Assembly (NCBI RefSeq): GCF_013167455.1 | Contig: NZ_CP038328.1 | Origin: Escherichia coli O157:H7 | Lineage (GTDB): Bacteria; Pseudomonadota; Gammaproteobacteria; Enterobacterales; Enterobacteriaceae | Length of the DNA stretch: 64,000 nucleotides | Strand: one strand, 5' to 3' | Shown: one piece after another, positions 1-64,000 of the stretch | Layout of the letters: each line of letters opens with the position of its first letter | Numbering within the stretch: the stretch's first letter is position 1 | Made by a program: the position numbers and the translations under genes | Notes under the pieces: model-generated | Databases searched by the model: none | What the model was told of the DNA's origin: nothing | What the model saw: the letters and a program-made list of their open reading frames with translations, nothing else

Positions 1-3000
1 ACTCAATAATCTCAGCCCAACTCTCATCAGTCTCTGGTACTGCCTCTGGCGTTGCCGAAACTTTAGTGTCAACGCTTTCCTGCGGTAAATGCACGGCTTT
101 ACGGCTGGTAAAGGTCATATCCGGCAGGAACTGTAACAGGTTTACCAGTCGCCAGAAGCCATTGAGTCCCGCTTCATAACCGTCATCCTGCGTATAGCGA
201 TCGTCAAAACAGATATGCAAACGCAGCCAGCTGCGCATTTGTGCGACGCTGGTCGTCGGTTTAATGGCTTGTTGTGGTAACACCGAAGCCAGCTCAATAA
301 ATTGCTGCGATGAGTTACAGCTATCGAGTAAACCACCAAAGACAAACGGTTCGTCTGGCAAAAGCTCTGCTAGCCGCCAAGCTGGCGCGTTTTCCTGCAT
401 TTCATAGGCATACTTTTGTTTCGTTCCCGCGTCCTGTGACTTCTTCACATCCAACCACACCCAGGCATGTGCAGCAGCCATTCTCTGCCATAACTGCGTT
501 CTTCCGCCCGGATCGGCGAGATAATCCAGCAGCAGTGCAAAACTGTTGCGTTCCCGGAACGACGCTTCAAGGGCCGCAAAGTTGGTATCATGAAACAGGT
601 TATAAAACTTAGGCTGTTTCATATCCGGGTTATGCCCAAGTCCCAGGACATCCTGAACATGTTTAAGCCCTGGCTCTTTGAGATCGGCCCACGTGACTGT
701 CCACACCCAGAAATTACCGCTATCCCGAATCGCCTGGCGTTTTTGCACATCCTCTGCGACGCTATTTTTGTGGAACGCAAAGCCATCAAGGAAAATAGCC
801 ACCGGTTTAATGGCATCAGACTGCATAAGCGGATATAGCACGTAATCCGGGCGACAAGGGATCCCCACCGCCTCTTTAGCGCCTAAATCCACCTGAGCTT
901 TAAGATGCCAGCTCATCATCGGTTCGCTGCGGGTGTTAATAATCCACCCAGCGCCCTGATGCGCGTAACTGCGACTGACAATCAGGTTTTTATTTTCTTG
1001 CAGGCAGCTAATAAACCGTTTTTCCAGCTCACTGCCCATCATGGCTTCGAGGGAAATGTTTTTGATGGAATCAATTACCCGTATCGAATCTCTTGCCTGC
1101 AAAATTTTCGCCAGCAAGAGACGCGCCTGATCGCGGGAGACATACTTCATGCGCCCACGGTCACGGTAAGCGTAAACGCAACGATAACAACCATCTTTAT
1201 GCGTATCATTGTTGCAACTGCATTCCACTATTGCCTGATAGGCCAGTTCAAGTAATTTCAGCAAATTGTCGGGAGTGCGCATCAGTTCTTTAAGAGAACC
1301 AGTCCCCCCCGGGACGGTATCGTAAATCACCAGATACTGCCGCCAGGATTCGCCTTCATTTTCCGGCTCGCGGTACACAACGCCTTTCAGGTGATCGACA
1401 TTCCCCTTGAAGTAATGTTTAAGACCGAGCTGGATCGCCGCCCCAAGAGAAGCCTCCACGACACGGTCATTACTGTAACTGCTTACCGGGAGCAGAATAC
1501 GCAACGCTTCTGACTCCAGCTGGCGATAGAGGTAGAGATAATCTTCGAACTTCGCCTTTTCCGGTTCCGTGCGATATTTGCAGCTCAAATCATGACGTGG
1601 TTCATGATCGCGAGGACGCTGCACCATGCCGCACCCGAGGCAAACTTTAAACCCGGTTCGCTTCTTCGCTTCTCCGGCAATCATCAACTCATTGGCATCA
1701 TCCGCCATTTTGCCGAAGTTGATATCCCGCAGGGTGACTTTGCTTAAAAATTCAAAACCAAACGGAACTTCGCCTTCCTCAATCGCGTATGCCGCCGATA
1801 CATCTTCTTTTTCGAAACTAACCAATAGCTGACGCTGGAAGAAAGCAGGTTCACGGCTGTCGCTCTCGTCGCTGATCTGGCTATCACGTGCGCTGGCGCG
1901 GGCATAAACCTGGCGAAGTTTCAGCAGCGTGGTTTTTTGTCCGGCATCGGCCCACCCCGGTGTGCCACATTTCGGGCAATATTTATGCTGGTCGCCCGTC
2001 TGGTCGATATTTTCGCTGTAGTTACAGTGGCTACAGATACGCCAGTTCTCCGGCTCAGAGACCTTCAGGTCTATCTGCTCAATTTCAACTTTATGCCCAC
2101 CGGCATAGAAATTATTCAGCGGAGCCAGCTCAGCCAGCGCCGTTGATGCCGGGCGTTCATATTCGAAAGTGGTGTTTTGATATTCACGTGCTTCCCCGCC
2201 TTCTTTACGCCGCCAGAGCACAGAACGTAACGTAATACCGGCTTCCGGGAAGGCGTAGTTAGGCAGCAGACCTTCATCCGTGAGGAAATTCAGCGTTTGC
2301 TTATTGTTGATTTGATTGACCAGCGCCATCAGCGCCTGCCGTTCCGAAGTTAACTCGCGCATATCGCTATCAAAGTTTTGATCGCGCGGCGCGTTCTCCA
2401 GTTTATCGATACTGCGCTTGAGTTTATCGATGCGTGAGCGCAAAGATTTGCGATCTTCCACCAGCAGTTTTAACGCTTCTTCGATACGCTGCACCAGCGA
2501 GCGTTGTCCTGGCGCGCCCTGAAGATAAGACAACAGCTGTTGGCGAGTTTCTGCGGCAAGATCGGGGAAGATTGCCGTAAATTGCGCAGCAATCTCCGCA
2601 TGATGCTGTTCGATATATCGCAGTAAGTTATACGGAAAACCCGATTTACGCCCGAACTCCAGCTCATCCAGCATCTGTTTGACGTTTTTACAGATAGCGG
2701 ATTCTGGTACACCGGTTTTCACCCAGTTATCCATACAAAAAGCTGCCAGCTGGCGTTCGAGAATAGCCGTTGCATTAAGGAAGACGCCAGGAGCCTGCAC
2801 CTGGCCCTGCATCATCTCCAGTGGTTCTTCAAAGAAAAACTGATCGTGCGGGTTCCCTTCTGCCACGGTAATGTTTAACGCGTTACCATCTTTACGACCG
2901 GCGCGACCAATACGCTGCAAGTAGTTGGCCTGAGCAGGTGGGACAGAACAGAGTAAAACGGTGGAAAGATCCCCAACGTCAATACCCATCTCCAGCGTCG

Positions 3001-6000
3001 GTGTTGCCGACAACAGGTTGATATTCCACGGTTGGTTGCCGCGGTAGAACGATTTTTCGGTGACTTCGCGATCTTCACGGCTAAGCAGCCCCGTGTGTTC
3101 TGCGCCCTGTACGCGCGCGATGTCCATGTTCTCCCAACGCCAGGTCGCCGTATTGTCGACTTCCTGGTAACGACCTTCACAACGTAAAGAGAGACAAGGC
3201 GCATTACGCCACTGCCAGCCTTGATCGGCCGGAGCCCGGACAACCTCACGGCAACATGAGCAATTAAGCTGAACGACGTCACGGCTCACCACCAGCGCCG
3301 AAGGCACCAGTCCCCAGGCTTCACGCCCTTTGGTGTCAAAATCTTTTACTACTCCGGCTATTTTCAACGCCGTAAACAGGCGTCGTAACACTGTTTCCGC
3401 AACGCTACTGATAAACAGATTATTGCCGTTACTCAGCGTGCGATTGATCCAATGCTGATACCAACTGGGGTTAGACTTCGCGCCAATCAGGCGATGGAAA
3501 CCATTAATTTTTTCAAACGACGCATAAGCCGGTTTACGCGTTTTCGGACCGATAGAAGGCATATAGCGCGAGGTACGCTCTTTTTGCGTCATCATAAAGG
3601 TCGTGCCATCACGGCGATAACTTTCGAACGCCGGATGCATAACGGCCCCGGCCTGGCGTTGATACCAGATAACCCCCAGCGCCAGGTGCGCTACCTGCTC
3701 GACGCTCACACCAGACATCTCATCACCCAGCTCTTCACAAAGCTGTTGATGCAGGGCGGTAATTGCCGGATTGAAGCGATCTTTATCCACTCCGGCAACG
3801 GCATAACCGGTGGCTTCCAGCGTACGTCCGATACGCGCGCGCAGGGTAAATTCGCTGTACACCTCCCAGTCGAGGCGCAGGGAAACCAGCTCCGGCAGAT
3901 CGGAGTTCTCCGCCAGTTTGCCTTCATTTTTCAGCGTCTGATAATCATTCAGCCACTGCATATTTGGTGCGATGACGTTTGCTGCAAAATGAGCATCGTC
4001 CGGTGAACGTTCACGCGTTTGTTGGCAAACACGCGCCGCGAACGCATCCAGCGGTAATGTCTCTTTTTCGCTAAGAACACTGGCGATTTGCCCACGAATC
4101 ATCAGCGGCCAGGTACGGGCAGTAAAGAAGCTGGCACGATGCGCGGCGTCTTGTACCGAGTCAGAAAACGTAATCAGCTTTTTATGTTCGTTGAACTGGC
4201 TGCCATAAAGCTGGTGAATCATCACCGCCGACAGACTGGCAGCCCGTGACCCCAGAATCGAAATCCCCTGTTTGCTGTTGCAGTACGGGCATTCATTAGC
4301 AAACTCCAGCTCGTCCTTACGCTCTTTGAGCATATCCGGGATCAGTACCTGCAACAGTTCCGTATGACCGCAATGTCCACACTGGACGCTGGACTGTCGG
4401 TTCAGTTTCAGACAGGTAGGACACAGTTTCTGGTGTGCGCCACTGACCGCTTTTTCGTTGTTATCCGGGAAAGCAAGGACGATGGAGCGCCCTTTTTCAA
4501 AGAACTGGCGATAAATGCCGTCGAGGTCTGTTTCCAACTGAACGCTTTGCCCATGACGCAGGCTGGCCCAGCCAGTTGCGTGGCAGTCACGGCAGTGGAT
4601 AACCGGCAAATAGTGTTCGCGATCTTCCACCGCCACATCATCGGCAAACACCAGTCGGGGCGTTTTCGCCACGCTGGCGACCAGACGACGCATCTCACGA
4701 AGCCACAACTGGGAGCGCAGTTGCACAAACGGCAGCACCGGACGCGCTTTCTTCGCCTGGAGACGTTTTTGCCGATCGTGTTCCGTTTCCGGTACTTCGA
4801 GACGTGCCTGCGCGATCAGTGCCAGAATGCTTTGCAGCACGCGTCGGGCATGGTCGGCGCTTTCTGCCAGCATGACCTGGAGATTTTCCAGACACTCTCG
4901 TTCAGAGAGGATCCCGCCTTGCAGATCATGGAGTAAGACATGCATCACGCTGTGGCGGCGTAACAGTGACCCCAGCGCAATACGCTTTTCACGCCCGTCG
5001 TCGCTCTCCAGATCGTCCGGGAGTTGCAAGTCGCTGTCGGGGAACCACAAAGGGATTTGCCCGTTAAGATACGCTACCGGGGTAGCGTAACTCTGCGGGT
5101 CCAGGGCCGAAGCGACCTCCGGCCCCGGATACTGACTGTACGCAATGGCGTAATTCTGCAAGTACTCCGCTGCCGTGTAGCGATCTTCGCGAATAACGGC
5201 GTCATCGGTAAACGGCTGGTCAAAGATTGTTTTTGCGTAATCGAGCAGTTGCCCCAGTTCGTCGCCGACGGTAGCTGATGTCCCGACGCAGGCGAATCGT
5301 TGGTTATCCACACCTATGTGATGCTTCAAACGTCGCACCAGACAGGCCAGATCCGACCCTTGCGCGCCATCAAACGTATGCAATTCATCCACGACCAGGT
5401 AACGCAATGAACCGGGCTGGTTGTAACGCCAGAGCGGCTGATCGCCAGGGCGCATCAGCAGGTAGTCGAGCATTTTGTAGTTGGTCAACAGGATGTCCGG
5501 CGGGCTTTCGCGCAGCGTGTGCTTACAGGTAATGACCTTTTCTGCCGACATTTTTTTGCTGGGTTCGATTTCGCTGTCGCCGACAAACAGGCCGACGGTC
5601 ACCTTGCCATGCAGTTGTGGATCGCTGGCGATGGTTTTGGCGAAACGGCTGGCCTGATCGGTTGCCAGGGCGTTCATCGGGTAGATGATAATCGCTTTAA
5701 CCCCGGCTTGTGACGCGCCCGCGCAGTGGTTGAGCAGCGGGAACATAAAACATTCTGTTTTACCGGAGCCGGTACCGGTTGCGACCAGCGTCGGCTGTGG
5801 CGCGTCGCTTCCCAGACGCTGAAATGCCCGGGCCTGATGCGCGTGCGGCGGGAACGGCAGCGTCAGATTAGGGAAAAAATTCAGCGGTAAGTCACTTTTA
5901 CGAAACGGCAACTGGGCGGAAAGGTATGGTCCTTTCAGCAGCGTTTCCGGCTGGGCCAGAAATTGCTCCAGCATTGAGACATTATCGTTATTCTCACCGT

Positions 6001-6088
6001 TAAACAGCGGGCTGTTTAGCGGGAACGCCGCCCGTAAAAAGGCGGCAACGCTGTCGGCGACCTGCCGACTGACAACGGACGGCAACAT
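1..6088 (-). CDS. Giant DExH-box helicase with C-terminal Cys-cluster/DUF1998-like region (DruE / DrmA-DrmB-like); partial, runs off window start (>2029 aa)
   Basis: Absent from ORF track because no stop codon lies inside the window. ATG at 6088-6086 overlaps the TGA of the upstream gene (TGATG). Hand translation of this minus frame starts MLPSVVSRQVADSV. Walker A TLVATGTGSGKTECFM was checked codon by codon at 5791-5744; DELH box, QRIGRAGR motif and Cys cluster ECSCNNDTHKDGCYRC (~1215-1168) were read by eye. The track reports no >=60 aa ORF in this minus frame anywhere in 1-6088, while the other two minus frames have several, consistent with one continuous open frame. Confidence 0.7.
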   Translation of the reverse strand, partial: MLPSVVSRQVADSVAAFLRAAFPLNSPLFNGENNDNVSMLEQFLAQPETLLKGPYLSAQLPFRKSDLPLNFFPNLTLPFPPHAHQARAFQRLGSDAPQPTLVATGTGSGKTECFMFPLLNHCAGASQAGVKAIIIYPMNALATDQASRFAKTIASDPQLHGKVTVGLFVGDSEIEPSKKMSAEKVITCKHTLRESPPDILLTNYKMLDYLLMRPGDQPLWRYNQPGSLRYLVVDELHTFDGAQGSDLACLVRRLKHHIGVDNQRFACVGTSATVGDELGQLLDYAKTIFDQPFTDDAVIREDRYTAAEYLQNYAIAYSQYPGPEVASALDPQSYATPVAYLNGQIPLWFPDSDLQLPDDLESDDGREKRIALGSLLRRHSVMHVLLHDLQGGILSERECLENLQVMLAESADHARRVLQSILALIAQARLEVPETEHDRQKRLQAKKARPVLPFVQLRSQLWLREMRRLVASVAKTPRLVFADDVAVEDREHYLPVIHCRDCHATGWASLRHGQSVQLETDLDGIYRQFFEKGRSIVLAFPDNNEKAVSGAHQKLCPTCLKLNRQSSVQCGHCGHTELLQVLIPDMLKERKDELEFANECPYCNSKQGISILGSRAASLSAVMIHQLYGSQFNEHKKLITFSDSVQDAAHRASFFTARTWPLMIRGQIASVLSEKETLPLDAFAARVCQQTRERSPDDAHFAANVIAPNMQWLNDYQTLKNEGKLAENSDLPELVSLRLDWEVYSEFTLRARIGRTLEATGYAVAGVDKDRFNPAITALHQQLCEELGDEMSGVSVEQVAHLALGVIWYQRQAGAVMHPAFESYRRDGTTFMMTQKERTSRYMPSIGPKTRKPAYASFEKINGFHRLIGAKSNPSWYQHWINRTLSNGNNLFISSVAETVLRRLFTALKIAGVVKDFDTKGREAWGLVPSALVVSRDVVQLNCSCCREVVRAPADQGWQWRNAPCLSLRCEGRYQEVDNTATWRWENMDIARVQGAEHTGLLSREDREVTEKSFYRGNQPWNINLLSATPTLEMGIDVGDLSTVLLCSVPPAQANYLQRIGRAGRKDGNALNITVAEGNPHDQFFFEEPLEMMQGQVQAPGVFLNATAILERQLAAFCMDNWVKTGVPESAICKNVKQMLDELEFGRKSGFPYNLLRYIEQHHAEIAAQFTAIFPDLAAETRQQLLSYLQGAPGQRSLVQRIEEALKLLVEDRKSLRSRIDKLKRSIDKLENAPRDQNFDSDMRELTSERQALMALVNQINNKQTLNFLTDEGLLPNYAFPEAGITLRSVLWRRKEGGEAREYQNTTFEYERPASTALAELAPLNNFYAGGHKVEIEQIDLKVSEPENWRICSHCNYSENIDQTGDQHKYCPKCGTPGWADAGQKTTLLKLRQVYARASARDSQISDESDSREPAFFQRQLLVSFEKEDVSAAYAIEEGEVPFGFEFLSKVTLRDINFGKMADDANELMIAGEAKKRTGFKVCLGCGMVQRPRDHEPRHDLSCKYRTEPEKAKFEDYLYLYRQLESEALRILLPVSSYSNDRVVEASLGAAIQLGLKHYFKGNVDHLKGVVYREPENEGESWRQYLVIYDTVPGGTGSLKELMRTPDNLLKLLELAYQAIVECSCNNDTHKDGCYRCVYAYRDRGRMKYVSRDQARLLLAKILQARDSIRVIDSIKNISLEAMMGSELEKRFISCLQENKNLIVSRSYAHQGAGWIINTRSEPMMSWHLKAQVDLGAKEAVGIPCRPDYVLYPLMQSDAIKPVAIFLDGFAFHKNSVAEDVQKRQAIRDSGNFWVWTVTWADLKEPGLKHVQDVLGLGHNPDMKQPKFYNLFHDTNFAALEASFRERNSFALLLDYLADPGGRTQLWQRMAAAHAWVWLDVKKSQDAGTKQKYAYEMQENAPAWRLAELLPDEPFVFGGLLDSCNSSQQFIELASVLPQQAIKPTTSVAQMRSWLRLHICFDDRYTQDDGYEAGLNGFWRLVNLLQFLPDMTFTSRKAVHLPQESVDTKVSATPEAVPETDESWAEIIE

Positions 6089-9000
6089 CAGGCGCTCTCC
6101 TTATCTTGTGCAAAGAACGCCCAGGCCACTTTGTAGTCATCTTCGCGATCTGGCTTGATAAACGGAGCCTGCCAGGTGACGGTACGGCGCTCACCTTCGT
6201 CGCTGCGGGTATAATCATCAAAGGTGACGCTGACGGTACCGGTTTTAAGATGTTTGACATCATCCCAACCGATAGCTTGATCGGTGCAGTCACCGCCGGT
6301 CCACTCCGGGCTGTCGACGTTAAAGACAAAGCCGTTTTTCAGGTCAGCTTTACGCGCGGTGCGAGGCAAGCCAACGCCCACCAGCCCTTTGCTTGGGGTA
6401 AAGATAATGCGACCGTTTTGATCGTACCAGGTATCCGCTTCGTACTGGCGCATCACCGGGAACTGAACGCGATAAATGGTAAGCAGCTCTTCGAGAGTTA
6501 ACCCCAGCGCCTGCGCCACCAATACGTCGATTTCCACCAGCGCCTGACGACGACTGTAGTCAGAGCGTAAAGCGCAGTTACGCTGCCACTCTGGGGTCAG
6601 TTTGGCGAAGAAATCCTGGGGGAGCTGCGGGAGATCGCGGCTCCAACGCTGGGTGTTGAAGTCTGGGGTGTAGCAGGATTGCCAAAGGCCAGCATATACA
6701 TCATTTACAGAATTTAATGATAATACTAAGCAGTATAATAATGCCTTTTGTCTCGGATTGAATAATACGTATGAGAAACCATCAAGCATCTGATGTAAGT
6801 TTGCCTTGCCAGTAGATTTACAAATAAAATCAAAAGGTAAAGAAAAACACATACCTGAATGTTCGAGTAACAGATTCTGTGAGCTATAGCAGTAAGAACG
6901 TACTGCGTTCATGTGACTTATTTCTGGCGGATAAATAGCACTAATTAGTGTACGTTCCCCCGATTGAGCCAACATGGCTCTGATAGCTAAGCGATAATAA
7001 TCTGTTACCTTCTTCGGTTCATCTTCAGCCAGTTCAGTCCATGTAACGCATGGAGTACGTTTTGCATACTCCTGTGCATCACATGCCGGAATGTAGTTAG
7101 TGCGCGGCAGATAGTCGTCAGGCAGAGTTAGCAAGTCCAGGCAGTCATAATCGCTGTTAAGCGTACAGTTTTCGCGCGGAGTCTTGTAGAACGGCGTCCC
7201 AACAAAGAAATGAGGGCCAGACAGTACCCATTGTGATGAATCTTGAGGGAATTGAGTCTGCCGTAAAATTGTCCCATCCCTCTGAGCATATGTTTCATCG
7301 AACATAACCGTTGAAAAATACTGCCCCTGCAAATCACCTAATCTATTCGGCTGATTAGCAAACTTTTCCAGTACAGCAACAAGTTGTTTAGCATGTAAGG
7401 CTGGCAAACGTGCCTGCCAGGCTGGCGTTCCTTCGCTGTCATATAGACGAGCAAATAATTCTAGCTCATGAGTGGCGATACTTATTAATCGAGAACGGTG
7501 GCCAGATGTGTTCCATACAACTTTTAATTTTCCCTCGCTCTCAATCTCGTCTTTGAGACCGGGAATGTCCCCACTGCCAGAATGTTCAAAACATGCATCA
7601 ATAGTTTGCGGAGCATACAAATTAGATATATGTTCAAATCCCACTGTGCTAGGGCTAGCAGAATAAATATTGCTGCTAAACTTCGCATGGTGATCAACTT
7701 CAACAAACAAATTTAACTCATTCTGAAACTGAAAATGCGCCCTCAGCCTCGGATATACCGCCGCACGTAATTGCCCGCCTTTCGGGTCATCATAAATCCC
7801 TTCCGGGTGCAGGAAACCTGCCACGCCTTTCTGCGCCCCTAATCGCCAGGCCTGCGGCAGAAAGCATTTATACAAGTTGGTCTGCACCCCGCGCAGTACC
7901 GGGTAGTTCTGCTGCGCATTCAGGAAGTTTTGCATCCCTTCACAGCCTTCATACTCGCTGCGCCAGGCCGCTTCCAGCGCCGGGATCTGGTTAAAGGTAT
8001 CAATACGCAACGTTGCCAGCTTCGAGGCGCTCAGCTTACGCAGCACAAATTCCGGCTCGTAATCACCCAGCACGCCCGCTTCCTGCCATTCCACTTTCAG
8101 CCACGGCGGGTTTCCGAGCATCAGGTCAAAACCGCCGCGCTCGGCAAACAGGTCGCAGAACTCCAGATCCCAGTGGAAGAAACGGTGCTGCTTTCTCAGG
8201 GCATCGACAATCGCCAGACGCGGCAAATGACGGAACAACACCTCGGTTTTCAGACGACCAGCAACAGAAAACAGCGAAGACTCTTCTCGCAGCAGGCCTT
8301 CTTCGGCAAACAGATCGCCGGTGGTGTGCTCCGCAACTTCAGTGACTTTTTCCGTGATTACAATCCCGTCAAGCAGGGTTTCAATCTCAAACAACCAGGT
8401 GCCGCGATCCGGTAGCTCATCGGCTTTGTCGATCGGCCAGAACCACAGCGCGCACCAGTAGTCCATTACCCAACGCAGCTTCTGGTAGGCGCTGTTATCT
8501 TCAAGACGACCGCTAAAGGTTTCATCTTTACTGCTCAGCGAAGAACGCGTCTGCTCGCTGTTTTCTGCCGGCCACACCGGGTAGCTGTCGGCGGTTTTCA
8601 GACGTTCTGCTTTAAGTTGCTGGCGATAGGTGTTCCACAGTGCTTCCACCTTTTCGCTGATACGCTGCACATCAGCAATCTCATGCCCGGCAAAGCTTTT
8701 AATAAACTCTTTGCGCCAGCTGTCCAGCGCTTTGAAGTCATCCGGATAACGCTGCTTAACAGTTTTATCGCTGTAGTTAGCCATACCGCCGTCGGGCAGC
8801 AGGAAGTGGAAAATCTGCGTCTCTTCACGCGGCGTGTTCATCGCCAGTTCGACCGGCTCGCTGTTAAGCCAGCTCGGATCTTTGGCTTTTTTGTAGGTCA
8901 GTTCGCTCTTGTTGAACACCTGACGGCGCGCGCCCACCAGCGAGTTACCGCAGTGCAGCTGGTAACCAAACCACGGTACAAACGCATCGCCACTAATGGC

Positions 9001-11022
9001 GTTCAGCCACAGCGACACTTCCGCCAGTTCCACCGCCACCGGGTTTAAGTCCACGCCGAAAACGTTGTTGTCGGCAATGTACATTTTCACCCGCTGTAAC
9101 TCCTGGGTGTAACGATCCTGCGGAATACGGCGACCTTCCGCCTGCTGCTTGTGGAACAGATACGCTTCCGCCAGCTGGTTGATGGCTTCGTTAAGGAACG
9201 CCGCGCTGCCCATCGCCGGTTCGCACACGGTGAGGTTTAAGATGGCATCAGCTTTGGCGTGCGGATCGCTAATGGGATCAATCTGCTCCTTAAACAGTTC
9301 TTTCAGGGCATATTTAACCAGTGAGCGGGTCAGCACTTCCGGGGTGTAATAAGAGGCAGATTTCTCACGGTCGCGCCCGGCCATACGGTAGATAAAGCTG
9401 CCTTTGCGGTGAATGCGCAGACTGCCGTCTTTCTCGTAGACCTTCTCGTCTTCGTGGTATTTGCTAATCTCATCCTTACTGACGAAGTAACCCGTCTCCA
9501 GCTCGTTAAACTCTTCCCCGGCTTTCTTCACCTCGTAGAGATCTTCGCTGGCGAAGAATCCGCGATAGGAGAGCAGCGCCTCATACACCGCACCCAACTG
9601 GTTGATACCCAACTGGCGATAAGAAATACGTCCGCGGCGGTTAAAGCGCCCTTTGGCCGGGCGGCTTAACGACATCGCCTGGATAATCTGTTGCAGGGTT
9701 TCGTTACGGAATACCACGCGGTTAAGAATGCGCGTGTTGTTGGCATCAAACAGATGACTTTCCAGACGCGGGACGCTGAACTGATGACTATGGATGGTGA
9801 TCCGGTCGCCGCTCTCCAGGTCACTCTGCATTTTCACGCCGCCGTTGTAGCCTTCGCGCACCAGTTTAAACAGCATATTCAGGCTGTCGTGGAAGTAGCG
9901 CCCGTTGCGATCTTCTTCGCTGGTCAGCGGGATCATCTCCAGATCGCGCAACGTTTCCAGGCTGTAACCTTGCAGATAGGTTTTGGCGGTCATTGGCGCA
10001 TAACCCAGCTCCGGGCGCGCTTCAATGTAGAACAGGAACAGCAGGCGGTACATGTAACGCAGACATTCGCGGCTCAGTTCATCCGGGTCCACCGCACGAT
10101 TACCTGTATAGTTTGCCAGGCCACGGTCGATCAGATAATGCATCGCTTCGTTGCCCAGCAACTCAATGCTTTCGCGCAGGGCATATTTCAGATCTTCCGA
10201 AACACCAAACGCATGTTTGTGCGAATTGTCATCCAGCGAGTCAAGATAAGGTGCCCCACTGCCCGGCAGCAGAGAATCTTTATGTAACAACACCGCAGTC
10301 GCTTTCAGCGTATCCGTTTCACGACGGCTTAAAATCTCTTCAAAATCAAAACGTAGCAGACGGTTTTGCGCCCACTTAGTACGGTCCAACAACAATAGCT
10401 GACGGTTACCGAGCAGCAGCACAAAACGCGGCGGTTCATTTTGGGTGAAGACCGCCGTAGAGAGCAAATCCTGCCAGCTGCGATATTCACCGTTGGCTTT
10501 TTTGCGCAGGCTGTCGTGCTTATGTTTGTCGGTATCCGCCGGGAATTGCGCGGTCAGTAAGGAGAGCGCCAGCGGATCCAGCGTTCCTTCTTCCTGATCG
10601 TGTGCTTCAACAATCCACAGCCACGGGCTACCGTCAGTGCTGTTGTAACGCGCCAGTACCGGCAGCGGTGTATCGTCATCCAGCATTTGGATCTGTGGCG
10701 TAATTTCGTAGCCCAGCGCCTTTAACAATGGCTGCCAGCGATTACGTTGATCGGCCAGACGCTGCGGGATCTGACGCTGTTTTTCGTGCTCGGCAAGTTT
10801 GCGGAAAAACTCAGTCGCCAGACTGTTAAACTGGTTCCACGGAGCGCGGTATCCCGGCTCCACGTCTTTGCCCTGTTCACGAGCGGCACGCTCCGCTTCA
10901 CGCGCTGCATTTTCCTGGGCTATCCAGGGTTCCAGCACATCGCGGATATCACTGGTGAAAACCTCACCCAAATAGTGGTTAGAGTAAAATTCGTTTTCGT
11001 TATTAATACCGACCAGCGCCAT
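6088..11022 (-). CDS. Large gamma-class N6-adenine DNA methyltransferase, PglX/MmeI-like (1644 aa), candidate DrmMI-like
   Basis: Track ORF. AdoMet motif I-like CEPAMGSAAFL, motif IV NPPW (FDLMLGNPPWLKV), YYTPEVL motif and N-terminal LRYMYRLLFLFYIEAR block typical of Type IIG/IIL and BREX/DISARM methyltransferases. GGAGGG Shine-Dalgarno 8 nt upstream; 2-bp gap to the upstream gene. Confidence 0.8.
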   Translation of the reverse strand: MALVGINNENEFYSNHYLGEVFTSDIRDVLEPWIAQENAAREAERAAREQGKDVEPGYRAPWNQFNSLATEFFRKLAEHEKQRQIPQRLADQRNRWQPLLKALGYEITPQIQMLDDDTPLPVLARYNSTDGSPWLWIVEAHDQEEGTLDPLALSLLTAQFPADTDKHKHDSLRKKANGEYRSWQDLLSTAVFTQNEPPRFVLLLGNRQLLLLDRTKWAQNRLLRFDFEEILSRRETDTLKATAVLLHKDSLLPGSGAPYLDSLDDNSHKHAFGVSEDLKYALRESIELLGNEAMHYLIDRGLANYTGNRAVDPDELSRECLRYMYRLLFLFYIEARPELGYAPMTAKTYLQGYSLETLRDLEMIPLTSEEDRNGRYFHDSLNMLFKLVREGYNGGVKMQSDLESGDRITIHSHQFSVPRLESHLFDANNTRILNRVVFRNETLQQIIQAMSLSRPAKGRFNRRGRISYRQLGINQLGAVYEALLSYRGFFASEDLYEVKKAGEEFNELETGYFVSKDEISKYHEDEKVYEKDGSLRIHRKGSFIYRMAGRDREKSASYYTPEVLTRSLVKYALKELFKEQIDPISDPHAKADAILNLTVCEPAMGSAAFLNEAINQLAEAYLFHKQQAEGRRIPQDRYTQELQRVKMYIADNNVFGVDLNPVAVELAEVSLWLNAISGDAFVPWFGYQLHCGNSLVGARRQVFNKSELTYKKAKDPSWLNSEPVELAMNTPREETQIFHFLLPDGGMANYSDKTVKQRYPDDFKALDSWRKEFIKSFAGHEIADVQRISEKVEALWNTYRQQLKAERLKTADSYPVWPAENSEQTRSSLSSKDETFSGRLEDNSAYQKLRWVMDYWCALWFWPIDKADELPDRGTWLFEIETLLDGIVITEKVTEVAEHTTGDLFAEEGLLREESSLFSVAGRLKTEVLFRHLPRLAIVDALRKQHRFFHWDLEFCDLFAERGGFDLMLGNPPWLKVEWQEAGVLGDYEPEFVLRKLSASKLATLRIDTFNQIPALEAAWRSEYEGCEGMQNFLNAQQNYPVLRGVQTNLYKCFLPQAWRLGAQKGVAGFLHPEGIYDDPKGGQLRAAVYPRLRAHFQFQNELNLFVEVDHHAKFSSNIYSASPSTVGFEHISNLYAPQTIDACFEHSGSGDIPGLKDEIESEGKLKVVWNTSGHRSRLISIATHELELFARLYDSEGTPAWQARLPALHAKQLVAVLEKFANQPNRLGDLQGQYFSTVMFDETYAQRDGTILRQTQFPQDSSQWVLSGPHFFVGTPFYKTPRENCTLNSDYDCLDLLTLPDDYLPRTNYIPACDAQEYAKRTPCVTWTELAEDEPKKVTDYYRLAIRAMLAQSGERTLISAIYPPEISHMNAVRSYCYSSQNLLLEHSGMCFSLPFDFICKSTGKANLHQMLDGFSYVLFNPRQKALLYCLVLSLNSVNDVYAGLWQSCYTPDFNTQRWSRDLPQLPQDFFAKLTPEWQRNCALRSDYSRRQALVEIDVLVAQALGLTLEELLTIYRVQFPVMRQYEADTWYDQNGRIIFTPSKGLVGVGLPRTARKADLKNGFVFNVDSPEWTGGDCTDQAIGWDDVKHLKTGTVSVTFDDYTRSDEGERRTVTWQAPFIKPDREDDYKVAWAFFAQDKESA

Positions 11023-11024
11023 GA

Positions 11025-13883
11025 TTAACCCTCCGCTCCGGTGATAACAGCAATTACCTGAATGTAGGGTTCTTTTTCAGTCGTCATGGTGTCCTCAATC
11101 CATTCGATATAGCTGTCAAAATTGTGTTCGATTTCGCGTTGTCTCTGCTCTTTACGGCTCTGCTTGACTGACAATTGCTGTTTGTTATCGGCAAAATCCA
11201 GCTCAAGTTGGCTCAACTGCCGCCCACGCAAAACGTCCAGCTTTTGCAGATGCTCATTCAGTTGCTGGTTAATGTGCGTTTCAAACGCATTCCGATCATG
11301 GATGAATACCTCCCGGGCATGAGCAATAGCCGCTTCCAGTAAATCCTGCTGGCGTTGGTGATTACGATCTTTACCGCCGCTGTTAGTCAGCTTGTTACTC
11401 AACTGCGGATGACGTTGTAAAAACTCAGCGAAAGGCTGACTGCCGATTAGCGATTCACGGTTAAAGCTCACCACTATCCACGGGTTCACCATCGGATGTG
11501 ATTTACGGTTCGGGAATAACCCGGAAAGAATGAAGTGATCTTCATCGGGTTCAAGCAGGTATGGCAGCCGGATAACCGGAGCCTGATGACGACCAAAAGC
11601 CGAAGAGATTTTATCGTCCAGCCACTGCACTACCGGGTTGATTTGCCAGAGATACTGCACATCGGGCCAGGCATGTTGCTCACCGCGAGCGCGCGCAATC
11701 GCGTCGGTGATGACGGTTTTATCCTGACTTAAATAGAGCTGCCAGTTCTCCGGGGCAATTTCAGGCGGTAGCTGGTTGAAGCGGCGGCGTAACTCCTCCG
11801 GTGCCACCAGCGACAAGGTATTATCAGGCAAGGTTTCATACTGGATAGTTTGACCACTGGCTTTCAGGTAACCCAATGCTCTTTCGCAGTACGCCTGTTC
11901 GCTGGCAAACAAGCTGGTGTCTGTTTCGGTGACCATTGAGGCATCGCTGGAAACCGCACTGCATATTTCGCCAAACAGATCGTGTTCGGCGCTTTCCGAG
12001 ACGTTGCTGTTCAGCAGTTGATCAAACAGGCTGGCACCATCATCCTGCATCATGAACTCTGCAACCTGCTCTTCTTCCTCTTCCTGGGTAAATTTGCCGG
12101 TAAACTCCGAACTGTCCCCAATGTTCTTCTGCGCCTGTTCGTCTTTGTTGATCAACACTTCCAGTACGCGCATATCGCCATTGATCTGTGGTTCGCTGGC
12201 CTCGGTAAGCAGATAGCGGATTTGGGGCTGATGTTTTTGCCCATAGCGGTCAATACGCCCGTTACGTTGCTGGAATACCATCAACGACCACGGAATATCA
12301 AAGTGAATCATTTTGTGGCTAAGGTGATGCAGGTTGATCCCTTCAGATGCCACATCCGAACAAACCAGAAGACGCAACGGCGACTGCGTTTTACCAAAGG
12401 CTTCTACGGTTTCCATCAATACCGTATCGCCCTGATCGCCGCGCAGCGTGGCGATCTGGTCATCTTTCAATTTCAGATCCGCTCGCAGTTGCTGTTCGAG
12501 GAACTCCAGCGTTTTAATACTTTCGGTGAAGATCACCAGGCGATCTTCCGTGTTATTGGCTTTCCAGGCGAGGTCTTTTCGGATGGTGTCGAGCAGCAAC
12601 TGGTATTTGCTAAACTGGCTGGCATCAATGTTATTCAGCGCCAACAGCAATGACTCCAGTTCGTTGATCTGGCTCTGGCTATTATGATCTTTACGGCTCT
12701 CAAGACGCTTCAGACGATTCGCCACGACGCTGGCACACGCCATCGGGCTGGAAAATAGCGCTTTTTCGAGGGTTATCTTGAACAGACGACCTTTGTTAGA
12801 CTGGGCCTGTTCATCGTCATCATCACGGAACTGGCTCTCAACCAGACGACGGTATGCTTCTTCTTCGGCACCGGATGCCAGGCGAGTCAATTTGACAATA
12901 TTGCGCTCGGGGAACTCGCCGGACATCTGATCTTTCACGTCTTTTTTGAAGCGACGGACAACCAGATTTTTATCGGCAAAATCGGCGTATTCATACTCTT
13001 TCGGGTTGGCGATCGCCGTCGGGTCAAGCATGTTCATCAGGCTGGCAAAACTTTCAGCCTTACCATCATGCGGTGTTGCTGAAAGCATAATCAGCGTATC
13101 GCTGCGCCCGGCGAGCAGTTTTGCCAGTTTACTGCGTAACGAACTGGTTCCACGTTCTGCGACGTTATGGGCCTCATCAATGACAATAATATCCCACCAG
13201 GCATTTTCCAGATGGTGACGATATTCAATGTCTTGTTTCAGCGTATCGATGGAGATAATGGTCTTGTCAAAATAGTGGAACGGGTTGTGGTTGGTTGGGA
13301 TGCGGTTACGCACCTTTTGTAAACCAGCAGAATCCAGGCGGGTCAATGGGATCGCAAAACGGCTCCAGAACTCCTTCTGGAATTGTGTCAGCATCGATTT
13401 AACCGCCAGAACCAGAATACGTTTTCCGCGCCCACGACGGATCAGTTCCGAAACCAGAATACCGGCTTCCAGCGTTTTACCCAGACCAACAGCGTCGGCA
13501 ATGAGTATCCGCTGACGCGGTTGTGCCAGCGCCATCCGCGTAGGATCGAGCTGAAACGGCATGGAATCCATCGCCGCCAGATGACCAAAATGGACTTTAC
13601 TGTCTGTCGGTACGCGTTGGCGTAACTGACTTTCAATATACAACTGTGCCGCTTGATAATTGGCGGATTCATCTTCCACCAAATGCGTTTTTGCGGGATC
13701 CAGGATCTCTACTTTTTGTTCCAGTTTGGTCAGAAATAACCCTTCTTTACCGCGCACAAGCTCTGAAATACCATCGCAGGTCAGCAAATACCCACCATCA
13801 CCACTGTCATCCGCCCGGCGAATACGCCATTCGGCATCACGAATAACCACCCGCATACCAGGTGCATAATTTTGCTTATTCAT
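11025..13883 (-). CDS. SNF2-family helicase (952 aa), candidate DrmD-like
   Basis: Track ORF. Motif I DAVGLGKT, motif II IVIDEAHN (DEAH), motif III LSATP, C-terminal helicase motifs DVASEGINL and QQRNGRIDRYGQ. Confidence 0.8.
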   Translation of the reverse strand: MNKQNYAPGMRVVIRDAEWRIRRADDSGDGGYLLTCDGISELVRGKEGLFLTKLEQKVEILDPAKTHLVEDESANYQAAQLYIESQLRQRVPTDSKVHFGHLAAMDSMPFQLDPTRMALAQPRQRILIADAVGLGKTLEAGILVSELIRRGRGKRILVLAVKSMLTQFQKEFWSRFAIPLTRLDSAGLQKVRNRIPTNHNPFHYFDKTIISIDTLKQDIEYRHHLENAWWDIIVIDEAHNVAERGTSSLRSKLAKLLAGRSDTLIMLSATPHDGKAESFASLMNMLDPTAIANPKEYEYADFADKNLVVRRFKKDVKDQMSGEFPERNIVKLTRLASGAEEEAYRRLVESQFRDDDDEQAQSNKGRLFKITLEKALFSSPMACASVVANRLKRLESRKDHNSQSQINELESLLLALNNIDASQFSKYQLLLDTIRKDLAWKANNTEDRLVIFTESIKTLEFLEQQLRADLKLKDDQIATLRGDQGDTVLMETVEAFGKTQSPLRLLVCSDVASEGINLHHLSHKMIHFDIPWSLMVFQQRNGRIDRYGQKHQPQIRYLLTEASEPQINGDMRVLEVLINKDEQAQKNIGDSSEFTGKFTQEEEEEQVAEFMMQDDGASLFDQLLNSNVSESAEHDLFGEICSAVSSDASMVTETDTSLFASEQAYCERALGYLKASGQTIQYETLPDNTLSLVAPEELRRRFNQLPPEIAPENWQLYLSQDKTVITDAIARARGEQHAWPDVQYLWQINPVVQWLDDKISSAFGRHQAPVIRLPYLLEPDEDHFILSGLFPNRKSHPMVNPWIVVSFNRESLIGSQPFAEFLQRHPQLSNKLTNSGGKDRNHQRQQDLLEAAIAHAREVFIHDRNAFETHINQQLNEHLQKLDVLRGRQLSQLELDFADNKQQLSVKQSRKEQRQREIEHNFDSYIEWIEDTMTTEKEPYIQVIAVITGAEG

Positions 13884-13951
13884 CGGTTTTTCTGTCTATT
13901 TGGGGCAGTGGCGGTAACGTCATCCTGAAAAATGTGGCGCGGCACACTGCG

Positions 13952-13987
13952 ATAAAAAAGAGGGCCTTAAAGATATCATGAAGGCCC
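13952..13987 (-). terminator. Rho-independent terminator downstream of the DruE-like gene
   Basis: On the minus strand: GGGCCTT stem, 12-nt loop, AAGGCCC, followed by CTTTTTT (plus-strand A-run 13954-13959). Confidence 0.5.
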
Positions 13988-14106
13988 CCGGCAAAGTGAC
14001 AAAATGGGAGGGAATGCGCATAAATTGCGCATGATTTTCAAACAAAAATTATTAAAAAGTGAGCTGGGTCAACTCCCCTGGAAGATATCCCCAGGGGAGC
14101 AATTAT

Positions 14107-17100
14107 TTATCCAGCGATAATATAACTCCTAAGGTCATTACCCGGGGCAACAGCTCGCGCTCGCGTGTTTGCCAGCCGTTCAACTTGCTGCGGTACTCGC
14201 AGGGCAAAATCAAAGAAGGTATCTTCAATACAGCGCCAGTAGCTAAGCCCCATGTCGAGCAGGACATAATGCTGACTGCCATCGCTGAAGGTGACTGTCA
14301 GTTCTCGTCCATGCTCCGTACTCTGGTTATCCCCCGTTAACCAGCTAATTGCTCCCGGCCACGCAGGCCCCAGATATCCTTCTTCAAGTAAAGTGGTCAC
14401 AACCTGCTGACGATCTTCCTCATTAAGCCACGCGTTATAGAGAGCGTCGTGTTGGCGAGAGTTGTAATCCAATTTTTTGACGCAAACAGTGAGGCTGGCG
14501 CGTTCCGCCATTCCCTGTTCAACCAGCTCGGTTAAGATTTCACCTAACAAACGCGCCGTGAATGGGCTATTAAGATAACGATCGCTGTACTCAACATGCG
14601 TTATCTCTTTGTGGCGGGTAAATGCCTGCTTCCAGCCAGCGTGCTGTTGCGTGACTAACGACCAGAAACGCGAACCAAAACCTTCCAGCGGCCCGTCCAG
14701 TTGTTCACAGAGATTGATGCGCACCGCCCCGGTGGGTAAGGCGGGCAGTAAATCTTCTGCACTTAAGGTCTGACCCGAGAAGGTTTTTCCGGACGTTCCT
14801 TTAAGTGTCACTACTGGTGAAGACGCACTTTGTCCCCATAATTCACCAGGTGCAACGGTAGCGCTGTCGTCTGCGGCCCACTGTTGGCTTTGCCCTTCGC
14901 GAGTCACCTGCGCAAGCCAGCGCCCCTTTCCTTGCATGAGCTGCGCAGTGGCAATGGATTTCACTTGTAAGCGACCTCCCGGCATCGCCGCCAACGCGGA
15001 AAGCTGATGTCTGGAGCTATCAGTTAAGTTTGCCAGCGGCGTGGCCACCAGCAACTCAACATTCCCACCGGAGGAGGCAAACTGGAGCAACTCTTTAAAT
15101 AATGGCCATTGGGCAAAGTCCCACTGTTCCTGCGGCCCCGCAAGAACCAGCGAGCAGGAGTCATAAATCTCGCTGTTCAGGCATTGCGCAATACGTAAAC
15201 TCAGAGGGTTAGTTTCAACCCGGCTACCATCGCCGAAGTACTGATATTCTGGCGCGAGGTTAAGTCGCTGCAACCGTACATTGGTAAGCAGGGTTAATGC
15301 ATGGTGACGATCTAATCTGTTGACATAATGCTGACTGTCGTAGCTGAGCAAGCAGTGGTGACAGAATTTATCGCAACTGCAATCGAGCAATTTTCTGGCG
15401 TAATTAAAGACATCAGCCCAATGGTCGATCAATTGCACTGCATAACCTGCACCACCCGCATTATTGTCGTAAATGAAGATGGAATATCCGGTATAGCCAT
15501 TGATATCGCGCGCTTGCTGCGTCGTCACGCCCAGCTCAGTATTTTCGATACCCAATTTATGCGCTAACCCTTCACGCAAAGCGACCGCAAGGGAACGCGC
15601 GGCAACCTCATCACGGATCAACAGGCCATTATCATCATTGAGTTGCAGCTCAACCATATCTGTACGACTGCTATATCCCAACCACAGATCTTTATGCACA
15701 TGACCGTGGCACAATTTATTGCTCCCCTGACGATCGTTACTGCCCCCTCGCAACAGGTAATGCGTATTTTCCCTCTCTGGGTTCTTTAGATTTTCAGGGG
15801 TACGCTGGGGTTGAGTTTGAGATTCTGCCCGACCACATGAGAGGCAAATTGCGTAGCCGTGCCCAAATTCCCCTTCACTGAAGTGGAACAATTCCCCACT
15901 ATGGCTAAAACGGTAACGTCCTAGCCCAGCATCGGGTAAAGAAACCCACACCGAAGACGGTACAAGAACACGTGGATCTTTCCAGGGAAGTTGTGCAGGC
16001 ATGGATACATCATTATGTGCCTGATAACGAATATCTGTCGCAAAACCAACAGGCTGTAAATAACGCTTCACATCAAGTTGCTGTATATCCGCTTTGCAGT
16101 GACTACATTCGACAGGATGGGTAGTACTGGTTGCCCCCGCACCACATTTACGGCAATGCCAGAACCACGGAATATGATGATCGCCTGACAGCTCCTGCCC
16201 GCTGGCAAGCACCTTGCCAAGCATAATGCCCGAGGAACGATATACTTTTCCGCCCAATACCACATCTGCACCAGGCGCATACTCGCGTAATGCTGTAGGC
16301 AAATCACGGCTGGGCAATTTTTCAATACGACGAGAAAAGCTTTCTCCCCCTTCATTAGGGTCAGCCTGAGTGGCTTTTATTGCGCGACGTTTTTCCAGCT
16401 CATCTGCCGTCAGATAATTGAAATTGACTACGCCAACCGGGAAACCATGCCCCGGCAGGAACGCTTCACTAATGAGTTTAGAAAACAGATATGCACCGCG
16501 ATAATCACGAAGCTGATAAGCGATGGCTTTACCTGCTGGTGTTTCTTCCCACGCGCTGTTATCCGCCTTCAACGCTTCGATATTTTCCAACAGTATCGCA
16601 AGTTGGCTTCTCCAGCGGATATCAACCTGCTGCATCATTGCTTGTGTGCGGGTCAAGAGCTGGGTTGCCGTCAATGACATCAGTACGGTTCCCTGAGTAA
16701 GGCGTTTAAGTTTATCCGCCAGCTGATCGGCCTGGTGATTTAACCAATGGAGAAAACGAAGACACTGGCTCTCATCACCTTCAAAGAACCATTTGCAACT
16801 CAGTTTTGTCGCATCAGGAACTTCAGCTCGTAAAAACAGACCTAAAACCAGGGCATTAACATGTCGTTGAACAATACTACTGCTCCCAAAACGAACCCGT
16901 GGCGCACTGGCAGTAGTGTTGAACGCCCAGAGGGGGTCTTTGAATACCTCCATTCCATGCGCCGTGTTTTTACATAACGTAATGGCAGCAGATGCACTCT
17001 CTCCACGACGCCCCGCGCGACCTGCACGTTGCAAATAATTTGCCGGCGCTGGAGGAACGTTGTTCATTGCCACCAAACTCATACCACCAATATCCACCCC

Positions 17101-20100
17101 CATCTCCATGGTCGTGGAACAGTTCAGCACATTAACTTTGCCTGACTTAAATTGTTTTTCATTAAACTGGTTCTGCTCAGGCGTTCTCTGCGCAGAGTGT
17201 TCCTCCAGACGATACCAGCTATCTTTCAGGGCCAGTCGGTCGCTGCGAGTAGACCATAATCCTTCCTCGCGGGCATGTTGAATCAGCGCATTACTTTCCA
17301 GCCACTCCAGACGTTCTTCTCGGGCGATTTCTCCACCACCAGACAAACGCCAGTGACGTACAGGAAGCTCAGGCATTTCAATCAACACTGCTTTTTCAGG
17401 TGCAATTTCTTTGCTACCCGGCAAATACGGAGAGTATCCCAGCAACGTGACGTCTAACGCACGTCGAGTATAGGGGCAACGCCACACTTGCTTTGGACTG
17501 TAAAATTCAGCTTGTTGTTTAATATCCAGCTGATAACCCGACTCAAACTGACGTAAGCAGGGTCGAATTGCATCCCAGACCTCAATCATTAAGTGGTTAA
17601 CTAACGATTTCCAGTGAGCCTGCTCAGGTTGTATTGCCGGAAAGACTGCGATTAATAGCTTAATGACCCGGTTATAATGGCGATCGCGTATTTGTGGCCA
17701 AAGTTGATCACGTTTCTGCCCTTTGTTTTTTTTATCTGGCCCCTGGAGCATTTTTACCGGGAAACGTGCCCCCATCCAGCGAGGGTATTGCTCGTTTTCG
17801 TAAAAAACGGCACTGTTTTCACGGATAAAGAAATCAAGAGTAATCTTCAATAAATTACGCCATTCCGCTAATTGCTTATCGGGATCGGGTAATAATGTCT
17901 TCCAGTCCTGCGGGCAGGTTGTAACTTTATCAATGAATGGATAGTGAATGGCTACCAGACCCAGACTTTCGAGGGTCCAGGCATTTTTAGGGCGGCGACC
18001 AAACTCGCTGTATAAACAAAAATCTGCAAACTGTTGTTTAGTAAGATCAAGCCCAGACAATTCTTTAAAACTGCCTCTCATTCTATCGGCAAGGTCCACA
18101 CTGCCAACCAGCTGTTCAGACAGCGTTTGCCATGACATGGTTTTCTTCTGCTGATTGCCAGAGTTAGCCTGAAGTATTTGCATCGCTTCAGCATGCTCCG
18201 TGCTTAAGGAACTCACCATCGGCTCAATAATTTTAAGTGCCTGAATGTCCGTCGGGCTAAGCTCCTCATTCGCAGCCATCGCTTTTTTCAGCGCGTCGAT
18301 GGAATTTTTTAAAGGGAGGACAGAAAACTGGCTAATAACTTTCTCTAACAGTGCACAGTGTGCCGGGCTGAGTTTTGCTGAAGGCTCTGTAATATTTGCC
18401 AGCTCCTGGTAACAAAGAGCTCGCAACGTCGCTTTATCGGCATCCTGCTGTAAGCGGGCTGAAATGCGAGCGGTACCCTGACGCGAATCCGTAAAGGTGA
18501 GCAAGCGTCGACCATTAAACGGTCCTAACTGCTCTTCTCTTGTTTGCGGTAATGGAGAAAACTCCAGCAGAGTAGGAATAATTTCATTTAAAAAAAAGGG
18601 CGCGCCGAGCCGAAGCGGACGGAATAAAGGATTATTTTTCCGTTGAGTGTCACCACAGCAAACACAAGCAAAGGAGTTATTGCGTCCCTCACCTCGAGAT
18701 TCCGGTCTTAACAGGTTTATTTCATAGTGCTTTTGCGCTTCACTATCAATTTTCCCCGCCGTCGTTTCTTCCAGTGAAATGATATATTTTTCACCATCGC
18801 TCGCAATCAGACGATCAAATTGAGAGTTATTGTCTAATTCGTCGTTGTCTTCATCTTCAGAATAAACATCTACATCAAGAGCAAACTCATCCACTTCGGC
18901 AGCGGCTGGTTGCGCTACCAACCAGTTCGTTCCATCACCGCGCATCTCCTCTTTGGCAGACAAATAAGCTGAACCACACCCGGAGCAACGTAAAACTTCA
19001 AATACCGGCGCTCCACAGTCACAATATTGGCGCTGCTCAAACCATACCTGACCAAATGGCCAGTCACTCTGATTTAATTCATGTGCTTTATGTGAGCATT
19101 GTTTGTTTGAACATGCCCATAGACCCGCCAGTGTTCTGATAAACCCATGCATACGTAATGGCGTAAAAGCCAGTTCACCTTCTCGCGATCTTGCCATTAG
19201 ATCGAGGAGTTGCAGTAGCTCACGGTGATTAATATCTGGCCAGGTTCTTCTGGCAACATTGAGCAACTCACTCAAACGTACTGCCTGCCGTCCGGGATGA
19301 GTTAACGCCTGACGCAATTGCTGGGCCACACGGTAATGACAAAGCTGTTGGTAAAGATCCTGAGGGCTCAGGGATTTAAGAGAAGTTAAAGATGTGGGGT
19401 ATTCATGACGAATCAGCGACTCCGATACCCGCGGTATTTGTCGATAACCGCGAACCACTTTGACATCACGTTCTGTAACGCCCGCGAGATCAGCGACAAA
19501 TTTAGCAAGCTCCTTATTACCTTCAGGAGAGTCTTCACCAATAGTGGCAGAGGTCGCGATAATCTGCACAGGTTTATCTGTGCCGGGTCCAACATTGAAA
19601 GCCTGCATAACACGACGTAAAAGCAGCGCTAACTCAGCAGCCTGAGAACCAATATAACTATGGGCTTCATCCAGGACGATATACTTTAACATCCCCTGAG
19701 ACTTTTCGATGATTGGGGCATCTTTACGACGAATCAGCATATATTCCAGCATGGTGGTATTCGTCACCATGATGGAAGGTGGTGCTTCATAAATGGCTTC
19801 CCGACTCAAAGCTTGTTCAGGTACTTTCAACTGATCTTCCTGAATTTCGTATTTGGTATGCCGGGTTTCGCCATTATATAGCGCGAAGCGTATTTTCCCC
19901 TTAAATCCGCGCGTCCATTCGCGAAGCCGCTCCTGTTGGCTGTTAATTAATGCATTTAACGGATACAAGAAAATAGCTTGTGTCCCTGTTAGTGACTGGC
20001 GGGTCGATTTTTGCTGACGAATAAGATCTTCCAGAACCGGTACCATAAAGCATTCTGTTTTCCCGGATCCCGTACCGCTGCTCACTAACAAGGATTTTTT

Positions 20101-20430
20101 GTCTTCCAGAATCGTTCGCCACGCAGTAAGTTGATGACGAAATGGCACTGGCGCTTTGCTCAATGCATCAACCAGCGGGCTGGAGATCAGCTTGTCCCGC
20201 AAATCCTCCATTGTTTCATCCGCAGGCATCCAGCCGAATGTACTTTCGAATACCGGGTCTGCAAGCAGTGACCCCTCCTGACCGGGAGGCTGAAAATATT
20301 GTGATTCCAGATAATGAGTCAACGACTTGCTCCGCAATGCCAACTGACTTACCACCGACCTCACCGCACGCTGATGAAGCTGATTTAGAAGTGGCGCATA
20401 ATGCAGTTGCTGAACGTCCATCAATGACAT
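14107..20430 (-). CDS. druE: DruE-like giant DExH helicase with Zn-finger/DUF1998-like region (2107 aa)
   Basis: Track ORF. Walker A LLVSSGTGSGKTECFM, DEAH box IVLDEAHSY, multiple CxxC pairs, C-terminal Cys cluster LDCSCDKFCHHC. ATG overlaps the end of the upstream 1119-aa gene (10-nt overlap, with a second in-frame ATG in a TGATG arrangement). Confidence 0.75.
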   Translation of the reverse strand: MSLMDVQQLHYAPLLNQLHQRAVRSVVSQLALRSKSLTHYLESQYFQPPGQEGSLLADPVFESTFGWMPADETMEDLRDKLISSPLVDALSKAPVPFRHQLTAWRTILEDKKSLLVSSGTGSGKTECFMVPVLEDLIRQQKSTRQSLTGTQAIFLYPLNALINSQQERLREWTRGFKGKIRFALYNGETRHTKYEIQEDQLKVPEQALSREAIYEAPPSIMVTNTTMLEYMLIRRKDAPIIEKSQGMLKYIVLDEAHSYIGSQAAELALLLRRVMQAFNVGPGTDKPVQIIATSATIGEDSPEGNKELAKFVADLAGVTERDVKVVRGYRQIPRVSESLIRHEYPTSLTSLKSLSPQDLYQQLCHYRVAQQLRQALTHPGRQAVRLSELLNVARRTWPDINHRELLQLLDLMARSREGELAFTPLRMHGFIRTLAGLWACSNKQCSHKAHELNQSDWPFGQVWFEQRQYCDCGAPVFEVLRCSGCGSAYLSAKEEMRGDGTNWLVAQPAAAEVDEFALDVDVYSEDEDNDELDNNSQFDRLIASDGEKYIISLEETTAGKIDSEAQKHYEINLLRPESRGEGRNNSFACVCCGDTQRKNNPLFRPLRLGAPFFLNEIIPTLLEFSPLPQTREEQLGPFNGRRLLTFTDSRQGTARISARLQQDADKATLRALCYQELANITEPSAKLSPAHCALLEKVISQFSVLPLKNSIDALKKAMAANEELSPTDIQALKIIEPMVSSLSTEHAEAMQILQANSGNQQKKTMSWQTLSEQLVGSVDLADRMRGSFKELSGLDLTKQQFADFCLYSEFGRRPKNAWTLESLGLVAIHYPFIDKVTTCPQDWKTLLPDPDKQLAEWRNLLKITLDFFIRENSAVFYENEQYPRWMGARFPVKMLQGPDKKNKGQKRDQLWPQIRDRHYNRVIKLLIAVFPAIQPEQAHWKSLVNHLMIEVWDAIRPCLRQFESGYQLDIKQQAEFYSPKQVWRCPYTRRALDVTLLGYSPYLPGSKEIAPEKAVLIEMPELPVRHWRLSGGGEIAREERLEWLESNALIQHAREEGLWSTRSDRLALKDSWYRLEEHSAQRTPEQNQFNEKQFKSGKVNVLNCSTTMEMGVDIGGMSLVAMNNVPPAPANYLQRAGRAGRRGESASAAITLCKNTAHGMEVFKDPLWAFNTTASAPRVRFGSSSIVQRHVNALVLGLFLRAEVPDATKLSCKWFFEGDESQCLRFLHWLNHQADQLADKLKRLTQGTVLMSLTATQLLTRTQAMMQQVDIRWRSQLAILLENIEALKADNSAWEETPAGKAIAYQLRDYRGAYLFSKLISEAFLPGHGFPVGVVNFNYLTADELEKRRAIKATQADPNEGGESFSRRIEKLPSRDLPTALREYAPGADVVLGGKVYRSSGIMLGKVLASGQELSGDHHIPWFWHCRKCGAGATSTTHPVECSHCKADIQQLDVKRYLQPVGFATDIRYQAHNDVSMPAQLPWKDPRVLVPSSVWVSLPDAGLGRYRFSHSGELFHFSEGEFGHGYAICLSCGRAESQTQPQRTPENLKNPERENTHYLLRGGSNDRQGSNKLCHGHVHKDLWLGYSSRTDMVELQLNDDNGLLIRDEVAARSLAVALREGLAHKLGIENTELGVTTQQARDINGYTGYSIFIYDNNAGGAGYAVQLIDHWADVFNYARKLLDCSCDKFCHHCLLSYDSQHYVNRLDRHHALTLLTNVRLQRLNLAPEYQYFGDGSRVETNPLSLRIAQCLNSEIYDSCSLVLAGPQEQWDFAQWPLFKELLQFASSGGNVELLVATPLANLTDSSRHQLSALAAMPGGRLQVKSIATAQLMQGKGRWLAQVTREGQSQQWAADDSATVAPGELWGQSASSPVVTLKGTSGKTFSGQTLSAEDLLPALPTGAVRINLCEQLDGPLEGFGSRFWSLVTQQHAGWKQAFTRHKEITHVEYSDRYLNSPFTARLLGEILTELVEQGMAERASLTVCVKKLDYNSRQHDALYNAWLNEEDRQQVVTTLLEEGYLGPAWPGAISWLTGDNQSTEHGRELTVTFSDGSQHYVLLDMGLSYWRCIEDTFFDFALRVPQQVERLANTRARAVAPGNDLRSYIIAG

Positions 20431-30144: not shown

Positions 30145-30343
30145 AATGGTCTTCCTTCCATTGGTATCTCGTGAGTATACAAGCAATATCGAATCGGCAA
30201 ATATACTCATTAGTATACTCACAAGCCTGTTGATGTGGGTTGGTTCAGGTTGACTTCAGTTGAGGAGAAAAGCTGGAAAAGCCTTGCGTGGCGCGGATTT
30301 CAGGCATAAAAAAAGACCTCAGTTGAGGTCTATTTACATACTT

Positions 30344-30369
30344 TTGGTGCCGAAGGCCGGACTCGAACC
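30344..30369. repeat. 26-bp direct repeat of the leuX 3-prime end (att-type repeat, island junction)
   Basis: TTGGTGCCGAAGGCCGGACTCGAACC is identical to 40414-40439, which lies inside the tRNA gene; flanks diverge on both sides. Confidence 0.8.
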
Positions 30370-30859
30370 TAAGTCTCCATAACCTGCTGTAATCACGTTC
30401 CTATTAGCCTTTAAAAGAACAATCGTAGGACCTTTTTGTTCTAGGGGCTACATCTTAAGTTTGATCCGCTGGACGGAATCAAACCGAGTGTTCGTGGCGG
30501 CACAAATCATTAACGTGCCATACCTGCCTTTTGATGTTTATGGAGGTCTAGTGGGTCGGGAGGAAAGAACATTTGTCAGCTATGTGGATGTTAAGTAAAC
30601 GCCACTGCGTTCGGATTTTGAAACCAGTTAAACCCCGTCAGACCTTGTTCAGAATAACTATTTAACTCAATGTTATTTATATGAATTAAGCCATTCAGCG
30701 TCAAAGTAAAACGCCACCGTAACGCCTACGTAACGCACCCGCATTTTGCTGTTTTATTCACTCTTATAGAAACAAAGAGCTGATGAAACGTGAGGCTATC
30801 AGCATCTAATGAACACTGTTCATCCATACAGCATGAAAATTCATAAACTTACACTTGAG

Positions 30860-31324
30860 CTACTTTCTCAGCTTGTCCCACCGAACCGCAGATACAATAC
30901 CCCAGTTGCCGCTAGGATTAGGCCTACGCCATTTTGCTGTCTCCATGCTACGAAGATACTCAAGAGCTTCAGAAAACGTGCCAAACCGCTTCTGAGCCGT
31001 TTTATCACCTACGCCAAACGAGCCATCGCGAGTGCTTGCCAGCCCGGGATGAAAACACGAGCCATCAGCTGCATAAGGAACCAGTAATTCCGGGTCACTA
31101 TCTTCAGATGAATCAGACACCAATAGTCGCCACGGCTCAACACTCAGAGCATTAGCCAGCACCTCAATCGCATCCAAAGACGCATTAGAGCCACCGCGTT
31201 CAATGCGGCTCATATAGCTACGAGCAAAACCACACCGATCGGCAAAGGCTTCTTGGCTCATTCCGGTGGCAATGCGCAACTCTTTTACTCGTTGTCCAAA
31301 CAGTTTTCTCAGGGTCATTTTCAT
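30860..31324 (-). CDS. XRE-family helix-turn-helix transcriptional regulator (154 aa)
   Basis: Track ORF; N-terminal HTH LRIATGMSQEAFADRCGFARSYMSRIERG. Confidence 0.7.
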   Translation of the reverse strand: MKMTLRKLFGQRVKELRIATGMSQEAFADRCGFARSYMSRIERGGSNASLDAIEVLANALSVEPWRLLVSDSSEDSDPELLVPYAADGSCFHPGLASTRDGSFGVGDKTAQKRFGTFSEALEYLRSMETAKWRRPNPSGNWGIVSAVRWDKLRK

Positions 31325-31440
31325 GACCTGAATTTGCGCAGATGTCCACTAAAGAGCCACGCTCCAATAGTGACATTTTGAATCAATGGTCTATGATGCG
31401 ATAACTGACACCGCTGGGGTGGATTCTGAGGGATAACAAC

Positions 31441-32214
31441 ATGTCAAAAACACGGCTTAGTAAGCCCGGTTTTTCAGCCAAGTCTGTGCTGACCATTATG
31501 TTAATCGCTGCGTCATCTGCATCTTATGCAGCAGAAAGCATCGATCAACTGGCGACGCGCATCGGTATGGATCACTTCCGGGAAGCGATCAAAAAGGGTG
31601 AACGCAGCGCCTTCAAAACGCTGCCGGCAAAAGGCTATAAAAACGGTCTTACCGGGCTGTTAATCAAAACTAACACTTACGTTAACCCCGAATACAGCTT
31701 TGCTGATTGCGATACGGACACCGTTATTATCTCGGTGCAAGAACACAAAACGCTTCCCGGTTGCCGTATATCTTTAAAGCTAGCGACAAAAGACGCAGAT
31801 GGCAGTTATCACGACAATGGAATTCGCGTTGAATACGGTATTGCCATCGGCTCCAAAAAGTTTATCGCTAACAATTCAGCGTGGGCGCAACATGCCATCA
31901 GCGGTGATAAAGTGTTGGAAGGCGCTCTCCACCCGGATAAAACGAATAACAATAAAGATCAAATGAATAACAATAAAGATCAAATGTGCATGGGTATGGC
32001 TCAATTTACCGCAAACGTAACCGAAGGCCGTAACAGTGGGATGACGAAAAGAGAATATTATCAGCGACTTGATAACATGAACGGTAAGGCCGACGTCACC
32101 CAGCAGATGATAACGCTCTATAAGACTTTTGTTGACTACGTATATGAACATCCAAAGCAAGACGCAAAGATTTCAGGGACGTATATTTATACTAACTGTA
32201 TGAACAACTTCTAG
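31441..32214 (+). CDS. Secreted or periplasmic protein of unknown function (257 aa) with internal NNNKDQM tandem duplication
   Basis: Track ORF; Sec-type signal peptide (hydrophobic core LTIMLIAASSASYA then AES); divergent from the XRE regulator. Confidence 0.6.
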   Translation: MSKTRLSKPGFSAKSVLTIMLIAASSASYAAESIDQLATRIGMDHFREAIKKGERSAFKTLPAKGYKNGLTGLLIKTNTYVNPEYSFADCDTDTVIISVQEHKTLPGCRISLKLATKDADGSYHDNGIRVEYGIAIGSKKFIANNSAWAQHAISGDKVLEGALHPDKTNNNKDQMNNNKDQMCMGMAQFTANVTEGRNSGMTKREYYQRLDNMNGKADVTQQMITLYKTFVDYVYEHPKQDAKISGTYIYTNCMNNF

Positions 32215-32365
32215 AAACGTAGGTGCCTGAACATGATAGAACTCAGCTGCCAGCATAGAGTGGAAAGCGGAGGCTTACCATCGTATATTCATCGCGTTAT
32301 CTTTCCGTAACTATAATCTGTCTCAGTTGATCTAGTGCCTTTCAGGGCTGAACTAAGGAATAAAG

Positions 32366-33682
32366 ATGAATGACGGTGTTATGCTAGATTCTGACGTTAT
32401 TGCTGGTCTTGAGTGGTTAGCATCAACTCAAGAGAACAAACAACACTTTTACCAGCGCTTAGCAAAAGCACAGCAATTTTACATAGCTACAACCCAAAAA
32501 GCTGCCAATTTCGGGAAACAGTTTGACCCAGAATGGTATGGTTCCGACGTGGTTGCTGGTTATTTCGCACAAGCAAAATCGCTTATCGATAATAGAAGGT
32601 CTTACGAAGTTACTAATGCTTCAAATATAATACCATGGGTTAAACAATTAGGAGTGTGTGCTAAATCGCTCGATAGAATTACTGGCGCTAGAGATCGCGC
32701 AATCAGAATGCTTAAGAATACAACAGTATTACCAGACACAGCCTTATTAGAGTTGGTTCTTGCTGGAAACTATGCATCAGAAGGTTATGAAGTTGAGTTC
32801 ATTCCAGAACAAAAAGGGATAGCAAAAACCCCGGAGTTTCGTTGCCGCCTTGGAGATGGCGATTATTTCTTTGTCGAATGCAAAAGGCTTCAGAAAGGTC
32901 CTTACGTAAAGCAGGAAATATTACAGCATCATATACGCTCACATCTTGCCGAACTTCATATCAAATCCAAAAAGATGAACGTATGGACTGATGTCACATA
33001 TTTATGTGAAGTTAAAGACGCGCCTGAAAACTATATCATTAGCCACTTAAAAAACTTTAAAGGTGTATTTTATGAATGGAATGATGATTATGGAAAAGGA
33101 ACGATTAGACCGGCCAACTTAAATCTTATCAGGGAAGATATCACTGAAAACGGCTCATTACTAGTCAACACTAAACTTGCTCGTCTTATCAAAGGCTCCC
33201 CTCTGGAAGATGAAAATTACCAAGTTGTTGCTATGGGACGACCAGATGAGCGCGACTCACGTTTCATAACCAAAGTTAAACTTGCTTCTTTGATAACATG
33301 GCGTTGTATCAATGAAAAATCTTTCGATGCACGTTCGCGACATGTAACAAAAACATTAGCAGAGATAGATAACCAGCTTTTGGATTATGGTCTAGGCGTA
33401 GGGCATATAGCTTTGGATGTAGATATTCAAAAGGATGTTGCCGATAAACGAAGGGAAAAAAACTATGCTGCCATAGTAAATTTTGAGCAAAAATCTAAAA
33501 TAGTCCGCCTGAATGTTCATTATCTCGTGCCACGCATAGATGAGAACTCTGCGTGGATGGTAGATGAAACTGCGGATGACTTTTTTACCCATGATCTGGT
33601 CAAATATGTTATCCCATTGACTAAAATATTCCCCGAGGCTGAGGTATTTGAGAATGACCAACCTGGCTGGCATCAAAATTAA
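32366..33682 (+). CDS. Hypothetical protein (438 aa), AT-rich; possible PD-(D/E)xK-type nuclease motif
   Basis: Track ORF with AAGGA ribosome-binding site; segment GDGDYFFVECKRL fits a D...ExK pattern. The assignment is weak. Confidence 0.5.
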   Translation: MNDGVMLDSDVIAGLEWLASTQENKQHFYQRLAKAQQFYIATTQKAANFGKQFDPEWYGSDVVAGYFAQAKSLIDNRRSYEVTNASNIIPWVKQLGVCAKSLDRITGARDRAIRMLKNTTVLPDTALLELVLAGNYASEGYEVEFIPEQKGIAKTPEFRCRLGDGDYFFVECKRLQKGPYVKQEILQHHIRSHLAELHIKSKKMNVWTDVTYLCEVKDAPENYIISHLKNFKGVFYEWNDDYGKGTIRPANLNLIREDITENGSLLVNTKLARLIKGSPLEDENYQVVAMGRPDERDSRFITKVKLASLITWRCINEKSFDARSRHVTKTLAEIDNQLLDYGLGVGHIALDVDIQKDVADKRREKNYAAIVNFEQKSKIVRLNVHYLVPRIDENSAWMVDETADDFFTHDLVKYVIPLTKIFPEAEVFENDQPGWHQN

Positions 33683-33880
33683 TTTATTTTTGATAGTATG
33701 AACGAGGGTAGCATTTCTATACAAATCAGTGTTCGGCTGATAGCGAGTTAAACAGTTTACTGAAATGTTCTCAGCAATTAGCTGTTGCCAGGACCTCAAA
33801 AATCCGATTCTGGCGGAAAGTGTGCTGTTTTACCAAGTATTGCTCGTATCTGCAAAGTGTTAGAGCATGTTTTAAGTATA

Positions 33881-34450
33881 TCAGTAACCCTTATTCAGTA
33901 ATGCAGCAAGCGTCGCTCTTGAAACACCGTATTCACGCGCCAATGCGCTAACACTAACCCCAGCGGCCCTTTTGTCTAAAATCGCTCCACGAGCTTCCGG
34001 TGCGATTTTAGCAGGCCTGCCCAATTTCCTGCCTTCAGCTTTTGCCCGTAACAGCCCCGCATTAGTCCGTTCAATCAGCAGGTCACGCTCCATCTCCGCA
34101 ACCGCTGCTAGCATCGACAACAGGAGCTTACCGGCAGCAGAGGTGAGATCAGTGGTGCCAAGCTGATGGACAATAACCTTGATGTTTCGGTCAGCCAACG
34201 TCCTGACAGTTTGCAGAACGTCAATTGCATCACGCCCGAGGCGGTCCAGCTTTGCAACTACCAACGTTTCCCCATCGCGGATTTTGCTGAGCATTTCAAA
34301 AAACGCTTTGCGTTGCACCGCAGGAACCTTTCCGCTGACTACATCAGAAAACCAAAAGTCGAACGTCCACCCAGCTTGTTCAAGTTCCATGCGCTGGTTC
34401 TCAGTATCCTGCTGGGATGTCGAAACACGCCCGTAGCCAAAAATAGCCAT
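33881..34450 (-). CDS. Serine recombinase (resolvase/invertase family, ~189 aa)
   Basis: Track ORF trimmed to MAIFGYGRVSTSQQ; catalytic Ser in the GYGRVS motif, VAKLDRLGRD, C-terminal HTH. Confidence 0.8.
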   Translation of the reverse strand: MAIFGYGRVSTSQQDTENQRMELEQAGWTFDFWFSDVVSGKVPAVQRKAFFEMLSKIRDGETLVVAKLDRLGRDAIDVLQTVRTLADRNIKVIVHQLGTTDLTSAAGKLLLSMLAAVAEMERDLLIERTNAGLLRAKAEGRKLGRPAKIAPEARGAILDKRAAGVSVSALAREYGVSRATLAALLNKGY

Positions 34451-34642
34451 AGTCATCTCCTCATCCGGCCCCTGCCAGAAAACGGTGATGAAAATAGGAT
34501 GGCCTGCCGGAAAAGCCAAGGCTAATTTTCCAACAGTGTGAAAGCGTGCGGTTGGAGGATGCCGGAAAACGGTCGTTTGTTGGCGCTTAAAACGGGTGAA
34601 GACATGTTAGGCTGAAACCATCACTTCATAAGGACAACCGAA

Positions 34643-35110
34643 ATGATTAAAGACGCGATTTTTTCACCGTGCGGTAAGTATCGCTACTCGTTATCACGAG
34701 TCTGGGACGAATCAAAACCGTATACCCTTTTCATAGGGCTAAACCCTTCATACGCCGATGCCGAGAAGGATGATCGCACCTTGAGCCGCTGCATATCGTT
34801 TGCCAAAAGCTGGGGCTACGGTGGCGTATACATGGCCAACCTGTTCGCATTCGTTCACACCCAGCGACATGAAATGATGAAAGCGTCTGATCCCATTGGC
34901 AAAGATAACGATAGCCACTTGATACGTCTTGTTAGCGGTGCCGGACTGGTTGTCGCCGCATGGGGAAATGAAGGAAGACACCTCAAACGCTCAACGACCG
35001 TCCGACAGCTATTGCCAGAGAGCACAATGTGCTTCGTCTTAAACGCTACAGGTGAGCCGAAGCACCCTTTGTATATGAAAAACGACAGTGTTCTCATACC
35101 TTTAGGTTAA
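34643..35110 (+). CDS. DUF1643-family protein (155 aa)
   Basis: Track ORF; FSPCGKYRYSLSRVWD and LNPSYADAEKDD blocks recalled as DUF1643 hallmarks; divergent from the serine recombinase. Confidence 0.6.
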   Translation: MIKDAIFSPCGKYRYSLSRVWDESKPYTLFIGLNPSYADAEKDDRTLSRCISFAKSWGYGGVYMANLFAFVHTQRHEMMKASDPIGKDNDSHLIRLVSGAGLVVAAWGNEGRHLKRSTTVRQLLPESTMCFVLNATGEPKHPLYMKNDSVLIPLG

Positions 35111-36113
35111 CATCGATAACTGCGTTCAGAATATGAACGCAGCCATATGATATATATGACTTTTCTTTAAAATGATGGTGTGCTAGCTTCTCTCCTGACA
35201 CCTACCTCATGCGGTAAACCGGTCCGGGTAGGTGGAGATCACCGCTGTTTAGCGGAAGACGTCAGGATGGGAACTCTGCGTAACGTTGATTGTGGTAGGT
35301 AGGGCGCGCAAGCGTTTGATGCAGCCAAGCAGAGGGTGAAAGTAGCTATCGGCGGATTCTTAAGTAGCTTCTTTTGCGCATAATGCATCTTTCAAGAAAG
35401 GTCGTCACACCACGAGGAAGACTTGATCTTCATCTGGCAAGGGGAACCGAGCAAACCTACAGGCTATCTTCTCAGATGGCCTTAGGGTTGATATGTCCGG
35501 CTTCCCCCCCGAGGAAGGGTTTACATCTTAAAGAACAAGTTATGTTTTAACATTTTTAACAATTACACTTCTCTGCTGTTTGGTGTCTTATGGCGTTCCC
35601 GTCAAAAGTAAAGCTGCCGTTTTTACCTCACATGCGTAACAACCAAACACGAACCAGAAGCTGCTAACGTTCAACGTGTTCGCGGTGTAAATGCAGCCGG
35701 ATAAGTTGGGAGCGAAAAAGTGGATGTCCTAGGTTTGGAAGCGCCCCTCTTAAGCATTGCATCCGATAATTTCCGTGGCGGTGAGACAGTCCTTATAGAG
35801 GCAATCAGCCTCCAAAGTTAAGCGACGCGGTAAAACTAAAGCTCGCCCAGATTTCTCATTGATTGCTCGAACTCCGCTACGCTTGTTTCAACTGGCTTCA
35901 CCAGTCACTCTATGAGAGCGCCGCGAATTCTGCACCATGATTTCGACTACCTTCTTTAAAACACTCGCCAGAGAGCCTTACAGCGCGTTTGAACCGCATA
36001 TCGCAGCTTCTGCTTACGGATGACTGTCTGATTAGCAGTAGCTTCATGGCCCAGTCCGGTTTACTTTATTGCTATCAACTAGGAGCCGCCCAAGGGCAAC
36101 ACGGAGATAACGC

Positions 36114-36446
36114 TTGAGAACCGTCGAAATACTGCAATACACCTTACGCAAAGGCAGCGGTGCCGCTTTTCACGCCATAATGCAGGAAATCAGTGTTCCC
36201 CTACACCAAAGCCACGGGATCGATGTTGTTTCGTTTGGCAACTCGCTTGATGACCTGGATTGCTACTACTTGATTCGCGCCTTTGACAGCGCTAAAAGCA
36301 TGACTGCGGTTCTCGATGCTTTTTACGCAAGCGCAGACTGGCGCAGCGGCCCACGCGAAGACATCATTGGCAGCATAGAGAACTGCATTAAAACAGTGAT
36401 TAGCCTACCATCAGAAAGCGTGAAAGGGCTGCGGATGCAATCGTAA
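36114..36446 (+). CDS. Small protein (110 aa), NIPSNAP-like / dimeric alpha-beta-barrel candidate
   Basis: Track ORF with TTG start and GGAG ribosome-binding site; pattern VEILQYTLRKGSGAAF...YYLIRAFDS resembles NIPSNAP-type proteins. Confidence 0.4.
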   Translation: MRTVEILQYTLRKGSGAAFHAIMQEISVPLHQSHGIDVVSFGNSLDDLDCYYLIRAFDSAKSMTAVLDAFYASADWRSGPREDIIGSIENCIKTVISLPSESVKGLRMQS

Positions 36447-36567
36447 GTAATCAAGTGTATTAGCTTAGATTTGACCTAAACAGCTTTGTGCCAAAAGTGG
36501 ACTAGGAAAAGCCTAGCGATAAAGAGTTGAGTTTAATAACTACTAACTGAAATTTAATGGGTGATAT

Positions 36568-36945
36568 ATGAATTTAGATGAAGAATTTTACGAATTACAA
36601 AAACTCTTTGCTCAGAAGGATCTACTGACTGAGAAAAGACGCTCTAGTGGCGGCGGATTCATGGAAATTCTCTTGGTGAAGAGACAGAACATGAAGATAA
36701 AAATATATCAAGAAAAAGGACATCAACTTCCCCATATTCATATTGACTATGGAAAACAAGCGCATGCTGCCAGTTATGCCATACAATCAGGAGACCGCAT
36801 AGAGGGAGATTTACCTAAGAAATATGATAGTGATGTTTCGAGTTGGTTGGGGAGAAATCGTGATAAAATTTTAGAAATCTGGAATGCACTACAAGCTGGC
36901 GCACCTTATGAACCACTAATCGCAGAATTGACTGGCGGAGTGTGA
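36568..36945 (+). CDS. DUF4160-like small protein (125 aa)
   Basis: Track ORF; PHIHIDYGKQ motif typical of the DUF4160 family as I recall it. Confidence 0.5.
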   Translation: MNLDEEFYELQKLFAQKDLLTEKRRSSGGGFMEILLVKRQNMKIKIYQEKGHQLPHIHIDYGKQAHAASYAIQSGDRIEGDLPKKYDSDVSSWLGRNRDKILEIWNALQAGAPYEPLIAELTGGV

Positions 36946-37127
36946 CTAACTAAATAATTTTCCCCTAAAAAAATTCGATGTAGGAAAATATATATAAGTA
37001 AGAATCATGAGTGTCCGCTCCTCGCTCAAGGCGGACTGTTAGACTTGATTGTATGCTGTCAGAGAAAACCGTCAGATCAATTCTGTGAACCGCCCCGGGT
37101 TTCCTGGAGAGTGTTTTATCTGTGAAC

Positions 37128-38018
37128 TCAGGCTGCCAGATCATCGTTTCCGATGGAAGCATAATAAGCTTTTTCTGCTTCTGCCGGAGGAGTATGGCCC
37201 AGCCTTCCCAGCAATCGTCGATTGTTATACCAGTCCACCCACGTTAGTGTGGCCAGTTCCACTTCTGCACGGTTTTTCCAGCTCTTACGGTGTATTACCT
37301 CCGCTTTGTAAAGACCATTGATGCTCTCAGCCATCGCGTTGTCATACGAGTCGCCTGTACTCCCTGTTGATGCCAGTAATCCGGCTTCTTTTAGTCGCTC
37401 CGTATAGGCCAGTGACACATACTGAGAGCCTTTATCGCTGTGATGGATGGTGCCAGACGGACGACGGGCCCACAACGCCTGCTCCAGCGCATCCAGCACG
37501 AATGTCGTTTCCATAGACGATGAGACCCGCCACCCCACGATGTATCCGGCAAACACATCAATGATAAACGCCACATAGACGAAGCCCTGCCATGTGCTGA
37601 CGTAAGTAAAATCAGCCACCCACAGCTGGTCAGGTCGTTCTGCCACGAACTGACGGTTTACGCGGTCGCCTGCGGCAACGGCTTTCCGGCTGATGGTCGT
37701 ACGGACCTTTTTACCCCGGAGAACACCGGCAAGTCCCATAACCGCCATGAGACGTGCCACTGTACATCTGGCCACCCTGATTCCTTCCCGTAACAACTGA
37801 CGCCAGACTTTACGCACACCGTACACCTGATGATTTTCATCGTATACGCGCTGTATCTCTCTCTTCAGCCAGTCGTCGTGCTGCGCACGGGCACTGCGTT
37901 TATCCGGATGATGTCGCTGTTGCTGACAATGGTAATACGTTGACGGGGCAATATGCAGTTCGCTGCATACCGGTCCGACCCCGTACTGCTCACGCAGCTT
38001 ATCCAGCAGTGGCATCAT
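37128..38018 (-). CDS. IS629-like transposase OrfB (DDE catalytic domain)
   Basis: Track ORF; DDE region ...WVADFTYV...[11 protein letters not shown]...[16 protein letters not shown]. Confidence 0.85.
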
Positions 38019-38341
38019 TTTTTCCAGAGGCGGTCGAACTCCGCCTTCGCAAAATAAGCGGAAGCCTGGCGAAGGATATCGTTACTGCGGCGCAGTTCAC
38101 GATTTTCACGTTCCAGCTCTTTCAGACGCTGACGTTCAGCGCTGGTGAGCCCACCATCACCGCCCCCGGTATCCCGCTCATGCTGGCGAACCCAGACACG
38201 CAGAGTCTCCGGCGTACAGCCAATCTTTGGGGCAATGGAACAAATTGCCGCCCACTGTGAGTCATATTCATCCTGACTTTCCAGAACCATACGAATCGCC
38301 CGCTGACGGACTTCGGGGGAAAAACGAGTATTTTTAGTCAT
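38015..38341 (-). CDS. IS629-like transposase OrfA (108 aa)
   Basis: Track [25 protein letters not shown]...; HTH plus leucine zipper, matching IS629 OrfA from memory. Confidence 0.85.
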
Positions 38342-38392
38342 CCTGTTTACCTCTTTCTCAGGGAGTTTAGTCTCCAGGATTTCCGGGGCGGT

Positions 38393-40366
38393 TCACTTTC
38401 TTCGCAGCGCATCTCTTACAGCATCCAGCCCATCAGGAATGTTGAATCTCGCTATCTCGGGCAAAGAAAAATCAATCTTTTCGACAACCTCAACCATGTG
38501 AACCGGTTTTAAATCTTTGCTGTATCGCACTTCAGTTTCTGTTTTGCCTCGCACATGCCCAAGTAGCTGCCCACGCAGTTCCGAACTAACACCCTTCTCT
38601 TTAAGCAAAGTTGAAACAGAATGCCGGAAAGAGTGGAAAGATTTGCTTCTGTCTCTTTCAAGTTTTAATCGACCCGCAAGCAATGATTCATTGAACCATG
38701 CGGAAACCGGCCTACCATAGCCTTTGGTTTTATGTGGTTTAAGCTCGGGAAAAAGACGGTCATACCCGGCAGCTTTCAACGCATCCACATACTCGATAAA
38801 ACCGAGTTCAATCAGCGTAGAATGAACCGGAATCTTGCGGCGGGAATTGGCGTTTTTTAGTTTCTTTCCGTTTTCGCTATCGCTTTCAAGGTTCAGGTAA
38901 TAAACGCCGTCATCTGCCAGAACATCGTCCAGCATTAACTGTGCAATCTCGTTAACCCTTGCCCCCGTCATCAAGCCCAACAACGGCGCCCAATAGTGAA
39001 ACGGGCAATATTGATGGAATCGCCCTTGCGCATTACGTTCAACAGTTCCAGCGACAAACCACGGTTGCGAAAAAATTGCCTTAATTTCATGCGGTTCAAA
39101 TATGTCAGTGTGATCCTGCTCTCGCTCACCTTTGTCATCGGGAGGGAAAAAGTTGTCGCATGGCGATTTCAGAAACTTACCATCATCAACAGCCCACTCC
39201 ATTGCACCATAAAGGCCGTTGATATACTTTTTGACAGACTCTTCTGTCATCAGTTTATCGCCACATTCTGCCGCTTTGGCGATTAACTCATCCAGCGTCT
39301 TAACCCCGTGCTTACCTTTCATCAAATTACGGTTAGCAGGAATTGTGCGCAACTTGCTCTCATAAGCCCGGAGGAAATCACGGTCGAAATCTTCCAACTG
39401 AATATCCCCCATCACTTCAATCATCAAATCGAAGTAATAGCGAATATCGCGGAGCGCCGCTTCTGATACCTTGCCCTTACGTCGATGTTTCAAATACTCT
39501 TCACGAAGCCATGACAAGTTTTCATTGTAATGTTTGCGGTGAACATATTCATTAGCGATAACAGGAGCGACAAGAGGCACGGCAGGGTGAATGCTAACTG
39601 CTGGTGGCGTGGTCTTAACCAGCCATGTAAGTCGAAGGCCTTCAGCATGAACTTTGCTAATCAACAGGCTATCAGCAGTTATATCTACGCCGGGTAAATC
39701 GAAGAACCAACCTCCACTTTGGTTATCACCACTAGTTCGAAATGCAGCCTCTCCTTCGGATACTCCAGCGCTCAACAGACAATCTAAAGTATGCCGGGGA
39801 TTGAAGGGGCGGAGATAACCATTTGCGAAGCTCTCGATACCCAGCTCAAACGCGCTATTGAGAATGATGACTTCTTTAGGTTGATCCTTTTCATCATCAG
39901 ACTGTTTTTCTCGTTTTGCACCCGGTTCCCGCTCTACTGCATTAAATTCATCAACATAGAAACCGAACTGACCAGTCGCCAGCCAGAATACCGGGAGGTT
40001 ACGATTAACCACCTCTCGAATCAATTGCGATATAGGCAACTCGATTGATTGAGCAAAGTTAGAAAGCGAGATCATACCCTCACCAGCAAGCAGTGGGGCG
40101 CAGTCACTTAAAGTTCGATAATCCAATTGTTCATACTCTTGTAAGGTCTGATACCAGACCGCCAACAGGAGCGCGGACTTCTGCTTTGCTTCATGAAGAT
40201 CGTGAGTGCCTGTTGAAGTGTGAATCTCACACTGTCCTGCGTATCGACGAAAACGTTGGGGAACGCTAATGCGGACAACATAAATGCCGCTGGTTCGACG
40301 ATAGAGTTTATATCGCTGAGACATCGCCTCGTATACCCTTTTGTAAGAGGGGCTACGCGATTTCAA
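38393..40366 (-). CDS. Tyrosine recombinase / integrase with long N-terminal extension (657 aa), next to leuX
   Basis: Track ORF; catalytic signature TGARVNEI...HSFRHSVSTLL...LLGH...VRYSKDL. The stop codon is supplied by the IS629 terminus. Confidence 0.75.
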   Translation of the reverse strand: MKSRSPSYKRVYEAMSQRYKLYRRTSGIYVVRISVPQRFRRYAGQCEIHTSTGTHDLHEAKQKSALLLAVWYQTLQEYEQLDYRTLSDCAPLLAGEGMISLSNFAQSIELPISQLIREVVNRNLPVFWLATGQFGFYVDEFNAVEREPGAKREKQSDDEKDQPKEVIILNSAFELGIESFANGYLRPFNPRHTLDCLLSAGVSEGEAAFRTSGDNQSGGWFFDLPGVDITADSLLISKVHAEGLRLTWLVKTTPPAVSIHPAVPLVAPVIANEYVHRKHYNENLSWLREEYLKHRRKGKVSEAALRDIRYYFDLMIEVMGDIQLEDFDRDFLRAYESKLRTIPANRNLMKGKHGVKTLDELIAKAAECGDKLMTEESVKKYINGLYGAMEWAVDDGKFLKSPCDNFFPPDDKGEREQDHTDIFEPHEIKAIFSQPWFVAGTVERNAQGRFHQYCPFHYWAPLLGLMTGARVNEIAQLMLDDVLADDGVYYLNLESDSENGKKLKNANSRRKIPVHSTLIELGFIEYVDALKAAGYDRLFPELKPHKTKGYGRPVSAWFNESLLAGRLKLERDRSKSFHSFRHSVSTLLKEKGVSSELRGQLLGHVRGKTETEVRYSKDLKPVHMVEVVEKIDFSLPEIARFNIPDGLDAVRDALRRK

Positions 40367-40414
40367 GCAAGATTATGAATTAAATTGTTTTAAAACAATA
40401 GTTTAGATGAGTCT

Positions 40415-64000: not shown

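Follow-up and report, generated by a model that had tools for sequence, protein, structure and literature searches.

Organization of the arm genes

The window, i.e., the whole 64,000-nucleotide stretch of DNA analysed here, is located on the E. coli O157:H7 chromosome at O-island 172 / SpLE6; it is 100% identical to O157:H7 genomes, and its positions 1-14000 are 100% identical to EC4115. Three genes, armA, armB and armC, are sequentially organized at its left end, all on the minus strand, as are all features described below. The gene armA (11025..13883; WP_001041505.1) encodes a 952-aa SNF2/RapA-type helicase that is BrxHII/DrmD-like, armB (6088..11022) a 1644-aa PglX/YeeA-like N6-adenine DNA methyltransferase, and armC (1..6088, the first 2029 of 2113 codons) a YprA-family DExH helicase with a fused DUF1998 and predicted C-terminal nuclease domains. 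The tight coupling of the three genes described in an earlier note on this DNA is confirmed: the armA stop codon TAA and the armB ATG are 2 bp apart (TC), and the armB stop codon and armC ATG overlap by 1 nt (TGATG). That note had also read the third frame as open up to the window edge. Indeed, minus-strand translation from 6088 to 1 yields 2029 codons with zero stops, far beyond chance, and armC is missing from the list of open reading frames because frames running off the window go unlisted.

The final 84 codons of armC and the whole of armD fall outside the window. Extending the contig by means of EC4115, as the note had proposed, completes the third gene at 2113 aa (WP_000937974.1), followed by armD with a 4-nt overlap, so that the four genes encode proteins of 952, 1644, 2113 and 704 aa. 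Past armD, EC4115 carries a transposase remnant and then the nan and fim genes. No PLD gene is visible in the window, as the note had said; its suggestion that one may lie further out did not hold, since none was found past the edge in EC4115 and the next gene is UvrD/GajB-like. The same gene order (952 aa, ~1640 aa, 2113 aa and a 704-aa UvrD-like protein) is found in EC4115, EDL933, ATCC 8739 and plasmid pYLPD7b. Vibrio cholerae has the same four genes with the order kept, and a Desulfobacterales genome has them in A-B-C-D order with inserted genes.

Upstream of armA, a 224-bp region (13884..14106) separates it from druE and contains a terminator-like hairpin (14075-14061) and a promoter-like site (14002-13975), both calls being consensus matches only. 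The promoter-like site is consistent with the cloning of armABCD under native promoters (PMC12458937). Beyond this region, on the same strand, lies a canonical Druantia type III, a separate system (14107..23780) consisting of druH (20421-23780) and druE (14107-20430), with full-length PADLOC matches to DruH3 and DruE3 (E=0). Both Druantia III and Zorya II adjoin armA-armC on the upstream side.

Domain architecture of the helicases

ArmA contains the Pfam domains SNF2-rel_dom (1.7e-15) and Helicase_C (7e-13), with the Walker A lysine K136 and the DEAH aspartate D236 both at their published positions. Its best PADLOC match is DrmD (1.4e-99), followed by BrxHII (9e-60). It scores 349.7 bits against the NCBIfam DrmD equivalog NF038317, under the cutoff of 610, and 120.6 bits against the NCBIfam model NF038318, under the cutoff of 950; none of the four Arm proteins attains the curated cutoff of any NCBIfam model.

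The third frame had been reported to carry both a helicase core and a DUF1998-like Cys cluster, and profile searches bear this out. ArmC has a RecA1/DEAD domain (5255..5839, aa 84-278, Pfam DEAD 3.6e-22), a RecA2/Helicase_C domain (2891..3112, aa 993-1066, Pfam Helicase_C 2.4e-10) and an MZB/DUF1998 zinc-binding domain (1175..1444, aa 1549-1638, Pfam PF09369 7.3e-13). Between RecA1 and RecA2 lie inserted domains totalling ~700 aa, in which CxxC pairs are conserved: C499/502, 556/559, 570/573, 600/603, 943/946 and 965/970 are kept in 25-26 of 26 homologues, and the Cys cluster C1483/1486/1503/1623/1625/1634/1637 is invariant in the 26 homologues. K110 and D234 match published positions. The C-terminus models as a Vsr-type PD-(D/E)xK nuclease domain (677..1030, aa ~1687-1804) with predicted activity, in which D1748, D1768, G1769, H1773, D1780 and R1784 are invariant. 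A sequence search of the PDB returned only the DruE and YprA helicase cores for ArmC and nothing for its C-terminus; structures of ArmB and of ArmC are both absent from the PDB.

ArmD, the fourth protein, encoded outside the window, is a 704-aa UvrD-like helicase (Pfam UvrD-helicase 5e-23) with K266 and D454 at published positions. In the PDB it matched UvrD, PcrA and Rep by sequence; a GajB structure was not among the matches, and nothing was found for the N-terminus. The N-terminus is a RelE-like domain (aa 1-110), for which RNase activity is predicted and in which R62, D64, Y67 and R68 are among the conserved residues.

The operon had been described as DISARM class-1-like, and an ordinary DISARM class 1 (DrmD, DrmMI, DrmA, DrmB, DrmC) with the helicase gene mis-read or fused would explain why gene 1 best matches DrmD in PADLOC, gene 2 matches DrmMI (6e-57) and gene 3 weakly matches DrmA (4e-14). 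In both, an SNF2 helicase is joined by a large adenine methyltransferase and by a YprA-family helicase together with DUF1998, and methylation is probably combined with restriction. However, in-frame stops splitting the third frame into DrmA- and DrmB-sized genes were looked for and none was found: helicase and DUF1998 form one unbroken 2113-aa frame in the complete genomes examined, and the 120 best of >7600 homologues are almost all ~2100 aa long. DrmA and DrmB are separate in DISARM class 1, whereas they are fused here with ~700 aa of zinc-rich inserts; a PLD nuclease (DrmC) acts there, whereas here the helicase itself carries a modelled Vsr-type nuclease; and the downstream gene encodes an additional UvrD-like helicase with a RelE-like domain, with no PLD gene. 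The DrmD equivalog score, 350 bits, stays far from its cutoff, and in PADLOC the helicase resembles DruE (DruE3 4e-104, partial) far more than DrmA, as anticipated by the note's reading of a DrmA-DrmB fusion or DruE-like helicase, with which Bell et al. agree (PMC12458937). Given the unbroken helicase-DUF1998 frame and the absence of separate drmB and drmC, DISARM class 1 was rejected, with next to no probability left to it; what stands of the description is a related, coupled defence operon.

The likeness to DruE raises another reading, a further Druantia type in which a DruE paralogue with new partners forms part of the adjacent Druantia III. In PADLOC, gene 3 best matches DruE models; a gap of 224 bp separates the operon from druHE, its upstream neighbour on this strand; and Druantia III has been shown to act synergistically with it (PMC12458937). 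ArmC (2113 aa) and DruE (2107 aa; structures 9tu7 and related entries) are both YprA-family DExH helicases with RecA1, a large insert, RecA2, MZB and a C-terminal nuclease region. Nevertheless, the match of ArmC to DruE3 is limited to two partial stretches (348 bits), whereas the neighbouring DruE reaches 2185 bits and covers positions 4-2051 of 2055; identity between the two is 23-34% in the conserved cores, the RecA1 regions being 34% identical. The C-terminus of ArmC is Vsr-like in the model, whereas that of DruE has two PLD-like nuclease domains (PMC12458937). Cloned armABCD defends by itself, and Bell et al. place ARMADA in a clade apart from Druantia (PMC12458937). The cassette also occurs away from an intact druE: on a plasmid, armABCD is intact while druE is truncated, and in Vibrio cholerae druE is not evident, since a single upstream gene came into view, truncated at the locus edge and with no Pfam hit on record. 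The operon partners are an SNF2 helicase, a methyltransferase and a UvrD-like helicase rather than DruH, DruA-D or DruM/F/G, and DruH is assigned to the separate upstream druHE pair. A new Druantia type was thereby rejected as very improbable.

Correspondence with ARMADA type II

The locus is almost certainly armA-armB-armC of the four-gene ARMADA type II (armABCD). ARMADA type II is a known system, named and tested in two preprints of September 2025 on the same locus, and is rediscovered here; the note's statement that the gene combination cleanly matched no described system is thus superseded. Gene content, the strict A-B-C-D order, domains, host and island all agree with the published system, and nothing differs. 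A YprA-family helicase with MZB in one polypeptide is preceded by an SNF2 helicase and a PglX-like methyltransferase just upstream, and the fourth gene, a GajB/UvrD-like helicase in the definition, is UvrD-like in EC4115, EDL933, ATCC 8739 and pYLPD7b. The Pfam domains of the Arm proteins agree with the published architecture, in line with the profile check that the note had called for, which recovered SNF2-rel_dom, Helicase_C, DEAD and MZB/DUF1998 clearly and Eco57I/MmeI_Mtase weakly. The eight residues that Bell et al. mutated (ArmA K136/D236, ArmB G605/N971, ArmC K110/D234 and ArmD K266/D454) are all found at their published positions in the expected motifs. RefSeq accessions of ArmA, ArmB, ArmC and ArmD (4/4 proteins) are shared between EC4115 and EDL933, which rules out a sequence difference from the EDL933 armABCD.

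Both papers that define ARMADA are preprints (PMC12458937; 10.1101/2025.09.22.677730). In one, armABCD from NCTC 12900, cloned under native promoters, confers defence alone (PMC12458937); the other, a study of EHEC, used deletion mutants of EDL933 (10.1101/2025.09.22.677730). ARMADA II acts directly and non-abortively against many phages, and both preprints report loss of protection upon deletion of any single gene (PMC12458937; 10.1101/2025.09.22.677730). All four arm genes are essential according to Bell et al. (PMC12458937), and the armD deletion is less severe in the EHEC study (10.1101/2025.09.22.677730). Defence requires the Walker motifs of the helicases as well as the NPPW motif of the methyltransferase (PMC12458937; 10.1101/2025.09.22.677730). 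Druantia III, which the note had left unconnected to the operon, acts in synergy with ARMADA II (PMC12458937; 10.1101/2025.09.22.677730).

Of the contributors to the unusual phage resistance of EHEC O157:H7, ARMADA II is reported to be the strongest, a point relevant to phage therapy for these strains. In evolution it connects DISARM with Druantia. By definition, the YprA helicases of the ARMADA and Druantia lineage would share a BrxA-like insertion behind RecA1, where ArmC shows the ~700-aa insert with its conserved CxxC pairs. New here are the Vsr-like model for the ArmC C-terminus, the variable block of the ArmB alleles and a C-terminal likeness between ArmC and ZorE.

The ArmB variable region and a putative self-marking mechanism

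The armB DNA is 100% identical to that of EDL933 and Sakai. In PADLOC, ArmB best matches REase_MTase_IIG (PDLC03614, 1.7e-286) over its full length, with DrmMI and PglX also among its hits, and its Pfam matches to Eco57I/MmeI_Mtase are weak, with no nuclease domain found by Pfam; a PDB sequence search gave zero matches, so that a solved relative is absent. The catalytic NPPW motif (8101..8112, aa 971-974, context 'fdlmlgNppwlkv') and G605 fall at published positions, and N971A abolishes defence (PMC12458937). Downstream of NPPW lies a hypervariable block (6583..8025, aa ~1000-1480), a putative target-recognition region. In an alignment of six E. coli alleles, aa 1-960 and 1480-1638 are 95-100% identical, whereas aa 1000-1480 are 22-80% identical, the most divergent sub-blocks being aa ~1120-1200 and ~1360-1440. 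Unlike ArmB, ArmA, ArmC and ArmD are >99.4% identical across the compared alleles.

Such a hypervariable C-terminal region is also a feature of Type IIG and IIL enzymes and, together with the full-length PADLOC match, would fit a stand-alone Type IIG enzyme sitting between unrelated helicase genes. However, ArmB lacks a Pfam nuclease domain, its gene is coupled to both neighbours (2-bp gap to armA, 1-nt overlap with armC), the four-gene order is kept in distant taxa, any single arm deletion weakens or abolishes defence (PMC12458937; 10.1101/2025.09.22.677730) and armB is insufficient on its own according to the literature. The stand-alone enzyme was rejected on the coupling, the conserved order and the deletion phenotypes, and we give it a very slim chance. 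BREX was also considered: ArmB is PglX-like and ArmA BrxHII-like, and the methyltransferase is needed for defence, as is PglX; strains without armB could be made and studied. Yet the genes for BrxA, BrxB, BrxC, PglZ and BrxL are absent, and the effector of ARMADA is a YprA-family helicase with a predicted nuclease. BREX was rejected, with PglZ and BrxC unannotated anywhere in the 44-kb locus and the PglX NCBIfam models scoring far below their cutoffs.

Within ARMADA type II, ArmB, probably with the SNF2 motor ArmA, would place N6-methyladenine on an allele-specific sequence and so mark host DNA as self, and may have a part in restriction too, like the BREX PglX. By analogy with MrfA and DruE, ArmC would load on single-stranded or forked invader DNA and translocate 3'-to-5', and unmarked DNA would be cut by the predicted Vsr-type nuclease fused to it. 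ArmD, with its UvrD-like helicase and RelE-like domain, may help processing or add another layer of action. That the ArmB alleles differ only in aa ~1000-1480 while the rest of the cassette is >99.4% identical supports sequence-specific marking, and the two variable sub-blocks hint at a two-part recognition site.

We propose, tentatively and as a possibility somewhat short of an even chance, that ARMADA II may read DNA sequence, acting by epigenetic restriction whose specificity is re-set by swapping ArmB aa ~1000-1480. If so, the self-marks would differ from one E. coli lineage to another with the rest of the machine unchanged, which runs against the structure-only recognition proposed in the EHEC preprint, whose authors expect DNA structure, not sequence, to be recognised (10.1101/2025.09.22.677730). 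When the ArmB methylation motif was sought in the literature, neither ARMADA preprint was found to mention methylation. Methylomes of O145:H28 contain GATC and CTGCAG only; the annotation of at least one O145 genome lists armB as a frameshifted pseudogene, so the lack of an ArmB motif in the O145:H28 methylomes is uninformative. The mapped variable region of ArmB offers a direct handle on the question of the methylation motif.

ArmC and the neighbouring ZorE are alike at their C-termini, over the final ~73 residues of ArmC. As a second possibility, this common module could serve for docking or regulation and so underlie the cross-talk among the co-located systems.

The armABCD operon is the published ARMADA type II system

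All three arm genes in the window lie on the minus strand. armA (gene 1, 11025-13883) is an ATG-started ORF of 952 aa whose TAA stop is followed, after 2 bases, by the ATG start of armB (gene 2, 6088-11022), a 1644-aa ORF. The armB stop and the armC (gene 3) start overlap by 1 nt in the sequence TGATG, and armC translates from 6088 down to 1 as 2029 codons without a stop, a length that cannot have arisen by chance; it is absent from the ORF list solely because the frame runs off the window. ORF calls and translation thus bear out the two ORFs, gap, overlap and long third frame described in the earlier note. Extended leftward in EC4115, an O157:H7 genome identical to window 1-14000, armC is complete and uninterrupted at 2113 aa and is overlapped by 4 nt by armD (gene 4), encoding a 704-aa UvrD-helicase-domain protein, past which lie a transposase remnant and then nan and fim genes. 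A PLD (DrmC) gene had been suggested as possibly lying past the window; however, the EC4115 annotation past armC contains none, and UvrD-like armD stands there instead.

A full-text literature search identified two September 2025 preprints describing the system. Bell et al. found that the cluster, when cloned out of E. coli O157:H7 NCTC 12900, protects against 13 of 80 phages by non-abortive defence for which all four genes are essential; defence is lost with ArmA K136A/D236N, ArmC K110A/D234N, ArmD K266A and ArmB N971A, and partly lost with ArmD D454N and ArmB G605A (PMC12458937). The second study, on EHEC, assigns armABCD to z5899-z5902 of EDL933 O-island 172, identifies ARMADA II as the dominant defence of EDL933, demonstrates its synergy with Druantia III and reports that variation across the island falls mostly within armB (10.1101/2025.09.22.677730). 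In Druantia preprints from 2026, ARMADA II already figures among the established systems of the neighbourhood.

In our translations of the window and its EC4115 extension, all eight residues mutated by Bell et al. occupy the exact published positions within the expected motifs: GKT at ArmA 136, ArmC 110 and ArmD 266, DEAH at ArmA 236, DELH at ArmC 234, DEAQ at ArmD 454, NPPW at ArmB 971 and a glycine at ArmB 605. EDL933 and EC4115 share the RefSeq accessions of the four Arm proteins (WP_001041505.1, WP_001229642.1, WP_000937974.1 and WP_000218177.1), and armB matches both EDL933 and Sakai at 100% DNA identity, the Sakai annotation placing it within SpLE6. Every testable defining feature of ARMADA type II was found, and the locus is therefore that system, which had been given its name and validated at this very site, contrary to the earlier view that no known system cleanly matches. 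The architecture had been recognised correctly, and the accompanying proposal of a relative of DISARM with a DruE-type helicase that fuses DrmA and DrmB amounts, in effect, to the published "missing link" view.

Domain composition and conservation of the cassette

ArmA contains Pfam SNF2-rel_dom and Helicase_C domains, and its best PADLOC match is DrmD (1.4e-99), followed by BrxHII. ArmB has only weak Eco57I/MmeI_Mtase matches in Pfam, with a full-length PADLOC match to REase_MTase_IIG (1.7e-286) and a further one to DrmMI (6e-57). ArmC carries DEAD (aa 84-278), Helicase_C (aa 993-1066) and MZB/DUF1998 (aa 1549-1638; E=7e-13), and ArmD carries UvrD-helicase and UvrD_C. For none of the four proteins does any NCBIfam model reach its curated cutoff; the DrmD equivalog scores 350 bits on ArmA against a cutoff of 610. 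DISARM class 1 is rejected, as separate DrmA and DrmB genes and DrmC are missing and ArmA falls short of the DrmD cutoff; ArmC matches DrmA only weakly in PADLOC (4e-14). Its best PADLOC matches are DruE models, yet over partial stretches only, at 348 bits versus 2185 for the neighbouring true DruE, and its identity to DruE is 34% over RecA1 and 23% over the stretch that runs from RecA2 to the end of MZB. Lacking a full-length DruE match for ArmC and Dru partner genes in the operon, Druantia is likewise rejected, as is BREX, for which PglZ and BrxC are missing. The tight coupling of the genes, the conservation of the cassette and the published genetics all argue against a stand-alone Type IIG system.

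More than 7600 ArmC homologues were retrieved; among the best 120, almost every one measures ~2100 aa and has DEAD, Helicase_C and MZB. Residues D1748, D1768, G1769, H1773, D1780 and R1784 are invariant among 26 homologues 39-80% identical to ArmC. Conserved Cys pairs at 499/502, 556/559, 570/573, 600/603, 943/946, 965/970, 1352/1355, 1371/1374, 1483/1486 and 1623-1637 in the homologue alignment agree with the multiple zinc modules attributed to such helicases.

The same four genes occur in the same order in Vibrio cholerae (52% identity), with an integrase gene ~8 kb downstream. Two further loci are variants of ARMADA II: Desulfobacterales HSG2 (L010 1-20472) keeps the arm order, with AAA_15/AAA_21 ATPase genes inserted on both sides of armC, separating it from armB and from armD, and in Ectothiorhodospiraceae BW-2 (L009 1-18623) GmrSD (Type IV) and IS elements fill the place of armB between armA and armC. 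E. coli plasmid pYLPD7b (L007 3436-25378) carries an island copy in which armABCD is intact, whereas druE has lost its 5' end to IS903B and is flanked by several IS elements; the cassette thus moves between replicons. Judged from these gene arrangements, the conserved order elsewhere and the intact armABCD beside a truncated druE, the cassette forms a separate unit with no dependence on Druantia.

The ArmB variable block, the ArmC tail and a proposed mechanism

ARMADA II as such is already known; the present analysis makes two small additions, namely a variable block in ArmB and a C-terminal module common to ArmC and ZorE. An alignment of six E. coli ArmB alleles shows 95-100% identity in aa 1-960 and aa 1480-1638 and 22-80% in aa 1000-1480, where two sub-blocks, near aa 1120-1200 and 1360-1440, diverge most; ArmA, ArmC and ArmD are >99.4% identical in the same comparison. 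The variable block closely follows the catalytic NPPW motif, in the position of the target-recognition domain in Type IIG/IIL and PglX enzymes, which points to sequence-specific methylation by ArmB, with specificity that may be re-set by domain exchange. In the parts of the literature accessible to us, including the two ARMADA preprints and the published O145:H28 methylomes, we found no ArmB methylation data. In E. coli O145 RM12522-C8, the annotation gives armB (L011 501-5409) as a pseudogene, frameshifted and split, so that the O145:H28 methylomes are unsuitable for deriving an ArmB motif.

The final ~73 residues of ArmC (aa ~2024-2096; EC4115 locus L001 14750-15010, just past the window edge) show 32% identity to the ZorE C-terminal tail (aa 281-347; pairwise E=1e-8) and are also matched by the NCBIfam ZorE model (E=3e-4). 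This module is kept in all ArmC homologues examined; DruE gave no match to it, and the literature text available to us contained no mention of the similarity.

ARMADA II defence is direct, and requires the ArmA and ArmC ATPase motifs, the ArmD Walker A and the ArmB NPPW (PMC12458937); any single deletion among armA-D weakens or abolishes protection (PMC12458937; 10.1101/2025.09.22.677730). We propose that ArmB, which the SNF2 motor ArmA may guide, places m6A on host DNA at an allele-specific site and, by analogy with BREX PglX, may also take part in restriction. ArmC would load on single-stranded or forked invader DNA, move 3'-to-5' as MrfA and DruE do, and cut the DNA with a predicted Vsr-type domain, and ArmD may help target processing or add an RNA-directed activity via a predicted RelE-like domain. 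The EHEC authors prefer recognition of DNA structure over sequence (10.1101/2025.09.22.677730).

The leuX island and its other cargo

Many E. coli O157:H7 chromosomes match window 1-14000 at 100% identity. Among 5426 complete E. coli genomes, 527 contain it, and 16 of the places lie on plasmids. Directly upstream of armA, past a 224-bp gap and likewise on the minus strand, lie druH (1119 aa) and druE (2107 aa) (14107-23780), which by their full-length PADLOC DruH3/DruE3 matches (E=0) are canonical Druantia III. Divergent from druHE is Zorya type II, zorA2-zorB2-zorE by RefSeq gene names (23935-27465, plus strand), with zorE itself at 26362-27465 (plus strand), beyond Druantia III. leuX, a tRNA-Leu(CAA) gene (40415-40499, minus strand) at the island end, and an adjacent integrase-sized ORF of 657 aa (38393-40366, minus strand), called integrase by position against the EC4115 annotation, mark the attachment site.

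A gene at 27850-28857 (plus strand) encodes a Type IV-like, phosphorothioated-DNA-binding restriction endonuclease (NF045808, 417 bits versus a cutoff of 180), and EC4115 has a nanM gene fragment annotated between it and zorE. ORFs at 31441-32214 (plus strand, 257 aa) and 32366-33682 (plus strand, 438 aa) have no PADLOC or NCBIfam match and adjoin an HTH "control protein"-like gene (30860-31324, minus strand); they are possibly uncharacterised cargo of the leuX-integrated element. An IS3-family transposase ORF (37128-38018, minus strand) has no annotated counterpart at the corresponding position in EC4115, which is ~1.3-1.4 kb shorter than the window there, so an IS insertion particular to the window's strain is likely.

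Follow-up and report, generated by a model that had tools for sequence, protein, structure and literature searches.

Two adjacent giant YprA/MrfA-family helicases of Escherichia coli O157:H7 as ArmC of ARMADA type II and DruE of Druantia type III-A

Two genes, each coding for a helicase of about 2100 amino acids, follow one another on the minus strand of the tRNA-Leu island OI-172 (O-island 172) of Escherichia coli O157:H7, raising the question of whether they are copies of one gene, look-alikes with a common SF2 core, parts of a single machine or related motors at the center of two separate systems. The window, i.e., the whole 64,000-nucleotide stretch of DNA analyzed here, is 100% identical to EDL933 and many O157:H7 genomes. 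A sequence-only reading of it had placed the two giant genes where we find them and had taken them for paralogous DruE-like helicases.

We put at roughly 93% the reading that positions 1-23780 of the minus strand hold two adjacent co-directional anti-phage operons, namely druH-druE (Druantia III-A) and armA-armB-armC(-armD) (ARMADA II), each built around a ~2100-aa YprA/MrfA helicase with a shared motor and a differing terminal module. The identification is based on the match to EDL933 DNA, the RefSeq accessions, the published citation of WP_000937974.1, the residues mutated by Bell et al. and the PADLOC, NCBIfam and Pfam assignments. We found nothing that contradicts it. The paired giant helicases are the published ArmC and DruE: the observation is correct and already known. 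Their adjacency, homology and synergy are in print (bioRxiv 2025.09.15.676423, 2025.09.22.677730 and four Druantia III preprints of 2026 that include structures), and as reports describing, naming and testing the locus date from September 2025 onward, the finding brings no new knowledge. The locus itself is biologically important and bears on phage therapy. The operon-level features are as follows:

20421..23780, minus strand: druH, the Druantia III partner (YjiT/STY4851 family), 1119 aa, full-length DruH3 match of 2554.9 bits
14107..20421, minus strand: druE (gene B), Druantia type III-A YprA-like helicase, 2104 aa, full-length PADLOC DruE3 match
13884..14106, minus strand: druE-armA gap of 223 bp, with a hairpin and a promoter-like site
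14072-14100, minus strand: hairpin with a 12-bp stem (-21.2 kcal/mol), directly 3' of the druE stop
13975-14002, minus strand: promoter-like TTGTCA-16-CATGAT, upstream of armA
11025..13883, minus strand: armA, SNF2/RapA/BrxHII/DrmD-like helicase by profile matches, 952 aa, with K136 and D236
6088..11022, minus strand: armB, PglX/DrmMI-like N6-adenine DNA methyltransferase, 1644 aa (type IIG REase-MTase model 952 bits, DrmMI 191 bits)
1..6088, minus strand: armC (gene A), ARMADA type II YprA-like helicase-nuclease, WP_000937974.1 (Pfam DEAD, Helicase_C, MZB)
just outside the window (3536-5650 of locus L001), following armC: armD, GajB-like helicase (GajB/UvrD match over aa 240-700)

The gene B product aligns with the PADLOC DruE3 profile PDLC00037 at 2184.9 bits, its residues 9-2105 covering profile positions 4-2051 of 2055, and druH lies directly upstream in the same operon, the combination that defines Druantia III. 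DruH also scores 986.8 bits against NCBIfam NF038336 (YjiT_fam; cutoff 150), and the DruE3 and DruH3 models are matched end to end, gene B showing no difference from Druantia III-A. Druantia type III reportedly goes back to Doron et al. in 2018. The Pfam domains of DruE are DEAD, YjiV_N, Helicase_C and MZB. Its longest open reading frame spans 14107-20430 (2107 aa), but the ATG at 20421 (2104 aa) appears to be the likelier start, as judged from its TGATG overlap with the druH stop, an AGGAG 10 nt upstream, the RefSeq start and the published residue numbering. Solved structures of a near-identical DruE exist (9tu7-9tuc); the 417-aa tail, which alone was compared, matches 9tu7 at E 1e-285. According to the Druantia III preprints (PMC13192584, 10.64898/2026.05.13.724758, 10.64898/2026.05.12.722862, 10.64898/2026.05.13.724313), DruE forms a dimer with 3'-to-5' helicase activity, for which exposed ssDNA or forks in DNA serve as loading sites, and defense requires DruH. 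The preprints conflict as to cleavage, with some reporting nuclease activity of DruE/DruH and others finding none, along with dispensable PLD domains.

Gene A belongs to a different operon context, with a methyltransferase and an SNF2 helicase in place of DruH, just as the sequence-only reading had it. Its product is WP_000937974.1, the ARMADA type II representative of Bell et al. (bioRxiv 10.1101/2025.09.15.676423), and so falls in the ARMADA II clade by sequence identity. The window holds 2029 of the 2113 residues, the last 84 and the stop lying beyond position 1, and the complete sequence was taken from EDL933. The genes occur in the order armA-armB-armC required of ARMADA II, armA and armB being spaced by 2 nt and the armC start (ATG 6088) overlapping the armB stop by 1 nt as TGATG. 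The published motif residues are all in place: K136/D236 in ArmA, G605 and N971 (of NPPW) in ArmB, and K110 and D234 in ArmC, the residues mutated by Bell et al. In every respect, including the order armA-armB-armC-armD, the locus is the published ARMADA type II, which Li et al. tested in EDL933 (bioRxiv 10.1101/2025.09.22.677730); the window only truncates armC and omits armD. The N-terminal 240 aa of ArmD, for which a RelE-like domain has been claimed, have no match in Pfam or in a PDB sequence search. All four genes are required for defense. So are the ATPase motifs in both ArmA and ArmC, Walker A in ArmD and NPPW in ArmB, whereas mutants in the ArmD Walker B and the ArmB GxG retain partial activity.

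The comparison with the DruE and DrmA families that had been proposed for gene A places it nearer DruE, to which it has a partial PADLOC match of 348 bits in 2-3 stretches, than DrmA, at most 49 bits. It is not, however, a full-length DruE: the latter assignment was rejected given the partial match (348 vs 2185 bits for gene B), the lack of the Pfam family YjiV_N, which is present in DruE only, and the partners, which are ArmA, ArmB and ArmD rather than DruA-D, DruM/F/G or DruH. As the DruE match is partial, gene A is better termed DruE-like. With Druantia III-A it shares only the YprA-like motor and the inserted domains, and differs in tail and partners. ARMADA also recalls DISARM class 1: its SNF2 helicase is DrmD-like, its adenine methyltransferase DrmMI-like, and its YprA-family helicase has DUF1998. 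However, a single ARMADA reading frame codes for both the helicase and DUF1998, which DISARM splits between DrmA and DrmB, it has a Vsr-like domain fused to ArmC rather than a separate PLD gene (DrmC), and it possesses an additional GajB-like helicase. ArmA, moreover, scores 349.7 bits against the DrmD equivalog, below the cutoff of 610. On these grounds, DISARM class 1, with gene A as DrmA/B, was rejected. Among solved structures, the closest to ArmC is DruE, followed by 9wae (a 1970-aa 'Helicase') and then YprA/MrfA (6znp, E 3e-20). The last, a Bacillus subtilis helicase, shares the RecA1-RecA2 pair and the OB-CON-DUF1998 canopy, but at 751 aa lacks the BrxA-like, Zn-finger and MarR-like inserts and the nuclease-like C-terminal tail, and acts in repair rather than defense.

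How far, then, does the likeness of the two proteins extend? Their parts map as follows, with DruE in the 2107-aa numbering:

5258..5848, minus strand: ArmC RecA1 block, aa 81-277 (34% identity to DruE 96-300)
5753-5776, minus strand: ArmC Walker A motif GTGSGKT, with K110
5378-5389, minus strand: ArmC DELH motif, with D234
3101..5257, minus strand: ArmC inserted middle region, aa 278-996, by AF2 model and hhalign against the DruE middle family
1103..3100, minus strand: ArmC RecA2 to OB-CON-DUF1998/MZB, aa 997-1662 (similar to DruE 1077-1718)
1178-1222, minus strand: ArmC four-Cys motif CSC..C..C, aa 1623-1637
2..1102, minus strand: ArmC C-terminal tail, Vsr-like, starting at aa 1663 and truncated at the window edge
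683-895, minus strand: Vsr-like PD-(D/E)xK core in the ArmC tail, about aa 1732-1802 (motif RPDYV...FLDGFAFH...D..KR)
20053-20076, minus strand: DruE Walker A
19660-19671, minus strand: DruE DEAH
17203-19530, minus strand: DruE middle region
15277-17202, minus strand: DruE RecA2 to MZB
15352-15381, minus strand: DruE Cys cluster
14110..15276, minus strand: DruE C-terminal tail, aa 1719-2107, with two PLD-like domains according to the publications

All motifs listed in the sequence-only reading are indeed present in both proteins: Walker A GTGSGKTECFM (ArmC 105, DruE 119), the DExH box (DELH at ArmC 234, DEAH at DruE 254), the CxxC pairs (ArmC 499-600, DruE 470-592) and the CSC..C..C cluster (ArmC 1623, DruE 1684). 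Both show the hallmark of the YprA/MrfA family, an SF2 DExH core followed by a four-Cys DUF1998/MZB module (Pfam MZB, PF09369). In pairwise blastp, the RecA1 blocks are 34% identical over 211 columns (E 3e-30) and the stretch from RecA2 to MZB 23% over 722 columns (E 2e-26), and a HMMER profile of 58 ArmC-family proteins matches DruE in three collinear blocks at E 6e-89. Judged from these alignments, the similarity far exceeds chance, and the proposed paralogy stands.

The profile of ArmC-family proteins detects no similarity to DruE in the middle region or the tail, and hhalign of the ArmC middle family against the single DruE sequence gives a probability of 0.7%. A signal emerges only with the DruE family alignment: family against family, the middle regions align with 96.3% probability (E 1.6e-9; 490 columns; 18% identity), ArmC 371-952 pairing with DruE 358-994 across the Zn fingers and a YSEF..R...TLE.G motif. 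The intermediate sequence P0104 links ArmC with DruE 115-695. In the AF2 model (pLDDT 87.4), the ArmC middle region consists of a helical domain, a Zn-finger β domain with CxxC at 499, 556, 570 and 600, and winged-helix-like helical domains, with CSCC at 943. A Foldseek search of the PDB with this model, in a fold library reaching to April 2026 but apparently without the DruE cryo-EM entries, gave no significant match; what came up were weak echoes of Fur/MarR-like folds and RanBP2 Zn fingers. The two proteins thus share one plan: an N-terminal strand, RecA1, inserted helical, Zn-finger and winged-helix domains, RecA2 and the OB-CON-DUF1998 (MZB) 'canopy'. This common part is the DNA-translocating motor.

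Beyond the motor, the two part ways. The tail of about 450 aa ascribed to both proteins exists in each (451 and 389 aa), but the two are without detectable similarity by pairwise or profile comparison and differ in fold. That of ArmC is the C-terminal Vsr-type PD-(D/E)xK nuclease domain expected of ARMADA II, and that of DruE a tandem of PLD-like domains without HKD, lacking the canonical HxK(x)4D motif and indeed any H.K throughout its length. Neither tail matches Pfam, even at E 10, nor does that of ArmC find a match in a PDB sequence search. In an exhaustive search of representatives, the ArmC tail has homologs in 949 representative clusters, nearly all of them proteins of ~2100 aa; a word-indexed search with the same tail returned only five fragments. 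With unrelated tails, the motor has been reused and the nuclease-like module swapped, so that the modular reuse suggested earlier holds for the motor and fails for the last ~400-450 aa.

Could the pair have arisen by a recent tandem duplication of druE within the island, one copy then gaining new neighbors? The genes are adjacent, share orientation, length class (2113 and 2104 aa) and a collinear domain order, as such an event would leave them. However, even their best-conserved blocks are only 23-34% identical, the tails have no detectable similarity, GC content differs (armC 0.53, druE 0.49; druH is at 0.395), gene A belongs to a large family of its own, and the published phylogeny splits the ARMADA from the Druantia clades; a recent duplication is effectively refuted. 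At the other extreme, the resemblance might be confined to the generic SF2 core without specific kinship, a view to which the HMMER profile, finding just the RecA1, RecA2 and MZB blocks, and the unrelated tails lend themselves. Yet generic SF2 helicases lack the four-Cys MZB/DUF1998 module that the two share, the inserted middle domains align profile to profile, no other helicase model in PADLOC comes near those of DruE for gene A, and ArmC has DruE as its closest relative of solved structure. The MZB block and the middle-domain alignment rule this view out, leaving it next to no probability. The outcome that would have undone the earlier proposal, a generic core with unrelated C-terminal regions, is therefore seen in the tails and not in the core. 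ArmC and DruE are instead ancient paralogs of an ARMADA-Druantia clade that have become neighbors on a mobile island.

There remains the question of whether two systems are present or one, i.e., a six-gene druHE-armABCD unit on a single transcript with the helicases as an obligate pair. The six genes are co-directional with only the 223-bp gap between druE and armA, and this junction occurs in essentially every ARMADA-bearing E. coli genome: of 5426 complete genomes, 520 contain the ARMADA stretch and 521 an unbroken junction. Since no U-tract adjoins the hairpin after druE, read-through is possible, and the synergy against many phages is strong. However, either system gives protection when it is cloned by itself with its own promoter, native hosts deleted for one keep the other active, E. 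coli strains with ARMADA II only (17) or Druantia III only (1) are reported, each system is widespread without the other, and a promoter-like site precedes armA. We regard a single system as very unlikely and favor two neighboring operons. Separate transcription, as earlier claimed, is made plausible by the hairpin, the promoter-like site and the independent activity, though with read-through it need not be complete.

Published work attributes phage resistance to this very locus in EDL933 and to homologs in ATCC 8739 and ECOR19, and the two systems synergize in EDL933 and ATCC 8739, making the pair a model of synergy between neighboring defense systems. ArmC would translocate along phage DNA and cut it with its Vsr-like domain, with self/non-self control possibly coming from ArmB methylation or from remodeling by ArmA/ArmD, as in DISARM. 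Direct physical cooperation as the cause of the synergy, raised in the literature as speculation only, could take the form of mixed ArmC-DruE assemblies through the homologous middle/dimerization domains, or of a hand-over of ssDNA or forks, the intact Vsr-like nuclease of ArmC supplying a cleavage that the HKD-less PLDs of DruE may not. We consider this unlikely, the more so for heterodimers given the ~18% identity of the middle domains. In the reading that we favor, the synergy would come from both motors acting on the same ssDNA-containing replication intermediates. The published outcomes are alike: ARMADA II acts non-abortively, and Druantia III clears the phage while the cell survives.

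Over its first 24 kb, the window matches many E. coli O157:H7 chromosomes at 100% identity, among them that of EDL933, where the region falls within O-island 172 (OI-172), an island adjoining tRNA-Leu. The genes of the two systems are arranged as follows:

Genes of the Druantia type III (dru) and ARMADA type II (arm) systems
20421-23780, minus strand, druH (1119 aa)
14107-20421 or 14107-20430, minus strand, druE
11025-13883, minus strand, armA (952 aa)
6088-11022, minus strand, armB (1644 aa)
from 6088 past the window start, minus strand, armC (2029 of its 2113 aa inside the window)
just beyond the window, 3' of armC, armD (704 aa, UvrD-like)

The sequence-only reading had placed both giant helicase genes correctly, but armC is incomplete at the window edge and druE more likely starts at ATG 20421 than at ATG 20430. 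ATG 20421 shares the sequence TGATG with the druH stop and follows an AGGAG by 10 nt, against 1 nt for ATG 20430; a 2104-aa DruE is used in RefSeq and in the published residue numbering.

In PADLOC, the druE product matches DruE3 at full length (2185 bits), and that of the gene upstream matches DruH3 (2555 bits). ArmC gives only partial matches to DruE (348 bits) and far lower ones to DrmA (49 bits), and is accompanied by ArmA, scoring as a DrmD/BrxHII-like SNF2 helicase, ArmB, scoring as a type IIG/DrmMI/PglX-like methyltransferase, and the GajB-like ArmD. The two helicases occupy different operon contexts, one with a SNF2 helicase and a methyltransferase and the other with DruH3. The RefSeq accession of ArmC, WP_000937974.1, is the ARMADA type II representative of Bell et al. 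(bioRxiv 10.1101/2025.09.15.676423), who define the system as precisely this four-gene array; hence, armC and its neighbors are ARMADA type II. The residues mutated in that study fall on the expected motifs here (ArmA K136/D236, ArmB G605/N971 and ArmC K110/D234). Some RefSeq records matching 14107-20421 label DruE a "motility-regulating DEAH-box RNA helicase"; according to a 2026 preprint, druE deletion in EDL933 leaves motility and fliC unaffected.

All the motifs listed in the sequence-only reading are found in both proteins:

Motifs of ArmC and DruE (DruE residues in 2107-aa numbering)
Walker A GTGSGKTECFM: ArmC 105, DruE 119
DExH box: ArmC DELH, 234; DruE DEAH, 254
CxxC pairs in the first third of the protein: ArmC 499-600, DruE 470-592
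CSC..C..C cluster: ArmC 1623, DruE 1684
C-terminal tail length: ArmC 451 aa, DruE 389 aa

The pairwise alignment proposed there as a check reveals homology reaching past the SF2 core. Two collinear blastp blocks link ArmC 81-277 to DruE 96-300 (34% identity, E 3e-30) and ArmC 997-1662 to DruE 1077-1718 (23% identity, E 2e-26), and a HMMER profile of 58 full-length ArmC-family proteins recovers DruE (E 6e-89) through three collinear blocks, namely RecA1, RecA2 and MZB/DUF1998. This profile has no match in the tail of DruE or in its middle region, an insertion of about 720-780 aa that separates RecA1 from most of RecA2. Profile-profile comparison of the middle regions, using family alignments built for each protein, pairs ArmC 371-952 with DruE 358-994 (96.3% probability, E 1.6e-9, 490 aligned columns), covering the Zn-finger motifs and a common YSEF..R...TLE.G motif, and in plain BLAST an intermediate sequence (P0104) links ArmC to DruE 115-695. 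The common architecture therefore extends from the N-terminus through the Zn cluster. A resemblance confined to the generic SF2 core is rejected by the MZB/DUF1998 block and the 490-column match. Likewise, an origin of the pair by local duplication is rejected by the 23-34% identity and the differing GC content (armC 0.53, druE 0.49, druH 0.395).

The tails show no similarity to each other by BLAST, HMMER profile or hhalign, and neither has a Pfam match. That of ArmC belongs to a family of 949 clusters at 50% identity, which nearly always terminates proteins of about 2100 aa and conserves the motif RPD(Y/F)V...F.DG..(Y/F)H...D..KR. The DruE tail matches the solved DruE structures 9tu7-9tuc, in which the 2026 Druantia III preprints describe two PLD-like domains. 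No HxK motif occurs anywhere in this tail (14110-15276), the nearest being H2040-G-R, in agreement with one such preprint, which states that the canonical HKD motif is lacking. Accordingly, the two-helicase observation is confirmed, and the proposed modular reuse holds for the motor only, the terminal nuclease-like module having been swapped. The homology of DruE and ArmC with differing C-terminal nuclease domains was noted by Li et al. (bioRxiv 10.1101/2025.09.22.677730); the whole finding is already in print, and the present analysis adds nothing new to it.

Bell et al. (bioRxiv 10.1101/2025.09.15.676423) report that ARMADA II protection is non-abortive and requires all four genes, the ArmA and ArmC ATPase motifs, the ArmD Walker A and the ArmB NPPW, whereas mutants in the ArmD Walker B or the ArmB GxG motif remain partly active. 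ArmC would cut DNA with its Vsr-like domain, and methylation by ArmB would mark self DNA. The 2026 Druantia III preprints describe DruE as a dimeric 3'-to-5' helicase loading on ssDNA or forked DNA. Nuclease activity of DruE/DruH is disputed: two 2026 preprints report it, whereas two report its absence and find the PLD domains dispensable. The HxK-less tail fits one preprint in which these domains are non-catalytic and dispensable; two others present DruE as a nuclease.

Both systems are reported active when cloned alone under the native promoter (Bell et al.; a 2026 preprint), and hence probably have separate promoters. The 223-bp druE-armA gap holds a promoter-like TTGTCA-16-CATGAT site and, directly after the druE stop, a hairpin (12-bp stem, -21.2 kcal/mol, z -2.3) with no U-tract beside it. 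The separate transcription suggested from sequence is therefore likely as regards promoters, with read-through possible. The systems travel together in E. coli with almost no exceptions: of 5426 complete genomes, 521 have an intact match to a 5-kb probe spanning the druE-armA junction, 520 carry the ARMADA stretch and 505 the Druantia stretch. Synergy between the two was shown in ATCC 8739 and EDL933 (bioRxiv 10.1101/2025.09.15.676423, 10.1101/2025.09.22.677730).

A Zorya type II operon (zorA2/zorB2/zorE, 23935-27465, plus strand; PADLOC 1002/346/583 bits) is transcribed divergently from druH and makes up the third system in the defence island published as OI-172. Within the druH-druE operon (14107-23780) the GC content steps sharply from 0.395 in druH, like the 0.38 of zorABE, to 0.489 in druE, a step for which no discussion was found in the accessible parts of the Druantia/ARMADA literature. 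A phosphorothioated-DNA-binding HNH restriction endonuclease (27850-28857, plus strand; NCBIfam NF045808, 416 bits, cutoff 180) is directly preceded by a fragment of a nanM pseudogene (about 27690-27938), left over from an older boundary of the island. A repeat of the last 26 nt of tRNA-Leu(CAA) (40414-40439) lies at 30344-30369, and the two copies bound a younger element, about 10 kb long (30344-40439), carrying IS1203, with its Rfam ALIL pseudoknot at 37944-38060, and an integrase (38393-40366) adjoining the tRNA. Just outside the repeat, towards the Zorya-Druantia-ARMADA island, which is older and immobilised, lies an integrase pseudogene (29317-30222); this layout agrees with the serial-integration picture of Bell et al. 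(bioRxiv 10.1101/2025.09.15.676423). The younger element also contains, at 30860-33682 (GC content about 0.41), an HTH regulator similar to R-M control proteins (30860-31324, minus strand) and, facing it, two ORFs (31441-32214, 257 aa; 32366-33682, 438 aa). Pfam, NCBIfam and PADLOC give no match for either ORF, and each hits only a PHROG of unknown function; this could be a cargo or defence pair not yet characterised. Outside the island, within 46514-46708 and 47542-47713 (minus strand), Rfam identifies the Ysr276 antisense RNA (177 bits) and a tandem pair of naRNA4 (82 and 78 bits).

Follow-up and report, generated by a model that had tools for sequence, protein, structure and literature searches.

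The window, the whole 64-kb stretch of E. coli O157:H7 DNA that we analyzed, opens with genes of ARMADA II, a defense system (armABCD) described in 2025 that adjoins Druantia III and Zorya II (Table 1). ARMADA II is defined by the fixed operon order ArmA, a BrxHII/SNF2-like helicase, ArmB, a PglX-like methyltransferase, ArmC, a YprA-like helicase, and ArmD, a GajB-like UvrD helicase (PMC12458937). The locus follows this order: the armA product matches DrmD and BrxHII profiles, and ArmC and ArmD, profiled on the Sakai locus, match DruE-like/YprA and GajB/UvrD profiles, respectively. The armC frame in the window is identical to the N terminus of Sakai ECs_5263, and the full-length Sakai protein has DruE-like PADLOC matches together with a C-terminal ZorE/HNH match. 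Against the NCBIfam profile DISARM_DrmD, the armA product scores 350, under the cutoff of 610.

Table 1. Genes and armB-encoded features in the 64-kb window
Feature	ArmB residues	Position	Strand	Description
armC		1..6088	-	5' 2029 codons, runs off window start; YprA/DruE-like helicase, operon partner
armB (ECs_5262 / z5900-type)		6088..11022	-	single ORF, 1644 aa; PglX/DrmMI-like N6-adenine DNA methyltransferase of ARMADA II (predicted activity)
armA		11025..13883	-	SNF2/BrxHII/DrmD-like helicase, operon partner; PADLOC DrmD 1.4e-99
SAM-binding motif EPAMGSAAF	601-609	9196..9222	-	includes G605; computed position
Catalytic motif IV NPPW	971-974	8101..8112	-	computed position; Pfam Eco57I match at residues 938-979
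Dimorphic loop	1041-1048	7879..7902	-	in methyltransferase domain; PVLRGVQT or AVLAGQKA
Predicted target-recognition domain (TRD)	~1096-1471	6610..7737	-	AT-rich hypervariable block
Hypervariable module A	~1101-1195	7438..7722	-	mean pairwise identity 0.57-0.64
Middle segment	~1196-1345	6988..7437	-	semi-conserved, pairwise identity 0.69-0.94
Near-invariant core	~1296-1345	6988-7137	-	part of TRD middle segment
Hypervariable module B	~1346-1471	6610..6987	-	mean pairwise identity 0.41-0.61
Conserved C-terminal domain	1472-1644	6091..6609	-	pairwise identity 0.94-1.0 among alleles

The gene between these two helicase genes, armB (name from PMC12458937 and bioRxiv 10.1101/2025.09.22.677730), is 100% identical to that of O157:H7 Sakai, EDL933, and about 300 further O157:H7 genomes. 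Its product matches the PADLOC profile REase_MTase_IIG (PDLC03614) over the full length (E = 1.7e-286), and the PADLOC DrmMI profiles only in part, within the catalytic core at residues ∼538–706 (E = 6e-57). ARMADA II has been validated as z5899–z5902 of E. coli O157:H7 NCTC 12900/EDL933, with ArmB as a required component that works only together with the three helicases (PMC12458937). The identity of the gene and system in the window is also supported by Asn971, in NPPW, and Gly605, in EPAMGSAAF, because both coincide with residues mutated in that study. A literature search with locus tags (ECs5262 and similar) returned nothing relevant, and neither ArmB nor an ArmB-family profile matched PDB sequences; fold comparison alone succeeded.

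ArmB is predicted to be a single-chain γ-class N6-adenine methyltransferase. Both the NPPW motif (in 71 deep homologs) and the SAM-binding motif are invariant in deep homologs; N971A abolishes defense, and the SAM-site mutant G605A is partly impaired and partly retains it (PMC12458937). Pfam matches to MmeI_Mtase and N6_Mtase at residues 547–680 are weak, and residues 1–1100 as a whole match methyltransferase families only. Because Pfam detects no nuclease domain there, ArmB is unlikely to be a Type IIG enzyme of the classical kind; of the initial annotation's suggestion of a Type IIG/IIL or PglX-like protein, the PglX-like part holds, as ArmB of ARMADA II. Even deep homologs keep an identity to ArmB of about 0.65 in the C-terminal domain. 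A loop of the methyltransferase domain is dimorphic, splitting 120 alleles 100 to 20; here alleles L003, L009, and L010 have 13–18 nucleotide mismatches per 30 nt and the others 0–1. By analogy, this loop may correspond to a loop in the methyltransferase domain (MTD) of BrxX through which one base pair is read (PMC11842806).

Scanned with a 300-nt sliding window, armB has a GC content of 0.55–0.58 that drops to 0.39–0.48 at about 6600–7800. When the gene is segmented by likelihood, the best pair of breakpoints is 6688 and 7737, with GC of 0.418 between them and 0.547 in the rest of armB; the log-likelihood ratio is 27.5, whereas 100 codon shuffles gave 4.7 on average and at most 10.7. Both analyses agree closely with the initial annotation, which had called an AT-rich block of ∼1 kb at 6690–7740 and located it C-terminal to the catalytic NPPW; the segmented block comprises residues 1095–1444, downstream of that motif. 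GC3 is 0.357 in the block, 0.644 upstream, and 0.642 downstream, and because the drop lies chiefly at third codon positions, an artifact of amino acid composition was rejected. Compared with the whole window, the block is not extreme (17% of windows of the same length are equally AT-rich), and its AT-richness is unusual only inside its own gene.

Modeled alone, the block yields a confident structure (pLDDT 93.6). Fold comparison with this model returned exclusively target-recognition domains or specificity subunits, namely M.BseCI, PglX, CamA, M.TaqI, MmeI, and Type I HsdS, and the TRD fold lies directly C-terminal to the ArmB catalytic domain. The model thus identifies the AT-rich block as the predicted DNA-reading domain of ArmB, which upholds its earlier designation as a target-recognition module rather than part of the catalytic domain. 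A TRD fold signifies DNA reading, yet is silent on what drives diversification.

Among 130 Enterobacterales alleles, residues 1–1000 and 1476–1644 are about 98% identical, and identity drops to 35–60% at residues ∼1100–1470. For 10 E. coli alleles, the corresponding values are 96–100% outside the tract and 25–70% inside it; alignment of homologs, proposed in the initial annotation as a check, therefore places the loss of similarity in the block. Mean pairwise identity in a set of 120 alleles is 0.98 at residues 1–1000, 0.41–0.64 in modules A and B, and 0.94–1.0 in the C-terminal domain. The TRD junction motifs (DLLTLPDDYLPRTNYIPAC...) are near-invariant. Delimited at an 85% threshold, module A has at least 11 types and module B at least 15, and the median identity between types is 0.43 in either module; these counts are lower bounds, and type frequencies are biased, because the 120 sampled alleles represent clusters and were ranked by how closely they resemble the query. 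Types of A and B occur in 29 pairings with five four-gamete violations, and the modules thus assort semi-independently.

The boundaries of divergence are sharp. Differences at 4-fold degenerate sites rise from 0.03–0.07 in the scaffold to 0.5–0.86 in the modules, and the shift at the block edges takes place within about 10 codons. Module A has breakpoints at residues ∼1100 and ∼1190, and recombination breakpoints fall at residues ∼1300–1340 in L002 (from EC42405), L004, L005 (from ATCC 8739), and L012 (from CREC_5). L002 has no mismatches over residues 1300–1450, in module B, and is saturated over 1100–1300, which includes module A; L012 is the reverse, matching in module A and divergent in module B. 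L004 and L005 share identical sub-segments in the middle segment, as in a mosaic. An identical ArmA (WP_001041505.1) adjoins three different ArmB alleles, and an EHEC preprint independently noted armB as the main site of island diversity among 426 E. coli, a remark that TRD exchange in two modules would explain. Nearly all natural variation of the island falls in this bona fide TRD. Judging from the alleles, variation in the block reflects recombination rather than local mutation.

The composition of the alleles follows the same boundaries. GC3 of the variable tract is 0.21–0.51 in every allele (0.21–0.40 for module A), compared with 0.63–0.69 in the scaffold. The divergent tract of L010 reaches further upstream, to residue ∼1000, and only this added stretch, GC-rich in all other alleles, falls to a GC3 of 0.26. 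AT-richness travels with the imported tract. The initial annotation had described a swapped block of foreign composition. Exchange by recombination is borne out, but the block is not a single insertion: it is a mosaic in which at least two modules have been exchanged independently. It is AT-rich relative to the scaffold, but because every allele is AT-rich here, the trait belongs to the TRD alleles of the population as a whole. We rejected the idea that a mobile element or separate gene had inserted, as the ORF is uninterrupted, alleles vary little in length (1631–1646 aa), and every family member, even in other phyla, has a homologous block. Searched by itself against the protein database, the block matched nothing but fragmentary ArmB-like proteins from many phyla (45–79% identity), which pointed to no donor lineage and no other protein family with the same module.

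We consider it highly probable that the block is the ArmB TRD and is recombined, whole or by module, between copies of the island, with a change of DNA motif as the expected result. The TRD is flanked by the methyltransferase domain and the C-terminal domain, both near-invariant, and its modules A and B lie on either side of a conserved core. Crossovers by homologous recombination would take place in these flanks and in the core, making whole TRDs or single modules exchangeable, and the partners would be island copies circulating in Enterobacterales. The alleles are presumably old, with synonymous sites saturated, and the block is compositionally distinct in each of them because they share a lower GC than the scaffold. 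Each exchange would be expected to alter the motif bound and methylated by ArmB, such that different DNA would be treated as self and different incoming DNA attacked. From the sequences, we infer that specificity differs between alleles and that each lineage is probably given a different DNA "self" mark, with phage or mobile-element pressure as the likely selective agent.

Diversifying selection in place, by point mutation without exchange between lineages and with AT-richness as mutation bias, is very unlikely. A universal GC-to-AT bias can lower GC in weakly constrained sequence, and deep homologs are less conserved in the block than at the catalytic motif or the C-terminal domain. This account is at odds with saturated 4-fold sites next to a scaffold differing at 3–7%, with the abrupt edges, with the mosaic sharing seen in L002 (module B), L012 (module A), and L004/L005 (middle segment), with the four-gamete violations, and with the low-GC tract of L010 entering a segment where every other allele is GC-rich. 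Nor do we give appreciable weight to programmed switching within the cell, with the block as the variable cassette of a shufflon, a phase-variable specificity gene, or repeat slippage; it is extremely improbable. Some Type I hsdS loci are invertible or phase-variable, and modular TRDs with conserved recombination flanks resemble them. However, searches of the 64-kb window with tblastn (ArmB residues 1001–1644) and blastn (6088–8100) match armB alone, and the gene has no homopolymer of at least 7 nt and no simple-sequence repeat except (GC)4. The block is present once per genome, within armB, and in 308 genomes of the O157:H7/O55:H7 clade it is the same over its full length (at least 99% identity); the sole integrase-like ORF lies 20 kb away and is truncated. 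A shufflon or phase-variable locus was rejected on the lack of a second TRD-segment copy in the window and of repeats in the gene, and no local switching apparatus is present.

It is also unlikely that the TRD, although recombined, is selected for evading TRD-binding phage anti-defense proteins of the Ocr-like kind, with specificity perhaps the same or similar. The 35–45% identity between module types in a fixed fold is the pattern of HsdS, MmeI-family, and PglX TRDs, and TRDs of these families with such divergence do differ in specificity. ARMADA II is a likely target of phage inhibitors because it is the dominant defense in EHEC, and Ocr touches BrxX TRD residues that also contact DNA; but, according to PMC11842806, Ocr-type mimics use non-specific DNA-binding surfaces and inhibit BrxX homologs whatever their motif, so that wholesale module replacement is not the expected escape. 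Quite unlikely, too, is an ArmB that does not methylate in vivo and whose TRD is a sensor recruiting ArmA, ArmC, and ArmD, exchange of which would retarget attack with no self-mark. Methylation is so far unreported: the literature searched contains no methylation motif for any ArmB allele and no usable O157:H7 methylome giving one, and the word for methylation is absent from PMC12458937. Published O145:H28 methylomes, which list GATC and CTGCAG only, are irrelevant to O157 because armB is a pseudogene in both O145-type records examined. An armB deletion is viable and loses defense with no autoimmunity, and since G605A is only partly defective, catalysis is perhaps not the whole role of ArmB. 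Against a pure sensor stand the invariance of the NPPW and SAM motifs in deep homologs and the loss of defense in N971A. A sequence-targeted attacker lacking a self-mark would hit the host chromosome, BREX PglX, needed for both defense and methylation, does methylate (PMC11842806), and a 2026 review groups ARMADA with modification-based systems.

On the preferred reading, exchange of a DNA-reading TRD, modules A and B might read different parts of the target. That the TRD is a combinatorial reader, with A and B specifying separate parts of an asymmetric or bipartite target, is a tentative proposal that we hold somewhat less probable than even. If true, recombination at the core would create new composite specificities, Type I-like combinatorial logic would reside inside a single-chain PglX-like methyltransferase, and the module types (at least 11 for A and 15 for B) would be a ready library to decode or reprogram ARMADA II recognition. 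Natural alleles and A/B chimeras offer a direct and inexpensive route to ArmB specificity. Variation in the TRD, exchange in two modules, and the need for the catalytic motif predict that ARMADA II, the dominant phage barrier of EHEC O157:H7 (named in 2025), is sequence specific, epigenetically gated, and variable between lineages. For phage therapy against EHEC, growing phages on a host whose TRD allele matches might allow them to escape ARMADA II.

Conceptually, ArmB adds another example to the well-known theme of TRD swapping (HsdS, the MmeI family, Type ISP, PglX) and introduces no new principle. In Type I restriction-modification, HsdS carries two TRDs that are shuffled by recombination at conserved regions; HsdS is a separate subunit, whereas the ArmB modules lie inside the methyltransferase polypeptide, and there is no evidence of a second methyltransferase protomer for ArmB. 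The architectural precedent is PglX/BrxX of Type I BREX (structures 8c45, 8q56, and 9ewz). According to PMC11842806, BrxX comprises an MTD, a TRD of two α/β subdomains, and a conserved C-terminal domain, which occupies the same position as that of ArmB; variation is greatest in the TRD, and specificity can be altered by engineering this domain. ArmB is longer than BrxX, its TRD block of ∼375 aa being about double the BrxX TRD (187 aa), and a two-module mosaic is not described for BrxX in the passages of that study consulted. ArmB falls outside BREX, with NCBIfam scores of 25–28 bits for BREX_1_MTaseX (25 bits, cutoff 500) and BREX_6_MTaseX (cutoff 900). Its partners are the helicases ArmA, ArmC, and ArmD, in contrast to BrxA, BrxB, BrxC, PglZ, and BrxL.

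ARMADA is defined by its authors as DISARM-related (PMC12458937). DrmMI of DISARM class I is, like ArmB, an adenine methyltransferase beside an SNF2 helicase (DrmD or ArmA), and both systems also include a YprA-type helicase carrying DUF1998. With only a partial DrmMI profile match, ArmB is not assigned to that family; ARMADA II is without separate DrmA, DrmB, and DrmC genes, ArmC being a DrmAB-like fusion protein, and it includes one component more than DISARM class I, the GajB-like ArmD. Unlike the Type IIL/IIG (MmeI family, DrdV, BpuSI) and Type ISP (LlaGI/LlaBIII) enzymes, ArmB has no Pfam endonuclease domain in residues 1–1100. The nuclease candidates of ARMADA II lie instead in its partner proteins, such as the HNH-like C terminus of ArmC, and ArmB, unlike those enzymes, acts only with three helicases (PMC12458937).

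The AT-rich block is contained in a single long ORF, the 1,644-residue methyltransferase gene armB (window 6088..11022, minus strand). In a 300-nt sliding window, the GC content drops to 0.39–0.48 at about 6600–7800, flanked on both sides by values of 0.55–0.58. Two-breakpoint likelihood segmentation of the gene sets the boundaries at window 6688–7737 (GC 0.418 inside, 0.547 outside), which agrees almost to the base with the ~1 kb block of the initial annotation. The log-likelihood ratio for this segmentation is 27.5; none of 100 codon shuffles exceeded 10.7. Third codon positions are shifted most, with a GC3 of 0.357 in the block versus 0.644 and 0.642 in the flanks. The shift thus lies in the DNA itself, and amino acid content is ruled out as the cause of the low GC. 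The block corresponds to residues 1095–1444, C-terminal to the NPPW motif (residues 971–974), as had been proposed. It is compositionally exceptional in its own gene but not in the surrounding region, where 17% of same-length stretches in the 64-kb window are equally AT rich, because the window is a compositional patchwork. Other strongly AT-rich stretches lie at window 20000–28000 and 55000–56000; druH and Zorya II have a GC content of 0.35–0.41, and an ORF at 54751–56505 (minus strand; GC 0.30) is without an NCBIfam match.

armB is present in 525 of 5,426 complete E. coli genomes, with many matches split into two or three pieces. Ten alleles are 96%–100% identical in protein sequence to the ArmB of the window over residues 1–1000 and 1472–1644, but just 25%–70% identical over residues ~1100–1470, so that similarity among homologs falls specifically in the block. 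The pattern recurs, with variation confined to the block, among 120 alleles of nearly full length that were sampled more widely, from E. coli, Salmonella, Klebsiella, Cronobacter, Pantoea, and Providencia. Differences at 4-fold degenerate sites are 0.03–0.07 in the scaffold, the remainder of ArmB, versus up to 0.5–0.86 (saturation) in the variable modules. The transitions take up no more than about ten codons each and are located at residues ~1100, ~1190, ~1300–1340, and ~1450–1470.

Individual alleles are mosaics. Allele L002 is saturated over residues 1100–1300 with zero mismatches over 1300–1450, allele L012 is identical over 1100–1230 and saturated over 1340–1450, and alleles L004 and L005 have the middle segment as in the reference with both sides different. 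At a clustering threshold of 85% identity, module A (residues 1101–1200) falls into at least 11 types and module B (residues 1346–1470) into at least 15; the sample is biased, and these allele counts are minima. Strains with one and the same ArmA protein accession differ in their ArmB target-recognition domains (TRDs). The exact full block of the window occurs in 308 genomes, essentially the O157:H7/O55:H7 clade, and nowhere outside armB in the E. coli genome set. The domain replacement initially suspected is borne out by the sharp breakpoints, the mosaic alleles, and 29 A-B combinations with five four-gamete violations: homologous recombination between copies of the island has repeatedly replaced all or part of a TRD whose two hypervariable modules are flanked and separated by near-invariant sequence. 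Among silent cassettes, repeats, and recombinases, no local switching machinery was found in the window, and the variation is therefore between lineages, not within a cell.

The armB scaffold, at 87%–94% overall identity, is also carried by plasmids (e.g., L004, pYLPD7b of E. coli PD7), which account for 16 of its 534 places in the E. coli genome set, and it is present in Salmonella, Klebsiella, Cronobacter, Providencia, and Pantoea as well. Besides L004, the proteins concerned are P0021, P0032, P0047, P0067, P0082, P0118, and P0120; the A module of the window is common to P0032 (Salmonella) and its B module to P0021 (Cronobacter). From these shared modules and the plasmid and other-genus copies, it is evident that genera exchange the island and its TRD modules.

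In the C-terminal domain (window 6091–6609, minus strand; residues 1472–1644), 4-fold differences are 0.05–0.21 versus 0.03–0.07 in the N-terminal 1000 residues; this difference suggests that recombination tracts often continue beyond the TRD and take in the 3′ end of armB. The methyltransferase domain has a dimorphic eight-residue loop (window 7879–7902, minus strand; residues 1041–1048), PVLRGVQT in 100 of 120 alleles and AVLAGQKA in 20, which resembles a mini-cassette in invariant neighboring sequence. Speculatively, it might add a further DNA-reading contact, like the BrxX methyltransferase-domain loop that reads one base pair (PMC11842806).

Pfam matches in ArmB are to methyltransferase families only and end before residue ~1090, and a PDB sequence search with ArmB returned no detectable relative. 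Evidence for the fold comes from two AlphaFold models. The model of residues 930–1644 (pLDDT 91.1, pTM 0.90) matches M.BseCI, CamA, M.TaqI, PglX/BrxX, BpuSI, LlaBIII, DrdV, and MmeI, and also pure specificity subunits such as EcoKI HsdS. The second model, of the block alone (pLDDT 93.6), has target-recognition domains and specificity subunits as its only matches. Fold-comparison scores are 11.3 for M.BseCI, 11.2 for PglX, 10.8 for CamA, 10.2 for the PacII S subunit, 9.8 for BpuSI, 9.6 for M.TaqI, 9.3 for S.BsaXI, 8.1 for MmeI, 5.3 for LlaBIII, and 4.5 for DrdV, with HsdS chains at 9.1, 8.7, 8.0, 7.6, and 6.3; all further scores are at most 3.8. This match to TRD-bearing methyltransferases and HsdS, C-terminal to NPPW, upholds the location first assigned to the TRD, and by its predicted fold the block is a target-recognition domain. 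A search for deep homologs gathered 4,154 representatives (E 0.001 or better). In deep homologs, the TRD region is least conserved with respect to ArmB (0.16–0.5 identity), and identity is ~0.65 at both the catalytic motif and the C-terminal domain; for the latter, conservation in such distant homologs suggests a partner-binding role. The Enterobacterales module types (median 0.43) are mutually as divergent as ArmB is from homologs in other phyla, which speaks for alleles of long standing that were kept and exchanged, rather than for recent divergence.

E. coli O157:H7 genomes, Sakai and EDL933 among them, match the window at 100% identity; in Sakai, armB is ECs_5262, carried by element SpLE6. 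The four-gene cluster was named ARMADA type II (armABCD), with this gene as armB, in 2025 preprints (PMC12458937; 10.1101/2025.09.22.677730). ArmB is described as a PglX-like, YeeA-related methyltransferase; defense needs all four genes, and is abolished by ArmB N971A (NPPW) and weakened by G605A (PMC12458937). Both residues occupy exactly those positions in the ArmB of the window. Of the barriers that EDL933 has against phages, ARMADA II is the strongest, and deletion of armB is viable with loss of defense (10.1101/2025.09.22.677730). Gene order and identity to this validated system assign ArmB to ARMADA II. We found no mention of a TRD, methylation motif, or mosaicism of ArmB in either preprint.

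Features of the armB island and conservation along ArmB
Feature	Position	Strand	Remarks
YprA/DruE-like helicase, HNH-like C terminus (ArmC)	window 1-6088, continues beyond window start	(-)	
Methyltransferase armB	6088-11022	minus	
SNF2 helicase, DrmD/BrxHII-like (ArmA)	11025-13883	same as armB	
DruE	14107-20430	same as armB	Druantia III profile
DruH	20421-23780	same as armB	Druantia III profile
Zorya II	23935-27465	divergent from armB-strand genes	
Truncated integrase-domain ORF	29317-30222	(-)	
tRNA-Leu(CAA)	40415-40499	(-)	adjoins island
GajB-like UvrD helicase	beyond window	same as armB	from Sakai locus
ArmB N-terminal part	residues 1-1000		mean pairwise identity 0.98 (120 alleles)
ArmB segment	residues 1101-1200		mean pairwise identity 0.57-0.64 (120 alleles)
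ArmB segment	residues 1301-1325		mean pairwise identity 0.94 (120 alleles)
ArmB segment	residues 1351-1450		mean pairwise identity 0.41-0.61 (120 alleles)
ArmB C-terminal domain			mean pairwise identity 0.94-1.0 (120 alleles)

ArmC (Sakai ECs_5263) corresponds to 13935–20276 of locus L001, its first 2029 codons being the part in the window. It resembles DruE over most of its length (2113 versus 2107 aa) and ends in a ZorE/HNH-like segment (residues 2021–2096) in place of PLD domains; the island thus holds two paralogous giant helicases 5 kb apart. The integrase remnant lies ~10 kb inside the island, measured from tRNA-Leu(CAA), and from this position SpLE6 may be an integrative element that is composite or has decayed. 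Directly after Zorya II, an ORF at 27850–28857 (plus strand) matches NCBIfam NF045808, “phosphorothioated DNA-binding restriction endonuclease” (E 4e-125); no dnd or ssp modification genes were seen near it among the scanned ORFs.

The GC3 of the variable tract is 0.21–0.51 in every allele, and that of every scaffold 0.63–0.69. In allele L010 the divergent tract reaches upstream to residue ~1000, and segment 1001–1095 has a GC3 of 0.26, versus 0.57–0.69 (GC rich) in all other alleles. As this drop lies outside the usual block, low GC belongs to the imported DNA and not to the protein position. The “foreign composition” originally read from the block thus holds insofar as low GC follows the imported tract; one recent insertion does not, since every allele is AT rich, and low GC is a common property of the whole TRD allele pool. 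Such an AT-rich pool recalls hsdS genes.

Each TRD replacement would lead ArmB to bind and methylate a different motif, and with a changed motif ARMADA II would have another self-mark and another set of targets. The many alleles may persist under frequency-dependent pressure exerted by phages and other mobile DNA. Hypervariability through point mutation in place is contradicted by synonymous divergence that is saturated in the block and near zero beside it, by identical sub-segments shared between alleles, and by the composition of the L010 tract. Selection for evading inhibitors that bind the TRD, rather than for new motifs, is a possible but less natural account of wholesale module replacement. 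ArmB could possibly be a non-methylating sensor only, as methylation has not been reported to date, but this reading is disfavored by the invariant catalytic motifs, the N971A phenotype (PMC12458937), and the need for a self-mark.

Relative to the two ArmB preprints, the new elements are the placement of the reported armB variability in a TRD backed by structural models, the two-module mosaic with defined breakpoints, and the compositional signature that follows imported tracts. Exchange of the ArmB TRD will not surprise the specialist; the finding is useful mainly since self/non-self discrimination by ARMADA II becomes directly testable. Type I HsdS is a classical case of TRD swapping and of two-module reassortment, and TRD substitution is documented in MmeI-family, Type ISP, and BREX enzymes. 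The architecture of ArmB parallels that of E. coli BrxX, which is ordered as methyltransferase domain, TRD (“two alpha/beta subdomains”), and conserved C-terminal domain; variability in BrxX is highest in the TRD, and engineering of that domain alters the recognized motif (PMC11842806). ArmB probably works like PglX/BrxX and DrmMI, but it falls outside both groups in sequence and in gene context.

Follow-up and report, generated by a model that had tools for sequence, protein, structure and literature searches.

Two 2025 preprints have named the genes z5899-z5902 of Escherichia coli O157:H7 ARMADA type II (armABCD) and have shown that this system acts in synergy with Druantia III; both treat druHE and armABCD as separate operons, and the ARMADA preprint identifies tRNA-Leu(CAA) as the site at which the island integrated. 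The same preprint describes a clone, pARMADA, for which the primer FN1701 ends in ATAATTGCTCCCCTGGGGATATC, a sequence identical to positions 14106-14084 of the DNA analysed here and corresponding to the first 23 bases of the spacer between the two operons. The other end of the insert joins the Plac side of pBeloBAC11, with Plac reading antisense, and the authors describe the gene cluster as being 'under its native promoters'. This clone protects BL21-AI against 13 phages, with vector read-through possible from the side opposite Plac, and a druEH deletion that leaves the whole spacer in place keeps ARMADA defence. The spacer, its hairpins, their conservation and the linkage to armABCD are analysed in neither of the 2025 ARMADA preprints, and no transcript mapping of the spacer is given in the Z5898 paper or in three Druantia/ARMADA preprints.

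The window examined here, the whole 64-kb stretch of DNA, corresponds to O-island 172 of E. coli O157:H7 and is 100% identical to O157:H7 chromosomes. Both operons have the minus strand as their coding strand, in the order druH, druE, a 223-nt spacer and armABCD, and the limits originally proposed for the spacer agree with the ends of the two flanking ORFs (Table 1). Of 5,426 complete E. coli genomes, 527 contain the same 423-nt stretch around the spacer, which also occurs in a few plasmids of E. coli and Klebsiella. The upstream operon had been called Druantia-like from its sequence and proved to be Druantia type III, with full-length matches to the PADLOC models for both genes of the pair (DruH3, 2554.9 bits; DruE3, 2184.9 bits). 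The description of the downstream operon as DISARM-like had to be given up. Its genes matched the PADLOC DrmD and DrmMI models only in part, and ArmA scored 349.7 bits against the NCBIfam model DISARM_DrmD, for which the cut-off is 610, with only about residues 104-405 aligning; DISARM class 1 was consequently rejected, and the operon is ARMADA type II, a relative of DISARM and not DISARM itself. The gene order is that expected of ARMADA II, namely a SNF2/RapA-like armA, a PglX-like methyltransferase (armB), a YprA-like helicase (armC) and a UvrD-like armD, an assignment based on the domains of ArmA and ArmB, on RefSeq and plasmid annotation for armC and armD, and on the name used in the preprints. 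The gene for a large helicase, which lies past the methyltransferase gene on the minus strand, extends beyond the edge of the window.

Table 1. Positions of the features discussed, numbered from the first base of the window unless another locus is named.
Feature	Position	Strand	Basis or remark
druH	20421-23780	-	Druantia III
druE (Z5898, 2107 aa)	14107-20430	-	ORF list, PADLOC DruE3 full length, RefSeq annotation
druE stop codon TAA	14107-14109	-	ORF list, sequence
Spacer druE/armA, 223 nt	13884-14106	-	Between the two ORFs
Hairpin 1	14072-14100	-	Perfect 9-bp inverted-repeat core
P1, promoter-like site	14046-14072	-	TTGACC 14072-14067, 15-nt spacer, TAATTT 14051-14046
Palindrome ATGCGCA-attta-TGCGCAT, 7-bp hairpin	14014-14032	-	Sequence and fold
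C-rich run CCCTCCC, unpaired	14012-14006	-	Next after palindrome
Terminator-like hairpin and U6	13954-13989	-	Stem 13989-13981 / 13968-13960; 12-nt loop; U6 13959-13954
P2, extended -10-like motif TG-a-TATCTT	13970-13978	-	TG 13978-13977, hexamer 13975-13970; inside the terminator-like loop
Most conserved block, CCCTCTTTTTTATCGCAGTG	13945-13964	-	U-run and start of predicted 5' UTR; putative function
Predicted armA 5' UTR	13884-13953	-	GCAGTG 13950-13945 can pair with CACTGC 13910-13905
18-codon ORF in spacer, MKAPGKVTKWEGMRINCA	13978-14034	+	Overlaps opposite-strand ORF; frame/length not kept in relatives
18-codon ORF in spacer, MRNLCAFPPILSLCRGPS	13976-14032	-	Overlaps opposite-strand ORF; frame/length not kept in relatives
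armA (Z5899), SNF2/RapA-like helicase, 952 aa	11025-13883	-	First armABCD gene
Methyltransferase, 1644 aa	6088-11022	-	Next after armA
ALIL frameshift pseudoknot of IS3-family element	37944-38060	-	
tRNA-Leu(CAA)	40415-40499	-	
Ysr276 antisense RNA match	46514-46708	-	
Two naRNA4 (REP-derived) matches	47542-47713	-	
Two-gene module	L002:5007-11944 (E. coli 1218KP); L009, L010, L018 at about 811-7746		
Two-gene module, further loci	L003, L004, L091, L096, L108		

Read along the minus strand, the spacer contains an inverted repeat that starts 7 nt past the druE TAA, a TTGACC that abuts the repeat, an A+T-rich stretch, a palindrome, CCCTCCC, a 9-bp stem followed by U6 and, after a further 70 nt, the armA ATG. 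All three structures in the original prediction exist and had been placed correctly to within 2 nt: the palindrome lies exactly where it was said to (14014-14032, ATGCGCA-N5-TGCGCAT), the hairpin given as a terminator at 13952-13987 is present as a 9-pair stem with U6 within 2 nt of those coordinates, and the repeat reported at 14071-14099 is indeed a perfect 9-bp repeat, but one that starts 2 nt away. The estimate that only some 70 bp remain for a downstream promoter was also right, the distance from the U-run to the ATG at 13883 being 70 nt. A consensus scan showed no enrichment of promoter-like sites, and within the spacer it flagged as terminator-like just one weak 6-bp stem, at 14075-14061, overlapping hairpin 1. 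The spacer as a whole folds with z = -3.6. Perfect 9-bp inverted repeats with loops of 3-12 nt gave 19 hits (about nine loci) in the 64-kb window compared to 3.0 in shuffled sequence, and about 0.01 is the number expected per 223 nt; the occurrence of such a repeat in the spacer far exceeds chance. Two simple explanations of the spacer were discarded. It is not a dispersed repeat of the REP/ERIC kind, as it matched homologous spacers only in 5,426 E. coli genomes and plasmids, and it does not appear to encode small proteins, as the 18-codon ORFs on both strands shift frame, change length or vanish in related spacers.

Related loci were obtained from an ArmA scan of species-representative genomes, which gave 80 loci, and from a metagenome scan anchored on the armA start region, in which the O157 allele was left out by design and which added 24 distinct upstream sequences, two of them chance hits. 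Directly upstream, across a spacer of 223-226 nt, DruE was encoded in the loci of Escherichia, Siccibacter, Serratia, Yersinia and an Enterobacter MAG. In Enterobacter wuhouensis, Mangrovibacter and Citrobacter the same spacer again lay before ArmA, there preceded by an unrelated module of two genes. All 527 E. coli genomes carry the spacer with the druE 3' end on one side and the armA 5' end on the other, and the three were never found apart. Seven E. coli genomes have a diverged spacer (75% identity) after the two-gene module, with ARMADA replaced by IS debris, and a further 119 keep only the first 58 or 102 nt of the spacer. Conversely, three metagenome contigs (L090, L092 and L097) keep the proximal 105-170 nt only, the homology beginning at the TGATATCTT motif in L092 and extending over the proximal 150-170 nt in L090 and L097. 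Taken together, these comparisons indicate that the spacer as a unit belongs to armABCD and travels with it, whichever module is upstream.

The genes found upstream of ARMADA II in the three truncated loci were a divergent pair encoding dynamin-like GTPases (L090), a DUF3987 (P4-like) gene on the other strand (L092) and an integrase 0.9 kb away (L097). The two-gene module encodes proteins of 1569 aa and 743 aa and takes the place of druHE directly upstream of the spacer and ARMADA II. It was also seen in metagenome contigs and, on its own, beside nanC/fim in 126 complete E. coli genomes. Searches of PADLOC, Pfam, NCBIfam and PDB sequences gave no match to the module, which does not resemble DruH or DruE either and is a candidate for a new defence module or an alternative partner of ARMADA.

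The inverted repeat (CTCCCCTGG/CCAGGGGAG; arms at 14091-14099 and 14073-14081, loop of 9 nt) forms the core of a longer structure, hairpin 1, which as RNA has 12 pairs and a loop of 5 nt; its folding energy is -21.2 kcal/mol (z = -4.4), a value that none of 200 shuffles equalled. Hairpin 1 has been retained by 32 of the 35 related spacers, with energies of -13 to -26 kcal/mol and in 17 sequence versions. There are three main arm sequences, CTCCCCTGG, CTCCCCCAC and CCCCCTGCC, each fully complementary to its own partner, and the loops differ. Covariation was tested on a gap-free alignment of nine versions, in which 97.5% of the cells were paired compared to 85.4% in shuffles; neither this value nor the covariation score was reached in any of 500 shuffles, and five of the nine pairs had changed on both sides. 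As a control, sliding the partner by 1-3 columns brought pairing down to 56-76%. In one variant (L100) the helix is held by three U-G wobbles and so can pair only in the sense-strand RNA. Judged by these compensatory changes, hairpin 1 is a conserved RNA stem-loop under selection; alternatively, its pairing could be kept without selection, through template-switch repair of quasi-palindromes. No U-tract is found within about 2 nt of the stem, which is followed by UGACCCAGCUCAC, with the first U-run 13 nt further on, and hairpin 1 is therefore not a canonical terminator. It is missing in exactly three loci, those of L090, L092 and L097, where ARMADA heads its own unit, and is present only where a co-directional gene precedes ARMADA. 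Because it is absent when there is no such gene upstream, we read it as a 3'-end structure of the upstream transcript, an RNA-level role being the most likely one.

In the half of the spacer nearer to armA, the greatest conservation of the whole spacer is in cATGaTAtCTTTaaggCCCTCTTTTTTATCGCAGTG, which includes TG-n-TAnnnT. In all 16 representative spacers the TGnTA and CTTT columns do not vary, even in two loci of the Aeromonas type for which there is otherwise hardly any alignment. In the O157 sequence this motif is TGaTATCTT (P2), which has the TG at -15/-14, the A-11 and the T-7 of a sigma-70 extended -10 sequence, and is not preceded by a -35. Chance alone would produce TGnTAnnnT about 0.2 times on each strand of a 223-nt sequence, so that the weight of the motif rests on its conservation, itself seen within a block that is wholly conserved. 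On sequence evidence of this kind P2 is the best candidate for the core promoter of armABCD, with the presumed transcription start following from it. The armABCD promoter is probably not to be sought within the 70 nt after the terminator-like element, as the best conserved candidate is inside the loop of that hairpin. A second promoter-like site, P1, begins with the TTGAC that abuts hairpin 1 and is invariant wherever hairpin 1 is present. Its PWM score was 8.8 in O157 and 11.3 in three of the four b-type genome loci scanned (TTGACC-16-TATCGT), and in the Serratia/Yersinia type the PWM scan found no usable -10 for it.

The Vibrio-type loci of Vibrio agarilyticus (L017) and Enterovibrio (L019) have a spacer of about 140 nt between Druantia III and ARMADA II. 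The P2 motif is replaced in both and a TAATAT/TACTAT hexamer occupies the position of the U-run, so that the position of the promoter may differ between lineages. A long hairpin (CAGCAAAAUAUCGAU / AUCGAUUUUGCUG) follows the hexamer, and the two species differ in it by a compensatory change. In the enteric loci, the possible helix in the predicted armA leader (GCAGUG/CACUGC) shows one compensatory pair in the Serratia type (GCAGTA/TGCTGC), which is a weak lead only, and a structured 5' UTR was rejected, as RNAalifold gave no consensus and the fold energy was ordinary (z = -0.42). No Shine-Dalgarno sequence could be recognised in the stretch before the armA ATG (13884-13900, minus strand; AGACAGAAAAACCG). 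This stretch is invariant in enteric relatives, and the CGAUGAA at the armA start codon has its complement in a conserved UUUAUCG with which the predicted leader begins.

The terminator-like element consists of nine pairs, one of them G-U, and has a folding energy of -15.1 kcal/mol (z = -2.8), which 4 of 200 shuffles matched. A stable G+C-rich stem with a U-tract directly after it is what an intrinsic terminator requires, but the loop of 12 nt exceeds the typical 3-8 nt, and because it is longer than 8 nt the simple terminator scan had missed the hairpin. Nor is the stem kept in orthologous loci. Compared on a 42-nt segment over 32 related spacers, it gave -14.0 kcal/mol for O157, -14.6 for a mosaic spacer (L088/L112) and -8.5 for a Klebsiella plasmid, with values of 0 to -2.7 in 27 of the 32 spacers scored, and yet the loop, the 3' arm and the U-run are almost invariant in sequence among the relatives. 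As far as this comparison goes, then, what is conserved at the terminator-like element is sequence and not structure, and the stem is specific to the O157-type allele. The mosaic spacer was seen in two metagenome contigs (250 nt upstream of armA) and has Siccibacter-like ends and an O157-type middle, which indicates recombination within the spacer; in this middle part the palindrome has two G-U pairs.

Several other explanations of the spacer were considered. The original prediction had suggested that the downstream operon may depend on read-through or on a compact promoter. A promoterless armABCD, relying for its expression on read-through from the druHE promoter alone, would fit with the co-directional arrangement of druHE and armABCD, with the lack of a terminator between the operons in most alleles and with the lack of a strong -35/-10 pair adjoining armA. 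However, the spacer and armABCD alone, placed against Plac in a single-copy BAC, are sufficient for defence; as this clone begins with the first base of the spacer, armABCD probably has a promoter of its own, and the activity of pARMADA together with that of the druEH deletion makes dependence on read-through alone unlikely. ARMADA II also follows, in the contigs sampled, genes that are divergent or unrelated, and there keeps the proximal part of the spacer only. The compact promoter is therefore supported by the constructs and the truncated loci, and the same evidence leaves exclusive read-through hardly credible. Hairpin 1 could alternatively have its role in the DNA, serving as a junction for recombination or for cassettes in the exchange of upstream modules before ARMADA. 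The homology of druHE-linked and two-gene-module-linked spacers starts within a few bases of hairpin 1, E. coli genomes with the two-gene module alone break in or just after it, and a mosaic of the spacer exists. Nevertheless, we consider this quite improbable: the breakpoints are scattered (58 nt, 102 nt, full length) and resemble deletion remnants and not a site-specific event, no recombinase gene adjoins, the loop of hairpin 1 has no conserved core sequence and the U-G wobbles of L100 favour an RNA structure.

The palindrome had been put forward as a possible regulator site, a proposal that turns on its conservation in related loci. As the operator of a transcription factor controlling the downstream operon it would have in its favour a perfect dyad of 7 + 5 + 7 nt that folds more stably than shuffled sequence (-9.2 kcal/mol, z = -3.9; 2 of 200 shuffles as good) and that has a -35/-10-like pair on one side and the conserved promoter block on the other. 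Against this, 7-bp inverted repeats are only about twice as frequent in the 64-kb window as in shuffles (47 compared to 24.5), common enough that the palindrome alone is just mildly unusual, and apart from the O157 type, the Klebsiella plasmid copy (L005) alone has a perfect dyad. In other spacers one or both arms are altered non-symmetrically, leaving 3-5 Watson-Crick pairs plus G-U pairs and mismatches, as in L097 (4 Watson-Crick, 2 G-U, 1 mismatch), and the palindrome is missing from L090 and L092 and from the c-type (Serratia/Yersinia type) spacers, even though the flanking operons of the latter are the same. The dyad symmetry is thus not conserved in orthologous spacers, and no regulator gene is annotated within the Zorya-Druantia-ARMADA block. 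Since the palindrome is degraded or absent in relatives, a conserved operator is unlikely, and we regard control of armABCD through this site as very unlikely. The same elements might instead function as RNA, the O157-type allele being a small RNA or attenuator cassette. As a small RNA, the transcript would start from P1 at about 14039, include the 7-bp hairpin and CCCUCCC, and stop at the terminator-like hairpin and U6, with a length of about 87 nt; as an attenuator, these elements would make up a long armA leader with a regulated terminator. The order of elements does match the standard layout of a small RNA (promoter-like site, 5' hairpin, C-rich single strand, terminator-like hairpin), the Rfam mmgR/suhB model aligns end to end (13947-14037, minus strand), over a stretch that takes in the hairpin, CCUCCC, the terminator and the U-run, and the mosaic spacers keep the terminator stem with a G-U pair improved to A-U. 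On the other hand, Rfam, searched over the whole window with gathering thresholds and over the spacer with permissive E-values, gave the spacer no match but this one, and at 25.1 bits it falls below the gathering threshold of RF00519 (41 bits), a family of the alphaproteobacteria. Of the 32 scored spacers, 27 lack the terminator stem, the Serratia type has no -10 for P1, a search of the window gave no target with extended complementarity to the C-rich stretch, and no small RNA has been reported for OI-172 in the literature searched. A small RNA or attenuator is consequently unlikely. Doubtful to a greater degree is the fuller proposal that the O157-type spacer encodes a lineage-specific regulatory RNA or attenuator made up of P1, the 5' hairpin, a CCCUCCC seed and a terminator loop that holds the armABCD promoter. 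If this were true, transcription from druHE or P1 and initiation at armABCD would interfere with each other, and the interference would set the expression ratio of Druantia III to ARMADA II, which are synergistic.

We consider it somewhat probable, on balance, that the spacer is a conventional composite boundary, made up of a 3' stem-loop, a promoter belonging to armABCD and the terminator-like additions of the O157 type. Under this composite arrangement hairpin 1 would form the 3' end structure of the upstream transcript, where it may protect against exonucleases or act as a pause or weak stop. For its transcription armABCD would have, in the proximal half of the spacer, a promoter of its own, for which TGaTATCTT (13978-13970) is the best candidate, and a start from P2 would give the armABCD mRNA a leader of about 80 nt. 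In the O157-type allele, a terminator-like hairpin and U6 have come to surround this putative promoter, with the perfect 7-bp hairpin and the -35/-10-like pair upstream of it; these additions may partly insulate armABCD from druHE read-through, and would be specific to the allele and not part of the conserved core. For the design of deletions, reporters and heterologous constructs, it matters that the 223-nt spacer belongs to armABCD and carries, as it appears, the armABCD promoter, and that the terminator-like hairpin is found only in the O157-type allele. [quoted passage not shown] The spacer adds no new principle of gene regulation, and the more interesting by-product of its analysis is the two-gene module that replaces druHE.

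Each part of the spacer can be compared with a known kind of element. The 13989-13954 hairpin shares with the intrinsic terminators of E. coli a G+C-rich 9-bp stem, a U6 directly after it and a place on the coding strand downstream of a long operon, and differs from them in its 12-nt loop, in a stem that is not conserved in orthologous spacers and in having within the loop the best promoter candidate for the next operon; hairpin 1 differs from intrinsic terminators in having no U-tract at all. In the RF00519 (suhB/mmgR) family the order of hairpin, CCUCCC motif, terminator hairpin and U-run is the same as in the spacer, but the spacer scores below threshold, the family belongs to another bacterial class and the layout is not conserved in orthologous spacers. 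The absence of a usable -35 is typical of the extended -10 class of promoters (TGn-TATAAT). The P2 candidate likewise has none, and it has the TG one base upstream of a hexamer with T-12, A-11 and T-7, the difference being that this hexamer matches the consensus at only four of six positions (TATCTT) and that of the relatives at three (TACTCT, TACCCT). Hairpin 1 most resembles the REP-like and other terminator-less stem-loops that stabilise 3' ends, in being a strong stem-loop a few bases past the last stop codon of an operon and in having its pairing conserved through compensatory and wobble changes, and it differs from the REP-like ones in being single-copy and not dispersed, with its matches in E. 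coli genomes confined to homologous spacers and its function putative. The spacer is thus a real but ordinary, previously undescribed instance of well-known kinds of element.

Follow-up and report, generated by a model that had tools for sequence, protein, structure and literature searches.

What a small serine recombinase would do on a genomic island that has a tyrosine integrase is the question raised by this locus of Escherichia coli O157:H7. The preliminary description of the window (the whole 64-kb stretch of DNA analysed) reported a resolvase-family gene divergently paired with a DUF1643 gene on a tyrosine-integrase island, and suggested a second recombination system in the form of an invertible switch, a resolution site or a transposon remnant. 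The pair is real, both genes being present where they had been placed and reading in opposite directions, and the GC contents of the resolvase gene (52.3%) and the DUF1643 gene (48.9%) exceed those of two genes to the left (39.6% and 44.4%), as had been claimed. The island context is also borne out, since the pair lies inside a 10.1-kb element with 26-nt direct repeat ends and a 643-aa integrase. A second recombination system on the island is retained as an interpretation; the resolution site fits, as a conserved tripartite res lies immediately upstream of the recombinase gene, whereas the invertible switch, the transposon remnant and the pairing with DUF1643 find no support below. Analysis of this and related elements suggests that the resolvase most likely resolves tandem island copies, thereby shuffling modules.

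Organization of the Island Family

The O157:H7 element is located at tRNA-Leu (leuX), with the 26-nt direct repeat at both ends, and matches SpLE5 of Sakai (Table 1). The limits of the IS3-family insertion were mapped against strain TR01; it sits 13 nt inside the 3′ end of the integrase gene and is read as a later arrival, outside the ancestral element. The backbone of the family consists of a tyrosine integrase of ~645 aa, cargo slot 1, res, the resolvase, cargo slot 2 and an HTH regulator. The order and orientation integrase, res, resolvase, HTH are invariant in all loci with enough flanking sequence: integrase homologs are present in 30 of 34 such loci and the HTH regulator in 53 of 57, each in constant orientation. 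Resolvase identity ranges from 71 to 100% from E. coli through Pseudomonas, and that of the HTH regulator, which tracks the resolvase, from 58 to 100%. Integrase identity between loci is only 34–85%, even where the resolvases are 100% identical. Small integrative islands of this family, in which the resolvase is a core gene, are widespread, and no account of them was found in the literature, as far as coverage, which was incomplete, extended.

Table 1. Features of the O157:H7 element and its boundaries (positions in the window).
Feature	Position	Strand	Remarks
Distal end, tRNA-Leu 3′-end direct repeat (attR-like)	30344..30369		Perfect 26-nt TTGGTGCCGAAGGCCGGACTCGAACC, again at 40414-40439
HTH_31/HTH_3 regulator, 154 aa, resolvase-side backbone	30860..31324	-	PF13560 E=2e-13
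Cargo slot 2, resolvase 3′ end to HTH gene	31441..33682	+	In O157, AT-rich 257-aa and 438-aa genes
Small serine recombinase (resolvase), 189 aa, intact	33881..34450	-	PF00239 E=5e-36; gamma-delta resolvase alignment
res subsite C (site III-like, 21 bp, weak symmetry)	34473..34493	-	Conserved block, 66 unique res sequences
res subsite B (site II-like, 31 bp)	34505..34535	-	Inverted half-sites TGTTGGAAAA, TGCCGGAAAA around AGCCTTG
res subsite A (site I-like, 26 bp, putative crossover)	34560..34585	-	Single copy; homology switches at centre
DUF1643 gene, 155 aa, first slot-1 gene (integrase-side module)	34643..35110	+	PF07799 E=1e-42
Slot 1 stretch without annotation, conserved, 1 kb	35111..36113		No ORF >58 aa
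NIPSNAP-like gene, slot 1 cargo	36114-36446	+	Pfam; 30/102 loci
DUF4160 gene, slot 1 cargo	36568-36945	+	Pfam; 2/102 loci
IS3-family insertion (IS1203/IS629 type, 1332 bp)	37085..38416	-	Missing in strain TR01
Tyrosine integrase, 643 aa (DUF6538 and Phage_integrase), integrase-side backbone	38393..40324	-	Pfam
tRNA-Leu (CAA), leuX, integration site	40415..40499	-	ARAGORN; 3′ end is the proximal 26-nt repeat copy

The two slots hold variable cargo. Slot-1 cargo is mostly anti-phage defence genes, and the position beside res is occupied elsewhere by Gabija GajA, AbiL, Shedu, PDC-S06, TIR, NACHT and helicase genes. On the slot-2 side, homology between elements ends at the resolvase stop codon, and the slot is filled by unrelated genes in the WS4437A, Klebsiella, Yersinia and Pseudomonas relatives; its two O157 genes gave no Pfam or PADLOC match. 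PADLOC, applied to the pair and its neighbours, matched only the HTH protein (control-protein models), and an Rfam scan of 30000-41000 (E≤1) returned just the IS frameshift pseudoknot, the tRNA and one match at chance level. The 1-kb gap after DUF1643 was considered as a pseudogene of the 337-aa protein that follows DUF1643 in Klebsiella; this was rejected, as tblastn revealed no similarity.

A Tn3/SGI1-Type Resolvase

The open reading frame at 33881-34519 (minus strand) matches the Pfam Resolvase domain over residues 4–142. Translation likely starts at the ATG at 34450 rather than the TTG at 34519, because RefSeq annotates the former, the ATG and its Shine-Dalgarno sequence are kept in all aligned relatives, and 34451-34519 is conserved non-coding res DNA. 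The protein aligns over its full length with gamma-delta resolvase (E=9e-27), which is among the closest solved structures. The features of a small serine recombinase are all found: a catalytic domain, a Ser nucleophile in the RVS motif and equivalents of R8, D67, R68 and R71. In the alignment with gamma-delta and Tn3 resolvases, R8, S10 and the DRLGR motif are retained, and GRVSTSQQ and KLDRLGRD are conserved relative to gamma-delta resolvase. The C-terminal HTH DNA-binding domain is also present, as the gamma-delta alignment reaches residue 187 of 189; the HTH_7 profile scores 19.9 bits on it, under the Pfam cut-off of 23.8. The dN/dS ratio is 0.08–0.14. Arg2 and Glu56, which act in the regulatory (R / 2-3′) interface of Tn3/gamma-delta resolvases (10.1101/2021.12.07.471667), are absent from the protein, which has Ala at residue 2 and Arg where residue 56 aligns. 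Given the Ala at residue 2, the synaptic complex may differ from that of Tn3/gamma-delta. IS1203 interrupts the resolvase gene in at least 14 O157 genomes among the matches listed, implying that the resolvase is dispensable to the host. From its sequence, the recombinase is a functional-looking resolvase of the Tn3/SGI1 type, with activity predicted.

Architecture of the res Site

About 135 bp upstream of the resolvase ATG are conserved in 10 loci of four genera, whatever DNA follows outward, and res is kept in 102 loci from E. coli to Pseudomonas. Across 66 unique res sequences, three conservation blocks of 26, 31 and 21 bp are seen, designated subsites A, B and C, which together form a tripartite res of 113 bp (34473-34585) just upstream of the resolvase start codon. 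The centre-to-centre distances are 52.5 bp for A–B and 37 bp for B–C. On the resolvase strand, subsite A reads CGCCAACAAACG-AC-CGTTTTCCGGCA, with the central AC at 34572-34573. In Pseudomonas, TGTCAGAAAA is present in both halves of subsite B, implying that the halves change together. Subsite C, nearest the resolvase start codon, contains the half-site TGCCAGAAAA, and has weak symmetry in O157 and uncertain limits. The half-site TGYYRGAAAA is found 10 times in the window against 2.0 expected, with 4 of the 10 within 97 bp of res. Three unequal subsites directly upstream of the resolvase, with the crossover site distal, are the layout of a Tn3-type res, and the site is predicted as such. Its conservation is to be read with the sampling in mind: 76 metagenome loci were gathered with a longer two-block res pattern in which subsite A is fixed from −2 to +6, as is the subsite B core, so that conservation at the fixed positions is partly imposed. 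An 18-nt subsite B pattern on species-representative genomes gave at least five true loci, the matches listed being mostly chance ones.

The search for res- or hix-like sites and inverted repeats around the recombinase, proposed in the preliminary description, thus succeeded in part: res is present, and a hix-like pair is not. This bears on the possibility of a Hin/Gin/Pin-type DNA invertase, which would switch cargo expression by flipping a neighbouring segment. Some relatives are labelled 'DNA invertase Pin-like' in the sources, a structural-database search matched the recombinase significantly to the Gin invertase (E=1e-21), and it has in common with these enzymes PF00239 plus a C-terminal HTH, comparable size and a crossover site of 26 bp around a 2-bp core. 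The invertases use two inverted sites and an enhancer, whereas the O157 system has one site with two accessory sites. Subsite A is present in a single copy in the 64-kb window (≤3 mismatches), and no second resolvase site was found at the slot-2 boundary. Inverted repeats within ~2.5 kb are no longer than 25 nt, 71–93% complementary and devoid of the half-site motif, the search of 31300-37200 having returned only short imperfect pairs, none convincing. A 2.1-kb segment was matched at 636 places in 635 E. coli genomes; inversion-type split matches were essentially absent, the two-piece matches listed were IS insertions, and neither inversion polymorphism nor two inverted crossover sites bounding an invertible segment were found. 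Gene order and orientation are fixed in loci with enough flank, and the resolvase scores better against gamma-delta and Tn3 resolvases than against Gin. An invertible switch is therefore extremely improbable.

The likeness to Tn3/gamma-delta raises a second possibility, namely that a Tn3-family transposon entered the island and decayed, leaving the pair behind, with tnpR and res retained and tnpA lost. The catalytic residues are shared, three unequal predicted dimer sites occupy ~114 bp upstream of the gene (the Tn3 res is 114 bp with three sites; 10.1101/2021.12.07.471667), and the divergent neighbour across res resembles the tnpA-res-tnpR layout. The O157 element differs in having Ala rather than Arg at residue 2, the half-site TGYYRGAAAA and a central AC rather than AT, as well as in lacking a DDE transposase, terminal inverted repeats and replicative transposition making cointegrates. 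Neither tnpA nor ~38-bp terminal inverted repeats were found around the pair; among the neighbouring ORFs scanned with Pfam, a transposase is present only in the later IS3-family insertion, and long flanking inverted repeats are absent. In ~100 loci of several genera, the recombinase retains the same partners in a fixed order, with a DUF6538-type integrase on its upstream side and an HTH_31 regulator downstream, and the resolvase and res are both clearly constrained. The plasmid copies are IS-flanked island fragments, not transposons; a plasmid multimer-resolution system was rejected for the same reason. A transposon relic is accordingly very unlikely.

Probable Exchange of Modules at res

Breakpoints between related islands were located by comparison of their two sides, and here gene integrity, conserved site architecture, breakpoint positions and cargo variability are matters of direct observation. 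Among 85 loci, 31 unrelated cargo-side clusters are attached to one homologous resolvase side. One resolvase cluster (≥97% identity) joins up to 4 unrelated cargo clusters, and one cargo cluster joins 9 resolvase clusters. The junction is bracketed by first mismatches at −3 to +9 around the central AC, a resolution limited to the invariant core of subsite A because the loci were pattern-selected. In pairs chosen solely for a distal resolvase gene at least 99% identical (19 pairs; background of ~60 mismatches per 400 nt), near-identity reaches the centre of subsite A in 18 of the 19 with unrelated cargo sides. In the remaining pair, a mosaic tract starts inside res, so that homologous recombination contributes too. 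The outer half-site variant of subsite A goes with the cargo cluster, not with the resolvase cluster, and differs at 3–5 of 12 positions between elements with a 100% identical inner side.

Individual comparisons agree with this pattern. Identity between the O157 and WS4437A elements falls from ~99–100% on the side of DUF1643 to ~85% on that of the resolvase, with the switch at subsite A; their integrases are 81% identical despite DUF1643 blocks of ~100% identity. Four Pseudomonas elements have 100% identical resolvases and integrases only 48–85% identical, and in two Yersinia loci (L022 and L023) the resolvases and the HTH proteins are each 100% identical and the integrases 68%. The breakpoints and the segregation of half-sites point indirectly to strand exchange at the central dinucleotide of the site I equivalent, as in Tn3-type systems. 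Related islands thus appear to swap their integrase and defence-gene halves exactly at res.

A different explanation would regard the region upstream of the gene as an operator only, the protein as an autorepressor and cargo repressor, and the mosaics as products of homologous recombination in the backbone. Tn3 resolvases do repress via res, one of the 19 pairs has its mosaic tract beginning within res, and the integrase-side module is itself mosaic, as the O157/WS4437A integrases indicate. Homologous recombination, however, predicts breakpoints anywhere in a conserved block of 1.3–4.5 kb, in contrast to the near-identity that runs up to the subsite A centre in the other 18 pairs; the outer half-site follows the cargo cluster, and the catalytic residues are all kept. 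The operator-only explanation is thus unlikely, though clearly less so than an invertase or a transposon relic. As for a present-day substrate of resolution, the single res copy in the window means that there is none, and the recovered loci include none in which two family members stand in tandem.

DUF1643 as Exchangeable Cargo

The DUF1643 protein matches the family profile over its full length (PF07799 / COG4333, positions 1–134 of 134), has 1470 homologs among those found and evolves with a dN/dS of 0.05–0.10. Divergent arrangement with the resolvase gene had implied a functional pairing, and the two could form a dedicated two-gene unit in which, for example, a DNA-modifying or repair enzyme aids the recombinase. 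The genes are adjacent and divergent in O157, WS4437A, Klebsiella and the plasmid fragments; more distant DUF1643 genes adjoin recombinase genes in prophage-like elements; and DUF1643 is found beside serine recombinases in the staphylococcal SCC ccr complexes, which are likewise chromosomal cassettes (PMC10581047). Integration and excision of that cassette are the work of large serine recombinases, the products of the ccr genes (PMC10581047), whereas O157 has a small resolvase, with DUF1643 as optional cargo. Comparative genomics of the pair, a check proposed at the outset, revealed one interchangeable cargo among many: DUF1643 adjoins res in 28 of 87 loci only, its position being taken elsewhere by unrelated genes (31 unrelated sequences). 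In Yersinia, a NUDIX gene lies between the resolvase and DUF1643; DUF1643 is frameshifted in WS4437A and a remnant in YZMc3-1, with the resolvase intact, and in Shewanella it is present with no recombinase nearby. In addition, the putative crossover separates the two genes, which assort independently. A dedicated unit is consequently highly improbable, and on the compared sequences DUF1643 is one slot-1 cargo among many rather than a partner to the resolvase.

The structure of DUF1643 offers a weak lead to its role. The invariant GLNPS, N66, F68, WG and HPL follow the same order as the motifs of uracil-DNA glycosylase (UDG), and hhalign comparison with Mug and Ung, for which approximate query sequences were used, aligned the matching motifs at very low probability. 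The AF2 model (pLDDT 92.6) gave weak matches to the UDG and TOPRIM folds. No match to PF03167 was obtained for 35 family members, Foldseek against the PDB returned nothing at E≤0.001, PDB searches by sequence, whether with the lone protein or with a profile, gave no meaningful match, and BFVD returned solely DUF1643-like phage proteins. On this basis, DUF1643 might be a compact UDG-like DNA glycosylase in phage defence, like Brig1/Brig2; the phage-defence reading comes from its slot, which elsewhere holds Gabija, AbiL, Shedu and similar genes.

Comparison with SGI1 and Other Islands

The closest counterpart in architecture is SGI1, for which Veress, Szabo and Kiss (2025; PMC12217951) showed that Res clears tandem multimers of the island in vivo. 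SGI1 (Res/S027 and its restored res) and the O157 element both combine a small serine resolvase and a Tn3-like tripartite res with a tyrosine-integrase island, and a central AC is common to the two; the O157 island is bounded by tRNA-derived repeats and has an integrase. In the SGI1 res, which was verified by experiment, the boxes measure 28, 30 and 25 bp, the centres of I and II are 51 bp apart and the crossover has a central AC (PMC12217951), against 26, 31 and 21 bp and 52.5 bp with the same crossover AC in O157. Box III of SGI1 adjoins the start codon and box I is distal (PMC12217951), an arrangement shared with O157. Removal of multimers was shown for SGI1 and is proposed for the O157 element, the two being compared by architecture. 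There are also differences: SGI1, at 43 kb, is mobilizable and has genes for replication and transfer, whereas the O157 element, at ~8.8 kb, has none recognisable. The SGI1 res is usually destroyed by integron insertion, in contrast to the intact O157 res, which forms the joint of two freely assorting modules.

The GMT islands (10.1101/2023.03.28.534373) are similar in that a small conserved backbone for mobility and regulation carries variable anti-phage cargo in Gammaproteobacteria. Their backbone is a conserved trio of two tyrosine recombinases and a StbA-like protein, with no serine recombinase or res (10.1101/2023.03.28.534373), while the O157-type backbone is split into two modules joined at res.

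Proposed Mechanism and Implications

Resolution of tandem islands by the resolvase at its tripartite res, with shuffling of the integrase-side against the resolvase-side modules, is considered probable. Resolvase dimers would bind subsites A, B and C. Two direct copies of res would arise from tandem integration of islands or from a dimer of the excised circle, and when both are on one molecule, cutting and rejoining at the central AC of subsite A would leave a single copy. If different family members recombine, the product would be a hybrid with the integrase and slot 1 of one element and the resolvase, slot 2 and HTH regulator of the other, the halves being joined at subsite A. Such hybrids would account for the combinatorial mosaics of the related elements. 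Predicted parts of this scheme are DNA binding by the resolvase, catalysis, the substrate of tandem copies and any regulatory coupling. In Tn3, the resolvase represses tnpA through res. Since res is upstream of DUF1643, 57 bp from its start codon, binding of the resolvase may also repress DUF1643; a simple sigma-70 scan of the intergenic region between the two genes gave no promoter.

More broadly, res may serve as a universal joint at which islands of Gammaproteobacteria exchange modules of integrase and anti-phage cargo against modules of resolvase, cargo and regulator, a generalization that we regard as evenly poised. Defence islands are mosaic, and to our knowledge the mechanisms that reshuffle them are mostly unknown. 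If the generalization is true, a serine recombinase would offer a means of reshuffling defence genes as well as integration specificities, loosely like the exchange of integron cassettes. A sequence-defined joint, the AC of the resolvase crossover site, would account for recombined integration specificity and two sets of anti-phage cargo in islands of E. coli, Klebsiella, Yersinia and Pseudomonas. Confirmation of the resolvase activity would extend the SGI1 finding, making resolution systems general in small islands, and would imply that island-borne resolution drives island evolution beyond the control of copy number. The conserved 113-bp res would also be a tag for cargo slots rich in known and candidate defence genes, the latter including DUF1643 and the unannotated O157 genes adjoining. 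Finally, SpLE5, an uncharacterised 'prophage-like element' in O157, would become interpretable as a mobile element.

The Resolvase Gene and Its res Site

The preliminary description of this region placed a serine recombinase gene divergently beside a DUF1643 gene, both richer in GC than the genes to their left, and this was borne out by the strands and Pfam matches of the two ORFs (see the table) and by GC contents of 52.3% for the resolvase and 48.9% for DUF1643 against 39.6% and 44.4% in the two left-hand genes. The true start of the resolvase is almost certainly the ATG at 34450, yielding a protein of 189 aa; the RefSeq annotation places the start there, the ATG and a GAGGAG Shine-Dalgarno sequence are kept in all relatives, and the alignment revealed that the DNA 5′ of this ATG is conserved and non-coding. 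Full-length alignments were obtained for the recombinase with γδ resolvase (E=9e-27) and with Tn3 resolvase (E=3e-23), the Gin invertase being a weaker match (E=1e-21), and the protein retains the nucleophile motif RVS as well as DRLGR. Relatives with 73–90% identity, an unusually high conservation, are found in Cronobacter, Klebsiella, Enterobacter, Yersinia, Pantoea and Pseudomonas, and dN/dS values of 0.08–0.14 indicate purifying selection. In at least 14 O157:H7 genomes among those listed (H1–H14), the recombinase gene is interrupted by IS1203 and annotated as two pieces, so the host can do without the resolvase.

Alignment of the 260 nt 5′ of the resolvase start from ten loci in four genera revealed that approximately 135 bp adjoining the gene are conserved in 10/10 loci and that homology ends abruptly, whatever sits beyond. 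Three high-information blocks recur across 66 unique sequences, and the preliminary suggestion of a resolution site agrees with the putative tripartite res that they form directly upstream of the recombinase gene, with subsite A (crossover-type) and subsite B 52.5 bp apart from centre to centre, subsites B and C 37 bp apart, and the resolvase ATG 22 bp past subsite C. In 64 kb, the half-site TGYYRGAAAA is found 10 times (2.0 expected), four of them inside a 97-bp stretch of res. The two halves of subsite B change together, because in Pseudomonas both halves read TGTCAGAAAA.

Features of the resolvase–DUF1643 region and the adjoining islands (positions in the window)
Feature	Position	Strand	Length	Details
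Neighbouring island (SpLE6 by position)	~13500–30340			offset from locus L001 1–16645
Truncated integrase	29362–30144			P4 type; opens the neighbouring island
Direct repeat of tRNA-Leu 3′ end	30344–30369		26 nt	perfect
Third, degenerate tRNA-derived repeat	30460–30485		26 nt	69% identical; 116 bp inside distal element end
Slot-2 genes	31441–33682		257 aa, 438 aa	two AT-rich genes
Resolvase ORF	33881–34519	minus		PF00239 Resolvase, E=5e-36
Subsite C	34473–34493		21 bp	weak symmetry
Subsite B	34505–34535		31 bp	TGTTGGAAAATT-AGCCTTG-GCTTTTCCGGCA, resolvase strand
Subsite A	34560–34585		26 bp	CGCCAACAAACG-AC-CGTTTTCCGGCA, resolvase strand
DUF1643 ORF	34643–35110	plus		PF07799 DUF1643, E=1e-42, entire profile covered
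DUF1643–NIPSNAP gap	35111–36113		1 kb	no ORF >58 aa
Part of gap shared with locus L216	35281–35512			96–97% identity, vs 82–85% in DUF1643 3′ half
Part of gap with homologs elsewhere	~35640–35990			77–84%; just 3′ of integrase gene in another family member at tRNA-Gly
IS3-family insertion	37085–38416		1332 bp	IS1203/IS629 type; 13 nt inside integrase gene 3′ end
Direct repeat of tRNA-Leu 3′ end	40414–40439		26 nt	perfect

A Tn3-type res comprises 114 bp with three dimer-binding sites and spacers of unequal length, catalysis being confined to site I (10.1101/2021.12.07.471667), and the island res, known from its sequence, shares this architecture. It is nearer still to the res of SGI1 (Salmonella genomic island 1), which has been verified by experiment and has boxes of 28, 30 and 25 bp, box I and box II centres 51 bp apart, a weakly symmetric box III adjoining the start codon, and AC instead of AT as the central dinucleotide (PMC12217951). 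The protein is assigned as an additional small serine resolvase and its site as an additional Tn3-type res. An invertible switch, also offered by the preliminary description, was rejected: the window contains a single subsite A, the inverted-repeat search of 31300–37200 found no suitable pair, gene order is fixed across all loci with enough flank, and the 2.1-kb segment around the pair, which is 100% identical in E. coli O157:H7 chromosomes and present in 635 of 5426 complete E. coli genomes, occupies 636 places in those 635 genomes. The remaining suggestion, a transposon remnant, here taken as a Tn3 relic, did not hold either, since neither a transposase among the neighbouring ORFs scanned (later IS aside) nor long inverted repeats flanking the pair were found, its partners are constant, non-transposon genes, and the plasmid copies are IS-flanked island fragments.

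An Island Family with Two Cargo Slots

In E. coli strain TR01, the region adjoins tRNA-Leu in the order site-specific integrase, DUF4160, NIPSNAP, DUF1643, recombinase, two hypothetical genes and HTH, followed by a second island with a truncated integrase, type II Zorya and large helicases. The two perfect repeats of the tRNA-Leu 3′ end in the window enclose an element of 10.1 kb, including the later IS3-family insertion; in a published table, the element between tRNA-Leu and the next integrase is the Sakai prophage-like element SpLE5, followed by SpLE6 (PMC8190617). The IS3-family insertion, which TR01 is without, changes the last integrase residues from ELI* to RDALRRK*, and the degenerate third repeat may be the trace of an earlier integration or excision event. 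SpLE5 directly adjoins the neighbouring island, in which no res was found, and tandem accretion at leuX is thus visible within the window. The neighbouring island encodes type II Zorya (zorA2, zorB2, zorE), a restriction endonuclease that binds phosphorothioated DNA and, together with two very large DEAD/DEAH helicases, a protein of the STY4851/ECs_5259 family; as it holds several defence genes, leuX is a tandem defence-island array.

The gene neighbourhoods of the resolvase relatives and of a second E. coli strain at leuX revealed one recurrent layout: a tyrosine integrase of 640–654 aa (DUF6538 and Phage_integrase domains, as read for O157), variable genes in slot 1, the resolvase, variable genes in slot 2, and an HTH_31 protein of 154–162 aa. 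A two-block pattern, which fixes part of subsites A and B, yielded 76 extra loci from metagenomes, and 102 loci contain the pattern when those already in hand are included. Among loci with enough flank, the resolvase is present in 90/92, the HTH gene in 53/57 and the integrase in 30/34, and the orientation of these three backbone genes is constant. DUF1643 lies beside res in just 28/87 loci with enough flank and is therefore cargo rather than a fixed partner. The idea that resolvase and DUF1643 form a dedicated unit is contradicted by this census, by decayed DUF1643 copies adjoining intact resolvases, and by the location of the two genes on opposite sides of the crossover. DUF1643 is frameshifted in E. 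coli WS4437A (L002 18222–18688) and reduced to a 99-nt remnant in E. coli YZMc3-1 (L228 5565–5663), the adjacent resolvase and res being intact in both strains.

Elsewhere, slot 1 holds full-length matches to Gabija GajA, AbiLi/AbiLii, the candidate system PDC-S06 and Shedu SduA, together with TIR, NACHT/STAND, HNH, KAP-NTPase, PD-DExK (DUF6602), GTPase and DEAD/ResIII helicase proteins. Slot 2 contains SIR2_2 and DUF4365 in Klebsiella, an AIPR protein in another E. coli strain, and a metallo-β-lactamase-fold protein with a TetR regulator in loci L017–L021. The two O157 slot-2 genes have no Pfam or PADLOC match; as this slot elsewhere holds SIR2_2 with DUF4365 and AIPR, by analogy they may represent a defence or conflict system not described before. 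In 22/102 res-bearing loci there is a homolog of the 257-aa protein, the N-terminus of which resembles a signal peptide.

Subsite A as a Probable Joint between Modules

The cargo sides of the 85 loci with sufficient flanks form 31 clusters that are unrelated to one another, and what faces them across the junction is in every case the same res and resolvase. At ≥97% identity, one resolvase cluster can be joined to as many as four unrelated cargo clusters, and the DUF1643 cargo cluster is joined to nine resolvase clusters. Aligned on the central AC of subsite A, elements that differ in cargo are pairwise 95–100% identical from position 0 on and no more alike than chance past the outer half-site. 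In 26 non-redundant pairs that are identical on the res side, an outward walk meets its first mismatch as near as −3, and in five pairs identical on the cargo side an inward walk meets it at +9 (four pairs) or +22 (one pair), a bracket that is the tightest permitted by the fixed core of the search pattern. In a less biased test, in which pairs with unrelated cargo sides were chosen solely because the distal part of their resolvase gene (+400 to +680) was ≥99% identical, 18 of 19 pairs had three or fewer mismatches all the way to the subsite A centre (background median 60), although pair counts are of non-independent events because many loci are close relatives. Furthermore, the outer half-site variant tracks the cargo cluster, being always CGCCAA... 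in the DUF1643 cluster and always TGTCATCAATCG in another, and two to four different outer half-sites occur within single resolvase clusters. Identity between O157 and WS4437A is about 85% over the resolvase gene and about 99–100% from subsite A across DUF1643 and into the kilobase after it. In four Pseudomonas elements the resolvases are 100% identical and the integrases just 48–85%, and in two Yersinia elements integrases 68% identical accompany resolvases and HTH proteins that are identical. Judged from sequence, the centre of subsite A was shown to be a homology breakpoint at which the two flanks assort independently. The alternative that the resolvase acts as a repressor only, with mosaics produced by homologous recombination, is improbable: such recombination was seen in 1/19 pairs and probably contributes, but neither the pile-up of junctions at one dinucleotide nor the inheritance of the outer half-site is explained by it.

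DUF1643 and the Adjoining Gap

DUF1643 (COG4333) is a large family with 1470 hits, is under purifying selection, and occurs in phages, staphylococcal SCC ccr complexes and ISL3 cargo. More distant enterobacterial DUF1643 copies (65–74% identity) lie at the extreme end of prophage-like elements near actS/ygeR (L006–L009, L012–L016), which carry major capsid E and a DEAD helicase. The gene after them encodes either a resolvase of 210 aa, which is unrelated, or a tyrosine recombinase of 186 aa, so that DUF1643 is associated with recombinases at element ends for a second time and independently. The invariant GLNPS, N66, F68, WG and HPL of DUF1643 follow the motif order of UDG, and hhalign, at negligible probability, places invariant residues opposite GINPG of Mug and LLLN and LLWG of Ung. 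The UDG-fold enzymes Brig1 (PMC11078745) and Brig2 (10.1101/2025.10.29.685425) are proven anti-phage effectors and DUF1643 sits in a defence-cargo slot, so that a Brig-like role is a reasonable hypothesis and nothing more, on balance a rather doubtful one.

The gap between DUF1643 and NIPSNAP is unannotated in all 663 E. coli genomes carrying it, and the Rfam scan found no family in it. Its first half moves together with DUF1643, and its RNA folding z-scores are −2.3 on the plus strand and −1.7 on the minus strand; an ncRNA, a regulatory region and a relic are all possible identities.

Proposed Role of the Resolvase

SGI1 is the one characterised precedent for a res and resolvase on a tyrosine-integrase island. 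The searchable literature holds no description of a compact family with this integrase, res, resolvase and HTH layout, of its two defence-cargo slots, or of a res subsite A as a joint between freely assorting modules. Identity with the GMT island was ruled out because the GMT trio is without a serine recombinase, whereas the family described here has one.

Subsite A ends 57 bp ahead of the DUF1643 start codon, and occupancy by the resolvase may therefore also control DUF1643, by analogy with tnpA in Tn3; a simple promoter scan of the resolvase–DUF1643 intergenic region found no promoter. As far as comparative analysis goes, the resolvase was shown to be intact and constrained and the tripartite site conserved. 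Two res copies in direct repeat would arise by tandem integration of islands or from dimers of excised circles, and no natural tandem of two family members was present among the loci collected. The resolvase would act on such copies and collapse the pair to one, a role for which the in vivo action of SGI1 Res, which collapses tandem res copies to one (PMC12217951), provides a precedent. Where the two res copies come from different family members, the product would be a hybrid island joined at subsite A.

Follow-up and report, generated by a model that had tools for sequence, protein, structure and literature searches.

Several large structured non-coding RNAs, among them ROOL, GOLLD, HEARO/omega RNA and OLE, were found by comparative genomics and are often carried by mobile elements. 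In ColE1-type plasmids, RNA II serves as a replication pre-primer, a folded RNA free of open reading frames that takes the place of a Rep protein as the determinant. Single-strand origins of the ssoA and ssoU types, which are associated with Rep_trans-type initiators, are non-coding, strand-specific and extensively paired elements of 150-300 nt. In EHEC O157, the anti-sRNAs AgvB and AsxR have been described (Tree et al., 2014, PMC4104026; Waters et al., 2017, PMC5286369).

The locus analyzed here, a candidate structured RNA of about 330 nt named RNA330, resembles each of these systems in part. Like ROOL, GOLLD, HEARO and OLE, it spans several hundred nucleotides, is predicted to form many helices including a GNRA-capped one, is conserved far more than its flanks, lacks an ORF and lies on an acquired element; unlike them, it has no match in Rfam 15 and no partner gene of the IscB/TnpB type, is confined to Enterobacteriaceae and shows far thinner covariation. 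With ColE1 RNA II it shares a predicted promoter, a predicted fold, a length of a few hundred nucleotides, a C/G-rich 3' hairpin, an AT-rich region that follows and the lack of a canonical terminator, whereas homology, an antisense gene of the RNA I kind and an Rfam RNAI match on either strand are all missing; the likeness is one of analogy and not of membership, and the slot that RNA330 occupies also hosts a non-Rep protein. The resemblance to ssoA and ssoU lies in the non-coding, strand-specific and extensively paired character, but RNA330 excludes a Rep-like gene, has upstream of it a promoter shared with a protein gene, and is represented by an RNA read. As with AgvB and AsxR, it is located on O157-specific DNA, was unannotated, was detected by crosslinking and has potential pairing with a core-genome sRNA (SibE); those sRNAs, however, are of about 50-100 nt, bind Hfq and act through short pairing sites, while RNA330 is about 330 nt long, is absent from the Hfq CRAC tables and is known from one chimera.

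Results

An ORF-free gap in the SpLE5 island

The window is a stretch of 64,000 nt of Escherichia coli O157:H7 DNA (contig NZ_CP038328.1). The first-pass annotation had singled out positions 35111-36113 as a gap without any ORF of at least 60 aa, and the ORF list agreed, the longest frame inside being of 58 aa (35374-35550, + strand). Our own scan revealed that this gap of 1003 nt is the longest such run in the window, the runner-up being of 555 nt. Since 12% of composition-matched random sequences of 1003 nt are also devoid of an ORF of at least 60 aa, this property alone is weak evidence. The GC content was ordinary (0.46-0.49), and the neighbors agreed with the first-pass annotation, a DUF1643 gene at the left and a small gene, here recognized as NIPSNAP-like, at the right. 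RefSeq/PGAP annotates no feature inside the gap in any listed genome; the locus tag ECs_5247 is absent from the current Sakai annotation, and ECs5247 was formerly called within RNA330.

The region, which matches E. coli O157:H7 chromosomes at 100% identity, belongs to the 10-kb "phage-like element SpLE5" of strain Sakai. This element has tRNA-Leu (leuX) as its integration site and makes up the left part of O-island 172 in EDL933. Its features in the window are as follows.

30344-30369: 26-bp direct repeat, a copy of the tRNA 3' end, one boundary of SpLE5
30860-31324, minus strand: Xre-type HTH regulator
31441-32214 and 32366-33682: two hypothetical proteins
33881-34519, minus strand: serine recombinase
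34643-35110: DUF1643 gene (Pfam E 1e-42)
36114-36446: small NIPSNAP-like gene, right neighbor of the gap
36568-36945: DUF4160 gene
37128-38341: IS629 copy with an ALIL frameshift pseudoknot
38393-40366, minus strand: 657-aa tyrosine integrase
40415-40499: tRNA-Leu, the other boundary of SpLE5

IS629 (IS3 family) is the sole insertion sequence, lies 1.6 kb off and is missing from strain TR01. Islands of the SpLE5 family share a backbone order of HTH regulator, cargo, serine recombinase, optional DUF1643, slot, core, cargo and large tyrosine integrase.

Relatives were compared among E. coli genomes, plasmids, other Enterobacteriaceae and 58 metagenomic contigs; two loci of the genome scan (L009 and L011) were discarded as chance pattern matches. 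Mapping of divergent relatives by blastn split the gap into a mosaic of segments.

35111-35196: slot control region, left of RNA330
35197-35525, + strand: RNA330, candidate structured ncRNA of about 330 nt (conservation, fold, sense read)
35526-35639, + strand: AT-rich variable tail or spacer (60-93% identity in divergent loci, 59% variable columns)
35640-35690: flank A, about 50 nt, adjoining the core on its left and found both in RNA330-type islands and in those of the Rep (338 aa) type
35691-35803: core, about 113 nt, conserved in nearly all islands of the family
35804-36113: right-hand spacer
35804-35883: part of the spacer that continues the commonest downstream type
35884-35991: part of the spacer found next to the integrase 3' end in islands that lack cargo at this site
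from 35958: NIPSNAP upstream region with a ribosome-binding site

A structured non-coding RNA had been proposed for the whole gap; the proposal is supported for about one third of it (35197-35525, which includes the hairpin noted at first pass), the remainder consisting of spacers and a second conserved element that gave no evidence of RNA structure.

Conservation and distribution of RNA330

In 26 loci, RNA330 was 92-100% identical to the window. In six islands from divergent backgrounds (L023, L029, L043, L046, L070, and L073), RNA330 was 92-97% identical, as compared to 52-65% for the promoter region and 60-93% for the tail of the same islands. Variable columns amounted to 13% in the body of RNA330 versus 59-65% in the flanks, and in L070 the identity of RNA330 was 92%, whereas the neighboring DUF1643 gene reached 79% at its third codon positions. 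RNA330 tolerates 1-nt indels in the relatives, and these break the 58-aa ORF. The 5' end is predicted at 35196-35198, while the 3' end is uncertain within 35525-35560. On the Sakai chromosome (NC_002695.2), RNA330 corresponds to about 5352266-5352601 of the minus strand, position 35197 of the window falling near 5352594.

RNA330 was found in 594 of 5,426 complete E. coli genomes (approximately 11%), in all of which it is full-length, single-copy, chromosomal and unannotated; 553 of the 594 copies are at least 99% identical. In Nissle 1917 the whole gap is matched (100% covered, 95.7% identical), indicating that this strain carries RNA330 too. Since every copy belongs to a single island family of Enterobacteriaceae, the near-identity could partly reflect recent spread by recombination.

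Searches for coding capacity, known RNA families and other element types

The first-pass annotation had also considered a decayed gene and a frameshifted known protein, and neither was borne out: tblastn of 11 neighboring proteins against the gap gave a best E of 1.9, so that a degraded copy of the genes that fill the slot in relatives was rejected, and a joined six-frame query against 5.8 billion proteins returned nothing at E ≤ 0.01, RNA330 frames included. The best-conserved part, moreover, is the one that tolerates 1-nt indels. With the 4,227 models of Rfam 15, the gap had no match at gathering thresholds, and a permissive search with E up to 10 yielded only noise (GlsR5, E 6.1; mir-2818, E 9; SAM-II, E 9.4). 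ARAGORN detected no tRNA-like or tmRNA sequence in the gap, its sole call being tRNA-Leu at 40415-40499. TRF reported no tandem repeat at a score of at least 30, and thus neither iterons nor repeats of the type III toxin-antitoxin kind, and the repeat search recovered only short two-copy chance matches.

The absence of an adjacent reverse transcriptase or TnpB gene had been recorded correctly, and RefSeq annotation and Pfam showed that an IscB gene is missing as well; together with the empty Rfam result, this speaks against the retron-like or OMEGA-type RNA that had been suggested. A retron msr-msd was rejected because SpLE5 has no reverse transcriptase, the only one encountered being unrelated cargo of an RNA330-less island (L006). 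Omega RNA/HEARO and IS110 bridge RNA were likewise rejected, the neighbors being DUF1643, serine recombinase and NIPSNAP, and the sole insertion sequence IS629. RNA330 has no similarity to plasmids, phages or viral contigs, and mimicry of an oriT, cos or pac site of a helper was rejected on this ground. A segment inverted under control of the serine recombinase was discarded as well, since no matching inverted copies were present and the orientation was constant in all loci.

Antisense pairing of RNA330 with genes of the island or of sibling islands was limited to chance 11-12-mers. A complementarity between the H1 loop and the NIPSNAP leader (36050-36064) occurs with or without RNA330 and is for this reason attributed to chance. 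No partner protein or target was identified. The sequence and locus of RNA330 were not found in published sRNA catalogues (EcOnc) or in literature text, and the Hfq CRAC tables (paper and two supplements, a weak test) contained no ECs5246-5248, SpLE5 or matching coordinates.

Predicted fold and covariation

The RNAalifold consensus fold of RNA330 comprises 121 pairs at -119 kcal/mol. Its predicted helices, all on the + strand, are listed below.

35199-35207/35226-35234, inner 35212-14/35219-21: H1
35242-46/35251-55: H2
35258-66/35275-87: H3
35293-35307/35312-27: H4, with a GNRA loop (35308-11) on top
35329-52/35360-86: H5
35387-92/35397-402: H6
35410-21/35427-37: H7
35441-69/35474-507: H8
35508-10/35517-19: H9

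The minimum free energy of the + strand was -117.9 kcal/mol (z -2.3, none of 100 shuffles as good) and that of the - strand was -98.9 kcal/mol (z -1.8); the z-score of RNA330 is modest. The inverted repeat quoted at first pass is real, pairing CACCTACCT at 35199-35207 with GGGTA/GGTG at 35226-35234, and exceeds chance in that it corresponds to helix 1 and shows compensatory changes in relatives; the "related GGTAGGTAGGG" pointed out nearby sits at 35296-35306 and is part of helix 4. The loop of H4 is GCAA, GUAA or GAAA depending on the variant, and the GNRA consensus is always kept.

Variation within RNA330 clusters in the 5' hairpins. In L029, CACCTACC/GGTAGGTG is replaced by CATCTATC/GATAGATG, and CCGCU/AGCGG is replaced by CCGCA/UGCGG in L046 and by CCGCG/UGCGG in L073, all of these being compensatory changes. 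Ten double-change cells were counted, as compared to 2.6 ± 1.3 in shuffles (0 of 500 reach this number) and 0-2 in slid controls. The double changes fell on four pairs, a value reached by 11 of 500 shuffles and above the slid controls. They were present only in the palindrome described below, H1 and H2, while approximately 88% of the predicted pairs were invariant, and in H3-H9 single changes broke pairs about as often as they kept them. The support from covariation is modest because RNA330 varies so little.

Control region

Two elements were recognized upstream of RNA330.

35120-35142: perfect 9-5-9 palindrome, CTGCGTTCA-GAATA-TGAACGCAG (repeat search)
35161-35189, + strand: predicted promoter, with a T-tract at -35 (35161-35166), TG at 35181-35182 and the -10 hexamer TAGCTT at 35184-35189

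The palindrome, which lies at the left edge of the control region and is centered approximately 66 nt upstream of the predicted start, is invariant in RNA330-type and Rep-type islands except for a symmetric swap of the outer pair from C-G to G-C in 4 of 16 sequences. L029 keeps it although the upstream gene there points the opposite way, indicating that it is part of the control region and not simply a terminator of DUF1643; no T-run follows it. The palindrome is probably an operator; that it terminates transcription of the upstream gene is less likely.

The motif TGnTAnnnT is predicted to be an extended -10 promoter, and we infer its activity from the sequence; it went undetected in a simple consensus promoter scan. 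Its T-tract, TG, TA, and last T do not vary in 10-20 distinct sequences, in which the rest of the region is 52-65% identical. The predicted start, at about 35197, coincides with the onset of both conservation and helix 1. In sibling islands, this control region lies ahead of the 338-aa gene, and the sharing of promoter elements by RNA330 and protein-coding islands implies that the slot is transcribed. No canonical intrinsic terminator was found after RNA330.

A sense-strand read and its Sib partner

The sense strand of RNA330 is transcribed, as observed in a single read of one dataset. The RNase E CLASH data of Waters et al. (2017; PMC5286369, supplementary file 5) contain one chimeric read labeled "ECs5247-1 5UTR", the first half of which is identical to 35302-35337 of the window on the + strand. 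Its coordinates are approximately 128 nt off the current Sakai record, an offset that we attribute to an older sequence version. The partner in the read is a SibE-like Sib antitoxin sRNA, with a predicted hybrid energy of -31.5 kcal/mol, and the authors' p-value for this chimera, 0.37, is not significant (PMC5286369). Positions 35322-35336 of RNA330 form 14 Watson-Crick pairs in 15 nt with that Sib RNA, which 3 of 300 shuffles reach, and the site is near-invariant across RNA330 variants; a neighboring Sib copy pairs at chance level. The interaction is a lead only.

Occupants of the slot and a sibling RNA

In about 60 loci, the slot, which extends from the recombinase, or from DUF1643 where present, to the core, holds exactly one of four occupants, namely RNA330, a 338-aa protein, its 308-aa homolog (47% identical) or a 306-aa protein, RNA330 and the protein genes being mutually exclusive. 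The 338-aa protein is a candidate for the fold of a rolling-circle Rep (Rep_trans-like; Pfam PF02486). The 306-aa protein matches phrog_7003 and has an invariant C-C-H-C signature, and its model (pLDDT 93) had no informative structural neighbor and no Rep-like fold; because the slot is thus not uniformly a replication module, functional inference from slot position is weak.

In L023, L029, L043, L046, and others, a convergent integrase gene directly follows RNA330 and no co-oriented gene is present, and therefore RNA330 cannot be a leader of downstream genes. The NIPSNAP gene, for its part, is found both in islands that have RNA330 and in islands that lack it.

Sibling islands (L044 and others) harbor a second candidate ncRNA of approximately 250 nt, RNA-B, within an ORF-free segment of about 550 nt. 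These islands have a different left flank of the core, and the position, just left of the core, is equivalent. RNA-B has a conserved sigma-70 promoter (TTGAAC-16-TACTAT) and a canonical intrinsic terminator, and its fold covaries, pair 193/221 being G-C in six sequences and A-U in five; it is unannotated and matched no Rfam family. It thus resembles RNA330 in island family, strand, position left of the core and lack of annotation, but differs in its unrelated sequence (nhmmer empty), its canonical promoter and terminator and its clearer covariation, and it accompanies the 306-aa gene whereas RNA330 replaces a gene. Since RNA-B occupies an equivalent place, ncRNA genes appear to be a regular feature of this part of the island.

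Tail, flank A, core, and right-hand spacer

The first approximately 50 nt of the tail are about 78% A+T, and GTTTTAACAT is conserved within it; the transcript may end in this tail. From 35640-35644 onward the gap is homologous to L003, L004, and L007, and sibling islands with the 306-aa gene carry a different flank B instead of flank A, which marks the right end of the replaced module.

The core was recovered from 5 genomes and 58 metagenome contigs as 48-52 distinct sequences, is single-copy in the window and has a sharp end at TCCTTATA (35790-35797), after which the islands continue with at least five downstream sequences unrelated to one another; its apparent conservation is biased by the scan patterns used. 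As a structured RNA it was rejected, RNAalifold giving 0 pairs on 44 sequences (+ strand); its free energy was no better than that of shuffles (z +0.7 and +0.5), and covariation suspected by eye could be traced to codon-like changes or to alleles in linkage. The - strand reads ...YKDxxAxxE[IV]F[GEK]RNA-stop, and a stop codon is retained there in the form of TGA, TAA or TAG. The frame is broken or of just 10-82 codons at every locus, upstream indels interrupt it, and the codon-position signal is weak and biased by the scan pattern, so that an intact minus-strand gene was rejected, as was an integrase 3' end given the absence of similarity to integrase C-termini. The core marks the edge of a variable cargo region and is a feature separate from RNA330; as a guess, it may be a DNA site, for example one at which cargo is joined, or one at which the Rep-like protein nicks or initiates replication. 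To its right, 35804-35880 is not coding, since 1-nt indels separate the relatives.

Discussion

On balance, we lean toward the view that the left third of the gap is a functional structured ncRNA gene of about 330 nt with its own promoter in the slot of the SpLE5 family, a reading that we hold as just on the probable side. It is supported by conservation far above that of the flanks, non-coding indels that break the frame, partial covariation, strand bias, the conserved promoter in an upstream region shared with protein-coding islands, mutual exclusivity with the slot proteins and one sense-strand read. In the sequence of events that we infer, the extended -10 promoter (35181-35189), under a palindromic operator (35120-35142), would fire rightwards at about 35197, and the transcript would fold into about ten helices, one of them GNRA-capped, RNA330 itself being the slot product; in sibling islands, the same promoter would drive the 338/308-aa Rep_trans-like protein or the 306-aa protein. 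Because nearly the whole molecule is constrained and carries a GNRA loop, a folded RNA that binds protein or acts in cis on DNA is favored over a seed-pairing sRNA.

The same block could be a cis-acting DNA element, that is a replication, sso-like or transfer origin whose Rep-like nickase was lost and is supplied in trans, which we regard as unlikely. The block sits exactly where siblings encode the Rep_trans-like protein and is followed by an AT-rich stretch; compensated hairpins and G-T pairs are equally expected of strand-specific folded single-stranded DNA, and invariance is typical of sites recognized by a protein machine. The conserved promoter upstream, common to the protein-coding alternative, and the sense-strand RNA read argue in the other direction, as do the retention of GNRA, a hallmark of RNA, in the loop, and the absence of iterons, tandem repeats and any plasmid or phage similarity by which a helper's origin could be recognized. 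A block without function, consisting of hitch-hiking or recently exchanged island DNA or of the last remnant of a decayed gene, would account for the fact that no copy falls below 92% identity or lies outside a single island family (with 553 of the 594 in E. coli at 99% or more), for the invariance of most predicted pairs and for the ORF-free state, which 12% of random kilobases share. This has a low probability in our view, because in six independent backgrounds both flanks are homologous yet far more diverged, the boundary falls at the predicted start, variation is compensatory and concentrated in hairpins, no frame resembles a protein, and the block is full-length in all 594 genomes.

That RNA330 acts by base pairing, as a regulator or sponge of the SibE-like antitoxin sRNA of an ibs type I toxin, similar to the prophage anti-sRNAs of EHEC, is suggested by the only published read of the region, a chimera with a Sib RNA at -31.5 kcal/mol, and by 14 of 15 Watson-Crick pairs at a near-invariant site (35322-35336; 3 of 300 shuffles). 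We give this little credence: the read is single, with an authors' p of 0.37, the site lies within predicted H4/H5, all 330 nt and not a seed alone are conserved, RNA330 is absent from the Hfq CRAC tables, and a 1% chance match is not rare given the many sRNAs per cell. A 5' leader or riboswitch-like RNA of NIPSNAP-DUF4160, or a small-protein gene such as the former ECs5247, is very improbable and largely refuted by the context data. The strand is that of NIPSNAP and DUF4160, no terminator was found in between, ECs5247 was once annotated inside and the CLASH table labels the read "5UTR"; nevertheless, several loci (L023, L029, L043, L046, and others) have the convergent integrase directly after RNA330, NIPSNAP occurs independently of RNA330, and the 58-aa ORF has no homologs and is broken by 1-nt indels.

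If the structured RNA gene that we prefer is functional, the slot position weakly suggests a role in replication or maintenance, and it is possible, if doubtful, that RNA330 serves the excised island in this way as the Rep-like protein does in siblings. A more specific version, which seems quite improbable, is that RNA330 substitutes for the Rep_trans-like initiator and, expressed from the same regulated promoter, would start or license replication of the excised circle, either as a pre-primer like that of ColE1, through an R-loop in the adjoining AT-rich/flank A/core region, or as a cofactor that recruits a nickase of the host or a helper. Were this true, an RNA would have taken the place of a protein as the replication module in a single family of integrative elements.

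The exchange of a gene for an RNA behind a single promoter is unusual. No bacterium has been annotated more intensively than E. coli, and yet RNA330, a candidate for a new ncRNA family on a poorly studied island family, is present in approximately 11% of its complete genomes unannotated and without an assigned family; the region merits annotation as an ncRNA candidate, rather than a blank or the spurious ORF ECs5247. If confirmed, RNA330 would add a new class of structured RNA and provide a handle on widespread and little-studied small tRNA-integrating islands with defense and colonization cargo, and the islands, in which one regulated promoter serves an RNA in some cases and a Rep-like protein in others, would constitute a natural experiment that makes the role of the RNA directly testable by module swap.

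Candidate RNA-B and the RNA330 chimera

Sibling islands of SpLE5 carry, immediately left of the core (the conserved element of ~113 nt to the right of the slot), a conserved ORF-free segment of ~550 nt, and within this segment lies a second candidate ncRNA, RNA-B, not related in sequence to RNA330, the candidate structured RNA of the slot.

L044:1342-1680, minus strand, candidate ncRNA RNA-B, ~250 nt

RNA-B was also found in L005, L012, L014, L016, L026, L030, L035 and L039, and in the further loci L052, L056, L059, L060, L065 and L068. Its promoter motif (TTGAAC/TTGCAC-16-TACTAT) is kept among relatives, its fold shows covariation, and it ends in a canonical terminator with U6. Comparison of RNA-B with Rfam revealed no match.

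Gathering-level Rfam matches with no relation to RNA330 were located in the core genome. At window 46514-46708 (minus strand) the match is to Ysr276, antisense and apparently within the pepA coding region; between pepA and holC, at window 47542-47713 (minus strand), two elements of the naRNA4/REP type were matched.

The sole published CLASH chimera consists of RNA330 sequence (window 35302-35337) and that of a SibE-like antitoxin sRNA, the latter being encoded at a sib locus of strain Sakai.

L075:907-1056, minus strand, Sakai sib locus, chimera partner

A stretch of 15 nt in RNA330 (35322-35336) is complementary to the SibE-like sRNA with one mismatch, and is also similar to the 3' UTR of ibs mRNA. 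RNA330 may be linked to a type I toxin-antitoxin system.

The 306-amino acid occupant of the slot

The third occupant of the slot is a protein of 306 amino acids, with homologues P0075-P0165.

L005:4539-5459, gene of the 306-aa protein

The protein matches phrog_7003, and one homologue bears a DUF932 label. Residues C51, C56, H60 and C80 are invariant, and the body is long and helical; the confident structure model yielded no informative structural neighbour.

Island boundaries and gene context

SpLE5 is bounded at its far end by a repeat of the tRNA-Leu 3' end, and an IS629 copy lies between its DUF4160 and integrase genes.

Window 30344-30369, 26-bp direct repeat copying the 3' end of tRNA-Leu
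Window 37128-38341, IS629 (IS3 family)
Window 37944-38060, ALIL pseudoknot of IS629
Window 40415-40499, tRNA-Leu

Strain TR01 and many other O157 genomes lack IS629 at this position. A truncated second integrase, that of SpLE6, comes directly after the 26-bp repeat, so that leuX holds two islands in tandem. The SpLE6 side (window about 23990-29000) looks like a defence island: immediately to the left of SpLE5, the matching RefSeq record has a type II Zorya system (zorA2, zorB2, zorE) and a restriction endonuclease binding phosphorothioated DNA, alongside a STY4851/ECs_5259 family protein.

Within SpLE5, the DUF1643 gene (window 34643-35110) adjoins a serine recombinase gene. According to several papers, DUF1643 genes likewise lie beside serine recombinases in staphylococcal SCC elements, which suggests that the recombinase-DUF1643 pair is a recurrent module of mobile elements.

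Follow-up and report, generated by a model that had tools for sequence, protein, structure and literature searches.

Why does the integrase gene of a genomic island in Escherichia coli O157:H7 end inside an insertion sequence (IS), on a stop codon that belongs to the IS, and why is the target-site duplication that should flank this IS missing? The question arises in the window, by which we mean the whole 64,000-nucleotide stretch of DNA analyzed here (contig NZ_CP038328.1). An initial annotation had proposed that the IS inserted within the integrase coding sequence or just at its end. Comparison with other complete genomes leads us to correct that reading, and we attribute both the lack of a duplication and the use of an IS-derived stop codon to a secondary deletion of 166 bp rather than to an insertion in the gene. 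The history that we propose has two steps, an IS629 insertion downstream of the gene and then a 166-bp IS-adjacent deletion in the window strain, and we give it a probability of roughly 80%.

The integrase gene and the IS629 copy beside it

The following features of the window are needed for the argument; coordinates are given with the strand, where one applies, and with the evidence for each assignment.

30344..30369, no strand: second copy of a 26-bp direct repeat, at the island end far from leuX (exact repeat search)
37083..37085, no strand: CTG, what remains (the left copy) of the original 3-bp target-site duplication (comparison with the empty site and the ancestral allele)
37086..38395, minus strand: IS629/IS1203 (IS3 family), 1310 bp, apparently intact (terminal inverted repeats, length, Pfam, RefSeq naming)
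38018..37128, minus strand: IS629 orfB, rve/DDE (Pfam rve, PF00665; HTH_21, PF13276; rve_3, PF13683)
38341..38015, minus strand: IS629 orfA, helix-turn-helix (Pfam HTH_Tnp_1, PF01527)
38393..38395, minus strand: TGA stop codon of the clipped integrase, formed by the terminal three bases of the IS and read as TCA on the plus strand (comparison of the open reading frame with the IS end)
38395..38396, no strand: deletion junction, between whose bases 166 bp of the ancestral allele (CDC#03-98 locus L003 2835-3000) are gone
38396..40366, minus strand: tyrosine recombinase of the SpLE5/leuX island, DUF6538 plus Phage_integrase (Pfam, RefSeq, C-terminal comparison)
40414..40439, no strand: first copy of the 26-bp direct repeat, TTGGTGCCGAAGGCCGGACTCGAACC, at the tRNA side of the island, where it covers the 3′ end of leuX (exact repeat search)
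40415..40499, minus strand: leuX, tRNA-Leu(CAA), the integration site of the island (ARAGORN; RefSeq places a tRNA-Leu beside ahr)

The two 26-bp repeats are perfect and intact, and the island between them measures about 10.07 kb. SpLE5 is 10,235 bp long in Sakai and FRIK804 (PMC7430833), and the size of the island in the window fits that length minus 166 bp. The DNA to the left of 30344 should belong to the neighbouring island SpLE6, extending past the start of the window. The island cargo near the IS, within 36114-36945, includes a NIPSNAP family gene (36114-36446) and a DUF4160 gene (36568-36945); syntenic loci (SS52 locus L005 1-1027) also encode a DUF1643 protein and a serine-recombinase-like protein annotated as ‘recombinase family protein’.

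With its stop codon, the integrase open reading frame occupies 38393-40366 on the minus strand. Its product contains the Pfam domains PF20172 (DUF6538) and PF00589 (Phage_integrase), both above their cut-offs; PF00589 scores 36.8 bits against a cut-off of 27.1 and covers residues 463-609. Read from a TTG at 40366, the protein has 657 aa, and from the RefSeq start, an in-frame ATG at 40324, it has 643 aa (649 aa in the native form). The catalytic tyrosine is Tyr615 of the 657-aa frame and is followed by 42 residues, not by the 38 or so first counted.

The element that abuts the 3′ end of this gene is indeed a copy of IS629. Its imperfect terminal inverted repeats begin with TGAACCGCCCCGG at both ends and match at 22 of their first 25 positions, and orfA and orfB overlap at 38015-38018, the layout of IS3-family elements whose two frames are joined by programmed -1 frameshifting. 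RefSeq labels the element in the FRIK1989 and CDC#03-98 loci ‘IS3-like element IS1203 family transposase, programmed frameshift’. The window copy has 0 mismatches over 1310 bp to that of CDC#03-98, and the copy in MD2019EC2705C4 is likewise identical to it. The IS and the integrase gene share an orientation (both lie on the minus strand), and the IS end at 38395 is the orfA-proximal end (IRL), which points at the 3′ end of the integrase gene. A query across complete genomes found 15-25 copies of IS629 per genome.

On the minus strand the junction reads ...CGA AGA AAG/TGA ACC GCC, where the slash, here and below, marks a boundary between joined sequences. The integrase stop codon is supplied by the IS terminus, as the initial annotation had recognized. 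Both IS629 termini start with TGA, so an immediate stop follows in one of three reading frames, and an in-frame stop supplied by the IS is unremarkable. It was also correctly noted that no clean target-site duplication is present, the 3-bp duplication being replaced by CTG on the left (...attCTG/) and CTT on the right (/CTTtct). The bases CT start both the deleted and the retained sequence at the junction, and the breakpoint is therefore ambiguous by 2 bp. The sequence shared at the endpoints is only 2 bp long, with a chance of about 1 in 16, and the shared CT could represent a 2-bp microhomology, a target preference of IS629, or chance. CT also begins the original target (CTG) and both of the later IS-retaining junctions (CTTTCT and CTTACA).

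Proposed history: insertion downstream of the gene and a later deletion

The integrase gene is found at an identity of at least 99% in 232 of 5426 complete E. coli genomes, and at about 85% in a further 366. Comparison with an IS-free allele, which the initial annotation had suggested, was possible in FHI_NMBU_11, where the site is empty, has a single CTG, and retains the native integrase stop codon. The empty site reads caattCTGagctaatg in this genome, with a match in 93 complete genomes, and, with more flanking sequence, caattCTGagctaatgc. The ancestral IS-carrying allele reads caattCTG[IS]CTGagctaatg, with a clean CTG duplication on both sides of the IS and with 145 bp between the IS and the intact integrase stop upstream of it. 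A single CTG at the empty site, set against CTG[IS]CTG in the occupied one, proves the 3-bp duplication.

The left junction, ...attCTG/TGAACC, is identical in the window, CDC#03-98, FRIK1989, and MD2019EC2705C4. In CDC#03-98, where it reads caattCTG/TGAACC, the other side of the IS reads GGTTCA/CTGagctaatgc... and continues for 166 bp before the sequence equivalent to window position 38396 is reached. On either side of this 166-bp gap the window matches CDC#03-98 at 100% identity; the left-hand stretch, which contains the IS, is 2834 bp long, and the right-hand stretch 4971 bp. Because the IS terminus in the window is intact and the flanks are identical save for the missing 166 bp, the comparison points to an IS-adjacent deletion. 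Such a deletion explains both peculiarities of the junction at once: the stop codon is borrowed, and the target-site duplication is missing because DNA at this end of the IS was lost after the insertion.

The history that we propose runs as follows. In a strain ancestral to part of the O157:H7 lineage, one IS629 copy entered intergenic DNA 145 bp past the stop codon of the SpLE5 integrase gene and duplicated its 3-bp target, CTG; the comparison of empty and occupied alleles shows this first step. In the window strain, 166 bp lying just outside the IRL end were then lost, with the IS terminus kept. This second event took the right-hand CTG, the 145-bp spacer with a hairpin that it contained, the native TGA, and the last six codons of the gene (RGKQTG). 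The IS starts with TGA, by chance in frame with what was left, and the protein now ends ...DALRRK.

The product of the second step is seen by sequence comparison, and we infer its chemistry from the literature. Deletions of this type are ascribed to the IS3-family transposase, acting aberrantly or intramolecularly. In O157 the IS-excision enhancer IEE may contribute; this protein joins ends at microhomologies, and the breakpoints here have 2 bp (CT) in common. IEE is very common in O157, in which IS629 accounts for many small deletions (PMC9943667), and IEE together with the transposase yields both excisions and IS-adjacent deletions, with sizes between a few nucleotides and over 40 kb (PMC9943667; review 10.1101/2023.06.07.543989). 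IS3 itself deletes outward from its inverted repeat, with the IS either preserved or removed and with endpoint homology of 6 bp or less (PMC8860574). The route of the second step cannot be read from its product, as an adjacent deletion, recombination between two IS copies, and end-joining at CT all give the same sequence.

Recombination between two IS copies is the alternative that survives best, although we consider it unlikely. A second IS629 in the same orientation would have inserted in the 3′ end of the integrase gene, duplicating CTT, and homologous recombination would have removed one IS together with the 166 bp. The CTT of the right flank could be half of this second 3-bp duplication, the predicted product, CTG[IS]CTTtcttcg, is what is seen, and IS629 is both multicopy and active in O157 (PMC3271280). 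However, we saw no genome in which 166 bp separate two IS copies at this locus, each record for the left junction, the empty site, and the other two deletion alleles having one junction match, and the route needs two rare events where one otherwise suffices. Moreover, the retained sequence of a sister allele also begins with CT (CTTACA), which a microhomology or an end-proximal process fits equally well. The downstream insertion followed by a single IS-adjacent deletion is our preferred history.

Alleles of the site among complete genomes

The states of the site were counted with 54-bp junction probes (27+27) against the 5426 complete genomes. A 200-bp junction query could not split the alleles, as the IS and integrase pieces of a match got joined across the 166 bp. 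The counts obtained with the short probes are as follows.

Left IS junction, any right-hand state: 127 genomes
Undeleted ancestral allele, 166 bp present: 111 genomes, among them Sakai, EDL933, and Xuzhou21
Window junction, 166-bp deletion: 1 genome, FRIK1989 (bovine, USA)
IS kept, 185 bp lost: 14 genomes, MD2019EC2705C4 among them
IS and about 190 bp both gone, caattct/acagcatcc: 29 genomes, including TW14359, EC4115, SS17, and SS52
Empty intact site: 93 genomes

The 127 genomes with the left junction are made up of the 111 undeleted ones, the 14 with the 185-bp deletion, the one with the 166-bp deletion, and one more. Altogether, 225 genomes were assigned to an allele, counting exact empty-site matches only, vs the 232 that carry the integrase gene at the identity given above. 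The site thus presents an allelic series of five states: empty; IS with its duplication; two deletions that retain the IS; and one deletion that also lacks it. This series could serve as a lineage marker within O157:H7.

Every deletion lies at the IRL end of the IS, the end that faces the integrase gene. Three independent truncations of the 3′ end of the integrase gene, all extending from the IRL end of one IS629 copy, are found in about 44 of the roughly 230 O157 genomes that carry the gene. In the 185-bp deletion allele the integrase reads ...DAV and continues for 16 IS-encoded residues, the IS being entered in another reading frame (MD2019EC2705C4 locus L006 2990-3030), and in the IS-less allele that lost about 190 bp it ends ...DAVELI (SS52 locus L005 2950-3030). 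The retained right flanks of the three deletion alleles start no more than 25 bp apart, in the 3′ end of the integrase gene.

The occupied site was known before as the polymorphic site IS.23 of IS629, in SpLE5; Sakai and EDL933 are scored as having it, and EC4115 and TW14359 as lacking it (PMC3271280). The insertion site is the same, and the presence and absence scores of Rump et al. (2011, PMC3271280) agree with our census. Those scores came from PCR, and the flanking deletions and integrase truncations are not described there (PMC3271280).

FRIK1989, the one complete genome with the window junction, matches the window over 6 kb except for one base, at 37410. It probably represents the same isolate or a sister of it, so that as independent confirmation of the exact junction it is weak. 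The differing position lies in IS629 orfB, with C in the window and T in the RefSeq assembly of FRIK1989. As the IS copies of CDC#03-98 and MD2019EC2705C4 are identical to that of the window, the window may represent a sister isolate or a different version of the assembly. Found in 1 of 5426 complete genomes, the 166-bp allele is rare and apparently undescribed: in the papers covered, among which Ooka et al. (2009) is represented by the summary in PMC9943667, we found no description of the allele or of its effect on the 3′ end of the integrase gene. A paper on FRIK strains (PMC7430833) mentions neither FRIK1989 nor the 166-bp deletion.

The census also bears on the two remaining explanations. 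An assembly or consensus error might have dropped 166 bp beside a multicopy repeat, and the junction does border a repeat of which each genome has 15-25 copies, and only one complete genome shares it. Nevertheless, such an error is very improbable. At the IS terminus the junction is correct to the base, the RefSeq complete genome of FRIK1989 also has it, and junctions of the same class, with another breakpoint, are found in 14 genomes that come from several countries and were assembled independently. Even less credible is an independent insertion of IS629 straight into the integrase coding sequence or at its end, as first proposed: an intact IS terminus does abut the coding sequence, but such an insertion would have left the last codons and the 145-bp spacer beyond the IS, with a 3-bp duplication, whereas the 166 bp are missing from the locus, the duplication is absent, and the far boundary of the IS is the ...caattCTG junction known from the ancestral downstream insertion, a junction shared by 127 genomes, of which 111 carry the IS and its CTG duplication 145 bp past an intact stop.

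Consequences of the deletion and comparison with known systems

The native end of the integrase was established from three loci that keep the gene’s own stop codon: CDC#03-98 (100% identical), FHI_NMBU_11 (98.5%, without the IS), and ATCC 25922 (85%, without the IS). In all three, the integrase TGA lies 21 bp past the equivalent of window position 38396. The native protein has the C-terminus ...DAVRDALRRKRGKQTG and the window protein ends ...DAVRDALRRK, so that the six C-terminal residues RGKQTG (644-649) are absent from the window: the stop follows ...RRKRGKQTG in the native form and ...RRK here. The enzyme had been described as either intact or slightly clipped; it is slightly clipped and not intact, as RGKQTG is present in both the IS-free and the ancestral alleles.

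Alignment to homologues, the check proposed with the initial annotation, bears out the loss of C-terminal residues. Rather than ending at the same residue, the homologues run 1-6 residues further and have their own stop codons. Most of them (60-87% identity) end ...RRKRGKQ(T/S)x. Several proteins from Yersinia, Pectobacterium, Enterobacter, and Pantoea have the natural ends ...RRKRD, ...RRKRG, ...RRKRC, and ...LIKR, which lie 1-2 residues beyond the end of the window protein. Among 24 homologues (649-aa numbering), R456 is invariant and H564, R567, H590, and Y601 are nearly so; the conserved Arg, the His-x-x-Arg, the His, and the nucleophilic Tyr are all retained in the window protein, upstream of the clipped residues. 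Because these catalytic positions are kept and some natural homologues are only 1-2 residues longer, the integrase clipped by six residues is probably still functional. Impairment is more likely for the alleles of other strains that lack 13 residues.

Structure prediction adds little to this, beyond suggesting that the last helix is poorly defined at its end, which the clipped residues form. For the native protein, AlphaFold2 gives a model of only moderate confidence (mean pLDDT 70.5, pTM 0.40); it places a terminal helix at residues 630-647 and has a pLDDT of 55 in its last block. A PDB profile search with the integrase found zero relatives.

The deletion also removed sequence that may have ended transcription of the integrase gene. 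The feature concerned lies within the deleted 166 bp, 32 nt past the native integrase stop and on the integrase strand.

CDC#03-98 locus L003 2919-2948, minus strand: terminator-like hairpin with a 13-bp stem, a 4-nt loop, and a U6AUU tail

In the window, no terminator-like site is left between the integrase stop codon and IS629 orfA, whose ATG lies 51 nt after the new stop. With no recognizable terminator before orfA, read-through from the integrase gene into the IS629 transposase genes is plausible, judging from the sequence. A hybrid promoter was sought at the new junction, and no promoter-like site was found there.

These effects raise the question of whether the truncations are favoured, either through immobilization of SpLE5 or through read-through from the integrase promoter into the transposase genes that raises local IS activity. 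We regard it as quite improbable that the truncations are other than neutral in either of these ways. The natural C-terminal truncations of the integrase, one of six residues and one of 13 residues with two different replacement tails, offer material for testing the excision of SpLE5.

The SpLE5 integrase shares its domain pair, PF00589 with an N-terminal DUF6538, with the tyrosine recombinases of tRNA-targeting genomic islands, and like theirs its gene lies beside a tRNA gene (leuX), in an island of about 10 kb bounded by 26-bp repeats. It differs from them in being unusually long, at about 650 aa, and in having no sequence-detectable relative in the PDB.

The deletions can be compared with an experimental IS3 series (PMC8860574), in which deletions extend from the inverted repeat into a neighbouring gene. 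The three natural alleles described here reproduce the product classes of that series, and an upstream gene is likewise brought beside the IS genes with no terminator in between. The IS3 deletions were obtained on a plasmid with induced transposase and IEE, whereas those at SpLE5 are chromosomal and natural and create no new host-gene operon.

A further parallel is with the small structural polymorphisms linked to IS629 and the IS-adjacent deletions promoted by IEE in O157:H7 itself (Ooka et al., 2009, PMID 19564451; Kusumoto et al., 2011, PMID 21224843; both as summarized in PMC9943667), which involve the same element in the same host lineage. As in those cases, the missing DNA at SpLE5 begins right at an IS end and only one of the two duplication copies is left; the sequence shared at the breakpoint here is 2 bp. 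The event in the window is an ordinary example of this well-known class of IS629-associated micro-deletion in O157:H7 and adds nothing conceptually new to IS biology; its sister alleles, like the deletions summarized there, either keep the IS or lose it together with flanking DNA (PMC9943667).
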